Source: Longimicrobiales bacterium (lineage in GTDB: Bacteria > Gemmatimonadota > Gemmatimonadetes > Longimicrobiales > Gaopeijiaceae). From it: a DNA stretch of 64,000 nucleotides. Shown here in pieces: positions 1-64,000 of the stretch. A program made the translations under genes and the position numbers. The stretch spans positions 320,001-384,000 of the forward strand of contig CBDCNQ010000002.1 of assembly GCA_965219445.1 (NCBI GenBank). The letters run 5' to 3'. A model generated the notes under the pieces. The model made no database searches. It saw only the letters and a program-made list of their open reading frames with translations, and was not told where the DNA came from. The stretch's first letter is position 1; each line of letters begins with the position of its first letter.

Positions 1-13
1 CTACAATGCCGGT

Positions 14-538
14 GTGTCACTGTACCAGGCCGAGGTGTTTGAAAAAGCCGTCATCGGGTTCGAGAAGGCGCTCGAACGAGTGCCCATGTACAGGGATGCG
101 CTTCAAAACTTGGTCCAAAGCCTCAACACGATGGAGGCCTGGGAGGCCCAAATCCCTTATTCGGAGAGGCTCCTCGAGCTGGATCCCCACAACGAATTCG
201 TCTACCAGTTGCATATCCGGGCGCTGGTTCAGGCTGGGCGTCAAGCGGATGGTGTCGCCCTACTCGAGATCATGCAGGCATTACCATTCATCACCGACAA
301 TATCCTGCTTCAGCCGATGGCCGCGGGTGCGAGCGTTTCGGGCGTGGCCGTAAACAAGACGTTGCCGCCGGGCACATCCGTCACGCTGCGCTTCACGTTT
401 TACGACAACGTGGGGAACCCTCTCGGCACCGAAGATACCGAGGTCACGATATCTGACCCTGACGTAGCCCATCAGTTTCAGGTTTCCTTCGAAGCGGACC
501 AGGAGGTTATGGGATATGGCTACGAGTTCGTGAGCTAG
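14..538 (+). CDS. TPR-repeat protein, C-terminal part (probably begins upstream of the window)
   Basis: TPR-like helices (FEKALERVPMYRDALQNL, ERLLELDPHN) followed by a beta-rich domain. Confidence 0.6.
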   Translation: MSLYQAEVFEKAVIGFEKALERVPMYRDALQNLVQSLNTMEAWEAQIPYSERLLELDPHNEFVYQLHIRALVQAGRQADGVALLEIMQALPFITDNILLQPMAAGASVSGVAVNKTLPPGTSVTLRFTFYDNVGNPLGTEDTEVTISDPDVAHQFQVSFEADQEVMGYGYEFVS

Positions 539-545
539 GGCCATC

Positions 546-618
546 GCGGGCGTAGCTCAGTTGGTAGAGCATCAGCTTCCCAAGCTGAGGGTCGCCGGTT
601 CGAGTCCGGTCGCCCGCT
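546..618 (+). tRNA. tRNA-Gly(CCC)
   Basis: Acceptor stem GCGGGCG/CGCCCGC, D-loop AGTTGGTA, anticodon stem TCAGC/GCTGA with loop TTCCCAA, T-loop GGTTCGAGTCC; CCA not encoded. Confidence 0.95.
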
Positions 619-663
619 TAGAGGGAAAAGGCATAGCTTAACAACTCCCTTCCAGGAATTGGA

Positions 664-1827
664 ATGATGGTGGGCCACGGCAGCGCGTTCGGCATATTGA
701 TGGGCGTAGGAATTGGAACGCTCTTCCTCCTTCCAGCCCACGCTTCGGCACAAAGGGGAGTTGATCCACCGGACCCGTGTAGCACAAACGTCCTTTACCT
801 GTCGGTGTTGGAGGGCCTGATTGCTTGCGCCGAGCAGGGGGACGCCGGAGACCAACACACGCTTGGACTGATGTACGCCAATGGTAATGGCGTCGCGGAG
901 AACGATGCGGAAGCGGTCCGATGGTTTCGGATGGCCGCCCAGCAAGGACGTGCTTCCGCCCAGCACAACCTTGGACTGATGTACGCCGAGGGTGACGGCG
1001 TTTCCGAAGACGATGGGGAAGCCGTACGCTGGTATCGACAAGCTGCCGAGCAAGGATATGCTCCAGCCCAGGGAGCCCTTGGAGTGATGTACGACAACGG
1101 TGACGGTGTCCCCCAAGACAATGCAGAGGCCATACGCTGGTATCGGCTTTCCGCCGAGCAGAGGTTCGCGGCAGCCCAGTTCAACCTTGGAGTGATGCAC
1201 GAGCAAGGTGACGGCGTCCCGGAGGACGATGGGGAAGCCGTACGCTGGTATCGGCTTGCCGCCGAGCAGGGGTTTGATGAAGCTCAGTTCAACCTTGGAG
1301 TGATGTACGAGCGTGGTGACGGCGTCTCCGAGGACGCTGCCGAGGCCGTACGCTGGTATCGGTTAGCAGCTGGGCAAGCGTATGCTCCAGGCCAGTACAA
1401 CCTTGGAGTGATGTACGCCGCGGGTACCGGCGTCCCGGAGGACGATGGGGAAGCCGTACGCTGGTACCAGCAAGCTGCCGAGCAAGGGTATGCTTTGGCC
1501 CAGTTCAACCTTGGAGTGATGTATAGCCGGGGTGAAGGTGTCCCCGAGGACGATGTCGAGGCCGTACGCTGGTATCGGTTAGCTGCTGAGCAGGGGGATG
1601 CTTTAGCCCAGACCAACCTTGGATTGATGTACGCCAATGGAGACGGCGTCCCGGGGGACCTCGTCTTCGCCTATATGTGGTTCTACCTCTCCGCAGCTCA
1701 AGGAAACGAGACTGCGCAGCGCAACCATGAAGCGATCGAGCAGTCGATGACTCGTGCACAAATCGCCGAAGCGCAAGGGCTTACCCGGGAGTGGATAGCG
1801 ACGCATCCCCAGGACAGGGGCAACTGA
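664..1827 (+). CDS. Secreted Sel1-like repeat protein (8 x 36-aa repeats)
   Basis: Signal peptide, then repeats of AQFNLGVMYxxGxGVPEDxxEAVRWYRLAAEQG. Confidence 0.92.
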   Translation: MMVGHGSAFGILMGVGIGTLFLLPAHASAQRGVDPPDPCSTNVLYLSVLEGLIACAEQGDAGDQHTLGLMYANGNGVAENDAEAVRWFRMAAQQGRASAQHNLGLMYAEGDGVSEDDGEAVRWYRQAAEQGYAPAQGALGVMYDNGDGVPQDNAEAIRWYRLSAEQRFAAAQFNLGVMHEQGDGVPEDDGEAVRWYRLAAEQGFDEAQFNLGVMYERGDGVSEDAAEAVRWYRLAAGQAYAPGQYNLGVMYAAGTGVPEDDGEAVRWYQQAAEQGYALAQFNLGVMYSRGEGVPEDDVEAVRWYRLAAEQGDALAQTNLGLMYANGDGVPGDLVFAYMWFYLSAAQGNETAQRNHEAIEQSMTRAQIAEAQGLTREWIATHPQDRGN

Positions 1828-1882
1828 GCAGAAGGCCCTCGGTAGACCGAATTGCGCCACCGGAACCCCATGGAGACGCCCA

Positions 1883-2302
1883 GTGCGAGGATCTATTGAC
1901 ACAGCACTCACGGCTGTCGGCATTTCTCTCTTAGTCGGCTGCAGTGACCCAGTAACTCCGGAGACGGTCGCCGGAACCTATGTGGCGACCACCTTTACTC
2001 TGTCCGGCGCAGTCACAGAGGACGTGCTGGAGGCCGGCGGCAGCCTCACCATTACTTTCGATGCGGGCGGCACGACGTCCGGGAGTCTCTTCCTGCCCGC
2101 CACCTCGTCGGCCAGCGAAGGGGTGGATTTCACTGCAGATATGGCCGGGACGTTCGACCTGACGGACGACGATCGCATCCGCATGGCTCAGGACGCTGAC
2201 AGCTTCGTGCGGGTCCTCAGGTGGAAGGTGGACGGTAATCTGATAAGTGGTAGCAACACGGTTGCGGGTGTGACGGTTACGGTTGTTCTGAGTCGCCAGT
2301 GA
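1883..2302 (+). CDS. Hypothetical lipoprotein
   Basis: Lipobox LLVGC followed by a beta-rich domain. Confidence 0.65.
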   Translation: MRGSIDTALTAVGISLLVGCSDPVTPETVAGTYVATTFTLSGAVTEDVLEAGGSLTITFDAGGTTSGSLFLPATSSASEGVDFTADMAGTFDLTDDDRIRMAQDADSFVRVLRWKVDGNLISGSNTVAGVTVTVVLSRQ

Positions 2303-2328
2303 GAGGGCTCAGCCGGAATCGGGATACT

Positions 2329-3699
2329 CTAAAGGTCGGCCGCTCCGGCCATCCAGCCCGTCATACCATCCGATGATTGCACGTAGAGGTACCCCTCGTA
2401 GCTGCCCAGCACGGCGACATCTGTTCCCGCCTCGACGTCTTCCATCACTGGCGCGATAGGGCTCGGGGAACTGAACAACACGGATCCGCTCTCGACGAAC
2501 TGGTTTCGGAGGGGCTGAACAACCGCCTCCGTCAATCGAGCGGCGACGAAACCGCCCTGACCATTTGGAAGCCGGACGCGATACCAGGACCCCGAGGCGG
2601 CCAGGACACGCAGCGGCGTGGATTCCTCGAGTTCGGCGACGACCTCCGTGCGGGTACTGGGCCCCTCTCTCAGATGAATGCCGCCGTTGACCGTTCGGGT
2701 CCAGGCCCCGACGTACTCCAGTGGAGCGGATGGATCCGGCAGCACCTGCGGCGGCTGAAAGAGATAATAGTACGGATCGACCGAGCCCTGCCGGCGGATG
2801 TAGACGCCGAAGTGGAGATGGGGCGGAGTCGTGCGAGCGTTGCCGGTGTTGCCCACGAAGCCCAAGAGTGTTCCGCGCTGGACATCCATCCCGTCTCGCA
2901 CGACCTGACTGTCGAGGTGGGCGTAGTAGGTCCGGGTCACCTGGTCGGAGTCTCGCACCCAGACCACCTTCCCGCCGATGCGTGTGGTCTCGACCCTGTA
3001 AACCCGCCCGTTGGTCCCGGACAGGACCGGAGTCCCGCGGGGTGCGAAGATGTCGACACCGCGATGATCTCGGCTGCCACCGTCCCGAGAGTCACCGTAG
3101 AAGCTCAAGACGGCTCTCGTGTCCCGCTCGGCCACGGGAAAAGCGATCGACGCGGCAACGCGAAGCTCGATCCGATACCGGCCCCCGTGGAGGAGCTCCG
3201 GTTGCATTCGCACGACGTATTCGGCTCGCCGTGTGGAGACATACTCGAGAGCCTCGGTGAGGGAACCGGAGGACAGGACCGGGAAGGGACTGCTGGAGGC
3301 ATCCTCCGGCATCCGGTACACGTCGATGAACATCCGAAACGGATCTCCTCCGTCCAGGTCCGCTTCGATGGAGAGCCGTTGGCCGCGCCTCAGCTCGACG
3401 CGATAGCTACGAGCCTCGGGGGTCTCGGCAAATAGGAAGCCCTCCTCTTCGAAGGGAAGCGCGATGGTCGGGGCGTCCCTCAGAGATCGCACGGCGGCAC
3501 TCGCCCACTGCGTACCCAGAGCGGTCTCTGTGAGCTTCACGGCACGCAGAGATTCCATGTAGGCTTCGTGAGGGGTCTGGTCACGAAGCTTATTCTGGAT
3601 CTGATCCACCTGATCGCACGCGTTCAACGCAAGAGCGGCCAGGCACACCAAGGCCGTCCATCCCGAGCACGGAGCGTTCACGTTCCTCAGAGGCTTCAT
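2329..3699 (-). CDS. M23 family metallopeptidase with C-terminal SH3 domains (lipoprotein)
   Basis: HRGVDIFA, YAHL and PHLHF motifs; SH3b-like LREGPST...WYRVRLPNGQGGFV; lipobox LNAC; alternative start at 3762. Confidence 0.88.
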   Translation of the reverse strand: MKPLRNVNAPCSGWTALVCLAALALNACDQVDQIQNKLRDQTPHEAYMESLRAVKLTETALGTQWASAAVRSLRDAPTIALPFEEEGFLFAETPEARSYRVELRRGQRLSIEADLDGGDPFRMFIDVYRMPEDASSSPFPVLSSGSLTEALEYVSTRRAEYVVRMQPELLHGGRYRIELRVAASIAFPVAERDTRAVLSFYGDSRDGGSRDHRGVDIFAPRGTPVLSGTNGRVYRVETTRIGGKVVWVRDSDQVTRTYYAHLDSQVVRDGMDVQRGTLLGFVGNTGNARTTPPHLHFGVYIRRQGSVDPYYYLFQPPQVLPDPSAPLEYVGAWTRTVNGGIHLREGPSTRTEVVAELEESTPLRVLAASGSWYRVRLPNGQGGFVAARLTEAVVQPLRNQFVESGSVLFSSPSPIAPVMEDVEAGTDVAVLGSYEGYLYVQSSDGMTGWMAGAADL

Positions 3700-3840
3700 C
3701 TTGATACGGCCCTCTACATCAATTCGGTTAAAGGATCTATTCGGACGGTGGGTAACTTTCATCGCCTTCTACAAAAATTCAACCGTATCCACGAAATTCC
3801 TATAACTTCGGTCCTTCCCCTCGCTCCACGGTGCAATCCC

Positions 3841-5112
3841 TTGGTACGAATCGCTGGAATAGAATCCGGTAGCGTCGCCGAAGATCTCCACTTGGAGATC
3901 GGTACGCGCATCATCCGAATCAACGGGCAACGAGTGCGCGACGGCATCGACCTCACGTTCCTCCTGGCCGACACGAAGCTCGAGCTTGAGACGTTGGGCC
4001 CCGAAGGTCAAGCGGCCCTTTACGACATCGAGCGAGAGCCGGGCGAACCGGTCGGAATTATCCCGGCCCCGGACACGATTCGGGAGTGCGGGAACAAGTG
4101 TGTCTTCTGTTTCATCGATGGAAATCCGCAAGACGTGCGGGAGAGCCTGTGGCTGCGTGACGACGACTTCCGTCTTTCCTTTACGTACGGAAACTACGTG
4201 ACGCTGACGAACCTGGGCCCGAAAGGGCTGGAGCGTCTGGTGGAGCAGCGTATCAGTCCGCTCTACGTGAGCGTCCATGCCACGGAGCCCGAGGTCCGGA
4301 TCCGACTGTTGGTCAACGATCGCGCGGGTTTGATCATGGAGCAGCTTCGCTACCTGACCGACAATGGTTTGGACGTTCACACACAAGTCGTGCTTTGTCC
4401 GGAATGGAACGATGGGGCGCATCTGGACCGGTCCATGGAGGACCTCCACGGCCTCGGTGAGGGCGTCCTGTCGCTCTCGGTGGTGCCCGTTGGACTCACG
4501 AAGTACAACCTCGGGCGTCCCGTCCGCCCACTCACGAGAGACGAGGCCCGGGGCGCCATCGAACAGGTGGACCGATTCCGTGAAACGGCGATGCGGGACC
4601 GTGGTATCGGTTGGTGTTACGCGGCGGATGAGCTCTATCTGATCGCCCAGCAGGACCTTCCGGAAGACGCTTACTACGACGAGGGAGCTCTGACCGAGAA
4701 CGGCGTGGGGGCGCTCAACGGTTTCATGCGCCAGTTCGAGGAAGGCTTGGACGGCGTCCCCGAACTCCCGTACCGGAGAATACGAGTCGTCACAGGGCGT
4801 TCGATGGCACCCTTCTTCCAGGAAAGGGCAGAGCGGCTCGCTGAGGCGACCCATGCTGAGATAGACGTAGTCACGGTCGTGAACGACTTCTACGGAGAAA
4901 GTGTGACAGTCGCGGGACTCCTTTCCGGTGGCGATATCCAGGCGAGCCTGGGCGAGCCCGCGGCAGACGAACTGCTTCTTCTTCCCGCAGAGGCAGTCAA
5001 CGCGGACGGGCTGTTCATCGACAGCATGCCGTTGAGCGAACTGACGACTGCCTTGTCTCCCGCCGCGGTCGTGACCGGCTACGAGATCACCGAGTGCCTC
5101 AAGGGTCTTTAA
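3841..5112 (+). CDS. DUF512 radical-SAM-like Fe-S protein with N-terminal PDZ domain
   Basis: CGNKCVFCFID, DDDFRLSF, GNYVTLTN, SPLYVSVH motifs; directly upstream of der; TTG start inferred. Confidence 0.85.
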   Translation: MVRIAGIESGSVAEDLHLEIGTRIIRINGQRVRDGIDLTFLLADTKLELETLGPEGQAALYDIEREPGEPVGIIPAPDTIRECGNKCVFCFIDGNPQDVRESLWLRDDDFRLSFTYGNYVTLTNLGPKGLERLVEQRISPLYVSVHATEPEVRIRLLVNDRAGLIMEQLRYLTDNGLDVHTQVVLCPEWNDGAHLDRSMEDLHGLGEGVLSLSVVPVGLTKYNLGRPVRPLTRDEARGAIEQVDRFRETAMRDRGIGWCYAADELYLIAQQDLPEDAYYDEGALTENGVGALNGFMRQFEEGLDGVPELPYRRIRVVTGRSMAPFFQERAERLAEATHAEIDVVTVVNDFYGESVTVAGLLSGGDIQASLGEPAADELLLLPAEAVNADGLFIDSMPLSELTTALSPAAVVTGYEITECLKGL

Positions 5113-5163
5113 GCACGGCGATGTACGAGCGCGACGACACGTGGGTTAAGGACGGCGCGGGCG

Positions 5164-6507
5164 ATGAGTAAGGGCGGGCAGGCGAGCGGGCAGGCCAAGG
5201 GGATTCCGGTCGTCGCGGTCGTGGGCCGGCCCAACGTGGGCAAATCCACGTTTTTCAACCGGGTGATCGGCGGTCGCGTGGCTATCGTCGACGGCCGTCC
5301 GGGGGTCACCCGTGACCGAAACTTTGCGAAGGCCGATTGGGCGGGACGCCGCTTCTTCCTTGTCGATACGGGAGGAATTATCGAGGGAAGTGTCGAACCG
5401 CTGGACCGGGCGATCCGGGAGCAGGCCTATGCCGCGGTCCAGGAAGCGGACGTGATCCTTTTTCTCGTGGACGGCGAGGCCGGGATCCACCCACTCGACG
5501 AGCGCTTGGCAGGGATCCTCCGGAAGAGTGGTCCACCGGTGCTCCTGGTCGTCAACAAGATGGACAACCTCCCACGCGACTCTGGGCATCTGGATTTCTG
5601 GAGGCTGGGGATGGGCGATCCCTTGCCCGTGAGCGCCATCTCGGGAAAGGGCTCAGGCGACCTGCTCGACGCCATCGTCGCCAAGCTTCCCGAACACCGG
5701 GACACTCCGGAGGAGGAGGGTGTGATCCGGGTCGCGGTCGTCGGCAAGCCCAACGTGGGCAAATCGAGTTTCGTGAACCGGCTCTTCGGTGAAGAGCGAA
5801 CGGTGGTCAGCGAAGTCGCCGGAACGACGCGGGATCCGGTGGACAGCCAAATGCAGTATCACGACAATACAATCGTTTTCGTGGACACGGCCGGCTTGCG
5901 CCGCCAGTCAAAGGTGAAGGACTCCCTCGAGTATTATTCCGCCCTCCGGACGGCCAAAGTCGTGAGGGAGACCGACGTGTGCCTGGTCCTCGTCGATGCC
6001 ACGGAGCCGATCCACGTGCAGGACGTCAAGGTGGTGGAGCAGGCCTGGGAGGCGGGCGCCGGCGTCATTCTGGTCGCCAACAAATGGGACCTGGTCGACA
6101 AGGACCATATGACGGCGGCCCAGTTCGAAAAGGATCTCCGCCTGCGGGCTCCATTCCTCAAGTGGGTGCCTGTCGTGTTCACGTCGGCCCTGTCGGGCCA
6201 GCGCGTCCGGAAATGCCTCGACCTGATCCTCGAGGTTCAAGATGTGCGGCACGAACGCATCCCGACGGCTGAGGTCAATCAGGCGCTCGCAGCGCTGCTG
6301 CGACATCAGCCCCCACCTCATAGCAGGGGTCGCCGAGTGAAGCTTCGGTACGGCACACAGGTATCCACGGCGCCCCCCACGTTCGTGTTCTTCGCCAATC
6401 TCCCGAAGGCCCTGCCCGAGCACTACATTCGCTACGTCCACAACAGCCTCCGTGACCGTTGGGGATTCGTGGGGAGTCCTGTACGGGTTCGCTTCAGGGA
6501 GAACTGA
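5164..6507 (+). CDS. der: Ribosome biogenesis GTPase Der (EngA)
   Basis: Two G domains (GRPNVGKS/DTGG/NKMD and GKPNVGKS/DTAG/NKWD) plus KH-like C-terminus. Confidence 0.97.
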   Translation: MSKGGQASGQAKGIPVVAVVGRPNVGKSTFFNRVIGGRVAIVDGRPGVTRDRNFAKADWAGRRFFLVDTGGIIEGSVEPLDRAIREQAYAAVQEADVILFLVDGEAGIHPLDERLAGILRKSGPPVLLVVNKMDNLPRDSGHLDFWRLGMGDPLPVSAISGKGSGDLLDAIVAKLPEHRDTPEEEGVIRVAVVGKPNVGKSSFVNRLFGEERTVVSEVAGTTRDPVDSQMQYHDNTIVFVDTAGLRRQSKVKDSLEYYSALRTAKVVRETDVCLVLVDATEPIHVQDVKVVEQAWEAGAGVILVANKWDLVDKDHMTAAQFEKDLRLRAPFLKWVPVVFTSALSGQRVRKCLDLILEVQDVRHERIPTAEVNQALAALLRHQPPPHSRGRRVKLRYGTQVSTAPPTFVFFANLPKALPEHYIRYVHNSLRDRWGFVGSPVRVRFREN

Positions 6508-6512
6508 TCCAC

Positions 6513-7190
6513 ATGAGCCCCTTCGTGCTCCTGGCTCTGGCGTACGGTGCCGGCGCGACGCCGACGAGCTTCTGGCTGGGGCGAGTCGTGTACGGGGTGG
6601 ATCTACGCACGGAGGGGAGTGGCAACCTCGGAGGCACCAACGCCTTCCGGGTGCTCGGGTGGAAGGCGGCGCTTCCGGTGATGCTGGTCGACATCGGGAA
6701 GGGATGGCTCCCGGTCTGGTATTTTCCGCAAATCCAGCCCGCGACGTCCCCGTCGACCTGGGCTCTGGCCTATGGTGGAGCGGCGGTCCTCGGACACGTC
6801 TTTTCGTTTTGGGTGGCGTTCAAGGGGGGGAAGGGAATCGCGACGAGCGGCGGTGTCGTCCTGGGCCTCGCGCCCGTCGCGGTGGCCGTGTGCCTCGGAG
6901 TATGGCTCGGCGTCGTCTCGCTGACGCGCATCGTCTCGTTGGCCTCGTTGAGCGCGGCGCTCACCTTGCCCGTAGTCGTCTATCTGCTGCCGGGGCGAGA
7001 GGGAAGGACCATGGTTTGGTTCGCGGGCGCCCTCAGTGTTTTCGTGGTCTGGTCGCACCGCTCGAACATCAAACGCCTCCTGCGTGGGGAAGAGACCTCC
7101 TTCCGGAAGGCCGAGCCGGAGCACGCTCCAGAGCGTGGGCCTGAACCTGGTCCCGAGCGTGGTCCTGAGCCAGGTGAAAACCGGGCGTGA
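6513..7190 (+). CDS. plsY: Glycerol-3-phosphate acyltransferase PlsY
   Basis: DLRTEGSGNLGGTN, FKGGKGIAT, HRSNIKRLL motifs. Confidence 0.95.
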   Translation: MSPFVLLALAYGAGATPTSFWLGRVVYGVDLRTEGSGNLGGTNAFRVLGWKAALPVMLVDIGKGWLPVWYFPQIQPATSPSTWALAYGGAAVLGHVFSFWVAFKGGKGIATSGGVVLGLAPVAVAVCLGVWLGVVSLTRIVSLASLSAALTLPVVVYLLPGREGRTMVWFAGALSVFVVWSHRSNIKRLLRGEETSFRKAEPEHAPERGPEPGPERGPEPGENRA

Positions 7191-8194
7191 GCCGCGTCGC
7201 AGTGGTGGGCGCGGGAAGCTGGGGAACGGCGCTTTCGGCTATCCTCTCAAAAAAAGGGCACGACGTGTACCTGTGGGCCTTCGAGCCCGAAGTGGCTGAG
7301 CAGATTACCCGGAGCAGGGAGAATGTCTCATACATGCCCGGCATCCACCTTCCCGAAAACCTGAAAAGCACGACGGATCTGGCGACGGCCGTTCGGGGAG
7401 CCGAAATCGTCGTATCGGTGAGCCCCGCCCAGTTCGTGGGAGCCGTGATGACAAAAGCGGCTCCTCATATCGAAGAGGAGGCCCTGGTCGTCAGCGCCTC
7501 GAAGGGCATCGAACTAACGACGCTCCGCCGAATGGACGAGGTCATGACGGACATTCTGAGCCCTACACAATTCGACGGATTCACGGTGCTCTCGGGACCC
7601 AGCTTCGCCTTGGAGGTCGCAAAGCAGATTCCGACCGCCGTGGTTGCGGCGAGCGACAGCGCAGATGCCGCGTTGGCCGTGCAAGACTTGTTTCAGACCG
7701 AATGTTTCCGCGTGTACACCGGAAGTGATGTCATTGGCGTGGAGCTAGGCGGGGCACTGAAGAACGTCATCGCGCTCGCAGCAGGACTCGCGGCCGGCCT
7801 TGGGTGTGGCCATAACACGCTTGCCGCGCTCATCACGCGTGGCCTCGCGGAGATGCGCCGTCTCGGCGTCGCCATGGGTGCCCAGGCGTCGACGTTTTCA
7901 GGCCTCGCGGGCATGGGTGACCTCGTCCTCACCTGCACTGGGACTTTGAGCCGAAACCGCACGGTCGGCTGTCGTCTCGGTCAGGGAGAGACCCTCGAGA
8001 GCATCCTCGGGGAAATGTCGGCTGTCGCGGAGGGGGTCGCGACCGCGCACGCTGTACATGATCTCGCCGCCCAGTATGGGGTAGAGATGCCGATCGCCGA
8101 AGAGGTGTTCGGAATATTGACCCTGGGCACCGATCCGAAGCGGGCGATCAAGAACCTCATGGAGAGAGATCCCAGGCCTGAAGACTCCTTTTGA
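7187..8194 (+). CDS. gpsA: NAD(P)H-dependent glycerol-3-phosphate dehydrogenase
   Basis: GAGSWGTAL, LSGPSFA, GGALKNVIA, GDLVLTC..SRNR motifs. Confidence 0.96.
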   Translation: MSRVAVVGAGSWGTALSAILSKKGHDVYLWAFEPEVAEQITRSRENVSYMPGIHLPENLKSTTDLATAVRGAEIVVSVSPAQFVGAVMTKAAPHIEEEALVVSASKGIELTTLRRMDEVMTDILSPTQFDGFTVLSGPSFALEVAKQIPTAVVAASDSADAALAVQDLFQTECFRVYTGSDVIGVELGGALKNVIALAAGLAAGLGCGHNTLAALITRGLAEMRRLGVAMGAQASTFSGLAGMGDLVLTCTGTLSRNRTVGCRLGQGETLESILGEMSAVAEGVATAHAVHDLAAQYGVEMPIAEEVFGILTLGTDPKRAIKNLMERDPRPEDSF

Positions 8195-8231
8195 GGAAGC
8201 AGTTGCCCAAGATCGAATTCGCACCGCGAAC

Positions 8232-8297
8232 TAGAGAGGATTGGATACGCAGAGAGAATTGACGCCGAGAGGTTGACGCAGAGAGGATTGAATACGC
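8232..8297 (+). repeat. Four imperfect tandem 14-18 bp repeats (GAGAG(G/A)ATTG..ACGC) upstream of the MerR gene
   Basis: agagaggattggatacgc / agagagaattgacgc / cgagaggttgacgc / agagaggattgaatacgc. Confidence 0.75.
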
Positions 8298-8675
8298 ATG
8301 GACACGGACGAACCCATCGCAAAAAAGGCGTACTACTCGATCGGTGAGGTCTGCGATCTGACCGGTTTGAAGCCACACGTCCTACGCTACTGGGAGACCC
8401 AGTTCGAGCTTCTTCACCCTACGAAGAACCGAGCCGGCAATAGGGTCTTCCGCCCCAAAGAGATCGAGTTGATCCTTCTCGTCAAGCACCTCCTTTACGA
8501 AAGGAAGTTCACGATCGACGGCGCTCGGCAACGGCTCTTGGACATGCGAAAGGGCGGTGAAATTGCCGAGGGCGGAAGAGACGCTGTGAGCAGGGATTTC
8601 CTCACGGGCATGAAGCAGGAGCTGCTACAAGTGAAGGAGGTATTGGCCGCGCCGCCCAGTCGTCTGAATTCCTGA
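8298..8675 (+). CDS. MerR family transcriptional regulator
   Basis: YYSIGEVCDLTGLKPHVLRYWE HTH motif. Confidence 0.92.
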   Translation: MDTDEPIAKKAYYSIGEVCDLTGLKPHVLRYWETQFELLHPTKNRAGNRVFRPKEIELILLVKHLLYERKFTIDGARQRLLDMRKGGEIAEGGRDAVSRDFLTGMKQELLQVKEVLAAPPSRLNS

Positions 8676-9424
8676 TGCGAATTCTCTGCACCAACGACGA
8701 CGGATACCTGGCAGTAGGCATTGGGGTCCTCGCCTCCGCAGCCAAAGGGCTCGGTTCGGTTACCCTCGTGGCTCCGGACCGGGAGCAGAGCGCAACCAGC
8801 AACTCGCTCACGCTCCATCATCCGCTGCGCGTGCGCCGTTCGGTGGACGGAGCCCTGGTCGTGGATGGGACGCCGACGGACTGTGTCATCCTTGCGATCA
8901 ACGAACTCATGGACCGGCGCCCGGACTACTGCTTCTCCGGGATCAACCACGGGGCCAATATGGGGGAGGACGTTCTCTACTCGGGGACGGTGGCGGGGGC
9001 GATGGAAGCCACGGTGATCGGCATCCCGTCGATCGCGATTTCCTACGCTGGTGATGCGTTCGAGAACCTGGCCTCCTGGGAGGACGTGGTCACCTCTGTG
9101 CTCCGTGGAATCATCGAAAGAGACGACTTTCCGGCCGACACTTTTTTCAACGTCAATCTCCCCCCGATCGATCCGGCGCAGGTCAAGGGCGTACGAATCA
9201 CGTCGCTCGGTAAGCGGCGATACAGCGACAGCTTGACCAAGGCCGTCGATCCGTCCGGCCGGGATTACTACTGGATCGGGGGTGGAGAAGTCAGCTGGAC
9301 GGTGGCGGAGGATTCCGACTTCACGGCCATCCGAGAGGGGTACGTCTCGGTCACCCCACTCCACCTCGATCTCACCAACTACAAGCTCCTCGAGGAGATC
9401 CGCGGATGGCGGTTGAGCCTCTAG
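8675..9424 (+). CDS. surE: 5'/3'-nucleotidase SurE
   Basis: ILCTNDDG, VAPDREQS, SGINHGANMG, YSGTV motifs. Confidence 0.97.
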   Translation: MRILCTNDDGYLAVGIGVLASAAKGLGSVTLVAPDREQSATSNSLTLHHPLRVRRSVDGALVVDGTPTDCVILAINELMDRRPDYCFSGINHGANMGEDVLYSGTVAGAMEATVIGIPSIAISYAGDAFENLASWEDVVTSVLRGIIERDDFPADTFFNVNLPPIDPAQVKGVRITSLGKRRYSDSLTKAVDPSGRDYYWIGGGEVSWTVAEDSDFTAIREGYVSVTPLHLDLTNYKLLEEIRGWRLSL

Positions 9425-10092
9425 ACGAGCGCAGTTTCGCCGGATACCGGCGGAAGCTCATAGAGCAGATCCGCGGGCGGGGGATCGACGATCTGGCGAT
9501 CCTTCAGCTCTTCGATCACGTTCCCCGGCATCTTTTCCTGCCCGAGGGCGTGTGGCCCAGGGCCTACGAAGATGCACCGATCCCGATCGGATACGGTCAG
9601 ACAGCGTCCCAACCGTCGCTTCAGGCCCTTTACCTCTCGCTCCTCGACATCACCCCCGACGACAGGGTGCTGGAAATCGGGACGGGGAGCGGCTTCCTCA
9701 CGGGCCTGCTGGCGCTCACGGCCGACCGTGTCTACTCGGTCGAGCGGATCCGAGAACTCTCTGTTCGGGCGCGGGCCGCGCTGGACCAGATGGGGGTCAA
9801 GAACGTTGCGCTGATGGTGGGGGACGGCACGATCGGCTGGCGGAAGTATGCCCCATTCGACGTCATCGTGGTCTCGGCCGCGTCTCCCTCCGTACCGCCG
9901 GCACTCATCGACCAGTTGGCCGAGGGCGGGCGCATGCTCATCCCGGTTGGAACTCGAGAGCGGCAGGAATTGGTGCTGGTCCGGCGGGAGGACGGTGAAA
10001 TCCATCAGGAATTCCTTCACGGCGAATGCACCTTCGTACCCCTTCTCGGGCGCTTCGCGTGGGCCTCGGACACGTCGGAGGACGCCACTTGA
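9406..10092 (+). CDS. pcm: Protein-L-isoaspartate O-methyltransferase
   Basis: VPRHLF, AYEDAPIPIGYGQT, VLEIGTGSG; follows surE. Confidence 0.95.
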   Translation: MAVEPLDERSFAGYRRKLIEQIRGRGIDDLAILQLFDHVPRHLFLPEGVWPRAYEDAPIPIGYGQTASQPSLQALYLSLLDITPDDRVLEIGTGSGFLTGLLALTADRVYSVERIRELSVRARAALDQMGVKNVALMVGDGTIGWRKYAPFDVIVVSAASPSVPPALIDQLAEGGRMLIPVGTRERQELVLVRREDGEIHQEFLHGECTFVPLLGRFAWASDTSEDAT

Positions 10093-10733
10093 CCGACCCG
10101 GCCTCCAAGGGCCTCGCCACCGCCGCTCATCCCAGGGCGCCAGGGTGGGTACGCCGACTGTATGACTGGGTCTTGCACTGGGCCGACACGCCCTATGGCC
10201 TCCAGGCGTTGGCCGTCCTCGCTCTCGTTGAGTCATCCGTCTTCCCCATCCCACCGGATCCGCTCCTCATCGCGCTTTGCCTCGGTGCCGCCGCTCGGGC
10301 GCTTCGTTTTGCGGCGGTCGCGACCGTCGCGTCGGTATTGGGTGGGGTGCTCGGCTATGGCATCGGCGCCCTGGTGTGGAGCTCGGCGTCCGGCTTCTTT
10401 TTCGAGTACGTTCCGGGTGTGACCCCTGAGGCGTTCGCCACGGTGCAGGGCCTCTACGATCGTTGGAACTTTTGGGCCGTTTTCGTAGCCGGACTGACCC
10501 CGATCCCCTACAAGGTTTTCACGATCTCTGCCGGTGTCTTCGTGATCAACTTTCCCGTGTTCGTATTCGCCAGCACCCTGAGCCGCGGACTCCGCTTCTT
10601 TTTCATGGCGGGCCTGATTTACCACTACGGGGAGCCGATCCGCTCGTTCATCGACCGTTATTTCAATCTCCTCACCTGGATCTTCGGCCTACTACTCGTT
10701 CTGGGCTTCGTACTGATCGAGGTCGTCCTGTAG
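10089..10733 (+). CDS. YqaA/DedA family membrane protein
   Basis: ESSVFPIPPDPLL and LTPIPYKVFTISAG motifs; TTG start overlaps the pcm stop. Confidence 0.88.
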   Translation: MTDPASKGLATAAHPRAPGWVRRLYDWVLHWADTPYGLQALAVLALVESSVFPIPPDPLLIALCLGAAARALRFAAVATVASVLGGVLGYGIGALVWSSASGFFFEYVPGVTPEAFATVQGLYDRWNFWAVFVAGLTPIPYKVFTISAGVFVINFPVFVFASTLSRGLRFFFMAGLIYHYGEPIRSFIDRYFNLLTWIFGLLLVLGFVLIEVVL

Positions 10734-10839
10734 TCTAGAAATACATCTGTTTACGCTTTCCTAGAGCACCCCTATATTGCAACAGTCGGTCTCGATTCCG
10801 ATCCCGCCAGCGGGAGCAAATAAAGGGCGCGGTGCTAAA

Positions 10840-11163
10840 ATGATTCCGGAAGACGCATTCATCTCCCCGGACGATCCGATGATCCCGGACGAGTTCCGGG
10901 AGGCACTCATCTCTCCTGAAGAGCCGCTCACGCCGCGAGAGGAGGAAAGTGGCGTCGCGGTCGGTATGGACGGGTCCACTCAGCGTGAGGTGGCGGCCGC
11001 CGACGTAAGCCTCCACCCCGAGAGAGTGGCGGACATCCTCGAGTCCGTGTCGGCCGATCTCAGAGAGAACGGGATCATTGGTCTTCAAGGCGAAGGGGGA
11101 GCGTCCACGTTCGAAGAGGACCTGAAGTCCCACTTGGCGGAGTATTTTTCAAAGTACCACTGA
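10840..11163 (+). CDS. Acidic hypothetical protein
   Basis: ORF whose stop overlaps the next start; duplicated (A/L)xISP(D/E)(D/E)P motif. Confidence 0.55.
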   Translation: MIPEDAFISPDDPMIPDEFREALISPEEPLTPREEESGVAVGMDGSTQREVAAADVSLHPERVADILESVSADLRENGIIGLQGEGGASTFEEDLKSHLAEYFSKYH

Positions 11164-11948
11164 TGCGCATTCCCATTTGGGCGGCCCTGGCCCTTGTGGG
11201 CCGCCTCATGATCCCCGTCGCGGGGCACGCTCAGGAGCTGCCCGAGTGGCTTCTGGCGCTGAAGCTCCCCAACTCTGGCGCCAAGTCGATTATGACGCCC
11301 TCCGCGTGGGGAGCAGCTTACGGAGCGGTCTATCTCGGCGCCGGAGCCGCCGAACGTACACCGTACCTCACCTCCGCGGACGGCATCCTGGGGATGGGGT
11401 ACGGGTTGGGCGATCCCATTCTCACAGCTGGACTCCAGCTCGGCACGACCGTATCCGACCTGAGCGAGTTCGGCAATGTGTCGTTCTCTTTCAAGATCCA
11501 TCGGTATCTCGCTAAAGGAACGACCATCGCCCTCGGAGCGGAGAGCCTCCTTTCAAATAACGAATTCGCAGACGACGCCGGATCCACCTTCTACCTCGTG
11601 GCGAGCCATGTACTGCAGTCGCTCGGATCGAACCGCCCCGGCATCGGCCGTGTCCACGTGAGTGCCGGCGTCGGAACGGGCCGCTTCGCGAATAAGAGTG
11701 GTCGGGATTTCGCGGAGGGGAAGGGAAGCACCGGGACGATCGCCTTCGGGAACGTCGCCATTGAGGTGGTACGGGACGTCAATGTCATCGTCGAGTGGAG
11801 CGGGACGAATCTAATCGCTGGGATGAGTACGACGATGCGGCTAATGACGATGCCGATCGCATTTTCCATCGGCCTTGCCGACTTGACAGGATACAGCGGA
11901 GACGGAGCCCGCCTGGTCGCCGGTGGCGCGGTGGCCCTATCCCTTTAG
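11163..11948 (+). CDS. Secreted/outer-membrane beta-rich hypothetical protein
   Basis: Signal peptide ending AHA-Q; amphipathic beta strands. Confidence 0.6.
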   Translation: MRIPIWAALALVGRLMIPVAGHAQELPEWLLALKLPNSGAKSIMTPSAWGAAYGAVYLGAGAAERTPYLTSADGILGMGYGLGDPILTAGLQLGTTVSDLSEFGNVSFSFKIHRYLAKGTTIALGAESLLSNNEFADDAGSTFYLVASHVLQSLGSNRPGIGRVHVSAGVGTGRFANKSGRDFAEGKGSTGTIAFGNVAIEVVRDVNVIVEWSGTNLIAGMSTTMRLMTMPIAFSIGLADLTGYSGDGARLVAGGAVALSL

Positions 11949-11959
11949 GAAAACGAGCC

Positions 11960-12388
11960 ATGCGTACGATAATCACACTTGTTATGGTCACAGCAGGGTC
12001 CCTCCTCGCGGTGACCGGACCAGCTACAGGCCAAGAAGTAAACTCGGACGTGAGCATCCCCCTCCCTAGGGAGATCGTGACCACCATCCCGGCGGTCAGC
12101 GGCCTCTTCATCGGACCGGATAGGTCGCAAGACCAAATATTCCAGGGCGCTTTGGATGACGCCGAAGTGGGCGTCTTGGATGAGGCCGAGGCGAGAGAGA
12201 CGCTCGGTGACTTCATGACCTCCCTTATGGTCAGAGCCGGGATCATCGAGACCGTGAGCGAAGCCGATCGTGTGGCCGAGTCGGGCGAGAACTCCGAAGA
12301 CGGGTCTTGGCCGGCTTGGACGGGTCGGACTCCGCTGACGCTCTCGGTAAGTCGAACCGGACGATCCGAAGCGCTGCGGCGGCGCTGA
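11960..12388 (+). CDS. Secreted hypothetical protein
   Basis: AGGA RBS, signal peptide. Confidence 0.55.
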   Translation: MRTIITLVMVTAGSLLAVTGPATGQEVNSDVSIPLPREIVTTIPAVSGLFIGPDRSQDQIFQGALDDAEVGVLDEAEARETLGDFMTSLMVRAGIIETVSEADRVAESGENSEDGSWPAWTGRTPLTLSVSRTGRSEALRRR

Positions 12389-12412
12389 ACGGTTTCTGGG
12401 AGGCGACAATCA

Positions 12413-12811
12413 ATGAAGGAACTCAAGGTCGAAACTGCAACCCAGAAACTATACTGGGACAGCGAGAATGAGATCGTGTGGGGTGAACTCTTCGGAAACC
12501 AAACAACAGAGGAACTCGCCAAGGAAAATATCGACGCACAAGAGAGCGTTCGTGATGGCATGAACAAAGCGAAAACCCGTGTGCTTGTAGATATGACCGC
12601 GGTAACTGAGATATCGAAGGAGGCGCGAGATTACTTCGGTAATGAAAGAACGGCTTCCATCCAACGGGCCACGGCATTGTTGATAGCCTCACCGGTAAGC
12701 AGGGTAATCGGCAACTTCTTCATGGGCCTCAATAAGCCAATCTCGCCAACCAGATTATTTACAGATCCCGACAAAGCGGTTCAGTGGTTACATACGTTCA
12801 GCGATGAGTGA
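12413..12811 (+). CDS. Small STAS/SpoIIAA-like protein
   Basis: VLVDMTAV..ISKEARDYF...ATALLI..P.SRVIGNFF...F.D.DKA.QWL pattern; coupled to the kinase gene. Confidence 0.65.
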   Translation: MKELKVETATQKLYWDSENEIVWGELFGNQTTEELAKENIDAQESVRDGMNKAKTRVLVDMTAVTEISKEARDYFGNERTASIQRATALLIASPVSRVIGNFFMGLNKPISPTRLFTDPDKAVQWLHTFSDE

Positions 12812-13658
12812 GGAGCAACCCGATGAGCGATGGGACGCCATCCTGGGAATGCTTGAGAGTATCGCTTCTCTGGACTTCTCCCGAAGCCTTCCGATAAGTG
12901 ACGAAGCCGACAACATAGATGCTGTCGCTTCAGGCCTGAACATGCTGAGTGAGGAGCTGCACGCCAACGTGGTGGAAAGGTCGAAGCTCGAAGCAATCGT
13001 CGAGGAGCTTGAAAGGTTTGGGTCTATGATCACCGCCAACAGCGATCTCATGGCATTTGTGGATCCGGCGTTTACGCATCGGGCGGTGAACCAAGCCTAC
13101 TGCGATGAATACGGACGGACCCAAGACGAGATCCTCGGACACATCTTAGCCGAAGTGATTGGGGAGGAGGTTTTTGAACAGACGCTGAAACCCCACTTCG
13201 AACGTTGTCTTGCGGGCGAGCAGGTGGCCTTCGGATTCTGGTGGGACTCGCCGTATCGGGGCCGTCAGCACATCGATACGCAATACAACCCGTTCTTCGA
13301 GACCGATGATTCAGTGTCGGGAGTCGTGGTGCATGCGCGGGACACGACCGAGCAGAAGAGCACCGAGGACCATCTCAAACGGTCGGTCACGAAACTCGAA
13401 GCGGCGAATCAAGAGATGGAGGCGTTCGGCGACGCCCTGGCGCACGATCTGAGGAGCCCTCTGCTGATTGTCACCAACTTCAGCCATCAGCTCCTCGAAA
13501 CCCTCGGCCCCTCGCTCGATGGACAATATCAAGACGACCTCCAGCGTATTTCATCCGCGGGTCGGCACATGACGCATATCATCGATGACCTTCGCGACCT
13601 CGCTGACGTGAACCGTAGCGAGATCAGTCGAAGGGAAATCGACCTATCTGCGCAGGGG
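12804..13658 (+). pseudogene. PAS sensor histidine kinase, N-terminal half (PAS + HisKA), interrupted by IS3
   Basis: PAS/PAC domain, ALAHDLRSPL H-box; kinase similarity ends at EIDLSAQ, directly before the IS3 IR. Confidence 0.9.
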
Positions 13659-13725
13659 CAAGGTGGTCCCGGTTTTTTGGACAGGTCGTTAAGGTGGATT
13701 CCAGAGCGGAAGAGGAGGCACCGAG

Positions 13726-14013
13726 ATGGCCAGGAAGAGACGGCGGTTCACGGCGGAGTTCAAGGCACGGGTAGCGCTCGAGGCGCTGCGCGAGCGGGAC
13801 AGCGTGCAGGCGATCGCGGCGCGGCACGAGCTTCATCCGAACCAGGTGACCACATGGAAGCGGCAGCTGCTCGAAGGGCTGCCGGAGGTGTTTGCCGGGG
13901 GCGCGGGCCGCAAGGCCGCCCTGGAGCACGAGGCGAAGATCCGGGACCTGCACGCCAAGATCGGGGAGCTCACGGTCGAGCGGGATTTTTTTCGGCGCGG
14001 GCTCAAGCGCTGA
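13726..14013 (+). CDS. IS3 transposase OrfA
   Basis: RRRFTAEFKARVALEAL HTH, leucine zipper; T7 run at 13986-13992 as a probable -1 frameshift site. Confidence 0.93.
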   Translation: MARKRRRFTAEFKARVALEALRERDSVQAIAARHELHPNQVTTWKRQLLEGLPEVFAGGAGRKAALEHEAKIRDLHAKIGELTVERDFFRRGLKR

Positions 14014-14774
14014 GCCGGGCGGAGCGGGGGCGGATGATCGAGCGGGACGGACCGCTGAGTCTTTCGAGGCAGTGCGCGCTGCTGGGCGTGAGCCGGTCGT
14101 CGCAGTACTACCGGCCGAAGGGGGAGAGCGCCGAGGACCTGGCGCTCATGCGGCGCATGGACGGGCTCCACACGGCGTATCCGTTCTACGGGAGCCGGCA
14201 GCTGATGCGGCATCTGCGCCGCGAGGGCGTTGCCGCGGGCCGGCACCGGATCCGGCGGCTCATGCGCCTGATGGGGATGGAGGCGACCTACCGGCGGCCG
14301 CGCACGAGCGTGGCGAGTCCGGAGCACCGGGTCTTCCCCTATCTGCTGCGGGGCCTCACGATCTCGCGGGCGGACCACGTGTGGTGCGCGGACATCACCT
14401 ATGTCCCGGTGACGCAAGGGTTTTTCTACCTGGTGGCTGTGATGGACTGGGCGACCCGGCACGTGCTCGCCTGGCGGCTGTCGAACACGATGGACGCGTC
14501 GTTCTGCGTCCAGGCGCTGGACGACGCGCTGGGCTGGAGGGCTCCGGAGATCCTCAATACGGATCAGGGCTCCCAGTTCACCAGCGAGGCGTTCGCCGAC
14601 CGGGTGCTGGGTGCGGGCGTGCGCTTCTCGATGGACGGCCGGGGCCGCTTCCTCGACAACATCTTCATCGAGCGGCTGTGGCGGTCGCTGAAGTACGAGG
14701 CGGTGTACCTCTACGAGCTCCGGGACGGGCCCGACGCCCAACGCATCATCGGCTCGTGGATCGACTTCTACAAC
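14010..14774 (+). pseudogene. IS3 transposase OrfB, 5' part (split at DFYN)
   Basis: WCADITY, NTDQGSQF, DNIFIERLWRSLKYE DDE motifs; continues at 39065. Confidence 0.92.
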
Positions 14775-14956
14775 AAGTACAGCAGTATGATCGCGAACAT
14801 CGTCCCATGCGGTCCCATAGTATTCCGTAAAGCGTTTGATTACAATGTGATACGGCATATCAGAGCCGTGTTCACAGGCTCCCTCTTGTGCCGGGTCGTA
14901 CCGTATTGTACCATTGTGTATCCGTCGATATGTGATACACAGGTAGGATACACCAC

Positions 14957-16153
14957 ATGCGTAAACGACCCCTTACGGCCGCCTTCGTGGCGCGAGTGAA
15001 GACGCCGGGACGCTACGGCGACGGCGGGCTCGGCGGGCTCGGCCTGTACCTCCGCGTCCACCGAATGAAGTCCGGGCGCGTCTCCAAGTCCTGGGGCCAG
15101 CGCATTCGAGTGGGAGGGAAGCCGACCAATCTCGGACTGGGCTCGTACCCGGTCGTGACGCTCAGGGAGGCGAGAGAGAAGGCGCTGGAGAACAGGCGGG
15201 CAGTCCATTGGGGCCACGACCCGAGAGACGCGGGGGTTCCCACCTTCGAGGCGGCCGTCGAGAAGGTGATGGCGATCCACTCGCCGACCTGGAAGAACCC
15301 ATCCCGCATGGCCGGGCAGTGGCGGCAGACGCTGCGGGACTACGCCCATCCGCGCATCGGCCGGAAACGTGTGAGCGAGGTCGCGACGGCCGACGTGCTC
15401 GCCATCCTCAAGCCCATCTGGTCGAGCAAGCCCGCGACCGCGAGGGCCGTGCACCAGCGGATCGGCGCAGTGATGAAGTGGACCGTCGCGAAGGGCTACC
15501 GGCCGGATAACCCGGCGGGGGACGCCATCGCCGCCGCGCTGCCGCGTAACGGCAACGCCATCCGGCATCACAAGGCGCTCCCGCACGGCGAGGTGGCGGC
15601 GGCTCTGGCCAAGGTCCGCGACTCGGAGTCCCATGCCGGTGTCCGGCTGGCGCTCGAGTTCATGGTCCTGACCGCGACACGCTCGAACGAGGTCCGGGGC
15701 GCGGCGTGCGACGAGGTCGAGCTCGATGTCTGGACCATTCCCGCCGACCGCATGAAGGCGAAGCGCGAGCACCGGGTTCCCCTGTCGGGGCGGGCCTTGG
15801 AGATCCTCGAGGAAGCCCGGAAGCTCCACGGCGGCGGCGAGATCGTGTTCCGGGGCGCGAAGGGAGGAAGGATCCACGCCTCGATGTTCAGCAAGTCGCT
15901 CCGGCGTCTCGGCATCGCAGGAACGCCCCACGGGATGAGGTCCTCGTTCCACGACTGGTGCTCGGAGACGGGCGTGGCGCGCGAGGTGGCGGAGGCGGCG
16001 CTCGCACACAAGGTCCGCAGTCAGGCCGAGGCCGCCTACGCCCGCTCGGACCTGCTGGACCGCAGGCGCGAGGTCATGCAGGCTTGGGCCGGATACTTGG
16101 CTGGCGAGACTCTAGAACCGGAGGCCCCGCCGATGCAAAGATCTCTCCGCTAA
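14957..16153 (+). CDS. P4/IntS-like tyrosine integrase with N-terminal arm-binding domain
   Basis: GRYGDGG..GLYLRV, LGLGSYPVVTL arm domain; TATR, HRVPL, HGMRSSF, LAH, AAY catalytic motifs. Confidence 0.93.
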   Translation: MRKRPLTAAFVARVKTPGRYGDGGLGGLGLYLRVHRMKSGRVSKSWGQRIRVGGKPTNLGLGSYPVVTLREAREKALENRRAVHWGHDPRDAGVPTFEAAVEKVMAIHSPTWKNPSRMAGQWRQTLRDYAHPRIGRKRVSEVATADVLAILKPIWSSKPATARAVHQRIGAVMKWTVAKGYRPDNPAGDAIAAALPRNGNAIRHHKALPHGEVAAALAKVRDSESHAGVRLALEFMVLTATRSNEVRGAACDEVELDVWTIPADRMKAKREHRVPLSGRALEILEEARKLHGGGEIVFRGAKGGRIHASMFSKSLRRLGIAGTPHGMRSSFHDWCSETGVAREVAEAALAHKVRSQAEAAYARSDLLDRRREVMQAWAGYLAGETLEPEAPPMQRSLR

Positions 16154-16870
16154 CTCTTCCCCCACCTTCATCTAAGGCGCGAGTCTCAGTGCGTCGCGGC
16201 TGACGAGTTCTCCATGCCTCGACGACCAGAATGATGCCTTATCTCAGTAGACTCGTGCGACTCCAGGATAGCCTCTCTCCCCCCACTCGGCGAAAGTCAG
16301 CCCCTGAGGGTCCCACACGATACGGGGAAACTCCTTCTCCAGTCGACACGCTAACTCGGCCGCCTCGGGCACGACGAGCACGACCCTGGGACGCTCGTGG
16401 ACGGATAGCTCCTCGAGAAGATCCTTGTAGGAGCTGCCATCACTCGGGCTAAAGGAGTAACCGATGCTTATTACGATCGGATGTGATCGCAGCAATTCCA
16501 GCGCCTTCGACCGCACTCCCATCAGGAACTCCTCCCGGAGACCTTCGGCCTTCGCCGGGACGGGGGCGATGACACGTTCGGTTAGGTCTGGATTGTATCC
16601 CAAGCCACCCTCGGCGCGTATGTACGGAGAAAACAAGTCTCGCAGAGAGTGAGAATCGAACATGAACTTCGGACGGTCATACCACTTCATCAATGGGATG
16701 CCCTGCTCTGCCGCAGACTCAAAGGCATCATAGGGGCATGGCGACCGCTACCGGTACCGATCAGCAGCGAAGCAGCCCGAAGACGAAGAGGCGTTCTCCT
16801 CCGGGAACGGGTGCGCGTTCATCATTGTTCGCGCAAGGAAGCAACCCACCTATCCAAGAGGAGAACGCCG

Positions 16871-17926
16871 ATGGAGAGATATATCGGACTCGACGCACAC
16901 GCGTCGAGCTGCACGCTGGGGATCGTAGGACCCAGCGGCAAGCGCTTGGGCTCGCAGGTGGTGGAGACGAACGCGCGGGCGCTGATCGAGGTGCTGCGAG
17001 GGATTCCGAGGAACCGGCACTTGTGCCTGGAAGAAGGGACGCTGTCGGGGTGGCTGTACGAGGTGCTGGAGCCGCACGTGGAGGAGCTAACGGTGGCGGG
17101 GGTCGGCAAGAGCCGGGGCCCGAAGACCGACAAGCTGGACGCGTTTGCCCTGGCGGAGAAGCTGCGGATCGGATCACTGGAGACGAGGGTCTACAAGAAC
17201 CGGGGCCAGTTCAGGCGGCTGGGGGAACGGGCGAAGAGCTACGACTTCCTGGTCGGCGACACGGTGCGGGTGAAGAACCGGCTCAAGAGCGTGCTGCGCT
17301 CGAGAGGAGTGGCCTACGGCGCGGGGCGCTCGGTCTACTTAAAGCGCGACCGGGAGGAGTGGTTGGCCAAGCTGCCGGAAGCGAGCAGGACGACGGCCGG
17401 GTTGCTGTACGAGGAGCACGACGCACTCGTGGCATTGAGGGCGAAGGCCGAGAAGGCCTTGCTGGCGGAAGCACGCAAGCATCGAGAGTGGCATGTGCTG
17501 AAGACGTGCCCGGGTCTGGGTCCGATCCGGACGGCGGAGCTCCTGCCGGTGGTGGTGACGCCGTACCGGTTCCAGAGCCGGAGCAGGTTCTGGGCGTACT
17601 GCGGACTGGGCGTCGTGATGCGGAGCTCGTCGGACTGGGTGCGGGGTCCGGGTGGGCGGTGGGTAAGGGAACCGGTACAGCAGACGCGGGGGCTGAATCG
17701 GAACTTCAACCACACGCTGAAGCGTGTGTTCAAGGGCGCGGCGACGACGGTGATCGGTCGGGCCGAAAACGAACCCTTGTACCGCCACTACGAGCGACTC
17801 CTGGAGGGGGGCACGAAGCCGAATCTGGCGAAGCTGACGATCGCGCGTCAGCTCGCCTCGATCGTGCTAGCGGTGTGGCGCACGGGCGAAGCGTACGACC
17901 CCAAGAGACTGGAAGCGACGGAGTAA
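16871..17926 (+). CDS. IS110 family transposase/recombinase
   Basis: YIGLDAH, EEG, KTDKLDA (DEDD RuvC-like); CPGLG, YCGL..RSS C-terminal domain; GAGGAG RBS. Confidence 0.94.
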   Translation: MERYIGLDAHASSCTLGIVGPSGKRLGSQVVETNARALIEVLRGIPRNRHLCLEEGTLSGWLYEVLEPHVEELTVAGVGKSRGPKTDKLDAFALAEKLRIGSLETRVYKNRGQFRRLGERAKSYDFLVGDTVRVKNRLKSVLRSRGVAYGAGRSVYLKRDREEWLAKLPEASRTTAGLLYEEHDALVALRAKAEKALLAEARKHREWHVLKTCPGLGPIRTAELLPVVVTPYRFQSRSRFWAYCGLGVVMRSSSDWVRGPGGRWVREPVQQTRGLNRNFNHTLKRVFKGAATTVIGRAENEPLYRHYERLLEGGTKPNLAKLTIARQLASIVLAVWRTGEAYDPKRLEATE

Positions 17927-17969
17927 ACCGGGCCGGGATCGGCGAGCGTGGGGTCGAAAGCGGTCACAA

Positions 17970-18140
17970 CATGGGGTCCGACGAAACGGAAGCGAACCGG
18001 TTACAGGGGACAGCATCCATACACACCGTGGGCCGGGGCAGAGAGCCCAAGCCCCCACTCAAAGGCTATGCACCCCTGGAGAGCCGAACGAAGCGATGGG
18101 CCACAGAGTCCCAGATAGAAGGATGGTTCCCGCTCCAGAG
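17970..18140 (+). ncRNA. Putative bridge RNA/seekRNA of IS110 copy 1 (ends approximate)
   Basis: Two stem/internal-loop/hairpin units; loop segments TACACACC and TCAAAGG match the target sites, ATAGAAGG matches the element end. Confidence 0.75.
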
Positions 18141-18880
18141 CGGAGAACGCGACGGCTGTGAACGTCTTCCGGACTGCGATGCGGACCCTGCGAGCGCACC
18201 CCTCCCCACCCTGAGTCGTCGACCGGGCAATCCAAACCATGCGGACGCCGACGGTCAAAAAATGAGCCGACGGCGCGTGGGGAAGGTGCGTCTTGACCGC
18301 CAGCCCCATAGAAGGTGTGACGCAGCGTGTACACGAGAAGGCTCCCGTGAAGGTGAAGGACAAGGTTCCGAGAGTCCTGAACGTCGTCCGTCTCGGCAGT
18401 GGGTCCTCGCCCTACTTTGACGGGGACACCGTATCCGTCGAGCGGAGACCAACGCCCAGCGCGGAGCAGCCCGTATTCCAAGAAGGAATCGTAGTTGAAC
18501 GACAGGTATGAGCTCTCAGGGAAGTCATCGATCATACGGCAGTACGGGTTGCCGTGATGATTAGGATCCAGCAGCCGTCGAGCGAGGTAGTAGTCCGCCT
18601 GCATGAGTGTATCGCACAAGCGTTTGATTGGCGCCGAGTCGCGAGAGCCCAGGGCATCGGCGAGCCGATTCTCCACTTGGTCTGGAGACACGGCCTCGGA
18701 AGAGTCGGGGAAGCAGATGCTTGGGAGGTCGCCGACCAGCGGATAGCGGCAGTCGATTTCGTACTCTCCGATATAGATCGACTCGACACGGATCGAGCCG
18801 GCTAGGCGCCGCGCATCCGCGCCGAACCCGGCTCCGACTAGAAAGAGGGGTGGTGGTTCGCTCGGCGACGTAGTCGTTTC

Positions 18881-19480
18881 TTAGCAGTCCTGGTAGTTTG
18901 CTTCCATGCAGGCGCGAGCCAGGTCCGTCGCCCGGCTGATCTCCACTGGGGTCATATCACGTTCGAGGCGGTCCCGCACTTCTCCAGCTGAGTCGTGCCC
19001 ATTGGCGCTGGCGATATTGTACCACATGTGCGCGAGTGTTAGGTCCTTGAGGACGCCCAAGCCGGAGTCGTAAGCCGCCCCGAGCGCAGCCTGTGCATCG
19101 GTGTTGCCTTTTTCGGCAGCTAGGCGGTACAAGCGTAACGCTTCGGGCAAATACTTGAGGGCGCCTTCGCCCAAGGTATAGGCCTTTCCGAGGGCGGCCT
19201 GTGCGGCGGCGTTGCCCTGCTCTGCGGCCATGTGGAACCAGCGTACCGCTTCCGCACGATCCTCAGGGGCACCCTCGCCCAACCAGTAGGCGACCCCGAG
19301 ATTGTACTGTGCGTCGGCGTGGCCCTGTTCGGCGGCTTGGAGCCACCAGCGTACCGTCTCGGCACGGTCCTGGGCGACGCCTTCTCCACTCCTGTAGGCC
19401 CACCCGAGGCGGTACTGCGAACCGGCGTGGCCCTGTTCGGCGCCCATCCGGAACCAGCGCGCCGCCTCGGCATCGTCCTG
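18881..19480 (-). pseudogene. Sel1-repeat protein, 5'-truncated
   Basis: Four to five Sel1 repeats and typical AHMWYNIASANG end; the 5' end runs into integrase/mobC debris. Confidence 0.8.
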
Positions 19481-19485
19481 GCGGG

Positions 19486-19643
19486 CCGCACGGCTTCCAC
19501 TCGAGCTTTCGCGACTGGGCGGTGCAGGAGACGAGGCTGCGAGCGGCACGGCGGCGGCCGCGGTCTTGGGCCTTGGCCCACCAGTCGGCGAGTTCGGCCG
19601 GCGATACACGGGTGGCGGCTGTGACGGTGCGGTGATCGGCCAT
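19486..19643. pseudogene. Integrase fragment (+) joined to a mobC 5' fragment (-)
   Basis: PHGFHSSFRDWAVQE on +; MADHRTVTAATRVSPAELADWWAKA on -. Confidence 0.6.
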
Positions 19644-19719
19644 CAGGACGCGCCGCCGAGGGGGGAAGGGGCGCGAGCCCCGCCCGCGAACTCCGCCGGA
19701 GCGCGGGTGTCGGGGGGAT

Positions 19720-19796
19720 CGAAGGGGGGCGGAGCCATCCCTCGCCAGCCCCTGCCGGGGACCCGCGAAGCGTGGCCCCAAAGGGTAGGCTGGCTC
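19720..19796 (+). other. Putative oriT copy 1
   Basis: GCCAG-hairpin-GGCTGGCTC, 57/58 identical to 26850-26907, divergent from the mobC fragment. Confidence 0.65.
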
Positions 19797-19849
19797 CTGA
19801 CTGCTAACGGGTCATGAGCCAGCCTTCGCGCCCCCGCTCTTCAGCGCCT

Positions 19850-20262
19850 GACGGACTCGTCCGCCTGCGCTGCGAGCGCGGCGGATCAGCGGGCCGGTTC
19901 GGCCTCCGGGTCCCGACGCTCGCCCGCGAGATAGGCCGCCCAATCGTCCATGAGCCGACGCCGACGCTTGAACAGATCCGTGCGCCGATAGGCCGCCTCG
20001 ACGACCTCGCGCGGATGATCCGTCTATTCCGCCGCCCAGTCCCGGAACGACGACCGGAAGCCGTGCGGCACGGCCGGGATCTTCAGGTCCCCGAGCAGTC
20101 GCGACAGCGCCATGCCCGTGAGTGGCTTTCCGTGCACGCTCGGAAACACGAGCGGGCTTTCGTCCCCGGCCACGCGCGCTTCCTCCAGGATCTCTAGAGC
20201 ACGCCGACACAGCGGGACCCAGTGCTCACGGTTCGCCTTCGTGCGCAGGGCCGGGATTCCGT
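19850..20262 (-). pseudogene. Tyrosine integrase C-terminal fragment
   Basis: KANREHWVPL, PHGFRSSFRDWAAE*, frameshifted AAY..SDLF.RRR. Confidence 0.8.
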
Positions 20263-20544
20263 ACAACAGGAGTAGCCGTCCATGGGCCTGAGAGAGACCG
20301 TGCGTGCCGTCGCCAACTGAGAGGGCACAGTCTCACGGGTGAGTAGGCGCCGGTTGAGTCACCCGGGGAATTCTGGTATCAATACGGCGAGGAGTATTCC
20401 TACGGTGACGAGGGCCACCGAGAATAGCCAACGCAATGATCACGGCTAATACAGTCCGAACTCGATAGGAAGGCCCAGCGTGGGTCCCACGTCTCTTGAT
20501 TCCGAGGACAACCGGGTAGTGGGCACATTCCATTCATACGCCAC

Positions 20545-20730
20545 ATGAAGATCATCCAGAATATCGCAGGCGTCTTGCTCGTCCTGATGGGCGGGATCTG
20601 GTTCCTCCAAGGCATTGGGGTCTTGCCCGGTAGCTTTATGAGCGGTCAGGTGAAGTGGGTGGTCTACGGTGGAGTCGCTGCGGTAAGCGGCCTAGTCTTG
20701 CTCATCATCGCAAATCGCCGACGGCGTTAA
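20545..20730 (+). CDS. Small two-TM membrane protein
   Basis: GGIWFLQGIGVLPGSFMSGQ..W, two hydrophobic helices, basic tail. Confidence 0.75.
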   Translation: MKIIQNIAGVLLVLMGGIWFLQGIGVLPGSFMSGQVKWVVYGGVAAVSGLVLLIIANRRRR

Positions 20731-21537
20731 GCTTCGTAACTCCCGCACCACCCTGATCGTCACCGGCTCGTCCAGCTCCCCGCCGGCCGAGCTTCGACTC
20801 ACTTAGAAGCACCCTCCAGGGCGGCATCCGGTCGCGCTCAGCCGGGCGCCGCAGTGCATGAGCGGGTCCTCATAGGCCGCGTCTCGACCCGTAACCGCCA
20901 TGGAGACGCTGACGAAGCACTTTGAATCGCGAGTGGCCAGGGACGTCGAGGGCAACTGGTAAACTGGGACTGAGGGCAAGGCGTCCTCAGAGATATGTGG
21001 GTCGAAACCGAAGAGGACTACCGGGGCAAGATCCAATGGGACGCGGGGTGGGAAACCTCGGCGCACCCCCGCTCCGGCAAGACATTTCCGAGAAATAGTT
21101 TGAAGGACCACGGCCTCGGTCTGAATCGCTCTGTTGGCATAGGCAAATTATGTCACAGCCATAACATATTTGGGCTATTTACGTGACCCTTGGGACGGGT
21201 TAAGCATGCCTCCATTCGGAGGTTGCCGGACTGTTATGCGCAATACCGTTAGGCAGCACCAGACTCGATCCAGTCTGACGTGACACCCGGAGGTAATTTT
21301 CTGGGGATGCGAACGCTGTCGGCTCGCGCGACAGGAGCGGCCTCGAGGACGGGACTCGGGCGGCTGAGCCACGATCCTTCACGCCGTACCGTTGCCGGCA
21401 TTGCCCGACGCCGAGCTTCTCGGCGGTCCCGAAGTCGCCTGCTCTGGCCGGTGCGTAGACGACAGCCCTCCGCTGTGGAATCAGTGATCGACATCGTGGA
21501 ATAGGTGATCGGGAATACGGAGGGGGGGGACCTTCCG

Positions 21538-24180
21538 TTAGTCGATCAAGACCGCTTCTTCGACCAACCGGCGCTGCTCGCGTTTGTGACTTCCCGGCGA
21601 TCCTGTCGCCGGACTGGCCGACTCTGGGCGGCAGACGACGCGTGAGAACGATCCGGGAAACCGCATTTGGAGGTGCGTCCAAGCGCCCATGTTCCTCGGC
21701 TCCTCCTGCGCCCACCAGACTTCCGCGTCGCCGAACGGCGCCAAGGCATCATTGATCGTTTCGAGGCTGAGGGGATAGAGTTGCTCGAAGCGGATGATGG
21801 CCAAGTCCTGTCGCTCGGCCTCGTCCCGAGCTGCCCTTAGGTCGTAGTAGAGCTTGCCGCTACAGGCCAACACGCGCCTAACCCCGCTCGGCTCGACCTG
21901 CGGATCGCCCAGAATCCTTTGAAAGCGCCCTTCCGACAGCTCGTCTAGGCCGGACAAAACCTGACGATGACGCAACAGACTCTTTGGTGACATCACAATC
22001 AGCGGCTTGCGCCACGGACGAACCATCTGGCGGCGTAAGAGGTGGAAGTATTGCGCCGGTGTGGTTGGATTGACGATTTGGATGTTGTCCTCGGCCGCCA
22101 GTTGCAGGAACCGTTCAAGCTTAGCGCTCGAATGCTCCGGGCCCTGGCCCTCGAATCCATGGGGTAGCAGCATTACCAATCCGCTCCACAAGGTCCACTT
22201 GTCCTCACCGCTGGAAATGAATTGGTCGATGATCACCTGGGCGGCATTGACGAAGTCCCCGAACTGCGCCTCCCAAATGATCAGGCCGTCCGGGAATTCT
22301 AGGCTGTATCCGTATTCGAAGCCCAGCGGGCCGGCTTCCGAGAGCGGGCTATTGTGAATCTCGAACGTACCCTGGCGTGGGGAGAGGTGCTGGAGCGAAA
22401 CGTACGGGAATCCCGTTTCGGCATCGCGCACTACAGCGTGCCTGTGGGCGAACGTGCCGCGCTCGCAGTCCTGGCCCGTCACACGCACGCGAAACCCTTC
22501 GAGCAGCAGGCTTCCAAGCGCCAGCGCCTCAGCACCCGCCCAGTTGACCGGTCGCTTGCCGTCGGCCATTTCGGTGCGCTGCCCGAGCAAGCGGACGATA
22601 CGTCGATTGGGAACGATCTCCTCCGGCGTCTTGCCTAACTTCTGCAAGATTGCCCTGAGGCGATCCGCGGGCACGCCGGTATCGACTTCGGGAACTTGTG
22701 TGTCCGCGCCGAGGTTATAGCCTGACCAATCGCCCGTCACCTGATCGCCGACGTAGATGTAGTCCTTGCTTCTCGCCGAAGCCAATTCCTTCTCAAGGTG
22801 TTCGCGCCGCTCGATCGTGATCCGCTCAGCTTGCTCCTCGGCAATTCCGCCTTGGCGCAGGAGGTGGTGCAGGTAGGCTTCTCGAACCGGTTTGCGCCGC
22901 TCGATGGCCTGATACAGCAGCGGCTGCGTGAAGCGGGGATCGTCAAGCTCGTTATGGCCGCGCCTCCGGTAGCCGTACATATCGATCACGACGTCGCGCT
23001 GATACTCGTTTCGAAAGTCGACCGCAAGTCGGACAACCTGGGCCGTTGCTTCAGGGTCTTCTCCGTTCACGTGCAGGATGGGCACCTGCAGCATCTTCGC
23101 TATGCCACTGGCGTAGATTGCTGAGCGCGCTTGCCACTGGGTCGTCGTGAATCCGATTTGGTTGTTGATGATTATGTGAACCGTGCCGCCGACAGAGTAG
23201 CCCGACAACTGGCTCATGTTGAGTGTTTCCTGCACGACGCCTTCTCCTGCGAAGGCGGCGTCGCCGTGGAGCAGAATGCACAGGCCATGCCTTCGCTCAG
23301 TGTCACCTTTCCGGTCCTGCCGGGCTCGCAGGCGGCCGACGGCGACGGGATTGACGAATTCGAGGTGGCTCGGATTAAAACACAGGGAAAGCCGGAGGCC
23401 CCCGCCTTGGGAGCTCGTCCATCTCGTCTGGTAGCCGAGATGGTATTTCACGTCCCCCCGCCCTTCGTAATGCACGTGATCCGCATCGGCGAATTCACGG
23501 AAAATTTCCTGGGCGTTCTTACCGATGACGTTGGTGAGGACGCTGAGGCGGCCGCGGTGCGCCATGCCCATAACGATATCGTTGACTCCCTGCCGGCAAG
23601 CTCGTTCGAACAGCAAGTCGAGTAGCGGGATCAAGGTCTCGCAGCCTTCCAGCGAAAAGCTTTTTGAGCCGAGGAATCTCTTTTGGATGAATTCCTCAAA
23701 GATGGTGGCGTCGGTCAGCTTGGTCAGGATTCGCAACTTGCGTGCTAATGAGAGGTTGACACGATTGCCGACGGGTTCCATCCGCTGCTGGAGCCACTCG
23801 CGTACTTCCACGTCGTCGATGTGCATGAATTGCACGCCGATCGAACGCGTGTAGGTCTCACGGAGCCGTTCGATGACTTCGCGAGGGGTGTCCAGCCCGC
23901 AGCCCGAGAGCGTCTTCGGCGAGATCTTCCTGTCCATGTCTTGCGAACGGAGGCCGTAGTAGTCCGGATCCAATTCGGGGCTCATGCCGGGGGCGATCTC
24001 CAACGGATCAATGCGGGCGTCCCTATGGCCCTGGACCCGGTAGGCCCTGACGAAGTTGTCGAGGCGGTGCTGGAGGTCCACGTCGACGGCGAACTCTTCT
24101 CTTGGATGCTGCTGGTCAGTTGCTTCGTTCACGGGCCCTTCGATAGATACGCCACCCAGTCCGGCACTCCGACCTGACAA
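21538..24180 (-). CDS. sucA: 2-oxoglutarate dehydrogenase E1 component
   Basis: GMAHRGRL, GDVKYHLG, HGDAAFAGEG, WEAQFGDF, GQGPEHSSA motifs; start uncertain, N-terminus short. Confidence 0.93.
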   Translation of the reverse strand: MSGRSAGLGGVSIEGPVNEATDQQHPREEFAVDVDLQHRLDNFVRAYRVQGHRDARIDPLEIAPGMSPELDPDYYGLRSQDMDRKISPKTLSGCGLDTPREVIERLRETYTRSIGVQFMHIDDVEVREWLQQRMEPVGNRVNLSLARKLRILTKLTDATIFEEFIQKRFLGSKSFSLEGCETLIPLLDLLFERACRQGVNDIVMGMAHRGRLSVLTNVIGKNAQEIFREFADADHVHYEGRGDVKYHLGYQTRWTSSQGGGLRLSLCFNPSHLEFVNPVAVGRLRARQDRKGDTERRHGLCILLHGDAAFAGEGVVQETLNMSQLSGYSVGGTVHIIINNQIGFTTTQWQARSAIYASGIAKMLQVPILHVNGEDPEATAQVVRLAVDFRNEYQRDVVIDMYGYRRRGHNELDDPRFTQPLLYQAIERRKPVREAYLHHLLRQGGIAEEQAERITIERREHLEKELASARSKDYIYVGDQVTGDWSGYNLGADTQVPEVDTGVPADRLRAILQKLGKTPEEIVPNRRIVRLLGQRTEMADGKRPVNWAGAEALALGSLLLEGFRVRVTGQDCERGTFAHRHAVVRDAETGFPYVSLQHLSPRQGTFEIHNSPLSEAGPLGFEYGYSLEFPDGLIIWEAQFGDFVNAAQVIIDQFISSGEDKWTLWSGLVMLLPHGFEGQGPEHSSAKLERFLQLAAEDNIQIVNPTTPAQYFHLLRRQMVRPWRKPLIVMSPKSLLRHRQVLSGLDELSEGRFQRILGDPQVEPSGVRRVLACSGKLYYDLRAARDEAERQDLAIIRFEQLYPLSLETINDALAPFGDAEVWWAQEEPRNMGAWTHLQMRFPGSFSRVVCRPESASPATGSPGSHKREQRRLVEEAVLID

Positions 24181-24412
24181 AGAACTCGCTGCAAGGCATC
24201 CGGGTCGGTCAAGTAGGTCGGCGAACGGCTCCTCGACGACTGCATGGTTGCAAGTTGGCCACCCTCACCAGCGAGGATAGCCTGTGCGTTGCGATGAATC
24301 CAGTTGCAAAAACTCAGACTCCACCTGCAGCCGGCCATGGGTGGTGTGGTAGGTGAGCGATCGGCTCAAGCGGCCCCAAGCTCGTGGCTAAGCCAAAGTG
24401 GGCTCGTCGGGT

Positions 24413-24433
24413 TGACCTGACCCCCTGAAACGA
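24413..24433 (+). repeat. Isolated 21-bp IS3 end identical to the IR at 30617-30637
   Basis: TGACCTGACCCCCTGAAACGA. Confidence 0.85.
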
Positions 24434-24760
24434 GAGGATGCCCTCCAGCGCGTCGACATCGAGCCGAGCGGCGAACGCGGCGTACTCGAGCGCCTGCGCG
24501 ACCACGTCCCGCGGCGTGCGGTCCCGTTTCAACTCGATCACGACTGCATTCCCCTCGCGATCTACCCCAAGCAGGTCGATGCATGCCCCGAGGTCGGTTG
24601 GGACCTGGCGCCCGATGATCAGAATCTGTCCATCTTCAAGAATCCCGTCGGGGTTGGACTCCAGCCACTCCTCAAGGACGGATTCCTCATGATCCACCTT
24701 GAACGGCAACTGCTCGTACTCGGTGAATTCGCCGTCAGATCCAATGTTAAAGACTCTCAT
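24434..24760 (-). pseudogene. NucS/DUF91-like PD-(D/E)XK endonuclease, 3'-truncated
   Basis: IGRQV, IDLLGVD.EGNAVVIELKR, VVAQALEYA; cut at the IS end. Confidence 0.82.
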
Positions 24761-25543
24761 GTTGGGGCTGCCTCCTTCGTCGCCCGGACGATCAAGTTAG
24801 CCAATGAGCCGTAGGGGCGAACCCCAAACCTCCTTCTCACCAAGATCGGGCAGCCCTGGAATTTCGCCGTAGGACCTGCCGTGCTCGCCTTTGGAAAAAC
24901 CGTCTTCTAGCCTCATCCGCCCGCCTCGTATTGCTAGGTGTTCGTGCTTCGCCGCCGACCACGGACGTAAGCGGCGTTTAGGATCTCGGGAGGGTCGCCT
25001 CGGCAGCCGTAATCGGCCACCCTGCGACGTTCTATAGCAGTGCCGAGATGAGCGATCCCGAACTCGCCCGTGCCCTCGGCGGGGACGCCGACAGTGACTG
25101 GGGCTGAGCCTACAGAGGGGGCCGACTTGGAGATAGAATTGCGGACAGCCAGCTTAGATGGAACAGTGGGTGGAGGTGCCGGGCCAGCGCGAGGGGGAGA
25201 ATCGAACGGCGCACCGATCCGTTGATTCGCTGGCCTCTCTATCGGTCCTCAACAGCCTTCCCGCTAGGGATCATTGGAACGGGAGCGACCCCTGGAGGGC
25301 GGGGGCTGGGTGTGAAAACACACCTAGCTCCAAGCCCGTACCAGGCCCTCGGCCTGGGGGGTCGCTCCCTTCCCGGTCGGTGCTGCCCCGTTCGGGGCAG
25401 CCGGCCGGGCCGCGCCGTGCGCAACTGCAAGCAGGCACAAGGGATAGCAAGCCATGACCGTGTGAATCGCGACCGGGGCCATGTGTGCATCGACCCCTGA
25501 CGTGTCTTGCACATCGTAGTCCTGGCGTGGCGCGTCGGCTTCC

Positions 25544-26720
25544 TCATCGGAACCGCGCCCGCGCGAGCCGGGCCGACTGCCATGTGGCGGTGCGGTGGAT
25601 CAGCCCCCGGCCTGCCTGCCTGCGATCCCGCTCCTTCAGCGCGATCATTCGCCTGAGTCCGCCCTGGATATCGCCGCAAACCTCCTTGAGCAACCGGACA
25701 TCCCCCTGACGAATGGCGTGCTCGATCCGGGCGATCTCGAGGCTGACCTCCATGTCGAATTCGGATGGGCGTGGGTCTCGAGCCCAGTTATCGAGCGTCG
25801 TCCCGGCCCGGTTCAACTCCTCCCAGGTCCGGGCGACAGCGACGACTTCGATCCTGCGCCCGCGTTCCCTGATCGCCTTCCAGAGCTCGCGGTGCGCCGC
25901 ACCCCAGGAGCGGAGTGCCGTCGCGGTCTCGTAGCCCGGATCGACGTACACGAACACGGCACGCTCGGCGTCCAGCGCGACCGGCAGTTTGAGCGGGAAG
26001 TGGCGCCGGGTGTTCCCGGCCGCTCCCCGATAGACTCGCCGGGGCAGGAGTCGGCGTTCGATGCCGAGCGCCTCGAACGCCCGAACCTTCTCCGGCTCGG
26101 TCGGTAGCCACGGCAAGTCGGGATGCTCGAGCACATAGTCGAGCGAGAGGAGGCGCCGCATCAGCACTTCCGTAGAGGCGATCCGGCGGTGGCGGATGTC
26201 CTCGGCGCCGAGCGCCCGGTAGATCCCGCGCCCGAAGATCCGGCACACGCGGCCGATGCCGCTGATGCCGCTCACGTTCTCTTCGACAGCCACGCCCTGC
26301 GCGATGAGGGCATGGACGGCGCGCCGCACCTTCTCGGTGTGACAACCCAGGAACCTCGTCCACTGCGCCCGGGTGAAGACGCCACTGTGGAGGCAGGCCA
26401 GGGCCGGGTTCTCGCCCGTGCTCTGCACCGCCGCGATGTTGGCCCACATGTGGGCGAGCAGAAGGTCCCTCGGCACGCCCGAGCCGGTGAAGTATGCTGT
26501 CGCCAGGAACGCTTGCGCCCCAACATCGCCCTTCCTGGCGCACTCATGATTCCCGGCAATATCATCCGGACCGGCGCGGCAAAAATCCTGCCCCGAGACC
26601 TCGGAAGCGGGGGCCAGGATCAGGGCGGCGAGAACCGCTAACGGCGACACCCTGTGGAGGCTCACGGCTTCGCCGCTCGCTTCTGACACCCGGAGCCCTT
26701 GGGAGAAACTTTTCAACATC
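25544..26720 (-). CDS. Chimeric ORF: Sel1-protein N-terminus fused to a putative plasmid/IME replication-type protein
   Basis: Hydrophobic leader + AQAFLATAYFTGSGVPRDLLLAHMWAN, then ACLHSGVFTRAQW...RHFPLKLPV, which recurs as a fragment at ~35150-35330; lies next to oriT/mobC. Confidence 0.6.
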
Positions 26721-26849
26721 CTACACACCTTCCACGGCGAGCCCTCTAACGGGGGTATTATCTGTGTTGGCTTCGTTTCACACTTTGAGAATGCCATAGC
26801 AGCTTCGACGGCGTCCGCACCCGGAGTCTGGTACGCCGTTACGTAGTGA

Positions 26850-26930
26850 GAGCCAGGCTACCCTTTGGGGCCACGCTTCGCGGGTCCCCGGCAGGGGCTG
26901 GCGAGGGGCTGTGCCCCCTCTGACCCCCCC
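26850..26930 (-). other. Putative oriT copy 2
   Basis: Inverted copy of 19739-19796, directly upstream of mobC. Confidence 0.65.
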
Positions 26931-26947
26931 AACGGCAACGGCATATC

Positions 26948-27210
26948 GTGGGCGCTGGACGCGACGTGTGGGTGAAGATCCGCGCCAGCGAGGCGGAGCG
27001 TGCCGAGTGGCACGCCAAGGCCCGCTCCGCAGGGTTAACGCTGTCGGATCTGGTGCGCCGGTCGGTTGGCCGGGTGCGCACCTGGACCGTGGCGCACGCC
27101 GAGGTCGAGCGCGAGCGCACCCGGCAGGTCGCGCGCATCGGCAACAACCTCAACCAGATCGCCCGCTGGGCCAACACCTATGCCTCAGCAGCCGAAGCCG
27201 TCGCCCACCT
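26948..27210 (+). pseudogene. mobC: MobC relaxosome accessory protein, 3'-truncated
   Basis: KIRASEAERAEW.AKA..AGLTLSDLVR RHH and RIGNNLNQIARWAN. Confidence 0.85.
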
Positions 27211-27539
27211 GGTCCCCGTCGGGCGCCCCGCCCCTCGAAACACCACGGGATCCCGTGCACACTGTGTCATCATGGGAATCGCTCCACGAATCAGGGTAAG
27301 TCACTGCCAATACTACCCTTGACCCATGTAGACGTCCCATCACACGCAGCCCTGGTGAGCGATCCGGGCTAGCCTCCTCGCCAATCTACTTTCCAGGGAA
27401 ATCGGGTGCGGTAAAGGGGTGACGATGGAGGAGCCTGGCGTGAGCATGATCGTCGGGGTTCGCCTCGCCGAGGCTTTCGAGGCCGCGGGGGGTCTGAAAA
27501 GGGGTCGCCAGCGAGACGCGTCCGGTTCTCGGACGCGCG

Positions 27540-29582
27540 TCAGCGTGCCGGAAAGCCGGATCGGCGAGCGGCGAATGCCTCCAGGGCCCGTACATGCGCG
27601 AGGGCGATCCGTCTCTGGACAGCCGGATCTCGGAGGGCGGCTTCCTGCTCCGGGATCATCATGAAGAGCGCCTCAGAGAGGATGGAGGGCATCCAGCTCG
27701 GACGCACGACGGCAAGGTCCGCCCTTTCGATCCCGAGGTCTCTCGTTCCAAGCTCCTCCAGCAATTCCTGCTGGAGGAGTCGAGCGAGTTCCGCCGATGG
27801 AGGGTGGAAGTAGTAAACGCTTGTCCCGTGGTTCGCTCGGGGATCAACGCCGTCGGGGAACGCGTTGTTGTGAACGGACACGAGTAGGTCCCCGCCTGCA
27901 TCGACCGCGATCCGGGGTCGATCGGCGAGCTCGACCGTCTCGTCTCCGGTCCTCGTCAGGATCACGTCGGCGCCCCTCTCCTCCAGGAAGTCCCTCAGGG
28001 CGAGGGAGACCGCGAGATTCGCGTCCGCCTCGGCGAGCCCGGTCGGCCCTCGCGTGGCGCGGTAGGCGCCCCCGTGTCCCGGATCCACGACCACGCGGAG
28101 GCCTCGCAGCGGCGCAGACGGATCGATCCCGGGAGGTCGGCGGATCCGGAGCACCACGGCTCCCGACGCATCGAAGAACGCCTCGTAGCCCCACACGGGC
28201 GCGTTCAGCCGCACGCTCACGCGGTAGACCTGGTCAGACGGCTGGCTCCACTCCGCCCGTTCGACGAGAGGGTCCATCTGCCCGTACTGGAAGAAGTTCG
28301 TGCGGCTGACAGCCCCGAAGACCTCCAGGTGGAGAACGCGCTCTTCGGCCACGACCTGAAAGGGGAGGCGCTCGGGCAGGGGGATTCGGACGTCGATGTG
28401 CCCGGGCTCCGGATAGAGGCGGACGTCCCCGACGAAGGCGCTGGGAGGAGGGGTCCCCTCCGCGAGCAGGTGGACCTCGCACGCAGGCACCCACGCGGAG
28501 CGGTTTGGCGCCAGGCCGACCCGCAGCATTCCGTCGCGTTCACCGGTGATCTTGAGAACCGTCCCCTCGGGCCAGAAAAAGTGGTAGGGTCCGGCGACAT
28601 CGTTCCGACCCCGAACCCGCCACTCCGAGGGCGCGTCCGGAGGCGGAAAGGCGGCGGCCACCCGAGGGCGCTCGGGCGAGAGGATGGCCAGGTTTAGGCG
28701 GAGAGGGGTCCTGACCGTGTCCGCTCCCAGGATCAGCTCGAAGCGGGCTCCCTCGGCCTCGGGAGGGAGCCCGCCCACGGTGGGCCGCGGAACCTCCGCG
28801 TCTGCCGCCACCACGGCCCGCGCGGGGAGCACCCCCTCGTAGCGGACCGTCGCCCTCTGCGGAGCGGGCCGGGCCTCCGGGCGCTGGGCGACCAGCGCCC
28901 CGCCGGTGTCCGCGGCTACATCGAGCGCTCCCGCCTCGACCAGGCGGATGCGGTCGCCCCCCGAAAAGACCAGCCAAGCATCACCCCCCGGGGTGCCCCG
29001 GAAGCCGACCTCGATCGGCTCCCCGGGCCCCGCCGCGGAGGATCCGGAAGGGTAGCCGGACCCCGCCATGATCGCGAGACCCTCCAGAGGCGGGGACGGG
29101 GAAGGGGGGAGGCGGACCGTGCGCTCGAGCGTCGCGGTCACGCCGTCCCGTTCGGCGACGAGCCGGTAAACTCCGTCCGGGGGAACCGGCAGGAAGGCAA
29201 GGAATCCCCCGTTGGAAGCGACCTCCACAGGTGCCCCGTTGACGGTCAGCCGGGCCCTTCCGGAACCCGTCGAGCCGAAGAGGAAGTTTCGGTCGCGCAC
29301 GGCGAGGGCGGCGCCCTCCGCCGGGTAGCCGACCTCGAGGCTCACATCGCCGTCCGCGAAGGGGATCGGCGGAAGCGAGGGGACGCGCTCCGCCCCCGCC
29401 GTGCCCGGCACCGGGAACGGGGGCATTCTCCCGGCTCCTCCTCCCATGGCCTCCGGCATCGCTGCCGTACAGGCCGGGAGGGCGACGGCCCCGAGGCAGG
29501 CGCACGCAAGGGCGAGGCGGGAGAACCGCCGGGGAGCGGGGCCCTTCGGGCCGGTTCGAGCCATTCGCCTCGCGTCATGCAT
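27540..29582 (-). CDS. N-acetylmuramoyl-L-alanine amidase (Amidase_3), lipoprotein
   Basis: VVVDPGHGG, EADANL, VSVHNNA, SILSE motifs; lipobox LPAC. Confidence 0.9.
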   Translation of the reverse strand: MHDARRMARTGPKGPAPRRFSRLALACACLGAVALPACTAAMPEAMGGGAGRMPPFPVPGTAGAERVPSLPPIPFADGDVSLEVGYPAEGAALAVRDRNFLFGSTGSGRARLTVNGAPVEVASNGGFLAFLPVPPDGVYRLVAERDGVTATLERTVRLPPSPSPPLEGLAIMAGSGYPSGSSAAGPGEPIEVGFRGTPGGDAWLVFSGGDRIRLVEAGALDVAADTGGALVAQRPEARPAPQRATVRYEGVLPARAVVAADAEVPRPTVGGLPPEAEGARFELILGADTVRTPLRLNLAILSPERPRVAAAFPPPDAPSEWRVRGRNDVAGPYHFFWPEGTVLKITGERDGMLRVGLAPNRSAWVPACEVHLLAEGTPPPSAFVGDVRLYPEPGHIDVRIPLPERLPFQVVAEERVLHLEVFGAVSRTNFFQYGQMDPLVERAEWSQPSDQVYRVSVRLNAPVWGYEAFFDASGAVVLRIRRPPGIDPSAPLRGLRVVVDPGHGGAYRATRGPTGLAEADANLAVSLALRDFLEERGADVILTRTGDETVELADRPRIAVDAGGDLLVSVHNNAFPDGVDPRANHGTSVYYFHPPSAELARLLQQELLEELGTRDLGIERADLAVVRPSWMPSILSEALFMMIPEQEAALRDPAVQRRIALAHVRALEAFAARRSGFPAR

Positions 29583-29609
29583 GCCTGGAGTCCCTCCGTT
29601 TCCGCCCGC

Positions 29610-30637
29610 TGACCTGCCCCCAAGAGCGGTACCACATCCTATGTTAGTCCCAGCACCTGTGGAGGGCCGTGAAGGACGGGCATCCTCAGGAACCAGGGCG
29701 ACGGCTTAATCGCCTCAGGGGCCGGGGGAAAGCCGCCGCAGGCGCTGTAGGGTCGGACGGTATTGTACTCGCGCCTCCATTGCTCGACCAGCACGGCCGC
29801 CTCCGCCAACGAGTAGAAGATCTCCCCGTTCAACAGCTCGTCCCTGAGCTTGCCGTTGAAGCTCTCGTTGTAGCCGTTCTCCCACGGGCTGCCCGGCTCG
29901 ATAAAGAGCGTCTCGACGCCCACGCGCCCCAACCACCGCCGCACGAGCTTCGCGGTGAACTCCGGTCCGTTGTCCGACCTCAGATACTCGGGAGGCCCGT
30001 GTCGGACGAACAGATCGGCCAGCACCTCGAGCGAGCGGATCTTGCGAGCCACCACGATCGCCAGGCACTCCCTCGTGTGCTCGTCCAGCACTGTCAGCAG
30101 CTTCAGCGCACGCCCGTCGTGCGTCCTCGAGGCCACGAAATCGGACGAACAGACGTGGCCCCGATACAGCGGCCTCAGCCGGATGCACGATCCGTCGTTG
30201 AGCCACAGCCGACCTCGCTTCGGCTGCCGCTGCGGCACCTTCAGCCCCTCCTGCCTCCAGATCCGCTCCACCCGCTTGTGGTTCACCCCCCAGCCCTCGA
30301 TGCGGAGCATGTCCGTGACGCGTCGGTAGCCGTAGCGGCCGAATCGACTCGCGAGTCGCACGATATCACCCCGGAGCGCCCCCTCGTCACTCGCCACTTT
30401 CCTCGCCCGGCGCTGCGTCGTGCGTGGCTGCCCGAGCACCCGGCACGCTCTCCTCTCCGACGCCCCGAGCTGCTTCACGGATTTGCCGCGGGCCAGACCG
30501 ACCTCTGCCTCCCGCAGTGCAGTGATGATCTGCTCCGGAGTGGGTCGCTTCCTTCCCATCCTGACCTCCTCGCTGAAAAACTTCAGACCAGGTCGATCCT
30601 AACATTGCACCTGGTTTCGTTTCAGGGGGTCAGGTCA
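29610..30637 (-). mobile_element. IS3-family (IS407-like) element with an internal deletion
   Basis: IRs TGACCTGCCCCC / TGACCTGACCCCC; ORF 29639-30559 has orfA start fused to orfB (SDNGPEF, PGSPWENGYNESFN). Confidence 0.88.
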
Positions 30638-31132
30638 ATGCTGCTGGTCAGCTGGACCGGCCTGTTGGACAAAATGTCCGCACGGACGAGAGACGAGCCG
30701 GACGCCGAAGCAGATATCCGGCAGTTGAGAGGACTCGCCGATTTTGCCGAGGAAGGACGATTTCGGCCCATGCGTGACGGCGGTGAGGACTTTGGTCCGG
30801 ACTCCCGCCACATGCGGGACATGAAGCGGCTCATCGACGCCGCAACCGAACAAGGAATTGCGGAAGGATGGGCGTCTCGAAGGGGCCTGAACCGGACTCC
30901 GCGTGCGTACGGCTACGGTCGGTACTTGAGGCTCGCTGATCGTGTCGTGTGGTTTGGCGTCCATACTGAGCGGTGGGAACGCGATGGCGAGACCCCGTTG
31001 TGGCTCGATTACGGGAATGACGGCTGGGTGCCGATTCCGATCGCCAAAGATGTCGTTGAGTACCCCGACATCCTGGACGGTGTTGTGGCCACACTGCGAG
31101 ACTTCGCGGAAGCCTCCGAGAATCGGCGTTAA
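30638..31132 (+). pseudogene. C-terminal part of a hypothetical (possibly nuclease-associated) protein, truncated by IS3
   Basis: Begins exactly at the IS end; LLVSWTGLL...DIRQLRGL...YGYGRYL. Confidence 0.45.
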
Positions 31133-31519
31133 TGTGTCGACAACCAGCCCGTCAAGTGAGGCCCCACCCGCGCAGCACCGCTGGATCGGAGCTCACTGAA
31201 CCGCTCCGGCTTCCGAAGTGGACGGGCACGAGGATCAATGGCTTCGAGACGTCGGCTCGAGCCGGCTGCCCGAGATGCGTCTATACCAAGCTCGCGGTAA
31301 CTTAGCCAAGTAGGCGTAGTCCGCGTCTTCACGAGTGCACACTGTTCCTCGCCACGCACATCGGTTGCCTCAGATCGGGGTCTCTCAGAGAGATGCACGG
31401 AGGATTCGGAGCGGTGATGGCGGGGACGACGGTGGGCGGGAAGAGCCAACTACTACAAGCCACAGGCCGACATGGAGGACACCGTCTGGTATACGCGCTT
31501 GGCCTACGGAGCGGCCTTC

Positions 31520-31600
31520 AAGGCCAAAGTATGGGCGGCCCGTCGTCGTGCTGGCGGTGGAGGAATACGAGCGGCTTAAGGCGCTGGAGAGGGCCAGTCC
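31520..31600 (+). pseudogene. Phd/YefM antitoxin fragment
   Basis: KYGRPVVVLAVEEYERLK. Confidence 0.55.
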
Positions 31601-31721
31601 CAGAAAAAAGACAAGAACCGAAGAAAGACCGACAACGAATGATTGCAGACCATCCGATGAGGTCCAACGATAACTGCTCGACGCCGGCCGAGACGTGGTT
31701 CCGGCCGTCGCTAGAGGTAGC

Positions 31722-32774
31722 GTGGTGATCCGGGCACCCGTCCGGCTGGTCGATGCAGGATGGGGCCAGGAGCTGACGGCAGCTATTTGCGCGGACCGCA
31801 GTGACGTACGCATCGTCTGCCCGTTCATCAAGGAACGTGCACTTGAACGTCTCCTGTCGCATCGGCCCGGTGACGTTCGGGTGATTACCCGATTCAACCT
31901 GGCCGATTTCTCTGCAGGCGTCAGCGATGTGAAGGCCCTGCGAGTGCTACTCGACACCGGTGCCAGCGTCCGCGGTATCCGGAACCTCCATGCCAAGTTG
32001 TATCTCTTCGGGACAAGCTGAGCGATCATTACGTCGGCCAATCTCACAGAGGCCGCGCTCACCCGAAACCAGGAGTTCGGCGTGGTCGCCGACGACACAG
32101 CCGTCATCGAGGCCTGCCGGGACTACTTCGATGGGCTTTGGCGACGCGGTAGCTCGGACCTGTCCCGCGATATGCTCGATAGCTGGGAAAAAACCGTTAC
32201 CGGTCACCGTGCGGCTGGTGGGAGGCCCGATCGCGTGAAGGGGCTCGGCGATTTCGGCGCGGACGCGGGGCTTGCGGCCACACTACCCGTTTCCCTTCCC
32301 GTTGTCGTGGCGGATGCAGACCAGGCCTTCATCAAGTTTCTCGGCGAAGGCGATAATCGAGTGCCGGTTGCTTTCGCCACCATCGAGGAGATCGAACTGG
32401 CGGGCTGTCATTGGGCCGTCGCCTATCCCGCGACCCGACGCCCCAGAAGCGTCGAAGACGGCGCGATCATGTTCATCGCGCGGCTCACGGACGAGCCCGA
32501 CATTCGAATTTTCGGTCGCGCCATCGGCATGAAATATCGTCCGGTCCGGGACGACGCGTCGCCTGAGGACATTGCCCTTCGCCCGTGGAAGGAGAAGTGG
32601 CCGAGGTATGTCCGCGTGCATATCGTCAGCAGGCAGCCGTCGAACTTTCTTCGCACGGGATTTCCTGGGTCGGCGAGCGGCTCCAGGCAGCGTTCGACGA
32701 ACACGGCAAAGTTCCGCAGGACAAGCTCGACCAACTCGACTGGCCAGGTGATGCTTCCGGCACATCCCCAATGA
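31722..32774 (+). pseudogene. PLD (HKD) restriction-endonuclease-like protein with an in-frame stop
   Basis: RNLHAKLYLFGTS*AIITSANLT..AL..NQEFG; TGA at 32019-32021. Confidence 0.8.
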
Positions 32775-33073
32775 CGAGAGTCGCCACGTTCATATCCCCG
32801 ATGCCGATCACACCCGAGCAGCTCAAGGGTAAGTCCACGGTCCAGCACCCAGTTGCCGTCACTTGGGTGCTTTGCTTGAATGCTACAGGCAGCGGCGAGC
32901 CACCCAGGCGGTCGGCCCTGATAAAGGCGGCGATGAACGAGGGCGTTACTTACTACACGGCTCAGAAACAGGTTGATGAGTTCCTGGCCTGGCATCGGGC
33001 GGGGCGGGATCGACGACAGCTGCCTCGCAGGGTCGAACTCTCTCCGAGAGGTGCCAGTCTCATCACGTACTGA
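32771..33073 (+). CDS. Hypothetical protein
   Basis: ATGA overlap with the upstream ORF. Confidence 0.45.
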   Translation: MTRVATFISPMPITPEQLKGKSTVQHPVAVTWVLCLNATGSGEPPRRSALIKAAMNEGVTYYTAQKQVDEFLAWHRAGRDRRQLPRRVELSPRGASLITY

Positions 33074-33135
33074 TCGCTCTCTTGCAGTGACCTGCTATGG
33101 CTGAGTTTGCTCCGCCGCTTCACGGCGGCCCTCTC

Positions 33136-33390
33136 TGCCAACTTAGGTGAGACACGGAACGAGTAAAGAATTAGAGTAGGGCGAAGGCAGAGAAACCGAG
33201 GATGCTGAGACACCGAGAGAGAATGGAAGAGAATGGAATCGCCCCACTAACCTGGGAGGGTAAGCGAAGCGTGGCAGCCCCTCCGGACGCGGAGGTGGTA
33301 GATAAGCCGAGCCGCCGCCGGTTCAGTCCGTCGTACAAGCTACGGATCGTCGAAGAAGCGGACCGGTGCACGGAGCCCGGACGAGTGGGC
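33136..33390 (+). mobile_element. Left-end fragment of an IS3 related to 61499-63051
   Basis: TGCCAACTTAGGTGAGACAC IR plus orfA start MLRHRERMEENG. Confidence 0.85.
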
Positions 33391-33399
33391 TGCCTACGT

Positions 33400-34187
33400 C
33401 TAGAGGTCGATATCGACGCCGATCGGGCAGTGGTCGGAGCCCCGTTCGTCAGGCCAGATGAAGGCATCGTGGGTTCGCTTCATCGCGGTCGGTGACACGA
33501 GAACGTAGTCGATCCGCCATCCCACGTTCCGCTCACGGCGCCGCCCCATTGCCGCCACCAGGTGTAATGGCCGGGCTCGTCAGGATGCAGGGCGCGAAAG
33601 GTGTCCACCCAGCCCGCTCCGAGCCAGCGGTCTAGCTCGGCCCGCTCCTCGGGGAGGAACCCGCTGTTCTTGACATTGGATTTCGGGCGAGCGAGGTCGA
33701 TCTCGCGGTGGGCGGTATTGTAATCTCCGATCACGAGCACCGGGTACCGGCACCGTAACTGCTGTACCCGGCCGAATACCGCTCGATAGAAGTCGAGCTT
33801 GTAGCTGACCCGACTGTTGTCCCGGTCCTTTCCGCTTCCCTTGGGGAAATAGCCGTTGACAACTGCGAACCGCCCGCGGCCGGTCCGGAAGTGGGCAGCG
33901 ATGAACCGACCCTCGACGTCGAACCGTGGTTCTCCAAGGGCGGTCTCCACCCGCTCGGGCTCAAGCTTCGAGTAGATGCCGACACCACTGTATCCCCGAC
34001 GCTCGGCTACCGCGAACGTCGCGTGCCAGTTGGGCGGTGTGCGCGCGGCCAGAGGGATCTCCTCGGGCAGTGCGCGGACCTCCTGAATGCCGACGATGTC
34101 GGCTTCGGACCGGTCCAAGAAGTCCACGAATCCGCGCCGCACACAAGCGCGAATCCCGTTTACGTTCCAGCTCACGACCCGTATCAA
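33400..34187 (-). pseudogene. xth: Exodeoxyribonuclease III (Xth), frameshifted near the 3' end
   Basis: SWNVNGIRA, IQE, GYSGV, GDYNTAH, DTFR, YTWW; the terminal GWRIDY motif lies in another frame. Confidence 0.85.
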
Positions 34188-34194
34188 ATCTCAC

Positions 34195-34372
34195 CTCCGC
34201 CACGGTGGAGGCCAGGGCGCCCTTTCCCGCCTCCGGTGGAAATCCGGTGCTCGACTTCATCGCCTACGACGATCCGACACTCCACGCCGTGATCCGCGTC
34301 TGGTACTACGCGGCGCCCGCCGTCGCGGTGCGCCTCGCCGGCAGCTTGGCCCTCTCGGCCTTGAGAGTCTGA
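34195..34372 (+). pseudogene. Short gene fragment, possibly from a conjugation/coupling gene of the mobile element
   Basis: PFPASGGNPVLDFIAYDDPTLHAVIRVWYYAAPAV; assignment from context and recollection only. Confidence 0.3.
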
Positions 34373-34459
34373 CTCCGGCCGCGGGTGTTGCGGGCGCGAC
34401 CGATCTCAGTCTTACCACGCCGTGCGTCCCACAGGCCGGCACGACACCAATCCGCGCCA

Positions 34460-34999
34460 TCATCCCGGCTTGGCCGAACGGCTACGCGAGGTTCCGATCG
34501 TCCCGACAATGGCCCCCGCGATCCTGCCGTATTCCTGCTCTCCCAGCGACACCATTTGCCCCTCGACCGTTACAGCAGTGCGGACCGAGTTGGCGATGAA
34601 GCACTCTTCATGCGCGATCTCGTGGAGCTTCGCGAACGCTTCTGGAGACGGTGCCGGGGAGCCGAGGGAGACCTCGGGGCGGAGCACCACACGAGCGACC
34701 GTCATCTTGCCATCCGCGTTTCTTCCCATGAAGCCTGTGGCCGCATCCCGGTACCGGTCCACGACCAGCCCCTTTCGAACGGCGATCGCCAGGAAGGTGA
34801 GCATGTGGCAGCTCGCGAGAGATGCGACATACGCTTCCTCGGGATCTACGAAATCCGGGTTCCCGAGGTAGCCGGGAGCCGCGGACGCGCTGACTTGAAC
34901 CCCGCCCTCGAACGTCCACGTGTGATCGCAGGGGTAGGACGAGTACCTGAATTCGCCGTGGCCCCTCTCCCATTCGATTGTGGCGCGATGCTCCGACAT
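34460..34999 (-). CDS. OsmC/Ohr family protein
   Basis: VDPEEAYVASLASCHMLTFL, AHEECFIANSV. Confidence 0.9.
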   Translation of the reverse strand: MSEHRATIEWERGHGEFRYSSYPCDHTWTFEGGVQVSASAAPGYLGNPDFVDPEEAYVASLASCHMLTFLAIAVRKGLVVDRYRDAATGFMGRNADGKMTVARVVLRPEVSLGSPAPSPEAFAKLHEIAHEECFIANSVRTAVTVEGQMVSLGEQEYGRIAGAIVGTIGTSRSRSAKPG

Positions 35000-35475
35000 G
35001 TCTCGACCCCCCCTTGCCGGTCTCCCCGGCGTTCTTGGCCGGCCTCCGATCCGACGGTTATGTCGCTGTACAGCAGGTCTTTAGCGGCACGGAACGCCGC
35101 GGACAACCCGCGTAAGTTCGGTTCTTGGCATCAATAAGGCCCCAAACGCGAATCGCGGGGCGCCGTCGTGGTCTCATGGTCTGGATCGACGTAGACAAAG
35201 ACGGCGCGGCCGGTGTCCACAGCGACTGGCAACTTAGGTAGGAAGCCGCGCCGGGTGTTCCCGCGGCTCTGCGGTAGAGCCGTGAGGGCAGGAGCCCGCG
35301 CTCGATGCCGAGTTCTTCAAGAGCGACGTGGGGCTTCACATTATGGATTCCGCATCTCAATTCCCAAAGGGTGATCAATAAGGTGATCTTAGCATCGGAT
35401 ACGCACGATAACTATGAGTGCACACATGACTTAGGTCAGATACGATAGCGGACTGGACCTCCGCCCGCGCGTAGT

Positions 35476-36334
35476 CCAGCACCGTCCGACGTGGGGTGCC
35501 AAGCACGCTGGCCAGTGGGAGGCGACGCTGCGGACGTATGCGTATCCGAAGATCGGGGAGAAGCGGGTGGACTGGATCACCACGGCCGATATCATGGGAG
35601 TGCTGCTTCCGATCTGGAACGGGAAGTACCACACGGCCAAGCGGCTGCGGCAGCGGATCGCGACGGTGATGAAGTGGGCGATTGCGCAGGGCTACCGGCT
35701 GGACAACCCGGCGGGCGAGGCAATCGGGGCCGCGTTGCCCAAGCCCTCCCGCATCCAGAAGCACTACACGGCGCTGCCCTATGGGGAGGTGGCCGGGGCA
35801 ATCGACGCGGTGCGGCGATCCGAGGCGACGGTTTCGGTGAAGCTGGGCCTTGAGTTGATGATACTGACGGCCTGCCGGTCCGGGGAGGTGCGAGGGGCTC
35901 GGTGGGAGGAGATCGACCTGGAGGGCGGGGAGTGGACGATTCCGCCGGAGCGGATGAAGAACCGGAGGGAGCACCGGGTGCCGTTGTCGGCGCGGGCGCG
36001 GGAGGTTCTGGCCGAGGCCCGGGAGCACGCGCCCCGTTCGGAGTGGGTGTTCCCGTCTCCGAGGGGGCTACAGCTGAAGGACTTCGATTTCAGCGGTCTG
36101 TTCAAGGCGCTGGGGATCGCGGCCGTGCCGCACGGCTTCCGTTCGAGCTTCCGGGACTGGGCGGCCGAGCGCACGGACGCGCCGCATGCCGTCATGGAGG
36201 CGGCGCTGGCGTACGTGGTCTGCAACAAGGTGAAGGCGGCCTACGCCCGCTCGGACCTGTTCGAGCGCCGACGCGTCCTGATGGACGATTGGGCGGAGTA
36301 TCTGGCGGGGCGGAGAGCAAGCACCGAGGCCTAA
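35476..36334 (+). pseudogene. Tyrosine integrase lacking the N-terminal arm domain
   Basis: TACRSGEVRG, HRVPLS, HGFRSSFRDWAAE, AAYARSDL; paralog of 14957-16153. Confidence 0.88.
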
Positions 36335-36879
36335 CCTAATCCTCGTTGTGCCGCCGCTTCCGCGACGGGCTCAGAGGCCGTTTCCGGGCGTTCCACGGGC
36401 ATTTCGGGAAAGCTACGGGCCGTCGGATCGCCGCTGACGCGCGATCGCGGGTCGCCGAGGGGTACGGGTAGGGCGGAATGCGGCCACGGCAGAGAGCACC
36501 GCCGTCACCAAGGAGCGCCTGGTCACCCGTCGCCCTCGTCCTCCGTGACGCTGGTGAACAGTAGGCCGAGGAGCTTGTCCGCGACGGACCGGGGGCTGGT
36601 GAGCGGCAGCCGGATGTCGTACGCGGCCTCCAGGGCCTCCCGGAGATCCTGCACGCGCCAGAAGACCGGGGTGGGCTCCCCGCCGACCATCGTAATCGTC
36701 ACCCTCATCGTCACCGCCCTCACCCTCTGTCCTCAGAGCCGCCGGCTGATGAACGACGGGACGGCCGACTTGGCCGGTGAGCGTTGCGCCCGGACCCCGG
36801 TCCCAGCCGCTAATTGCGAGCCGTCGAGGCCCGATCCGATGGGCGGGCCAAGAGGGACTCCGCCCCTTCGATCCCCTAG

Positions 36880-37239
36880 GGAGGCCCGCGCTCCGCTGCG
36901 GCGTGCGTGTTCGCCCAGCGGCGGTCTGGTTCCGATCGTTGCCGATCGCGCGCGGCTTGGCGGCTCCGCTCGCGCCCAATGCCCGTGCCGGACGCGGTCC
37001 ACGTTCGCGTCCGCGCCACCGACTGCCACCGCAACCTCGTAGGCGGCGTGCTCCGCCGGGCGTTGACACGGGCGGTGAACATGACGGTGCGGCGGTCCGC
37101 GGGGGGCGCACCGGCGACGGGTTCGGGGGACGCCCCGCCCGCCCGCTGCGTCGGCAGCCGCGCGCAACGCTGGGGGTTCGAAGGGGGGCGCAGCATCTCC
37201 TTGCCAGACCGCAATGTTCAACATTGCGTGGGCTGGCTC
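36880..37239. other. Degenerate mobC (-) with putative oriT copy 3 (37170-37239)
   Basis: ARxIGNDRNQT..WANTH remnant; GCCAG-CGCAATGT TCA ACATTGCG-GGCTGGCTC. Confidence 0.6.
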
Positions 37240-37454
37240 ATGGCCCTTAGTCTCCGCCCAAGGTGCCGTGACGGCGACCGGAAACCCTCTGAGCTGCCGG
37301 TGATTGAGTAGCGCTTCGGCGGATGCGAACTACTTCACTGGGCGTATCAACGTGGAGAAGACAGGCGCATCGGCGGTGGCCAGCAGATTTCACGTCCACG
37401 ATGACGTCATGCCTATAGGGGAACTATGGGGGCAGATGGAGAGGCCTGTGAAAA

Positions 37455-38678
37455 TCAACCCGTCCCAGCGCCGGTGAAGGCTCCAGCGAGGGCATCTGCA
37501 ATTTCGTCAAATTCCTTGTCCATAAAGCTTTGAAACTCGCTTTCAACCCTGCTCTCGATATCTTCTATCGGTTGCCTTTCCAGTGTATGCCGATCGACCA
37601 TGTTTCTAGAATAGATCTGCGTGAACTTGCTAGTGAGCTTATCGCTGCCGCCCTGAAACAATCTTCGGTTCTTGCGGCTGAAGTCCAGAATGTCACGCCG
37701 TGGGCTATCTTCCTCGGTCGGTCCGATGACGATCGTCATCCTGATGAAGGTGGTCGTGTTCTTGATCTCGAAGAGGAGACTGTGTCCGGTCTGCGTCCAC
37801 TCATTTTCGGGAGTCGCGTTGAACGCCGGGATGCCTTCCCAAGCCTTGGGAAAGAACCTGATGTAGGATTTCGTCGGATGCACGACTTTGATCCGGCTGT
37901 CGTCCGAAGCGAGCTTCGCAGCCAACTCGCTGATCTCAAGCAGACGGTCAGGTCTATGTTCGAATATGAAATCGAGAGCAGCTCTGTGTTTTCGGTATAC
38001 AGCCCTCGCAATATTCGCGAGATCATTGTCGGTCACGATGTTTCTCCGCAGCATGCGAGCATAGTGATCCAAGGACATGGAGACGGCGTCGCTGAGGCGC
38101 TCTCTGTGCTTTCTGGTGAGGATCTCGACAACTGAGAGAACGTCGCTGTAGCCAACCGGTGTCCAGTTTTCGTCGGACGCCTCGTCTTTCTCGGGAGTCA
38201 GGTAGGCGAGGACGCGGTGGAATTCCCGATACTGCTCCTCCAGAAATGAGCGATATCGTTTCAGCTGGTCCGAATGTTCCTTGGACCCGACCTTATTCTC
38301 GACTGCTAACAGGAATCGGTGTGCCTCATCGATGCAAAGCACGTCGATCCGGTGGTACTCTCGTAGCACCAGGCAGCCCTCGAAGTCCACGAGGGTGATC
38401 TCACTGAGGGATAGCGGTCGAGATTCGGGCCGCATCGACTTAACAATCTCGACGACGAATCGGGTGAGGAATTCCGTGCCGAGACCATGCGTTTCATTCG
38501 GATCGAGAAGAAAGGCGAGAAAATGGGAATGCCGCTCTTCAGAGCGCGTGTGCCCTATCGCTTCGAAGATATTAAAGCCGCCCAGGTGCACCGCGATTTT
38601 GTCGATCCCGCCATCATCGAGCAGCAGTGCTTCGATCGCCGAAGCGATATTCTGCTGTCGAATATCCACCATAGTCAA
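37455..38678 (-). CDS. PD-(D/E)XK nuclease family protein (PDDEXK_4-like)
   Basis: FNIFEAIG..RSEERHSHFLAFLLDP..HGLG, RIDV, VENKV...E.SDQL.RY, YLTP. Confidence 0.85.
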   Translation of the reverse strand: MTMVDIRQQNIASAIEALLLDDGGIDKIAVHLGGFNIFEAIGHTRSEERHSHFLAFLLDPNETHGLGTEFLTRFVVEIVKSMRPESRPLSLSEITLVDFEGCLVLREYHRIDVLCIDEAHRFLLAVENKVGSKEHSDQLKRYRSFLEEQYREFHRVLAYLTPEKDEASDENWTPVGYSDVLSVVEILTRKHRERLSDAVSMSLDHYARMLRRNIVTDNDLANIARAVYRKHRAALDFIFEHRPDRLLEISELAAKLASDDSRIKVVHPTKSYIRFFPKAWEGIPAFNATPENEWTQTGHSLLFEIKNTTTFIRMTIVIGPTEEDSPRRDILDFSRKNRRLFQGGSDKLTSKFTQIYSRNMVDRHTLERQPIEDIESRVESEFQSFMDKEFDEIADALAGAFTGAGTG

Positions 38679-39064
38679 CCAAGTCCACTTGCTGGCATTT
38701 GCGGATGAGAGATCACCCGAGTAGGACTACGAGTACGGCAACAGCTGAAGGATCGTACCTGTGTTCATCGCCAGTTCTCACAAGATCGCTGAAGGTGCTG
38801 GACCTAGACAAGAGGCGATTGCTCTTTGCGAGTCGCTGGCGGGCAGACCTAGAGAGATCTCCTCTCGTTCACCCGCGGGGTGAGCCTCGATCCGGGTGTT
38901 CTCGTGGCTGGCTTGATCGTCGGGGCTGGACAGGCCTGTCCTAAACCCAGCGGGTAACACGATTTACGATCTTCGCACACACCCAGTGATACACGTCTCC
39001 CGCAAGGTACTGCCAAGTCGTTGTCCCATAGGAACTTGCGAAGAGTGATCCCTGCTTCTACAAC

Positions 39065-39139
39065 GAAGCACGCCCGCACTCGTCGCTGGGCGGACGGACG
39101 CCGGGCGAGGCCTATCGCGAAGGCGCGGAGGTGTGGTGA
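39065..39139 (+). pseudogene. IS3 OrfB, 3' end
   Basis: (FYN)EARPHSSLGGRTPGEAY...*, in frame with DFYN at 14763-14774. Confidence 0.9.
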
Positions 39140-39384
39140 GGACGATCCGGCGCGACGCCACCCAACCGGCGCAACGACGCCTGCGATCGTCACGGGATCT
39201 ACGCGCGGCCCTTCCCTCCGTCTTCCCATCGGGAACCAGTCCCGACGGGAAGGCGGAGGTTATATTCAAACCGGGCTCGAAGGAGAACACCCAGCCTCAA
39301 GCGGGACCCCGAGGGCTTTGGAGACCATCGGAATCCACCTTAAGATCGCCCTCGGACTGTCCAACGAAGTAGGACCACCTCAGG

Positions 39385-39852
39385 GTGAGAGAGATCGTCG
39401 ACGATTTGCGCGTGCTGGTCCCGGATCGCGACGTGAGGTTCGATGTGGAGCCCGGAATCAAGGCTCATGGGGACGCGACGCTTGTGAAGATTCTCTTGAC
39501 CAACCTGCTCCAGAATGCATGGAAGTACACCGGGCCTTGCGATGACGCTTGGATCGAGCTTGGCGTCGTGGAGGACGAGGATGACGGCCCGATCTATCAC
39601 GTCCGTGATAATGGGATCGGCTTCGACAACTCCGACAGCGAGATCATTTTTCAACCCTTCGAGCGGCTGCATACCCGGACGGAGTTTGCGGGGAGCGGAC
39701 TCGGGCTGGCCACCGTCGAGCGAATCGTACGTCGCCACCGTGGAGAAGTGTGGGGAGACGGCGTATTGGGAGAGGGGGCGGTCTTCCGATTCACCCTCGG
39801 ATCTCCATCGACCGAGCCTCACGGGGGTGAAGGACGGCGCCTGGAGAGGTAG
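39385..39852 (+). pseudogene. Histidine kinase C-terminal HATPase half
   Basis: NLLQNAWKYT, VRDNGIGF, FQPFERLH, GSGLGLA boxes; starts just after the IS3 IRR. Confidence 0.92.
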
Positions 39853-39866
39853 GCGGCCACCCAGTC

Positions 39867-40907
39867 GTGGCGAGTCCCGAGGCCTTCACGGTGTACACGC
39901 AGAACGTGTACCTCGGGGGCGACACGGGACCGATCTTCACGATCGACTTCAGCGATATCCCCGCCCTGAGCGCGGCGACGAGCCTGTTCTGGGCAGAGGT
40001 CCAGGTCAGCGACGTGCCCGAACGTGTGACCGCCATCGTCGACGAGCTCGACACGCGGCGACCGCATCTGGTCGGTCTCCAGGAGGTGTTCCGGTTCGTG
40101 GAGGTCGAGCTCACCACCGGGACCCCGACCGTCGTCACGGTCATCGACCTCCTCGCCTCGATCGAGGCCGAGATCGCTGCGCGAGCACTCCCGTACGAGG
40201 TCATCGCCGTGCAGGCGAACACGTCGACCGGCACGACACTGGGGTTGCCACTCTCGGCCACGCGGATCCTGCAGTTCACCGACCGCGTGGTGGCGCTCCG
40301 TCGAACCGATGTTGCCGTATCGGGGAACGATCACGGCACCTACACGGAGACGTTCCCGCTCGGGCCATTGACGCTCGAGCGAGGTTGGATCCGGCTCAGC
40401 ACTGAGAGGGACGGCGTCCCGTATCACTTCGTGACCACGCACCTCGAGATCCAGGCCCTCGCGTCCGTACAGGCTGCGCAGGCCGCCGAGCTGATGAACG
40501 TGGTCCTGGGGGGCTTGGAAGGCGTCACGATCGTGGCGGGTGACCTGAACTCGGATCCCGAGAACCCGGGTGCGCCGTCCTGGACGCCGACATACGACGA
40601 CATGATCGCGGCCGGGTTCACGGACGCTTGGGAACGGACCAGGCGCTCGCCCAGAGATTCGGGATTCACGTGCTGCCAGGATCCCAACCTCCGCAATGGT
40701 CCCTCGCTCCTCGATCAACGGATCGACTTCGTCCTCGTGAGGTGGCCGGACAATGCGTTGAAGAGCCGGAAGATCCGCGGCGGCGTGGAAGTCGAGATCG
40801 TCGGTGGGGAGCAGGAAAACCGCACCCCGACGAACGGTCTGTGGCGGGCGAATCACGCCGGACTCGTCGCGGTACTCGAGCTCGCTGAGACGAAGTCGGG
40901 TACCTAA
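39867..40907 (+). CDS. Endonuclease/exonuclease/phosphatase family protein
   Basis: TQNVYLG, LVGLQE, TTHLE, AGDLNS, RIDFV motifs; the final SDH motif reads ANH. Confidence 0.8.
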   Translation: MASPEAFTVYTQNVYLGGDTGPIFTIDFSDIPALSAATSLFWAEVQVSDVPERVTAIVDELDTRRPHLVGLQEVFRFVEVELTTGTPTVVTVIDLLASIEAEIAARALPYEVIAVQANTSTGTTLGLPLSATRILQFTDRVVALRRTDVAVSGNDHGTYTETFPLGPLTLERGWIRLSTERDGVPYHFVTTHLEIQALASVQAAQAAELMNVVLGGLEGVTIVAGDLNSDPENPGAPSWTPTYDDMIAAGFTDAWERTRRSPRDSGFTCCQDPNLRNGPSLLDQRIDFVLVRWPDNALKSRKIRGGVEVEIVGGEQENRTPTNGLWRANHAGLVAVLELAETKSGT

Positions 40908-41039
40908 CCATGGTCACTCAATAGCGATCTGAGGGTTCCTGATTCAGAGCAAATTGGCATCACCGCTCCCGAGAAGGGAGCTGTTTGACTTCTTCTCTGT
41001 CCACCTTTCAGTATCGGGGTTAGGTCACTAACGGACTGA

Positions 41040-41200
41040 TTGGCGTACACACCGCGTCCTCAAAGTCCGTCCAGTTCAGCCCCAGGGCATGCCGCAAACG
41101 ATCCTCGTCCACCTCCACGACTTGCAGCAACTGAAGCAGGTCCAAACCTCGATGCCAACTCCGAGACCGTGGTGTCGTTCCTCCGCGAAAACTGCTTAGC
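41040..41200 (-). pseudogene. PIN-domain toxin fragment
   Basis: LRHALGLNWTDFEDAV. Confidence 0.5.
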
Positions 41201-41314
41201 CCGCACAATCAGGGTCTTGTCGACTGATAACGTGAGTTTGGTCTTCGGATCGAACTGGCGCTGCTCGTCTGAGACGCTTGCCGCCCAACACGCCTTAGAC
41301 GCATATTGTCCGCC

Positions 41315-44018
41315 ATGTCCGATGCCGTCGCCCGTCTCAACCAGGCTCTAGAGGGCCGCTACGCCATCGAGCGTGAGCTCGGCGAGGGGCGGCATGGCCA
41401 CGGTCTACCTCGCCGATGACCTCAAACATGAACGCAAGGTCGCGCTGAAGGTCCTCAAGCCCGAGTTAGCCGCCGTCGTCGGAGCCGAGCGTTTTCTAGC
41501 CGAGATCAAGACGACGGCGAACCTCCAGCACCCCCACATCCTGCCGCTCTTCGACTCCGGGGAGGCGGACGGGGTCGTGTTCTATGTGATGCCCTATGTT
41601 GAAGGAGAATCGCTCAGGGATCGCCTGGACCGTGAAAAGCAAATGGGTGTGAAGGACTCGGTCGCTATCACGCAGAAGGTCGCGGTCGCGCTCGACTACG
41701 CGCACGGGAACGGCGTCGTCCACCGCGACATCAAGCCGGGCAACATCCTCCTGAGTGAGCAGGGCGAGCCACTCGTCGCTGACTTCGGTATCGCGCTGGC
41801 CGTCGCTCAGGCCGGTGCCGGACGCATCACGGAGACCGGACTCAGCTTGGGCACGCCGCACTACATGAGCCCGGAACAGGCCACTGGCGACCGGGACGTG
41901 GACCCGAAGTCGGATGTCTTCGCGCTGGGGTGTGTGCTCTACGAGATGCTCGCCGGGCAGCCTCCGTTCGCTGCGCCTACTGCCCAAGCGGTCTTGGTCC
42001 AGATCCTCACGACAGACGCTCCGTCGATCACGAGTGCGCGAAGAACTGTGGCTCCGAATGTGGCTGCGGCACTGGCTCAGGCTCTGGAGAAGCTGCCCGC
42101 CGACCGCTTCACGAACGCGGCGGAGTTTGCAGCGGCGCTCGGGGACGAGAGTTTCACGTATGAGGCGCGGGCTCGGACAGCCGTAACAGCCTCGACCCCG
42201 CAGCCGGTAGCAATTCAAGCGCCCGCCACGACGCCTGGCCCATGGAAGCGGCTGACGATGGCGTTCGCAGCCCTCTCTGCCGTGACCACGCTGATCGCCG
42301 CTTGGGGCTGGTTATCTCGACCTCCAATCCCTGAGCCTGGCGTCCCCACAAGGTCGACAGTGACCGGCTTCGACGAAATAACCGGGGGTGGCGGATGGAG
42401 GCTCGCGATCTCGCCAGACGGCCGCACGATTCTGAGTGTGGCGGAGGGCGGTGGCGCCATCCGTATGCGTACTGCGAGCGACCCGGAGTGGAGGCAGCTT
42501 CCTAATACGGAGGGGGTTTTCAACCCGACCTTTTCGCCGGACGGGCAATCGGTGGCCTTCAACTTCGGGGGCGGAGGCGGGATCTCGAAAGTCTCGATAA
42601 TTGGCGGACCAGCCCTTCCGGTCACGACTTCCGGCGGTGACCCACACTGGGGCCTCGACGAGACCATCCTCTACGGAGACGGGGGTCGGCTCTTCCGCGT
42701 CGGGTCGTCGGGAGGCGAGCCCGAGCTATTGCTGGAGTCCGATTCGGTGGCCGTAAACCGACCGCATCTCCTGCCCAACGGAAGGGCGGTCGTGTTCGGC
42801 ACTGGTGGCGGCGCGCAGCTATCGCGCATCTTGATCTTCGAGATCGAGACGGGTGAGGTGCGCGAGCTTGTTCCCGCCGGTAACCAGCCACGGTACGTCT
42901 CCACGGGTCACCTGATCTACGGACACGGCGACGGGGCACTCATGGCTGTTCCCTTCGATGTCGAGACGCTCCAGGTGACGGGCGCGCCGGTGACATTGCT
43001 CCCCTCGCTGGCCGTCTTCGGCGGAGGTTCCTCGCAGTTCGCCGTATCGCAGACGGGCACGCTCGTGTACCGCACAGGTGGCGGTGCCGCAGGCGAATCG
43101 GTTACACCCGTATGGGTGGAAAGAGACGGCACCGCCCGCGAGATTGACCCCGCATGGAGGACCCAGGGAACCCCGAACTTTTCCAGCCTCGTTCTCTCCC
43201 CGAATGAGGATCGACTTGCGATCTCGTTGCCGGGCTCCGCCACAACGTATGACCTGTGGGTGAAACAGTTGCCCACGGGGCCGCTGTCACGGCTCACGTT
43301 CGAGGGAACGGTAAACCACAGAGCGACTTGGTCGCCGAACGGTGAGTCGCTGAGATTCCTATCGAATCGTGCAGGGAATTACGACATCTGGACCAAGCGT
43401 GCGGACGGGAGCGGCACGGCTGAACTGGTGCTGGATACGGACGGCCCAATTTGGGAGGCGCGTTACTCCTCGGATGGTACATGGTTGGTCCTTCGTGAAG
43501 GAGCCTTTCAATCTGGCGACATCTCCGCCATCCGACCCGGGGTAGACAGCGTGGCGGTGCCACTGGAGGTGACGGAGTTCCAAGAGGTGTCGATCTCTCT
43601 CTCACCCAACGATCGTTGGCTGGCCTACGTGTCGAACAATACGGGCCGAGATGAGGTCTACGTGCGTCCCTTCCCCCCCGATGCTGGGTCGGGCCTGGTG
43701 CAGGTCTCCACGGATGGGGGGACTGGGCCGGTGTTCGCACACAGCGGACGGGAACTGTTCTACCGGAACGGAGCCAACGAACTGGTGGCGGTCCAGTTCA
43801 CTGAAAATCCGACGTTCGTGGCGGGCCAGCAAGAGGTGCTGTTCCCGATGGATGGTTACCTAATCGCCAGCGCTCACGCGATGTACGACGTGAGTCCCGA
43901 CGATCGACGATTCGTGATGCTGCGGATGGGTGATGAGGGTAATGAGGGTGCGGCGAGCTCCGAAGCCTACCTGGTCACAAACTGGTTCGAGGAGCTTCGC
44001 CAGCGGATGGGCAATTGA
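41315..44018 (+). pseudogene. Ser/Thr protein kinase with TM segment and TolB/PD40 beta-propeller; +1 frameshift near 41385
   Basis: VALK, HRDIKPGN, DFG, GTPHYMSPE; SPDG repeats; the N-terminus MSDAVARLNQALEGRY is out of frame across GAGGGGCGGC (could be a sequencing error). Confidence 0.88.
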
Positions 44019-44152
44019 AGGCTCAGATCCCCTGGCTTCGCGTCTTCGTGGAAGGCGCGGTGATCGTCGGCTCTATCCTGCTGGTGTTCGGGATTTCAGG
44101 TGGGGTGGGATGGGGTGCAGGGGTTGGAGCTACTCAACCCAGGTGATCACAG

Positions 44153-44647
44153 ATGAAGAAAGCTGCGAAGACCATTGGAATCACCTTGTCTCTAATCGTG
44201 GTGGGCGCCCTCGTCTCAACTCGCCTTCTTGGCTACGAGCCCAGGGATCAGCGCCCTGGGTTGTGGCTAACCGGGGAGCGGGTCACCGAGCCGGTTGCTG
44301 ATTGGTCTTTCACGGAAGACCATCAGGAGATCTTCGTCCAAACCCGCACACCCTACCTTTTGCCGCATTCCGTTACCACGTACTGCGCCTTCTTTGACGG
44401 CGACCTCTACTTGTTCTCCGCCTACTACCAGGGCGGGACGTTTCCCGACGAACGCGGCTGGAACCGCAACGTGATGCGCGACCCCAGGGTGCGCCTGAAG
44501 ATCAGTGATCGACTCTTCGATCAGACCGTAAGCCATGTGACCGACGCCGATACGCGGGCAGCGGTTCATGCAAACGCTGTTGCCAAGTACCCGCAGTGGT
44601 CGAGCCCAGGGCTCGAGAATGTCCACATTCTCCTGGTTGAGGATTAG
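44153..44647 (+). CDS. Hypothetical membrane-anchored protein (possible split-barrel flavin-binding fold)
   Basis: PGLWLTGE, PHSVT, WNRNVMRDPRVRLKI. Confidence 0.7.
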   Translation: MKKAAKTIGITLSLIVVGALVSTRLLGYEPRDQRPGLWLTGERVTEPVADWSFTEDHQEIFVQTRTPYLLPHSVTTYCAFFDGDLYLFSAYYQGGTFPDERGWNRNVMRDPRVRLKISDRLFDQTVSHVTDADTRAAVHANAVAKYPQWSSPGLENVHILLVED

Positions 44648-44707
44648 GTCGCTGAACGAGAGGTAGGCCCTCGGTCACGCATTGCCTACCCGCATCCCGC
44701 ACCGCAG

Positions 44708-44847
44708 GCCGCGCTTCGCTTACCGTCCCAGGTTGGTGGGGCTATTCCATTCTCTTTCATTCTCTCTCGGTGTCTCAGCATCCTCGGTTTCTCTGCCTTC
44801 GCCCTACTCTAATTCCTTAGCTGCTCCGTGTCTCACGTAAGTTGGCA
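44708..44847 (-). mobile_element. Left-end fragment of the IS3 at 61499-63051
   Basis: Matches ~62912-63051. Confidence 0.88.
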
Positions 44848-44985
44848 GAGAGGGGGCTGATGTAGCATTCCACTCAGGATACGTACTCTGCGCTCCCCTC
44901 CTACGTCATTCGACGTATCAAATGGGAGCCAGCCTGAACGCATCTTCCCCTTCGACACTCACGACGTCAACGGAGCGAAGATCAA

Positions 44986-45561
44986 ATGAACAAGCAAGCA
45001 CTACTTCCGATTCTCGGAATCGTACTGCTGGCGCACGCCCCCTCAAGTGCCCTGGGCCAGCAGTTGGTCGCTGGCGACGCGATTCGTGTCAGGGCCTCCC
45101 AGTCAGCCGAGCCGGGGCTCCAATGGACCGAGGGGAGGGTGGTTCGACTGACATCCGATACCCTTTGGTACCAGGCCAGCGGCAGCGTATCGCCGATATC
45201 GCTCGACGCCGCCGAAATCCAACGCGGGACCGGTCGGAAGCGTTGGAGGAATGGCCTAGGGATTTGTGCTCTAGCCGGTGGGGCGGTCGGTGCCTTGGTA
45301 GCCTACAGGTCGTTCGAGCCCAGGTTTGGTTACAAAGATCTTGGGGAGGCCCTCTTTTGCCCTTTTCTTGGATGCGAGCCTGATACCCAACTCAACTCCC
45401 GCAAGGACGAAACTGCAGGCGGAGCCTTCCTTGGAGCACTGATTGGGGGTACCGCAGGATTTCTTGTCGGCAAAATGCTAGGGGGGTGGGAAACGGTCGA
45501 GCTCGACCAAATCACGGTAGGAGCCGGAAACCTCGGCGTGAGCTTGAGCATCCGGCGATGA
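44986..45561 (+). CDS. Secreted/membrane hypothetical protein with Gly-zipper segments
   Basis: Signal peptide, GGAVGAL and GGAFLGALIGG. Confidence 0.7.
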   Translation: MNKQALLPILGIVLLAHAPSSALGQQLVAGDAIRVRASQSAEPGLQWTEGRVVRLTSDTLWYQASGSVSPISLDAAEIQRGTGRKRWRNGLGICALAGGAVGALVAYRSFEPRFGYKDLGEALFCPFLGCEPDTQLNSRKDETAGGAFLGALIGGTAGFLVGKMLGGWETVELDQITVGAGNLGVSLSIRR

Positions 45562-45648
45562 TGGCCGCCCCCATCATTCTGAGCTTGCATCTCACGTTGC
45601 TCATGGGCATGGTAGTCGCAACAGATCCGTCATCACCGGGAGACTCTT

Positions 45649-46125
45649 GTGCGAGCTGACCAACTCCAGAAGTGGGCTTTAGGAGCAGAAATTGCTGGGG
45701 CTGTGGCCGTGGTCGTGACGCTGGGCTTTCTCGCATTGCAAATGAGAGAGAACACGAATGCGGTGCAGGCCCAGACTTATCAGGCCCTGATGCAGGAGCT
45801 TAATGACTTTCGAAAGCTAAACTTACATCCGGAGCTAATGCGGATCACGGAGAAATTCAACGAAGAAGGGTGGCAGGGTCTTACGAGCGATGAGCAGCGA
45901 CGTGTGAGGACCCCCGCCATGGTCAACTGGGGCATCTACGAGAGCGCGTACTATGCCAACGAGCGAGGCGTGCTCGGCGAGCGAGAATGGATACGATTCG
46001 CCGTAGGGATTTGTCGCAGACGTATGGTGCTGGCTGACTTCTGGGACCCCGGAGGAGGAATCACACCTATGTCGGAGCTACTGACCCCAGACTTCGTGGA
46101 CTACATCGAGAGCAGTTGCGAATAG
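45649..46125 (+). CDS. Hypothetical membrane protein
   Basis: AEIAGAVAVVVTLGFLALQMRENT N-terminal TM. Confidence 0.7.
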   Translation: MRADQLQKWALGAEIAGAVAVVVTLGFLALQMRENTNAVQAQTYQALMQELNDFRKLNLHPELMRITEKFNEEGWQGLTSDEQRRVRTPAMVNWGIYESAYYANERGVLGEREWIRFAVGICRRRMVLADFWDPGGGITPMSELLTPDFVDYIESSCE

Positions 46126-46217
46126 TCCATGCGAGTGTGCACGGTGATGCGCAGCAAAATCGCAGAGACGTTAGCTCAGCGGCGGCGGCCGGTTCCAACC
46201 GCGGAGGAGCAGTGACG

Positions 46218-46772
46218 ATGCGAAGACCAGCATACGTGGCACTCATGGTCCTCTTGCTGCCGCCCGCCGTCCGTGCTCAAGACGGGAACCAGTCGAGCCC
46301 ACCCGCAGTCCATGTCTTCGCTAGTGGAGGTTTCGGCGTAGGCACGCGCGACACAGCGGGCCACCTGGCCCTTTCAGTGAATTACGGCCGAGGTGACTTC
46401 ATTCTCCGCCTGGCGGAAACATCCGACTTTGAGTTCTGCTTCTTTTCGTGCAGCTCCACTCCAGAGCAGACGTCGCGTGACATCGCACTCCTGTACGGCC
46501 GCCGCTATGCTGCTTCCTCCTCGGGGTGGCTCCGAGCGGCCGCCGGGCTCGGGCGTGCTCAGGTTGGCGAGACCGGCACCTGCGCCCTCGACATCTTCTT
46601 CTGCAGATATACTGGGACAACTTCGAGCTCAGTGGGCGTGGCGTGGCAACTTGACGCCGTATGGACGCCATGGGCTGCCTTAGGAGTTGGCGGCGGAGTG
46701 TTCGGGAATCTCAATCCCAGTGATTCGTTCGCAGGCCTGGCGCTCTTTCTCCACCTGGGACGGGTCCGATAG
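46218..46772 (+). CDS. Hypothetical outer-membrane beta-barrel-like protein
   Basis: GGAGGAG RBS, signal peptide, alternating beta strands. Confidence 0.6.
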   Translation: MRRPAYVALMVLLLPPAVRAQDGNQSSPPAVHVFASGGFGVGTRDTAGHLALSVNYGRGDFILRLAETSDFEFCFFSCSSTPEQTSRDIALLYGRRYAASSSGWLRAAAGLGRAQVGETGTCALDIFFCRYTGTTSSSVGVAWQLDAVWTPWAALGVGGGVFGNLNPSDSFAGLALFLHLGRVR

Positions 46773-46835
46773 CGAAGCGTGGTAGGACCGCTCCCAGTTT
46801 CCAGAATTCATTTTTTCGTACCGAGGGGGGTGCAT

Positions 46836-47786
46836 ATGAAATCGACATCACTTGTTTTGGCTTTGGGTCTCTTGTTCTCCTTTGCGCCGTTCGTCCAAGC
46901 GCAGAACGCCCCGGCAACCGATGCGGTTGCGACCGAGATTCCTGGCGTGATAGCGGCCGGAGCGAGAATCGAGCTCATCAAGGATGATTTTGAGGGTACG
47001 GAAGGCCCGATCGCGCATCCGGACGGCGGGTTGCTCTTCACCGATAACAGAGCAAGCCGCATCATTAAGATTGAGCCGGACGGCAGAACCTCGGTGTTCC
47101 TTGAGGACACCAAGGAGGCGAATGGCTTGGCCTTCGACCCGATGGGCCGCTTGATCGCGGTTCAGCGGGCGCCGGGATTTGCAAGGATCGCCGTCATTTA
47201 TCCCGACGGCGAAGAAACCGTCCTCGCCGACCAGATTGACGGGAGACCCTTCGACCGTCCGAATGATCTCGTCCTGGACAAGAAGGGCGGCGTTTACTTC
47301 ACGGATCCGAACCCTAAATCGGTGTTCTACGCTTCCCCGACCGGAAACGTTGTCAACGTCGCGGACAACATCAACCGCCCGAACGGAATCCAGTTGAGCC
47401 CCGATGAGCGAACCTTATACGTAAACGATTCTGCGGGTGAATACCTCCTCGCGTACGACATTCAGCCGGACGGCACGGTTCGGAACCGTAGCAACTTCGC
47501 CAGATACGTGGGAGTGAGGCGGACGAGCGATGGGATCACCAGCGGAGCGGACGGACTGGCCGTGGACAGCGAGGGGCGTGTCTACACCACTTCCAACGCA
47601 GGAGTGGACGTCTTCAGCCCACAGGGACAGCACCTTGGCACGATCCCGGTAGGGACACCAGAAGGACGTGGTCCCCAGAATATGGCCTTCGCCGGCCGCG
47701 ACAAGAAGACGCTCTATATCGTCGGACGCGGCGCAGCTTTCAAGGTGCAGATGCTCGCGCAAGGTTACATGGGCCGCGTAAAGTAA
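46836..47786 (+). CDS. SMP-30/gluconolactonase/LRE family protein
   Basis: TEGP, ANGL, PNDL, PNGIQLSPD, ADGLAVD. Confidence 0.9.
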   Translation: MKSTSLVLALGLLFSFAPFVQAQNAPATDAVATEIPGVIAAGARIELIKDDFEGTEGPIAHPDGGLLFTDNRASRIIKIEPDGRTSVFLEDTKEANGLAFDPMGRLIAVQRAPGFARIAVIYPDGEETVLADQIDGRPFDRPNDLVLDKKGGVYFTDPNPKSVFYASPTGNVVNVADNINRPNGIQLSPDERTLYVNDSAGEYLLAYDIQPDGTVRNRSNFARYVGVRRTSDGITSGADGLAVDSEGRVYTTSNAGVDVFSPQGQHLGTIPVGTPEGRGPQNMAFAGRDKKTLYIVGRGAAFKVQMLAQGYMGRVK

Positions 47787-47973
47787 TGAGACAGTGTTAA
47801 CCGAGAGCCCACGTCGGCTTCGAGCATAGCGGACACCGAACTGGGAACATCGAAGGGTCTTCAGGAAACAACCAAACGGTTCTGGCGGGTGGTGGTGGAG
47901 TAGGGCCAAAAGCTCTGTTTTTAACTTGAGCGTGAGGGCCTTGGGCAACCGGATTATCTGAATAGCTCTGAGC

Positions 47974-48262
47974 TTACACGCCTTCAACCAAGATTACATT
48001 AGTGGACGCCACCCTGCGCAGAATATCCTTTGCTTTGGAGTATGCTGGCGACCTGTACCACTGCTTAGCTTGTTCCGTGCTTTCAAATTCCAGCATTACC
48101 AACGTCTCGGGTTTCCAGTCTCCCTCCAATACCTCTACCATACCGCCATGAAGTAATGTCTTCGACTGGAAGGGTTACCAGGGACTCGTTAGCAAGTTTG
48201 GCATAGTCATCCCTCTCCGCCGGATCGGTGACTTCTACATCAAAGATTAAATACGCTGCCAT
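47974..48262 (-). pseudogene. DUF1330 protein with a +1 frameshift (absent from the ORF track)
   Basis: MAAYLIFDVEVTDP...GGMVEVLEGDWKPETLVMLEFES.EQAKQWYRSPAY; 289 nt. Confidence 0.8.
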
Positions 48263-48398
48263 AATCCTTTCCCTCCTTATCTTCTAAGGAATTGACGGCC
48301 TCTATGAGTCGAGGACGAGCCCTGTTCGTGACAGGTGGATATTGCGAGAACTGGGCCGAGCGGCCCAATAACTGAGCCTTGGCGGTCAATGAGGCCTC

Positions 48399-49472
48399 TC
48401 ACACCGCATGGCCGAAAGTAGCTTGAATCCGGTTAATCTCGTCCAGGGCGTAGCGTGCCAGTCGCTTTTGCCCCTGCTTGGACTCTCCTCTAGACTCGAG
48501 GTCGCCGAGGATGATAATGTTCTCGTCATTCAGACGGTTAGCCGGTCCAGTGTAGTTGAAGCTGCCCGCGATGATCAGCTGCTCGTCGATCACCATGAGC
48601 TTGTGGTGCAGCTTACCGAGCGGATGGCCTGGCTTGGACTTCGTCACGAATAGCTGCGCGCCTGCGTTCTTCACTGGGCGCGTGGCCGCCCACGTCTGAT
48701 TCGCAGCCCTCCCGTCCAGGAGGCCCCTAACTCTTTTTCCCGATCCCTGGGTGAGCTGGATCATCACGTCGTCTATCCCAGATGACTGGGCAAACGTGAA
48801 GATCGCAAAATCCACACGGGTCTTCGTCTTGGCCATCTGCTTCATAATCTCCATTTCTGGAGCGTGATCAGGGGCAAAGAGAATGCGGATCGGAATGTCT
48901 GACACTGTCACATTTCTAGGCCTTTCATCGTGGCCCTCGTTCAGAGCCCCGAAATGCCCCTGTTGAATCTCCTTGAATTCCTCCGTGTACGTGTTCGCGA
49001 CCTTGCGATCGCGGATGATCACGACGTGGTTCAGGTTCTTGCTGATCCCTGTGTCCGTGAAGTTTGTCGACCCGGTGAGTACAGCACTCCCGTCACGTAC
49101 GATGAATTTCTGGTGGAAGATCTTGGAGTTGAAGTCCGACTTCACGTCTATCTTCGCACGAAGTACGGCGTCGTGAAGTTGGCGGTTGGCCTCGTTTTGC
49201 CCCGTTTGAGTGAAGGGATCGACGACAGCTTTCTTCACCGTGAGGTAGTCGCCTTCTAGGACGAGCTTGACGAGGACTTTGCGCTGACGGGCGCGGATAA
49301 TGGCACGCGTGATATCTGCCGAGTCCAGCTCCTGCACGGCGATGAAGAGTTTCCTCTTTGCTCCGTCGATGAAATCGACGATCGCCCTCTTGAGATCGTC
49401 GGGACCGCCTACCTGCTGCGGGCCCATGTGGAGCTCGACGTTGCCGATGATCCTAGGCACGGGCACTCCCAA
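48399..49472 (-). CDS. Phospholipase D/Nuc-family protein with two HKD motifs
   Basis: HQKFIVRD..GSTNFT and HHKLMVID..GSFNYT; start uncertain. Confidence 0.88.
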   Translation of the reverse strand: MGVPVPRIIGNVELHMGPQQVGGPDDLKRAIVDFIDGAKRKLFIAVQELDSADITRAIIRARQRKVLVKLVLEGDYLTVKKAVVDPFTQTGQNEANRQLHDAVLRAKIDVKSDFNSKIFHQKFIVRDGSAVLTGSTNFTDTGISKNLNHVVIIRDRKVANTYTEEFKEIQQGHFGALNEGHDERPRNVTVSDIPIRILFAPDHAPEMEIMKQMAKTKTRVDFAIFTFAQSSGIDDVMIQLTQGSGKRVRGLLDGRAANQTWAATRPVKNAGAQLFVTKSKPGHPLGKLHHKLMVIDEQLIIAGSFNYTGPANRLNDENIIILGDLESRGESKQGQKRLARYALDEINRIQATFGHAV

Positions 49473-49479
49473 CTTGGAC

Positions 49480-49710
49480 TTGTGGAGAGGGGTGAGTCCA
49501 AGCTCTACTACAGACGATCAGGCCGCAAGCAGGTCACAGCAGATCAGACGTTCACGCCGGGCCAGCAAGAGGTGTTGTTCTCTATAGCCAACTACATGCC
49601 GGAGGTGGTCACCCTCAATACGACGTGAGCACAGACGATCAGCGATTCGTGATGCTGTGGGTCGAAGATGAAAATGCGGAATCGGACACCGAGCTAATCC
49701 TGGCTGGGGA
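49480..49710 (+). pseudogene. Degenerate C-terminal fragment of a kinase-propeller paralog
   Basis: LYYRR..TFTPGQQEVLFS..YDVSTDDQRFVML, parallel to 43750-43925. Confidence 0.75.
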
Positions 49711-50003
49711 GTTGCTCTCTCTCTCTCGTGCCTACATTCTTGTGGGTTCGCCTCCTGATCCTACCGCAGCGTAGGCTTTTCCCTTCGTTAGAACGCTCCT
49801 CCGAAGCCCAGAAAATAGAAATAACCCTTATATATAAAGGGGTTTCTCCAGTTTTGGGTTTCTGGCACACGCTTTGCCAATGGCGTTGTTGTTGGTGGTG
49901 TAGTTGCGGGTCGTTTGCGGCTAGGCTGACCACATGATAAGAGCCCGCGCAACAAATCCACCGGCCGCTCTCCCCCCCAGCGGCTCGGAAAGGGATCGGC
50001 ATC

Positions 50004-50837
50004 ATGGCACGCGTACTCATCGTCGAAGACGAACGGACCGATCGGGTCATCTTGGCAGAACTCCTCGAGCGAATGGGTCACGAGGTCTATTTCGCGTCGG
50101 ACGGGGAGGAAGCCTTCAAGACATATTTGAAAAACAGCATCGAGATCATCATCACGGATCTTAACATGCCTCATGTTGATGGGCTGGAGTTCATCGGGGC
50201 GGTAGGAGCGTTGTTTCCACGGGCGGTGATTATCGCCGTGTCCGGCAAGGGGCCTGAACTACTCGCTGAAGCTGAGAGCAAGGGCGCGTTCGCGGCACTC
50301 AGCAAGCCCGTCGACCCCCAGGAGCTCCGAAAGGCCATAGAGGCAGCCCCGGATAGCCTAGCCCGTAGGAAGGAAGACGTAGGAATCATGGCCCCGAGCG
50401 ACGAGCCGTTCGTCCTCATTGTCGAGGATAATCCCGACCAAGCTGCGCTAATCCAGGCGGCGTTCAAAACGAACCTGGCCGCGAGCAGGACTCATTTGGT
50501 GTTCTATGGCTGGGAGGCTCAGGCCTACCTCAATAGAGCGTCGCCGTATCACGACTGGACCCGATATCCAGTTCCGTCGCTCATCGTGCTCGACCTCGGG
50601 CTGCCGGACATCACCGGGTTTGAGATCCTCGAGTGGATGGCCGAGTCGAAATGGCTAGCGAAGATCCCGATCATCGTGTTCACGGCTTCTGAAGATCCGG
50701 AGCACGAACGAAGAGCCTACGCACTAGGTGTACGCCGCTACATACGCAAGCTCGATGATTACGGCGCGTTGGTGGACGCGGCCAAAGAGGAGCTGCACCC
50801 GCGGACCGAGACGGAGCGACGGAAGATTAGCGACTAA
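50004..50837 (+). CDS. Response regulator with two receiver domains
   Basis: VLIVEDE..TDLNMP..SKP and LIVEDN..LDLGLPD..IRK. Confidence 0.9.
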   Translation: MARVLIVEDERTDRVILAELLERMGHEVYFASDGEEAFKTYLKNSIEIIITDLNMPHVDGLEFIGAVGALFPRAVIIAVSGKGPELLAEAESKGAFAALSKPVDPQELRKAIEAAPDSLARRKEDVGIMAPSDEPFVLIVEDNPDQAALIQAAFKTNLAASRTHLVFYGWEAQAYLNRASPYHDWTRYPVPSLIVLDLGLPDITGFEILEWMAESKWLAKIPIIVFTASEDPEHERRAYALGVRRYIRKLDDYGALVDAAKEELHPRTETERRKISD

Positions 50838-50985
50838 TGCTAGACGGCCACGAGTCATCCCAAGTCGCGGCGGCCCGTGCGTTTGGAAGAGTTCTGCGCC
50901 CGTGCATCGAGTCGGCGTGCTCCCTCGACTGGGACCCATCGGATGGGTTCAGTTGCCGTGTCTTTCTGTGGTGAGGGCTCTAGCT

Positions 50986-51019
50986 AGACGCCCACCCCCA
51001 TCGTTCGGAGGTGGCCGTC
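50986..51019. repeat. 34-bp hairpin repeat, copy 1
   Basis: AGACGCCCACCCCCATCGTTCGGAGGTGGCCGTC, identical at 54548-54581. Confidence 0.85.
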
Positions 51020-51156
51020 CTCTGGTGGGGAGAAAGACGGTGGCGGAAAGCCATGCGGTCGAGATACCTTGACGGCGGTTGCCAGCGAGTGACTAGGATG
51101 CCCCAGCCGGGCCTCACGATAATGATTTCGTTCTTAGCACTGAAAGGGGAGCCACA

Positions 51157-51513
51157 ATGAACCTCCGTGTCACCCTCGTCGCGTTGGTCCTGCTGGCCGC
51201 CGCCTCTCCAGGATCCCTAGCGGCCCAGACTGCTACGGCATTCCAGACGGGCGAGCCGCTCACGGGCTCAACGACGCGATGCTACTATTCACTCGCGGGG
51301 CGTAGATACACGAGGACGGTCCCGTCCGATCAGCTATGCCCGACGAGCATCCAGGTACCCGCCCCCGCGCCCACCCAGAGGACGATCTTCAAAACAGGCC
51401 AACGGGTTACTGGTTCAACGAAGCAATGCTTCTACGTGTTTGCGGGGGCAGAGTACACGAGAACGGTACTCCGGCACCGGCTTTGTCCGCGAAGTATCAA
51501 GATTCCAAGGTAG
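51157..51513 (+). CDS. Small secreted protein with two Cys-containing repeats
   Basis: FxTGxxxTGSTxxCxYxxAGxxYTRTVxxxxLCPxSI twice; GGGGAG RBS. Confidence 0.8.
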   Translation: MNLRVTLVALVLLAAASPGSLAAQTATAFQTGEPLTGSTTRCYYSLAGRRYTRTVPSDQLCPTSIQVPAPAPTQRTIFKTGQRVTGSTKQCFYVFAGAEYTRTVLRHRLCPRSIKIPR

Positions 51514-51557
51514 TTTTGGGAAGGACATGAGGTTGGGTCAATAGGTGTGTAAACGTA

Positions 51558-52802
51558 TCAGGCGGCATTTTTCCGCTGTTGGGTTGAGACGGGCTTTCCG
51601 TCTTCGAACTTTCTTCCTTCAAATACGTCCTTGAGGAGGTGAGGAGCGTCGAGCCTTCTGAAGCGCTTCTCCGCCACCAAGAGCAGCTTCCAGATCAGCG
51701 CCGTAGCGCTCTCGACCCGCTTGAAGCGCTTCGCCGCCGTTGTCCTGAGCCGTACTGCGGCAAAGGGGCTCTCGACCACGTTCGTCGTGCGTAGATGCTT
51801 CCAGTGGTCCTCGGGGAAGTCGTAGAACGCCACCATCCGCTCCCAGTCGTCCTCGAGTACATCCACCGCCTTCGGATACCACGGTCTGTAGCGCCTGGCG
51901 AACGCCTCACGGGCCTTCAGCGCCTCGGACCGCCTCGGTGCGTAGACCACGGTCCTGAGAAGGTCCTTCGCCTCGCTCTGCTCCCGCTGAGGCAGCCGGT
52001 CCAGCACGTTCCTCATCTTGTGGTTCCAGCACCGTTGCTCGCCCGCCTCAGGCCATACCTGCCGTACTGCGCCCCAGATCGCCGCGTTGCCGTCCGCCAT
52101 CAAAAGCCGGGGCGCCTCGATGCCGCGTGCCTTCAGATCCCGCAACACCTCGGACCAGGACTCGACCGACTCTCGGTAGCCCGATCTCAGGGCCAACACC
52201 TCCTTCGTACCATCTCGCATCGCACCGAGAACCACCAGCAGCGCTGCCTTGTCCCGCTCGAGCCCCGCCTTCACGTAGATCCCGTCCGCCCAGACGTAGA
52301 CGACCTCACGGTCGGCCAGCGAGCGCTTCGACCATTCCTCGAATTTCCTTGTCCATCCCGCCCGCAGCCGCCAAATCGAAGACTTCGACAACGGGGCCCC
52401 CTCGCCCAGCAGGCCCCGCATCGCCAGCTCGAAGTCTCCCTCCGCCAGCCCGTGCAGATACAGCTCCGGAAGCAGAGCACCCACCTCCTTCGTCCGTCGT
52501 GCGAACAACGGCAACACCCGACTCTCGAACCGCTCCTCAATGCCTCGAACCCGGGGCCGTCGGAGCATGATCGTGCCCGAGCTCATCGCCAGCCGCCGAG
52601 CCTTGCCGTAGCCGTTGCGGTAGCCTGGCGCCGGGTCTACGACCGTCTTCCGCTCCGACTTCTCCCGGCCGAGCAACTCCGTCACTTCCTCCTCCAGAAT
52701 CCGCTGGACCATCTCCTGGGCCTTCTCACGAACCAGCGCTTCCAAGCACTCCCACGTCGGCGTGCTGGACTCACTCTCGGGTCCCACCATATTCTTCCTC
52801 AC
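51558..52802 (-). CDS. IS256 family transposase
   Basis: YRNGY, WADGIY, ADG, QRCWNH, LRTTNVVES. Confidence 0.95.
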   Translation of the reverse strand: MRKNMVGPESESSTPTWECLEALVREKAQEMVQRILEEEVTELLGREKSERKTVVDPAPGYRNGYGKARRLAMSSGTIMLRRPRVRGIEERFESRVLPLFARRTKEVGALLPELYLHGLAEGDFELAMRGLLGEGAPLSKSSIWRLRAGWTRKFEEWSKRSLADREVVYVWADGIYVKAGLERDKAALLVVLGAMRDGTKEVLALRSGYRESVESWSEVLRDLKARGIEAPRLLMADGNAAIWGAVRQVWPEAGEQRCWNHKMRNVLDRLPQREQSEAKDLLRTVVYAPRRSEALKAREAFARRYRPWYPKAVDVLEDDWERMVAFYDFPEDHWKHLRTTNVVESPFAAVRLRTTAAKRFKRVESATALIWKLLLVAEKRFRRLDAPHLLKDVFEGRKFEDGKPVSTQQRKNAA

Positions 52803-53073
52803 GAGGCATCGTTCCTTTCCCCCGGGCGCTCACCCGGGATTCGCTGGTTAACTTCTTACTACCTAGCGGAAAGGTACGTCGCCTCTTTTTTTACACACCC
52901 TTCTATGGGGCTGGCGGTCAAGACGCACCTTCCCCACGCGCCGTCGGCTCATTTTTTGACCGTCGGCGTCCGCATGGTTTGGATTGCCCGGTCGACGACT
53001 CAGGGTGGGGAGGGGTGCGCTCGCAGGGTCCGCATCGCAGTCCGGAAGACGTTCACAGCCGTCGCGTTCTCCG

Positions 53074-53244
53074 CTCTGGAGCGGGAACCATCCTTCTATC
53101 TGGGACTCTGTGGCCCATCGCTTCGTTCGGCTCTCCAGGGGTGCATAGCCTTTGAGTGGGGGCTTGGGCTCTCTGCCCCGGCCCACGGTGTGTATGGATG
53201 CTGTCCCCTGTAACCGGTTCGCTTCCGTTTCGTCGGACCCCATG
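53074..53244 (-). ncRNA. Putative bridge RNA/seekRNA of IS110 copy 2 (ends approximate)
   Basis: Same sequence as 17970-18140. Confidence 0.72.
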
Positions 53245-53287
53245 TTGTGACCGCTTTCGACCCCACGCTCGCCGATCCCAGGCCGGT

Positions 53288-54343
53288 TTACTCCGTCGCT
53301 TCCAGTCTCTTGGGGTCGTACGCTTCGCCCGTGCGCCACACCGCTAGCACGATCGAGGCGAGCTGACGCGCGATCGTCAGCTTCGCCAGATTCGGCTTCG
53401 TGCCCCCCTCCAGGAGTCGCTCGTAGTGGCGGTACAAGGGCTCGTCCTCGGCCCGACCGATCACCGTCGTCGCTGCGCCCTTGAACACACGCTTCAGCGT
53501 GTGGTTGAAGTTCCGATTCAGCCCCCGCGTCTGCTGTACCGGTTCCCTTACCCACCGCCCACCCGGACCCCGCACCCAGTCCGACGAGCTCCGCATCACG
53601 ACGCCCAGTCCGCAGTACGCCCAGAACCTGCTCCGGCTCTGGAACCGGTACGGCGTCACCACCACCGGCAGGAGCTCCGCCGTCCGGATCGGACCCAGAC
53701 CCGGGCACGTCTTCAGCACATGCCACTCTCGATGCTTGCGTGCTTCCGCCAGCAACGCCTTCTCGGCCTTCGCCCTCAATGCCACGAGTGCGTCGTGCTC
53801 CTCGTACAGCAACCCGGCCGTCGTCCTGCTCGCTTCCGGCAGCTTGGCCAACCACTCCTCCCGGTCGCGCTTTAAGTAGACCGAGCGCCCCGCGCCGTAG
53901 GCCACTCCTCTCGAGCGCAGCACGCTCTTGAGCCGGTTCTTCACCCGCACCGTGTCGCCGACCAGGAAGTCGTAGCTCTTCGCCCGTTCCCCCAGCCGCC
54001 TGAACTGGCCCCGGTTCTTGTAGACCCTCGTCTCCAGTGATCCGATCCGCAGCTTCTCCGCCAGGGCAAACGCGTCCAGCTTGTCGGTCTTCGGGCCCCG
54101 GCTCTTGCCGACCCCCGCCACCGTCAGCTCCTCCACGTGCGGCTCCAGCACCTCGTACAGCCACCCCGACAGCGTCCCTTCTTCCAGGCATAAGTGCCGG
54201 TTCCTCGGAATCCCTCGCAGCACCTCGATCAGCGCCCGCGCGTTCGTTTCCACCACCTGCGAGCCCAAGCGCTTGCCGCTGGGGCCTACAATCCCCAGCG
54301 TGCAGCTCGACGCGTGTGCGTCGAGTCCGATATATCTCTCCAT
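53288..54343 (-). CDS. IS110 family transposase/recombinase
   Basis: One visible amino-acid difference (N/D) from 16871-17926. Confidence 0.94.
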   Translation of the reverse strand: MERYIGLDAHASSCTLGIVGPSGKRLGSQVVETNARALIEVLRGIPRNRHLCLEEGTLSGWLYEVLEPHVEELTVAGVGKSRGPKTDKLDAFALAEKLRIGSLETRVYKNRGQFRRLGERAKSYDFLVGDTVRVKNRLKSVLRSRGVAYGAGRSVYLKRDREEWLAKLPEASRTTAGLLYEEHDALVALRAKAEKALLAEARKHREWHVLKTCPGLGPIRTAELLPVVVTPYRFQSRSRFWAYCGLGVVMRSSSDWVRGPGGRWVREPVQQTRGLNRNFNHTLKRVFKGAATTVIGRAEDEPLYRHYERLLEGGTKPNLAKLTIARQLASIVLAVWRTGEAYDPKRLEATE

Positions 54344-54547
54344 CGGCGTTCTCCTCTTGGATAGGTGGGTTGCTTCCTTGCGCGAATAATGATGAACGCG
54401 CACCCGTTCCCGGAGGAGAACGCCTCTTCGTCTTCGGGCTGCTTAGCTGCTGATCGGTACCGGTAGCGGTCGCCATGCCCCTATGATGCCTTTGATCCTA
54501 GCTCAAGGACATGAACCAAAGCGCCTAGCTCAGAGATTCCAATAGCG

Positions 54548-54581
54548 AGACGCCCACCCCCATCGTTCGGAGGTGGCCGTC
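54548..54581. repeat. 34-bp hairpin repeat, copy 2
   Basis: Identical to 50986-51019. Confidence 0.85.
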
Positions 54582-54747
54582 TTCTCGTTCAGTGGAGCGA
54601 CAAGCTACGTTGGGTGGGTGGGCCGAAGGACATACGGGCCGCGCAGGAACGTTTGGTGTTGAGAGGACGTCGCGGGCTGCTACAAGACTAATAGCCCCGG
54701 CCCTTCCGCTCGCTAGCCCAGGCCCATACCATCTCCGGCAGAGAATC

Positions 54748-56148
54748 ATGTCACAGTTCAGGATACTGCGGTACGGTCTTCTGCTGTCGGCCGTGATGTT
54801 TGCGGTGGCGTGTGCACCGGAGGGTGGGCCACCACAGACGACCGGCAACGTGATTTGGTTCGTGGGAGCGCGGCTGATCGTCGGCGACGGTGAGGCACCC
54901 ATCGAGAACTCCGCGTTTCTCGTGGAGGGTGACCGCTTCACATGGGTCGGCCGGCAGGGTGATAGAGAACCCCCTGACGGTTCTGTCCATGTGGACCTGA
55001 CCGGCAAGACCGTGATGCCGGCCTTGATCGACGCTCACAACCATATCGGGCTCACCAACGTCAGGGACGGCACCAACAGTAAGGACAATTACACGCGCGA
55101 GAACCTCATCGACCACCTGCAGCGGTTCGCGTACCACGGCGTTGCGGCCTCGATGAGCCTGGGTCTGGAGTTCGACGAGGAGCTGGCCTTCCGGATGCGG
55201 GACGAGGTGATCCCGAACGCGGCGCTCTTCCTCACGTCGGGTCGTGGAATCGCCGCGACGCCCATGGCGGGCCCCACGTCGGAGTATCGCCTCGGGATTC
55301 CACGCGGTGCCATGACCGAAGCCGAGGGCAGGACCGCGGTACAGGAGCTACATGCCAACGGTGTGGATCTCGTCAAGATCTGGGTCGACGACCGAGGGGG
55401 AAGGGTCCCGAAGCTGCAGCCCGGTGTGTACCGGGCGATCATCGACGAAGCGCACGAGAACGGTATGCGGGTCGTCGCCCACGTCGGTACGACAAGTGCC
55501 CTGGCGGACGCGAAGGACCTTCTCCGGGCCGGAGTCGACGGCTTCGCTCATACGGTTCGTGATCGGCCCATCGATGACGAATACATGGCGTTGGTCAGGC
55601 AGTACCCGGAAGTCTGGACCATCCCGAACCTGCCGGGCTCGCCCGTGACCGCGGCCGACCTCGCGTGGCTGAGCGCGACACTGCCGCCCGCCGAGATCGA
55701 GAGGCTGCGCAACCAGCTCGAGCGGCTACCCGACGGGATCGAGAGGCTAGGCGACCAGATCGAGCCCATAGAGGCTGTGGGAAATCCACAGTTCCAACTC
55801 CAGTGCCGCAACCTGGGAAGGAACCTGGAAGCGGGTATGATCATCGGCATGGGAACCGACTCCGGAACGAGCGTCGCCTGGACCGTTCATACCGAGCTGA
55901 GGGACATGGTCTCGTGTGGACTTAGTCTCATGCAAGCGATCGTAGCGGCGACCCGGACCAGCGCAGAGATTCTCGGCCTCGATCGGCTAGGGATGGTGGC
56001 ACCGGAAAAGAGCGCCGACTTCGTGGTGCTCGACGCGAATCCTCTGAACGATATCACCAACACGCGACTGATCTCCCAGGTCTATCTGCGGGGTGAGGAA
56101 GTCGACCGTGCGGCGCTGAGGGCTGGGTTCATGAATGGCGTTAGGTGA
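54748..56148 (+). CDS. Amidohydrolase family lipoprotein
   Basis: MPALIDAHNH, VKIWVDD, AH, GTDSG, ADFVVLDANPL; lipobox AVAC. Confidence 0.88.
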   Translation: MSQFRILRYGLLLSAVMFAVACAPEGGPPQTTGNVIWFVGARLIVGDGEAPIENSAFLVEGDRFTWVGRQGDREPPDGSVHVDLTGKTVMPALIDAHNHIGLTNVRDGTNSKDNYTRENLIDHLQRFAYHGVAASMSLGLEFDEELAFRMRDEVIPNAALFLTSGRGIAATPMAGPTSEYRLGIPRGAMTEAEGRTAVQELHANGVDLVKIWVDDRGGRVPKLQPGVYRAIIDEAHENGMRVVAHVGTTSALADAKDLLRAGVDGFAHTVRDRPIDDEYMALVRQYPEVWTIPNLPGSPVTAADLAWLSATLPPAEIERLRNQLERLPDGIERLGDQIEPIEAVGNPQFQLQCRNLGRNLEAGMIIGMGTDSGTSVAWTVHTELRDMVSCGLSLMQAIVAATRTSAEILGLDRLGMVAPEKSADFVVLDANPLNDITNTRLISQVYLRGEEVDRAALRAGFMNGVR

Positions 56149-56226
56149 GGGAGGATTGGCCGAGACGCTAGCTCGTCAGCTTCTCTAGCTTGCAGTCTCA
56201 CACCAGGCAGGCGCATTTTGTCCGCC

Positions 56227-56463
56227 ATGTCCGATCCCGCCTCCCGCCTGAACGCAGCCCTCGAAGGCCGCTACGCCATTGAGCGTGAGCTGGGTGAGGG
56301 TGGCATGGCCACGGTCTACCTGGCCGACGACCTCAAGCACAACCGCAACGTAGCCCTCAAGGTCTTGAAGCCTGAGTTGGCTGCGGTTGTCGGGGCCGAG
56401 CGGTTCCTGGCGGAGATCCAGGTCACCGCCAACCTCCAACATCCGCACATCCTGCTACATTGA
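56227..56463 (+). pseudogene. Ser/Thr kinase N-terminal fragment (paralog of 41315)
   Basis: [16 protein letters not shown]...GEGGMATVY...VALK...LQHPHIL, then abrupt end. Confidence 0.88.
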
Positions 56464-56492
56464 CTGTCTCCACCCTGAAATAGGTAGGGCGG

Positions 56493-58823
56493 ATGAAGAA
56501 CCTGGAGGCCCGCGTGTCATTTTCTCTCCTGGCCCTCATCGCCGCGCTGGCCATGTGGTCACCGGTTTCGACGGACGGTCAGGCCAGACGCTCCGGCGAA
56601 GCTCGACTGTCTTCGGACGCCAGGCTGAACCCGCCAGGGCCGGTGGCGTCGGCCACGATAACGCGTACGGACAACGGGCGGGCCACGGTTCGGGCCGTCA
56701 GGCTTTCGGAGCCGCTGAACGTGGACGGAGTCCTGGATGAAGCTGCGTACCAGACACCGCCGATCAGCGGGTTCCTCCAGACCCTCCCCCTAGAGGGGGA
56801 GCCGGCGACGGAGAGGACGGACGCCTGGGTGTTCTATGATGACGACAACATTTATCTCGTGTGCCGCTGTTGGGACTCGGCGCCGCCCGAAGAGTGGATC
56901 GCCAATGAGATGCGCCGCGATACGAACGGTTTGCAGCAGAACGATTTCTTCGGTGCGCTCTTCGACACGTTCCTCGATCGCCGCAACGGGTTCAACTTTT
57001 ATACGAATCCGCTCGCGGCCCGCGCAGACGAGTGGATTACGGACGAGGGGAACCCGAACTCGGACTGGAACCCGGTCTGGTCCGTCCGGACCGGCCGCTT
57101 CGAGGGCGGCTGGACGGCGGAGATGGCGATTCCCTTCAAGTCCCTCCGGTACGTTTCCGGTGAGGACCAGACCTGGGGGATCCAGATTCGGCGGGCCATT
57201 CGGCGAAAAAACGAGTTCGCATATCTCACGTTCGTCCCGGCTTCGACCGGCGGCACGTCGAGCATTTTCCGCGTCTCCGCCGCAGCAGATCTGGTTGGCC
57301 TCGACCTGCCTCCGGCGGGGAGGAACATCGAAATCAAGCCGTACGCAATTTCGAGCCTGACCTCGGACCTAACTCAGGACCCGGTGATCGACAATGACGC
57401 CGACGGAGATTTCGGGCTCGACCTCAAGTACGGCATTACCGCCAACATCACGGCGGACCTCACCTACAACACGGACTTCGCCCAGGTGGAGGTGGACGAA
57501 CGACAGGTTAACCTCAGCCGTTCGAGCCTCTTCTTTCCTGAGAAACGGGAGTTCTTTCTCGAGGGCCGAGGGGTATTCGACTTCGGTAGCCGTGGTTTTA
57601 GGGGTGGTGGAGGTGGTGGAGGTGGTGGTGGTTTTGCTCGTGTCTCCCCTACGCCCTTCTATTCGCGACGGATTGGGCTGAGTGGCGCTAACGCAGTTCC
57701 GATCCTCGGCGGCGGGCGGGTGACCGGCAAGGCGGGGCGCCTGAACTTCGGGCTCATGAACCTGCAAACGGACGACATAGATGGAGTCACACCGAAGACC
57801 AATTTCAGCGTGGTGCGGGTCAAGCGGGACGTCCTACGCCGCAGCAGTATCGGCGCGCTCTTCACGAATCGGTCGAAATCGGTGGCGGTCGAGGGCACGA
57901 ATCAGGTGTACGGTGTCGACGGCACCTTCAACTTCGGCCAGGATGTCAGCTTCGGCGGGTTCTACGCGCAGTCCCGTACGCCCGGCCTGAACAACGACAA
58001 CGAGAGCTATGTGGGCCGGGCCAACTACGGCGGAGACCGGTATGGGCTGAATGCCGATTATACCGTGGTGGGGGACAACTTCAATCCTGAAATCGGTCTT
58101 GTCCGCCGCGATGACTTCAGCCGGTTTTCTACGTCGGCGCGGTTCAGCCCACGCCCGCGGTCGATCGACGCGATACGGCAGTTCAGATTGACGGGTGGCT
58201 ATGCGCGTATTGAGAGCCTGGACGGGGGAGTGCTCGAGACCGAAGGCTGGAACGGTGGCGTCAGCGTCGAGTTCGAGAACAGCGACCAGGTGGCGGTGTC
58301 GGGTATCGTCCTTTTCGAACGACTCGATGAGCCTCTTCGGGTTTCGAGCGCTGTCTCGGTTCCAGTGGGTGATTACGACTTCAAGAGCGTCACGTTCCTG
58401 TACGGCCTCGGCGCACAGCGTACGGTGTCGGGGTCCTTTTCTTTCCAGATCGGCGAGTTCTACGACGGCACGATCAGATCGGTAGCGTACAGACGAGGGC
58501 GCATCTCGGTGTCCGATCGGTTCTCGTTGGAGCCCAGCGTTTCGTTCAACGACGTGAAGCTGCCGGCCGGTGATTTCACGACCAACGTGTTTGGTCTGCG
58601 GGCCGACTGGGCGTTCACGCCGTTGATGTTCGTGGGAGGGTTGGTCCAGTACGACTCGGACAGCGACTCGTTCAGCAGCAATTTCCGGTTCCGGTGGGAG
58701 TATGCCCCCGGCAGCGAGTTCTTTGCGGTTTACACCGATGAGCGGACCACCCTGGGGGGCGGCTACCCGGACCTCCAAAACCGAGCCTTTGTGCTCAAGA
58801 TCAACAGACTCTTACGGTTCTAG
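56493..58823 (+). CDS. CBM9-like/DUF5916 outer-membrane protein
   Basis: DGVLDE, WTAEMAIPFKSLRY, NTDFAQVEVD, FPEKREFFLEG, YSRRIG. Confidence 0.85.
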   Translation: MKNLEARVSFSLLALIAALAMWSPVSTDGQARRSGEARLSSDARLNPPGPVASATITRTDNGRATVRAVRLSEPLNVDGVLDEAAYQTPPISGFLQTLPLEGEPATERTDAWVFYDDDNIYLVCRCWDSAPPEEWIANEMRRDTNGLQQNDFFGALFDTFLDRRNGFNFYTNPLAARADEWITDEGNPNSDWNPVWSVRTGRFEGGWTAEMAIPFKSLRYVSGEDQTWGIQIRRAIRRKNEFAYLTFVPASTGGTSSIFRVSAAADLVGLDLPPAGRNIEIKPYAISSLTSDLTQDPVIDNDADGDFGLDLKYGITANITADLTYNTDFAQVEVDERQVNLSRSSLFFPEKREFFLEGRGVFDFGSRGFRGGGGGGGGGGFARVSPTPFYSRRIGLSGANAVPILGGGRVTGKAGRLNFGLMNLQTDDIDGVTPKTNFSVVRVKRDVLRRSSIGALFTNRSKSVAVEGTNQVYGVDGTFNFGQDVSFGGFYAQSRTPGLNNDNESYVGRANYGGDRYGLNADYTVVGDNFNPEIGLVRRDDFSRFSTSARFSPRPRSIDAIRQFRLTGGYARIESLDGGVLETEGWNGGVSVEFENSDQVAVSGIVLFERLDEPLRVSSAVSVPVGDYDFKSVTFLYGLGAQRTVSGSFSFQIGEFYDGTIRSVAYRRGRISVSDRFSLEPSVSFNDVKLPAGDFTTNVFGLRADWAFTPLMFVGGLVQYDSDSDSFSSNFRFRWEYAPGSEFFAVYTDERTTLGGGYPDLQNRAFVLKINRLLRF

Positions 58824-58899
58824 CCGCGACGCCCGAGAGAACGAGTGGCCACAGATCGAAGTGTTGGCGCAAAATTTTGATCCAGTGCGGGTCACCGGT

Positions 58900-60119
58900 G
58901 AGGGAAGCTGGATCAAAGCGGTTCACCATCGTTGTGTACGAACGCGAACCCGGCGGGACGCTTTACGGTCGGGTGTGGGACCCCAACAAGTCCCGTGGGG
59001 AGAAGAAGGGGGACTGGAAAAGAAGGTCCCTTGGCCATCGGGACCGAGAGGCTGCGAAAGCCTACGCCCTGCAGCAGGCCGGTAAGCTCAGAAAAGGCGA
59101 CGCTGAGACTCAGCGGGGAGAGGTGACCCTAACTTAGGTTTTCGCACTATACGAGCGTCACCGAACCCCTCGAAAGAGCCTGAAGGAGCAGAAGGCCGAC
59201 ACTCGACGTATCGAACTATGGACCCCGCGTTCTTGGGGCCGAGAAGAACCCTCAAAAGGTCTCGCTGTCCGAATGGGAACGGTTCATCGATTCCCGGACC
59301 TCTGGTCAAATCGACGCGAGAGGGAAGAGGGTCTCGGGGGCGAAGGGACGGCGAGTCAGGACCCGGAATGTTGAGGCCGATCTCAAATGGCTTCGGTGGG
59401 TGTTCAATTGGGCAGCGAAGTGCTGTACACCGCAGGGGCAGTACCCGATGCGGGAGAACCCAGTCCGAGGTTTCGAAATTCCCACTGAGAAGAACCCAAT
59501 GCGTCCGGTGGCTTCGACGGATCGGTACGAAGCGATACGAAAAATCAGCGACCTGCACCAGATGGAAATACGCTGGAATGGGAAACGTGAGAAGCAACGA
59601 AGTTACCTGTCGGAACTCCTCGATATCGTGAACGGCACGGGGAGACGAATCTCAGCCGTCTGTCAGCTTCGATATGAGGATATCCGATTGGCTGAAGGGC
59701 CTTACGGGTCGATTCGCTGGCCTGCTGATTTAGACAAGGAAGGTCGGGAGAGTTGCGTACCAATCAACCCAAACGTTCGACGTGCTTTAGACCAGGTGCT
59801 ACGAGACCGGCCTGGAATCGGATCTGCGCCCCTATTCCCCAAACCCACAGATCGTTCAGTTCCATTAACCATTCACCTCGCCTCGAAATGGCTTAGAGAG
59901 GGTGAGAAGCTCGCGGGACTCCAGACCCAAAAGGGAAGCCTGTGGCACGCCTACCGTAGGAAATGGGTCACAGAGCGGAAGCATCTACCCGATGTTGACG
60001 TAGCTGCAGCAGGTGGCTGGAACGACACAGAGGCCCTCAAATCCGCCTACCAACAGGCAGATACCGAGACTATGTTACGTGTCGTGTTGGAGCCGGTTGA
60101 GTTGAGAGAGACCCGATGA
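58900..60119 (+). pseudogene. Tyrosine integrase with a stop and frameshifts in the 5' half
   Basis: TGRRISAV, DKEG, WHAYRR, GGW...SAYQQ; TAA at 59135-59137. Confidence 0.82.
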
Positions 60120-60216
60120 AGAACCCTCTTTCATGCACAGCTTCATGCACAGCCCTTCGGGTGCATGAGAACGGAAAGAGCCAGAAATGGCTTTCTGAAG
60201 GGAACGAAACACTACT

Positions 60217-60290
<74 letters not shown>

Positions 60291-60544
60291 CTTTGGTAAG
60301 TCAAAGCCCTGATTGTACTTAGGATGTTTGAGGAATTCAAGCATGAGAATGCCGCTCTTGGCATCCACGAAGGCTCTGACCCTGTTGCGCCTTTTCTCTC
60401 CCGCCAAATAGCTCCAGTGCAATTTCGATTCACCCATCATCAAGCTCCTTTCTTGATGACGGACTGCACGATTGCCGTTGCGCTTGGAAGGTGGTCGAAG
60501 GTGTCGGCTGCTGGCAAGACTTCGGATATTTTTCCGAGGCAGAT

Positions 60545-60950
60545 CGCGTTCCGCCATGAGTTCAACCACGAGCGGCCGCATGAGGCACTCCAGATGAAAG
60601 TCCCTGCGGAACTCTATCGGCCCTCTGACAGGCCGTACCCGAAGCACCTCAAATCCTTCATCTACCCCGGACACTACGAGGTCCGTAAGGTTAGCAGCAA
60701 CGGGGGTGTCCGCTGGAACACCCAGTGGCTCTGGGTCAGCCAGATTCTCGGCGGTCTCCACATCGGCCTAGAGGAGGTCGATCACCAAGCTTGGGACGTC
60801 TATTTCGGCCCTATTTTGCTCGGGAGGTTTTTGGAAAAAATCGGTCGCATCACTGACCCCCGAGGCCTTGTGATGCGTAACCCAAAAACTTAGAAAACTG
60901 TTACCTATCTCCCGGACTCAATCTGTTACCTATCTCCCCGGACCCTCACA
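60545..60950 (+). mobile_element. IS481-like 3' remnant
   Basis: FNHERPHEAL...VRKVSSNG; tandem CTGTTACCTATCTCCC(C)GGAC x2 at ~60898-60943. Confidence 0.75.
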
Positions 60951-61001
60951 CCTTCGCGAAAAGAGAGGACCTTGACTTTCCCCGATCTTGTAGAGCGACG
61001 G

Positions 61002-61433
61002 CTAACCCTCTCCGCTCCTGTCCTTGCGTACCGAGAACGCCCGGTCCCACAGCCAGTGTCCGTCAGACCGAATAAAGACCATTCCCTCGAACCAATTGGG
61101 CGACTCCCAACTGGTGTAGCCCACCTCGCCAACGATCCGGGTATTCAGATCCTCGAGCTCATATGTACCTAGAGGTCTTCCGTCTCGACTTGCCTCCATC
61201 TCACGAAGCAGGCCCTCGAATCCGTCCATATCGAAGCGCTGCCCGAAGATGATCATCTCGAACTCCCCCGTGGCGCCCTCGCGCATCGCCGAGTAGTTGA
61301 AGGCATGGCTGTAGTCGACGAATGCTTTCGCGGCGACCTCAACCTCGCTCGGGTCCAGGTCGGCAGGCTCATCACTCGGCCCGCACGCGGCGAGCATGCC
61401 ACAAAGGAGATAAAGTGTCACCCCGATCCTCAC
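61002..61433 (-). CDS. Hypothetical lipoprotein (possibly NTF2-like)
   Basis: Lipobox LAAC; alpha/beta pattern. Confidence 0.65.
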   Translation of the reverse strand: MRIGVTLYLLCGMLAACGPSDEPADLDPSEVEVAAKAFVDYSHAFNYSAMREGATGEFEMIIFGQRFDMDGFEGLLREMEASRDGRPLGTYELEDLNTRIVGEVGYTSWESPNWFEGMVFIRSDGHWLWDRAFSVRKDRSGEG

Positions 61434-61531
61434 GGCGTCCTCCTTACCGGTTGATACTAACCTCGTGGATCGCTGCGCGGCTCAGAGAGGGCGGAACCTG
61501 TCAACGCCAGTGAGACACTCTTGGAAATCAA

Positions 61532-62539
61532 TTAGAGAGCAATCTCCTGTGTCGTGAGGGATGGGGTGGGAGGATTGATCCAGACGGCCTCCGGGAGTGG
61601 TTTAGGCTTCGGCTCACCGGAGACGAAGCGCTCGGGATGAGCGGCCCATGCCTCACGGAGCACGGCCTTCCTGCAGGCGATGATCCGATCGGCGTGACCG
61701 AAGTGGACCTGTTCGGGGGTCAGCATCGAGATGCCGCCATGGCGGTGCTCGGCATTATACCAACGGAAGAACGAGCGACAGAAGGTCTTGGCTTGCCCCT
61801 GATCCCCGAACCGGCCGGGAAACGAGGGATGGTACTTCAAGGTCTTGAACTGAGCCTCGGAGAACGGATTGTCATCCGAGACCTGGGGTCGGCCCAACGA
61901 GCGGGTCACGCCGAGATCGGCGAGTAGTTGAGCCGTGCATTGGCTCGTCATCGGAGCCCCTCGATCGGAATGCAGGGTCAGGAGGTGGGGCTGGACGCCA
62001 TGCTTCAAGCAACTCTGCTGGATCAGCCGGCTGGCCAGGGCAGAGTTCTCCCGATCCGCCACCATCCATCCCACGACGTAGCGGCTGAAGATGTCCAGGA
62101 TCACGTAGAGGTAGAAGTAACTCCACTTCTTCGGCCCCAGCAGCCGGGTGATATCCCAGGACCAGACCTGGTTCGGGCCCCTCGCCATCAACTCGGGCTT
62201 CTGGTATTTGGGATGACTCCGCTGCGCTCGACGCTCCTGAACCGGCACCTGGGAAGCCAGAACGCGATACATCGTACGCTCGCTGCACAGGTAGACGTCC
62301 TCGTCGAGCAGCGTCGCCACCACCTCGGCTGGGGACCGGTCCACGAACCGCTCCGAACACAGGGTGTCGAAAATCTTGTCCCGCTCCCTCTCACTTAAGG
62401 CCCGGGCGGGGGTCGGGCGGGGCTGCTGATGCCCGGTCGATGCACTCCGACGACGGTAGAACGTGGCTCGCGGCACCCTGAGCGCATCGCACGCGGGCTT
62501 CACCCCTACGTGCTTGGCTAGCTCCTGGGTCGCCTTCAT
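61532..62539 (-). CDS. IS3 transposase OrfB
   Basis: WSWDIT, HSDRG, DNPFSEAQFKTLKY. Confidence 0.93.
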   Translation of the reverse strand: MKATQELAKHVGVKPACDALRVPRATFYRRRSASTGHQQPRPTPARALSERERDKIFDTLCSERFVDRSPAEVVATLLDEDVYLCSERTMYRVLASQVPVQERRAQRSHPKYQKPELMARGPNQVWSWDITRLLGPKKWSYFYLYVILDIFSRYVVGWMVADRENSALASRLIQQSCLKHGVQPHLLTLHSDRGAPMTSQCTAQLLADLGVTRSLGRPQVSDDNPFSEAQFKTLKYHPSFPGRFGDQGQAKTFCRSFFRWYNAEHRHGGISMLTPEQVHFGHADRIIACRKAVLREAWAAHPERFVSGEPKPKPLPEAVWINPPTPSLTTQEIAL

Positions 62540-62985
62540 GAGTTCGTCCCGTCCTCGAGGCTCAATCCCAGCAGCCCTGCAACTTTTCCCTGGACGTCGA
62601 TGATCAAGTGCGCCTTCTGGAGCTCCTTCTCGAGGCGAGTGTTCTCGCGCTCCAGCTTGCGCACCTTCTCCTCCAGCGGATTGCGCTCGCGCTTACGGCC
62701 TCGTTTCTTCGACAGCGCTTTCAGGGACCCGCTATGCGCCGCCTTGCGCCATGTCGTCAGGTGCGACGAGTACAAGCCCTCCCGCCGTAGGAGTCGGCCA
62801 ACCTCTCCGGGCTCCGTGCACCGGTCCGCTTCTTCGACGATCCGCAGCTTGTACGACGGAGCGAACCGCCGGCGCAGCGGCCTATCTACCACCTCCGAGT
62901 CCGCAGGAGCTGCCGCGCTTCGCTTACCGTCCCAGGTTGGTGGGGCTATTCCATTCTCTTTCATTCTCTCTCGGTGTCTCAGCAT
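62536..62985 (-). CDS. IS3 transposase OrfA
   Basis: RRRFAPSYKLRIVEE, LLRREGLYSSHL; ATGA overlap with orfB. Confidence 0.9.
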   Translation of the reverse strand: MLRHRERMKENGIAPPTWDGKRSAAAPADSEVVDRPLRRRFAPSYKLRIVEEADRCTEPGEVGRLLRREGLYSSHLTTWRKAAHSGSLKALSKKRGRKRERNPLEEKVRKLERENTRLEKELQKAHLIIDVQGKVAGLLGLSLEDGTNS

Positions 62986-63059
62986 CCTCGGTTTCTCTGC
63001 CTTCGCCCTACTCTAATTCCTTAGCTGCTCCGTGTCTCACGTAAGTTGGCAGAGAGGGC

Positions 63060-63340
63060 TGAGTTCCACGGCTATGGGGCGATCGAAGCAGAAACCGGAT
63101 CGAAATTCTACTTCGCCGCGCCCTACCACGCTCTTGGGAAAGGGGGACCAGCGAGAACACGAACGGTCTGATTCGTCAGTACCTACCGAAGCGTACCAGC
63201 ATGGCTCACATCACCCAGCATGCTTGCAACCGCATCGCTCACAAACTCAACAACCGACCCAGGAAGCGTTTAGGCTATCGCACCCCCGAGGAATGCTATG
63301 TACAGATCTAGCTCGTGTTGCACTTCAAAGTTGATCCGAA
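63060..63340 (+). mobile_element. IS30-family 3' remnant
   Basis: EFHG...YFAAPYH, ENTNGLIRQYLPK, LNNRPRKRLGYRTP; end GTGTTGCACTTCAAAGTTGA. Confidence 0.82.
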
Positions 63341-63855
63341 GCAGCAGCCTTACCACGCCCTCTACGGCGACGTTTGGTCTGTTCCGGCCGATTGCTCTGC
63401 GGCGAGACAACGACATCGACATCACGCCCAAGAAGGTGGAGCAAGGCCAGCATCTGACCCACAGACTTCTTGGAATAGGTCGAATCCAGAAGGCGGTAGA
63501 ACTGGCTCGCAGAGGTTCCAAGGCGACGAATGAGTTCTCGCTTACTCAAGTCGGTGGACTCCACGGCCTTCTGCGCTTCCAACGTCAAGCGGTGAAGCAG
63601 GAGGTCGTTCAGATAACCCGGATCTTGATTGTACTCGAGTACGGCGTCGAGGTGGACGGTGTCCTCGCCCCCCTTGGCAAGACGATACGTGAAGCCCTCC
63701 TTGCCCAGGTCTTCATCCGGAAAAGCTTCGGTGATCCGATTCTTGGGATCCGGTTGTAGCCGGAGGAGTGCATAGGGGAAGGTGTAGGCGCCTGTACGAG
63801 TCTCGATTTCGAACGCCTTCTTACGGTTGTTTGCCCTCACGCTTTCGATCTTCAC
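63325..63855 (-). CDS. HTH-containing putative antitoxin
   Basis: LSKRELIRRLGTSASQFYRLLD HTH; GTGA overlap with the upstream small gene. Confidence 0.75.
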   Translation of the reverse strand: MKIESVRANNRKKAFEIETRTGAYTFPYALLRLQPDPKNRITEAFPDEDLGKEGFTYRLAKGGEDTVHLDAVLEYNQDPGYLNDLLLHRLTLEAQKAVESTDLSKRELIRRLGTSASQFYRLLDSTYSKKSVGQMLALLHLLGRDVDVVVSPQSNRPEQTKRRRRGRGKAAASDQL

Positions 63856-64000
63856 AGCAACCCTTCCTCGCTCAGTTCCGTGATCAGACGCAGGATCCGA
63901 TTCGTAGGCCTGCCTTTCATCGGCGCGTGGTTCTCAAGGTCCCATTTGAGAACGAGGGTGCCGTCGCGATAGACGTGAACGTGGTGGGGGCTATGGTCAC
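63852..64000 (-). CDS. DUF4160-like protein (putative toxin), partial at the window edge
   Basis: DHSPHHVHVYRDG.LVLKWDLEN...EEGLL*. Confidence 0.7.
   Translation of the reverse strand, partial: DHSPHHVHVYRDGTLVLKWDLENHAPMKGRPTNRILRLITELSEEGLL

Follow-up and report, generated by a model that had tools for sequence, protein, structure and literature searches.

The window analysed here is a stretch of 64,000 nucleotides from the genome of a Longimicrobiales bacterium, called G000 below. In this window, the orfB gene of an IS3 element is interrupted by a 24.3-kb island that encodes an intact P4-like tyrosine integrase. The IS3 element in turn interrupts a gene for a PAS histidine kinase, the homologs of which are uninterrupted at the IS3 insertion point. 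The features are collected in Table 1.

Table 1. Features of the window, with the evidence for each assignment
Feature	Position	Strand	Evidence or remark
PAS histidine kinase, 5' part, IS3-interrupted	12804..13658	+	PAS_4, HisKA (Pfam)
IS3 left inverted repeat (IR), starts CA	13659..13684	+	compared with intact copies
IS3 orfA	13726..14013	+	HTH_Tnp_1
IS3 orfB, 5' part, to ...IDFYN	14010..14774	+	rve, rve_3, HTH_21; NF033516
attL core	14764..14778	+	host arm ACTT 14764-67, overlap CTACAAC 14768-74, element arm AAGT 14775-78
Tandem GTCCCAT motifs, left end, candidate arm-type or accessory sites	14802..14820	+	conservation
Doubled GATACAC motif, left end, candidate arm-type sites	14932..14954	+	conservation
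P4-like tyrosine integrase, intact, 398 aa	14957..16153	+	Arm-DNA-bind_3, Phage_int_M, Phage_integrase
IS110-family element, secondary cargo	16719..18319	+	DEDD_Tnp_IS110, Transposase_20; blastn copies
Remnant, candidate oriT region	19542..19752	-	76% over 215 bp to G195 element
2-oxoglutarate dehydrogenase E1, cargo	21538..24180	-	NF006914, 1149 bits, cut-off 764
Sel1 fragment fused to 5'-truncated tg copy	25544..26797	-	tg insertion site near 26000 unoccupied
NikA/MobC-type relaxosome accessory gene	26948..27322	+	NikA-like E 1.3e-13, MobC E 8.2e-11
N-acetylmuramoyl-L-alanine amidase, cargo	27540..29582	-	Amidase_3
Second, unrelated IS3-family transposase, secondary cargo, multicopy	29639..30559	-	rve, rve_3
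Truncated P4-like integrase, nested relic	35567..36334	+	52% identity to main integrase
PD-(D/E)XK nuclease, cargo	37455..38678	-	PDDEXK_4
Doubled (G/C)ACAC...GTGATACAC motif, right end	38975..38994	+	co-oriented with left-end motif
attR core	39054..39068	+	element arm GCTT, overlap CTACAAC 39058-64, host arm GAAG
IS3 3' part	39065..39382	+	orfB end to 39139; right IR 39357-39382; 0 differences in 328
PAS histidine kinase, 3' part	39388-39852		HATPase_c

The island and its ends

The left part of orfB scores 236 bits against the NCBIfam family transpos_IS3 (NF033516, cut-off 160). Fusing position 14774 to 39065 yields an open orfB of 279 aa, reading ...IDFYN-EARPHSSLGGRTP..., and an IS that equals an intact copy elsewhere in the genome. 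At the nucleotide level, the two IS halves have 0 differences in 1114 and 0 in 328 positions compared to the intact copy G000:C5:650604, which means that the split is precise and not a product of chance. A total of three intact IS3 copies of the same kind are present in G000. These results confirm that 24 kb of mobile DNA lies inside an insertion-sequence gene, as a sequence-only reading of the window had proposed from an orfB that stops and resumes in frame 24.3 kb further on.

The same reading had placed a complete P4-like integrase inside the left end, and this holds. The protein has the Pfam domains PF13356, PF22022 and PF00589, and the residues R242, K267, H325, R328, H351 and Y361, which we take to be the catalytic R-K-H-R-H-Y set of tyrosine integrases, are all in place. 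With 115 bits against NCBIfam NF007246, below the cut-off of 434, it falls into no named subfamily. Its ATG lies 182 bases inward of attL. The duplicated 10-bp core could also be verified, since CTTCTACAAC is found at 14765-14774 and 39055-39064 and nowhere else in the window. This identity block at the two element ends can be refined to ACTT-CTACAAC-AAGT at attL and GCTT-CTACAAC-GAAG at attR, that is, to inverted arms around a 7-bp overlap. The true core is better read as ACTT, the 7-bp overlap and AAG, with putative cleavage positions. All 29 left ends, 7 of which are from G000, share one element boundary.

Inside the ends, GTGATACAC (14932 and 38986) and GTCCCATAG (14812 and 39023) each occur only twice in the window. 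In relatives, these motifs turn out to be conserved, co-oriented and fixed in spacing. Allowing at most one mismatch and a fixed distance (within 2 bp), GTGATACAC is present in 28 of 29 left ends, at offset 155-157, and in 43 of 43 right ends, 71-72 bases ahead of the overlap, while 23 of the 29 left ends have an exact GTCCCAT, with an offset of 27 or 37. We regard the doubled GATACAC and the tandem GTCCCAT motifs as candidate arm-type sites, or, in the case of GTCCCAT, alternatively as candidate accessory sites.

The island has its own integrase, no T4SS gene among the scanned ORFs, a mobC/NikA gene and oriT-like remnants. No relaxase was found in it, and a profile search of the island ORFs gave no match for primase, AlpA or capsid genes. 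A sister element in G195 has both a relaxase and mobC, and the region upstream of these two genes is resembled by the remnant at 19542..19752, which is a candidate oriT region on the basis of this likeness. The mobC/NikA gene and the oriT-like pieces of the window may be nested relics. The IS110-family element is multicopy in the genome (blastn copies of ~1600 bp, 98-99%).

Insertion sites of related elements

Islands with P4-like integrases usually target the end of a tRNA, tmRNA or housekeeping gene, which is restored. For the present element, insertions of close relatives were collected from 26 genomes, which gave 75 junctions. They are distributed over tg (30), a VirD4-like gene (28), IS3 orfB (6), a Xer-like gene (6), a methyltransferase (1) and other sites (4), and represent at least 55 events, of which 41 are in tg or VirD4 and 4 in IS3. 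A tRNA home of the relatives, a possibility that had to be considered for the sequence-only reading, was not found: none of the 75 junctions lies in a tRNA, the interrupted genes being cut internally, and none of the 29 integrase homologs in G000 has a tRNA within 1 kb.

The two main targets, tg and the VirD4-like gene, are neighbours in an ICE-like conjugation operon, in which tg is placed between VirB8 and the coupling protein, and which also contains VirB9, VirB10, VirB11, a VirB4-like fragment, ArdC and a Xer-like recombinase. The target codons are F-P-[LVI]-K in tg, D-F-C-H in the VirD4-like gene and D-F-Y-N in IS3. We use tg for an unnamed winged-helix gene, which has weak HTH matches or none in Pfam and NCBIfam. 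An Atlas lead at 0.84 points to a cluster in which 41% carry PF13814 (the Replic_Relax relaxase), and this domain has 0 matches among 62 tg homologs. The predicted model has a winged helix at the N-terminus only (best Z 8.4, rmsd 4.0, 80 aligned), and Foldseek gave no match with E <=0.001, with the C-terminal part barely covered.

In 11 of the 13 elements with paired ends, the 7-bp overlap is identical at the left and the right end. Among insertions of one target class, the differences between the 7-mers amount to codon changes that are synonymous or conservative. At an end without its partner, the overlap could stem from the donor. In the tree of left end plus integrase (28 of 29 rows), the window element belongs to a 7-member clade (support 98/96) with three insertions in VirD4, two in IS3, one in tg and one in the methyltransferase. 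Its closest sister, with 0 differences in the 182 bases of the left end, is inserted in tg and has the overlap CCCGGTA (1/7 shared). The element ends look mosaic, and the trees are for this reason a weak guide.

Wider scans were also performed. Right-end patterns gave 0 matches in metagenome and viral contigs, and the left-end pattern gave 6 matches in genome contigs that add no target class. A metagenome integrase scan yielded 80 loci, none above 57% identity. One of them has a tRNA and none has element ends or target genes, which makes them uninformative on the target. One-mismatch matches to the IS3-type attR pattern (in G137, G164, G143 and G339) are not element ends and were excluded.

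IS3 as a recurrent site and the proposed mechanism

The mapping of flanks shows that IS3 orfB junctions at TTCTACAA(C/T) recur at identical codons in four genomes of three genera, and the four insertions are apparently independent. The loci, the IS alleles and the element ends all differ. The proposal that IS3 serves as attB is supported in the sense of repeated use, but not in that of a dedicated target: 58 of the 75 junctions are in the two genes of the conjugation operon. IS3 is not the main target of the family, and the IS3 site is not a one-off either.

The IS3 sites share 16-17 of 21 bases, and 5 of 7 overlap bases, with the VirD4 site consensus, and a score of at least 16 is reached by 25 of the 2202 C[GT]ACTTC sites in G000. 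With a 29-base VirD4 profile, the score of the IS3 site is reached by 552 of 9.1 million positions. This rank is only moderate, and the resemblance by itself therefore does not account for IS3 having been used four times when other look-alikes were each used once; a further contribution must come from copy number or from how well the insertion is tolerated. Apart from the occupied site, G000 has CG-ACTT-CTACAAC nowhere but in its three intact IS3 copies.

The explanation that accounts best for the observed target spectrum, boundaries, conserved end motifs and matching overlaps, and that we consider likely, is that the family consists of mobilizable parasites of conjugation genes, whose core arms are loose and whose target is set by the overlap, and that VirD4-type copies reach IS3 as a look-alike. 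They would be integrative mobilizable elements (IMEs) of the window's bacterial family, and their host element would be an ICE-like resident present in multiple copies. The P4-like integrase would recognise a loose core C[GT]ACTT, a 7-bp overlap and an AAG-like arm, and the attP overlap would choose the target with some mismatches tolerated. Most insertions would then take place in tg and the neighbouring coupling-protein gene, and VirD4-type copies would land repeatedly at the D-F-Y-N codons of IS3, because these resemble the VirD4 site by chance. Repair, or excision followed by re-integration, would next set the IS3 overlap at both ends, with the consequence that the window copy could leave precisely, re-create an uninterrupted orfB and find its best-matching targets in the three intact IS3 copies. 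To pass from cell to cell, the elements would rely on the mating apparatus of the ICE, acting in trans. The direction from VirD4 to IS3 is tentative, since the nearest sister is in tg and none of the six VirD4-like sites found in G000 is occupied. A more far-reaching version, possible but rather doubtful, is that one tyrosine integrase has been naturally retargeted by its own attP 7-mer. The CTACAAC copies would then be IS3-homing elements, and the near-identical IS3 shared between genera (99.5% between G000 and G103) would be a portable landing pad, the transposase of which is switched off and restored on excision.

Another option considered, a narrower form of the sequence-only proposal, was an IS3-specialised lineage, in which CTACAAC was taken into attP and a sub-lineage then moved between IS3 copies across genera, with the IS as its normal attB. 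This would fit the identical-codon junctions, the occupancy of a single site out of the four matching IS3 sites that G000, G312 and G237 each have, the 97% identity of the G000 and G312 integrases, grouped with one tg element (support 82/85), and the placement of three IS3 right ends out of four inside one unresolved 9-row clade. However, a single clade of the four IS3 right ends is rejected (p-AU 0.04, on 115 columns only), the nearest neighbour of each being a tg element. G056, with 13 matching IS3 sites, and G103, where at least 25 IS3 left halves are full and 18 of 18 aligned copies uninterrupted, have no element ends in IS3, and outside G000 only 3 of 48 events are in IS3, which makes this scenario improbable. 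The integrase could instead be blind to the overlap in the manner of IntDOT or Tn916, so that the first overlap base suffices and the host copies the target 7-mer to both ends as a target-site duplication. The first base is indeed C in 72 of 75 junctions, near-identical elements of one clade have six different overlaps, and one overlap base is lost at several junctions (G000:C2:220589, G103:C1:475132 and 389280, G312:C6:621341); for IntDOT itself, exchange is described to proceed when 5 of the 7 overlap bases are heterologous (PMC2817482). Against this, 67 of the 75 junctions are at four exact sites despite the 2202 C[GT]ACTTC sites in G000 alone. Furthermore, the overlap at secondary sites is within two mismatches of a main overlap in 8 of 10 cases, versus 10.9% of genomic CTT-C sites (binomial P 7e-7, which is descriptive only because the consensus and the two main overlaps were set post hoc and related elements are not independent). 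If heterologous exchange were resolved by replication, one end should also keep the donor overlap, and at the four recurrent sites no such overlap was seen, except for one single-base mismatch and the one-base losses. We judge overlap-blind integration to be quite improbable.

The sequence-only reading had also suggested that the IS3-plus-island unit of 25.7 kb could be moved by an IS3 in trans, in which case the other genomes would hold descendants of a composite transposon. The island is still flanked by both IS3 ends, and the three intact copies could provide transposase. The left IR of the window, however, lacks the terminal TG with which the intact copies start, and no second locus has the 25.7-kb unit. 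Moreover, the IS halves of the window equal the local intact copy, while those of G312 differ from them at 3 and 6 positions and are nearer to those of G103, nothing but the integrase and short or multicopy pieces is shared in the 20 kb that follow the left end in G312, and the IS3 of G237 is divergent. Together with the differences in locus, allele and ends among the four IS3 cases, this largely refutes the composite transposon, which we consider very unlikely. Finally, a misassembly could have joined an IS3 repeat to the island, as the IS3 and the element ends are both repeats and no junction-bridging piece was found among four public sets of short contigs compared over 13400-16600; one public contig, which may come from the source sample, has 0 differences over 13400-13690. 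Both breakpoints are, however, exactly at element boundaries known from unrelated targets, the IS rejoins with 0 differences and the equivalent junction type is present in three other genomes, such that an assembly error is extremely unlikely.

Relation to known systems

The IMEs of Tn5252-family ICEs carry serine integrases. According to PMC5704250, they insert in conserved genes of these ICEs, such as traG (VirD4), and are similar to the elements described above in their fixed sites in conjugation genes of the helper ICE, the disruption and possible restoration on excision of these genes, and the use of more than one site. They differ in that they are from Firmicutes and treated there beside serine-integrase IMEs, whereas the present elements are from Gemmatimonadota, with a P4-like tyrosine integrase, near-identical versions of which use both main sites and IS3 orfB. 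A tyrosine-integrase, Gram-negative case is thereby added to the parasites of conjugation genes.

The helper-embedded PICIs (PMC10111431) share with these elements a tyrosine integrase clade, P4/PICI-related, with repeated insertion into genes that belong to a different mobile element, a co-oriented doubled motif flanking attP, and off-target insertions by near-identical elements. They go into late genes of prophages, and most of their site groups correspond to one integrase clade each; here the helper is conjugative, the target classes are mixed among elements only 2-4% apart, the targets are conjugation, IS3 and recombinase genes, and no phage genes were found. In the coupling sequences of IntDOT and Tn916, the overlap is likewise variable with a conserved first base, but PMC2817482 and PMC12229494 describe a broad tolerance of heterology that is resolved by replication, whereas here the ends nearly always match and off-targets stay near the main overlaps. 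In a literature search outside subscription papers, no description was found of an insertion sequence as a recurrent integrase attB, which is what the IS3 junctions show.

A precedent for the role of the overlap is the integrase of phage mv4. According to a preprint (bioRxiv 10.1101/2023.11.06.565760), it has degenerate core arms and a 7-bp overlap, any sequence of which recombines if attP and attB match, such that the attP identity sets the target; it differs in its tRNA-Ser site, its integrase family and in having been retargeted in vitro. Retargeting of this kind seems to have happened in nature here. What is known of how integrases switch their target comes mostly from inference on distant relatives or from forced changes in vitro. 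The present elements form a natural series of nearly one integrase with four recurrent sites and different overlaps, in which such a change is testable with one enzyme and four short substrates, and an integrase of this type, in which the core arms are loose and the overlap can be changed, could serve as a tool.

Boundaries and targets of the element family

The 10-bp core duplication, the two pairs of end motifs and the in-frame rejoining of IS3 orfB across the 24.3-kb island are all present, as described in the sequence-only reading. The source genome carries three intact copies of the same IS3 (99.6-99.9% identity), and the two IS3 halves in the window show 0/1114 and 0/328 differences to one of them. 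Since the halves are identical to a local intact copy and the IS in turn interrupts a PAS histidine kinase gene, the island entered after local transposition of this IS copy. The habitats named for sequencing runs containing the stretch are mostly sponge metagenomes.

Alignment of the ends of this element family in the source genome, 7 left and 7 right, places the element start at AAGT and its end at GCTT (see table), with left junctions reading ACTT-N7-AAGT and right junctions GCTT-N7-(host). N7 is site-dependent, being CTACAAC in the window and CCCGCTC, CCCGGTA or CACGGCC at other sites. The core of a tyrosine recombinase whose overlap spans 7 bp, as outlined in PMC10111431, has this layout, and from the sequence we infer the cleavage points of the island core. 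The element has conserved end motifs, an intact integrase gene and a mobC gene. Of the 14 ends, ten lie in a multicopy gene, here called tg, and two in the gene of a Xer-like recombinase; the other two are those of the window.

The census covers close relatives of the element ends in the window: 314 genomes of the family were searched with each of these ends, and the 25 positives were re-searched in full and the loci fetched. This gave 75 junctions (29 left, 46 right) in 26 genomes: 30 in tg, 28 in a VirD4-like coupling-protein gene, 6 in IS3 orfB, 3 at a recurrent Xer-gene site, 3 at other Xer-gene positions, 1 in a methyltransferase gene and 4 elsewhere. Assignment was by tblastn except for three right ends in VirD4, placed through a peptide motif, and one Xer end, placed manually. 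Taking, for every genome and class, whichever of the left-end and right-end counts is higher, there are at least 55 events (VirD4 21, tg 20, IS3 4), or 48 with 3 in IS3 when the source genome is left out. None of the 29 long P4-like integrase homologs in the source genome (47-100% identity) is within 1 kb of a tRNA, and the 22 more distant of these 29 may represent further families targeting mobile genes.

The operon of tg, where this gene is found between VirB8 and the coupling-protein gene, further encodes VirB9, VirB10, VirB11, ArdC, the Xer-like recombinase and a VirB4-like fragment. Of the four recurrent sites, three are thus on one resident ICE-like element. This element belongs to a multicopy family (Xer-like recombinase, ArdC, VirB4/8/9/10/11, VirD4-like, tg) with about 15 loci in the source genome besides the tabulated one. 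The tg family is large and unnamed (3017 matches among 8000 candidates scored, more than 3000 clusters), and its N-terminus is a winged helix. No canonical relaxase was found among the 21 ORFs scanned of the ICE-like family in this genome; a relaxase role of tg is only a lead.

Elements inside helper genes (HE-PICIs, IMEs in traG) and secondary sites are already known. In the open-access literature we found neither a tyrosine-integrase family described from conjugation genes of Gemmatimonadota nor any account of IS3 orfB serving repeatedly as attB. As cargo, the island has a full-scoring 2-oxoglutarate dehydrogenase E1 gene, with no E2 gene beside it among the ORFs scanned.

Coordinates of the features discussed
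Feature	Genome	Position
Whole window	source genome (G000)	C2:320001-384000
Element start (AAGT)	window	14775
Element end (GCTT)	window	39057
2-Oxoglutarate dehydrogenase E1 gene	window	21538-24180
IS3 left end, CA in place of TG	window	13656-13662
IS3 right end, GGG and additional TG	window	39380-39392
ICE-like element (locus L164)	source genome (G000)	C5:230000-250000
Unpaired tg ends (3 left, 3 right)	G000	C5:454974, 608018, 648597; C4:1187672; C5:991455; C2:220589
Junctions one base short in or beside the overlap	G000	C2:220589
	G103	C1:475132, 389280
	G312	C6:621341
Possibly also one base short	G109	C4:1226480
	G003	C10:73372
Tandem accretion	G058	C1:740626-741913

IS3 orfB as a recurrent site

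The exact IS3-type attR pattern occurs in 4 of 401 genomes sampled from the order. Besides the source genome these are G312, whose left and right ends are on two contigs and share the 3-base flank AAC; G109, with a right end in an IS of 96% identity; and G237, with a right end in a divergent IS3. From sequence comparison the four cases look independent, because loci and cargo differ, the G312 IS alleles are closer to those of G103 than to the window's, and a single clade of IS3 right ends is rejected (p-AU 0.04; 41 of 46 right ends, 115 columns).

The sequence-only reading suggested that the element may use a conserved IS3 codon block as its attB. In favour of IS3 as a dedicated target, one of four IS3 sites is occupied in each of the source genome, G312 and G237. 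Against it, the 8 element ends of G056 and G103 are all located in tg or VirD4, although G056 offers 13 matching IS3 sites and G103 no fewer than 25 full IS3 left halves (18 of 18 aligned copies uninterrupted). Of the events, at least 55 in all, 41 are in tg or VirD4. The IS3 site is real and beyond a one-off, yet it ranks as secondary for a parasite of conjugation genes. The same IS3, present in G103 (L069-L088) and G056, is about 99.5% identical between genera and has multiplied in G103, where 25 or more copies occur; its depth is high in public contig sets.

It had also been suggested that IS3 and island form a 25.7-kb composite unit, movable by an intact IS3. In IS3-family transposition, as outlined in PMC3299598 and PMC3219604, both joined ends of a circle intermediate act in insertion, and the ends are TG...CA (PMC4433286). 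The window's left IR starts with CA instead of TG, with an additional TG after the right-hand GGG. The unit did not turn up at any other locus, and the composite idea has no support. The left side of this IS3 is confirmed by one public contig, and kinase homologs suggest ...Q-G-R-E-I as the original pre-insertion reading.

Overlaps and a proposed mechanism

The VirD4 site, CG-ACTT-CTGCCAC-(C/G)A(G/C)GTGCG (codons D-F-C-H-x-V-R), and the IS3 site, CG-ACTT-CTACAAC-GAAGC(A/G)CG (D-F-Y-N-E-A-R), share 5/7 overlap bases and 16-17/21 overall. Of 2202 C[GT]ACTTC sites in the source genome, 25 reach a score of 16; a wider profile is less favourable to the resemblance, the score of the IS3 site being equalled or exceeded at 552 of 9.1 million positions. 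The supported clade of the window's integrase comprises 3 VirD4, 2 IS3, 1 tg and 1 methyltransferase insertions, and 7 target-class changes are needed on the 28-row tree (minimum 4). At eight of ten secondary sites, the overlap differs from CTGCCAC or CCCGCTC by no more than 2 mismatches, where 10.9% would be expected. Paired ends carry an identical 7-mer in 11 of 13 cases, the remaining two showing one lost base and one substitution, and overlaps in the source genome are those of intact target copies (compared for IS3 and tg). The junctions one base short are possibly a signature of imprecise joining.

In the mechanism that we propose, core arms would be loosely recognized and the overlap would guide target choice. 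After rare integration at a mismatched site, the target's overlap would become fixed, as has been proposed for lambdoid phages that use secondary sites. For the mv4 integrase, both the loose core arms and the guidance by the overlap have been measured (bioRxiv 2023.11.06.565760). Mobilisation would take place in trans by the ICE-like helper, for which IMEs in traG (PMC5704250) and oriT-only islands (bioRxiv 2026.01.13.699239) offer precedents. With the overlap CTACAAC, an excised circle would find its best match in the three intact IS3 copies, which keeps a narrowed form of IS3 targeting alive; CTTCTACAAC has 15 matches in the source genome, among which these copies are the only other CG-ACTT-CTACAAC sites.

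The weak points of this mechanism are that the window's nearest sister is located in tg, with 1/7 overlap bases in common, and that all 6 VirD4-like sites of the source genome are empty. Since the sister shares the left end exactly and differs at the right end, the sequences suggest that ends have been swapped between resident copies. The unpaired tg ends suggest genome rearrangement via att sites or IS copies. In G058, a single operon contains a tg-inserted element and, immediately after it, another inserted in VirD4.
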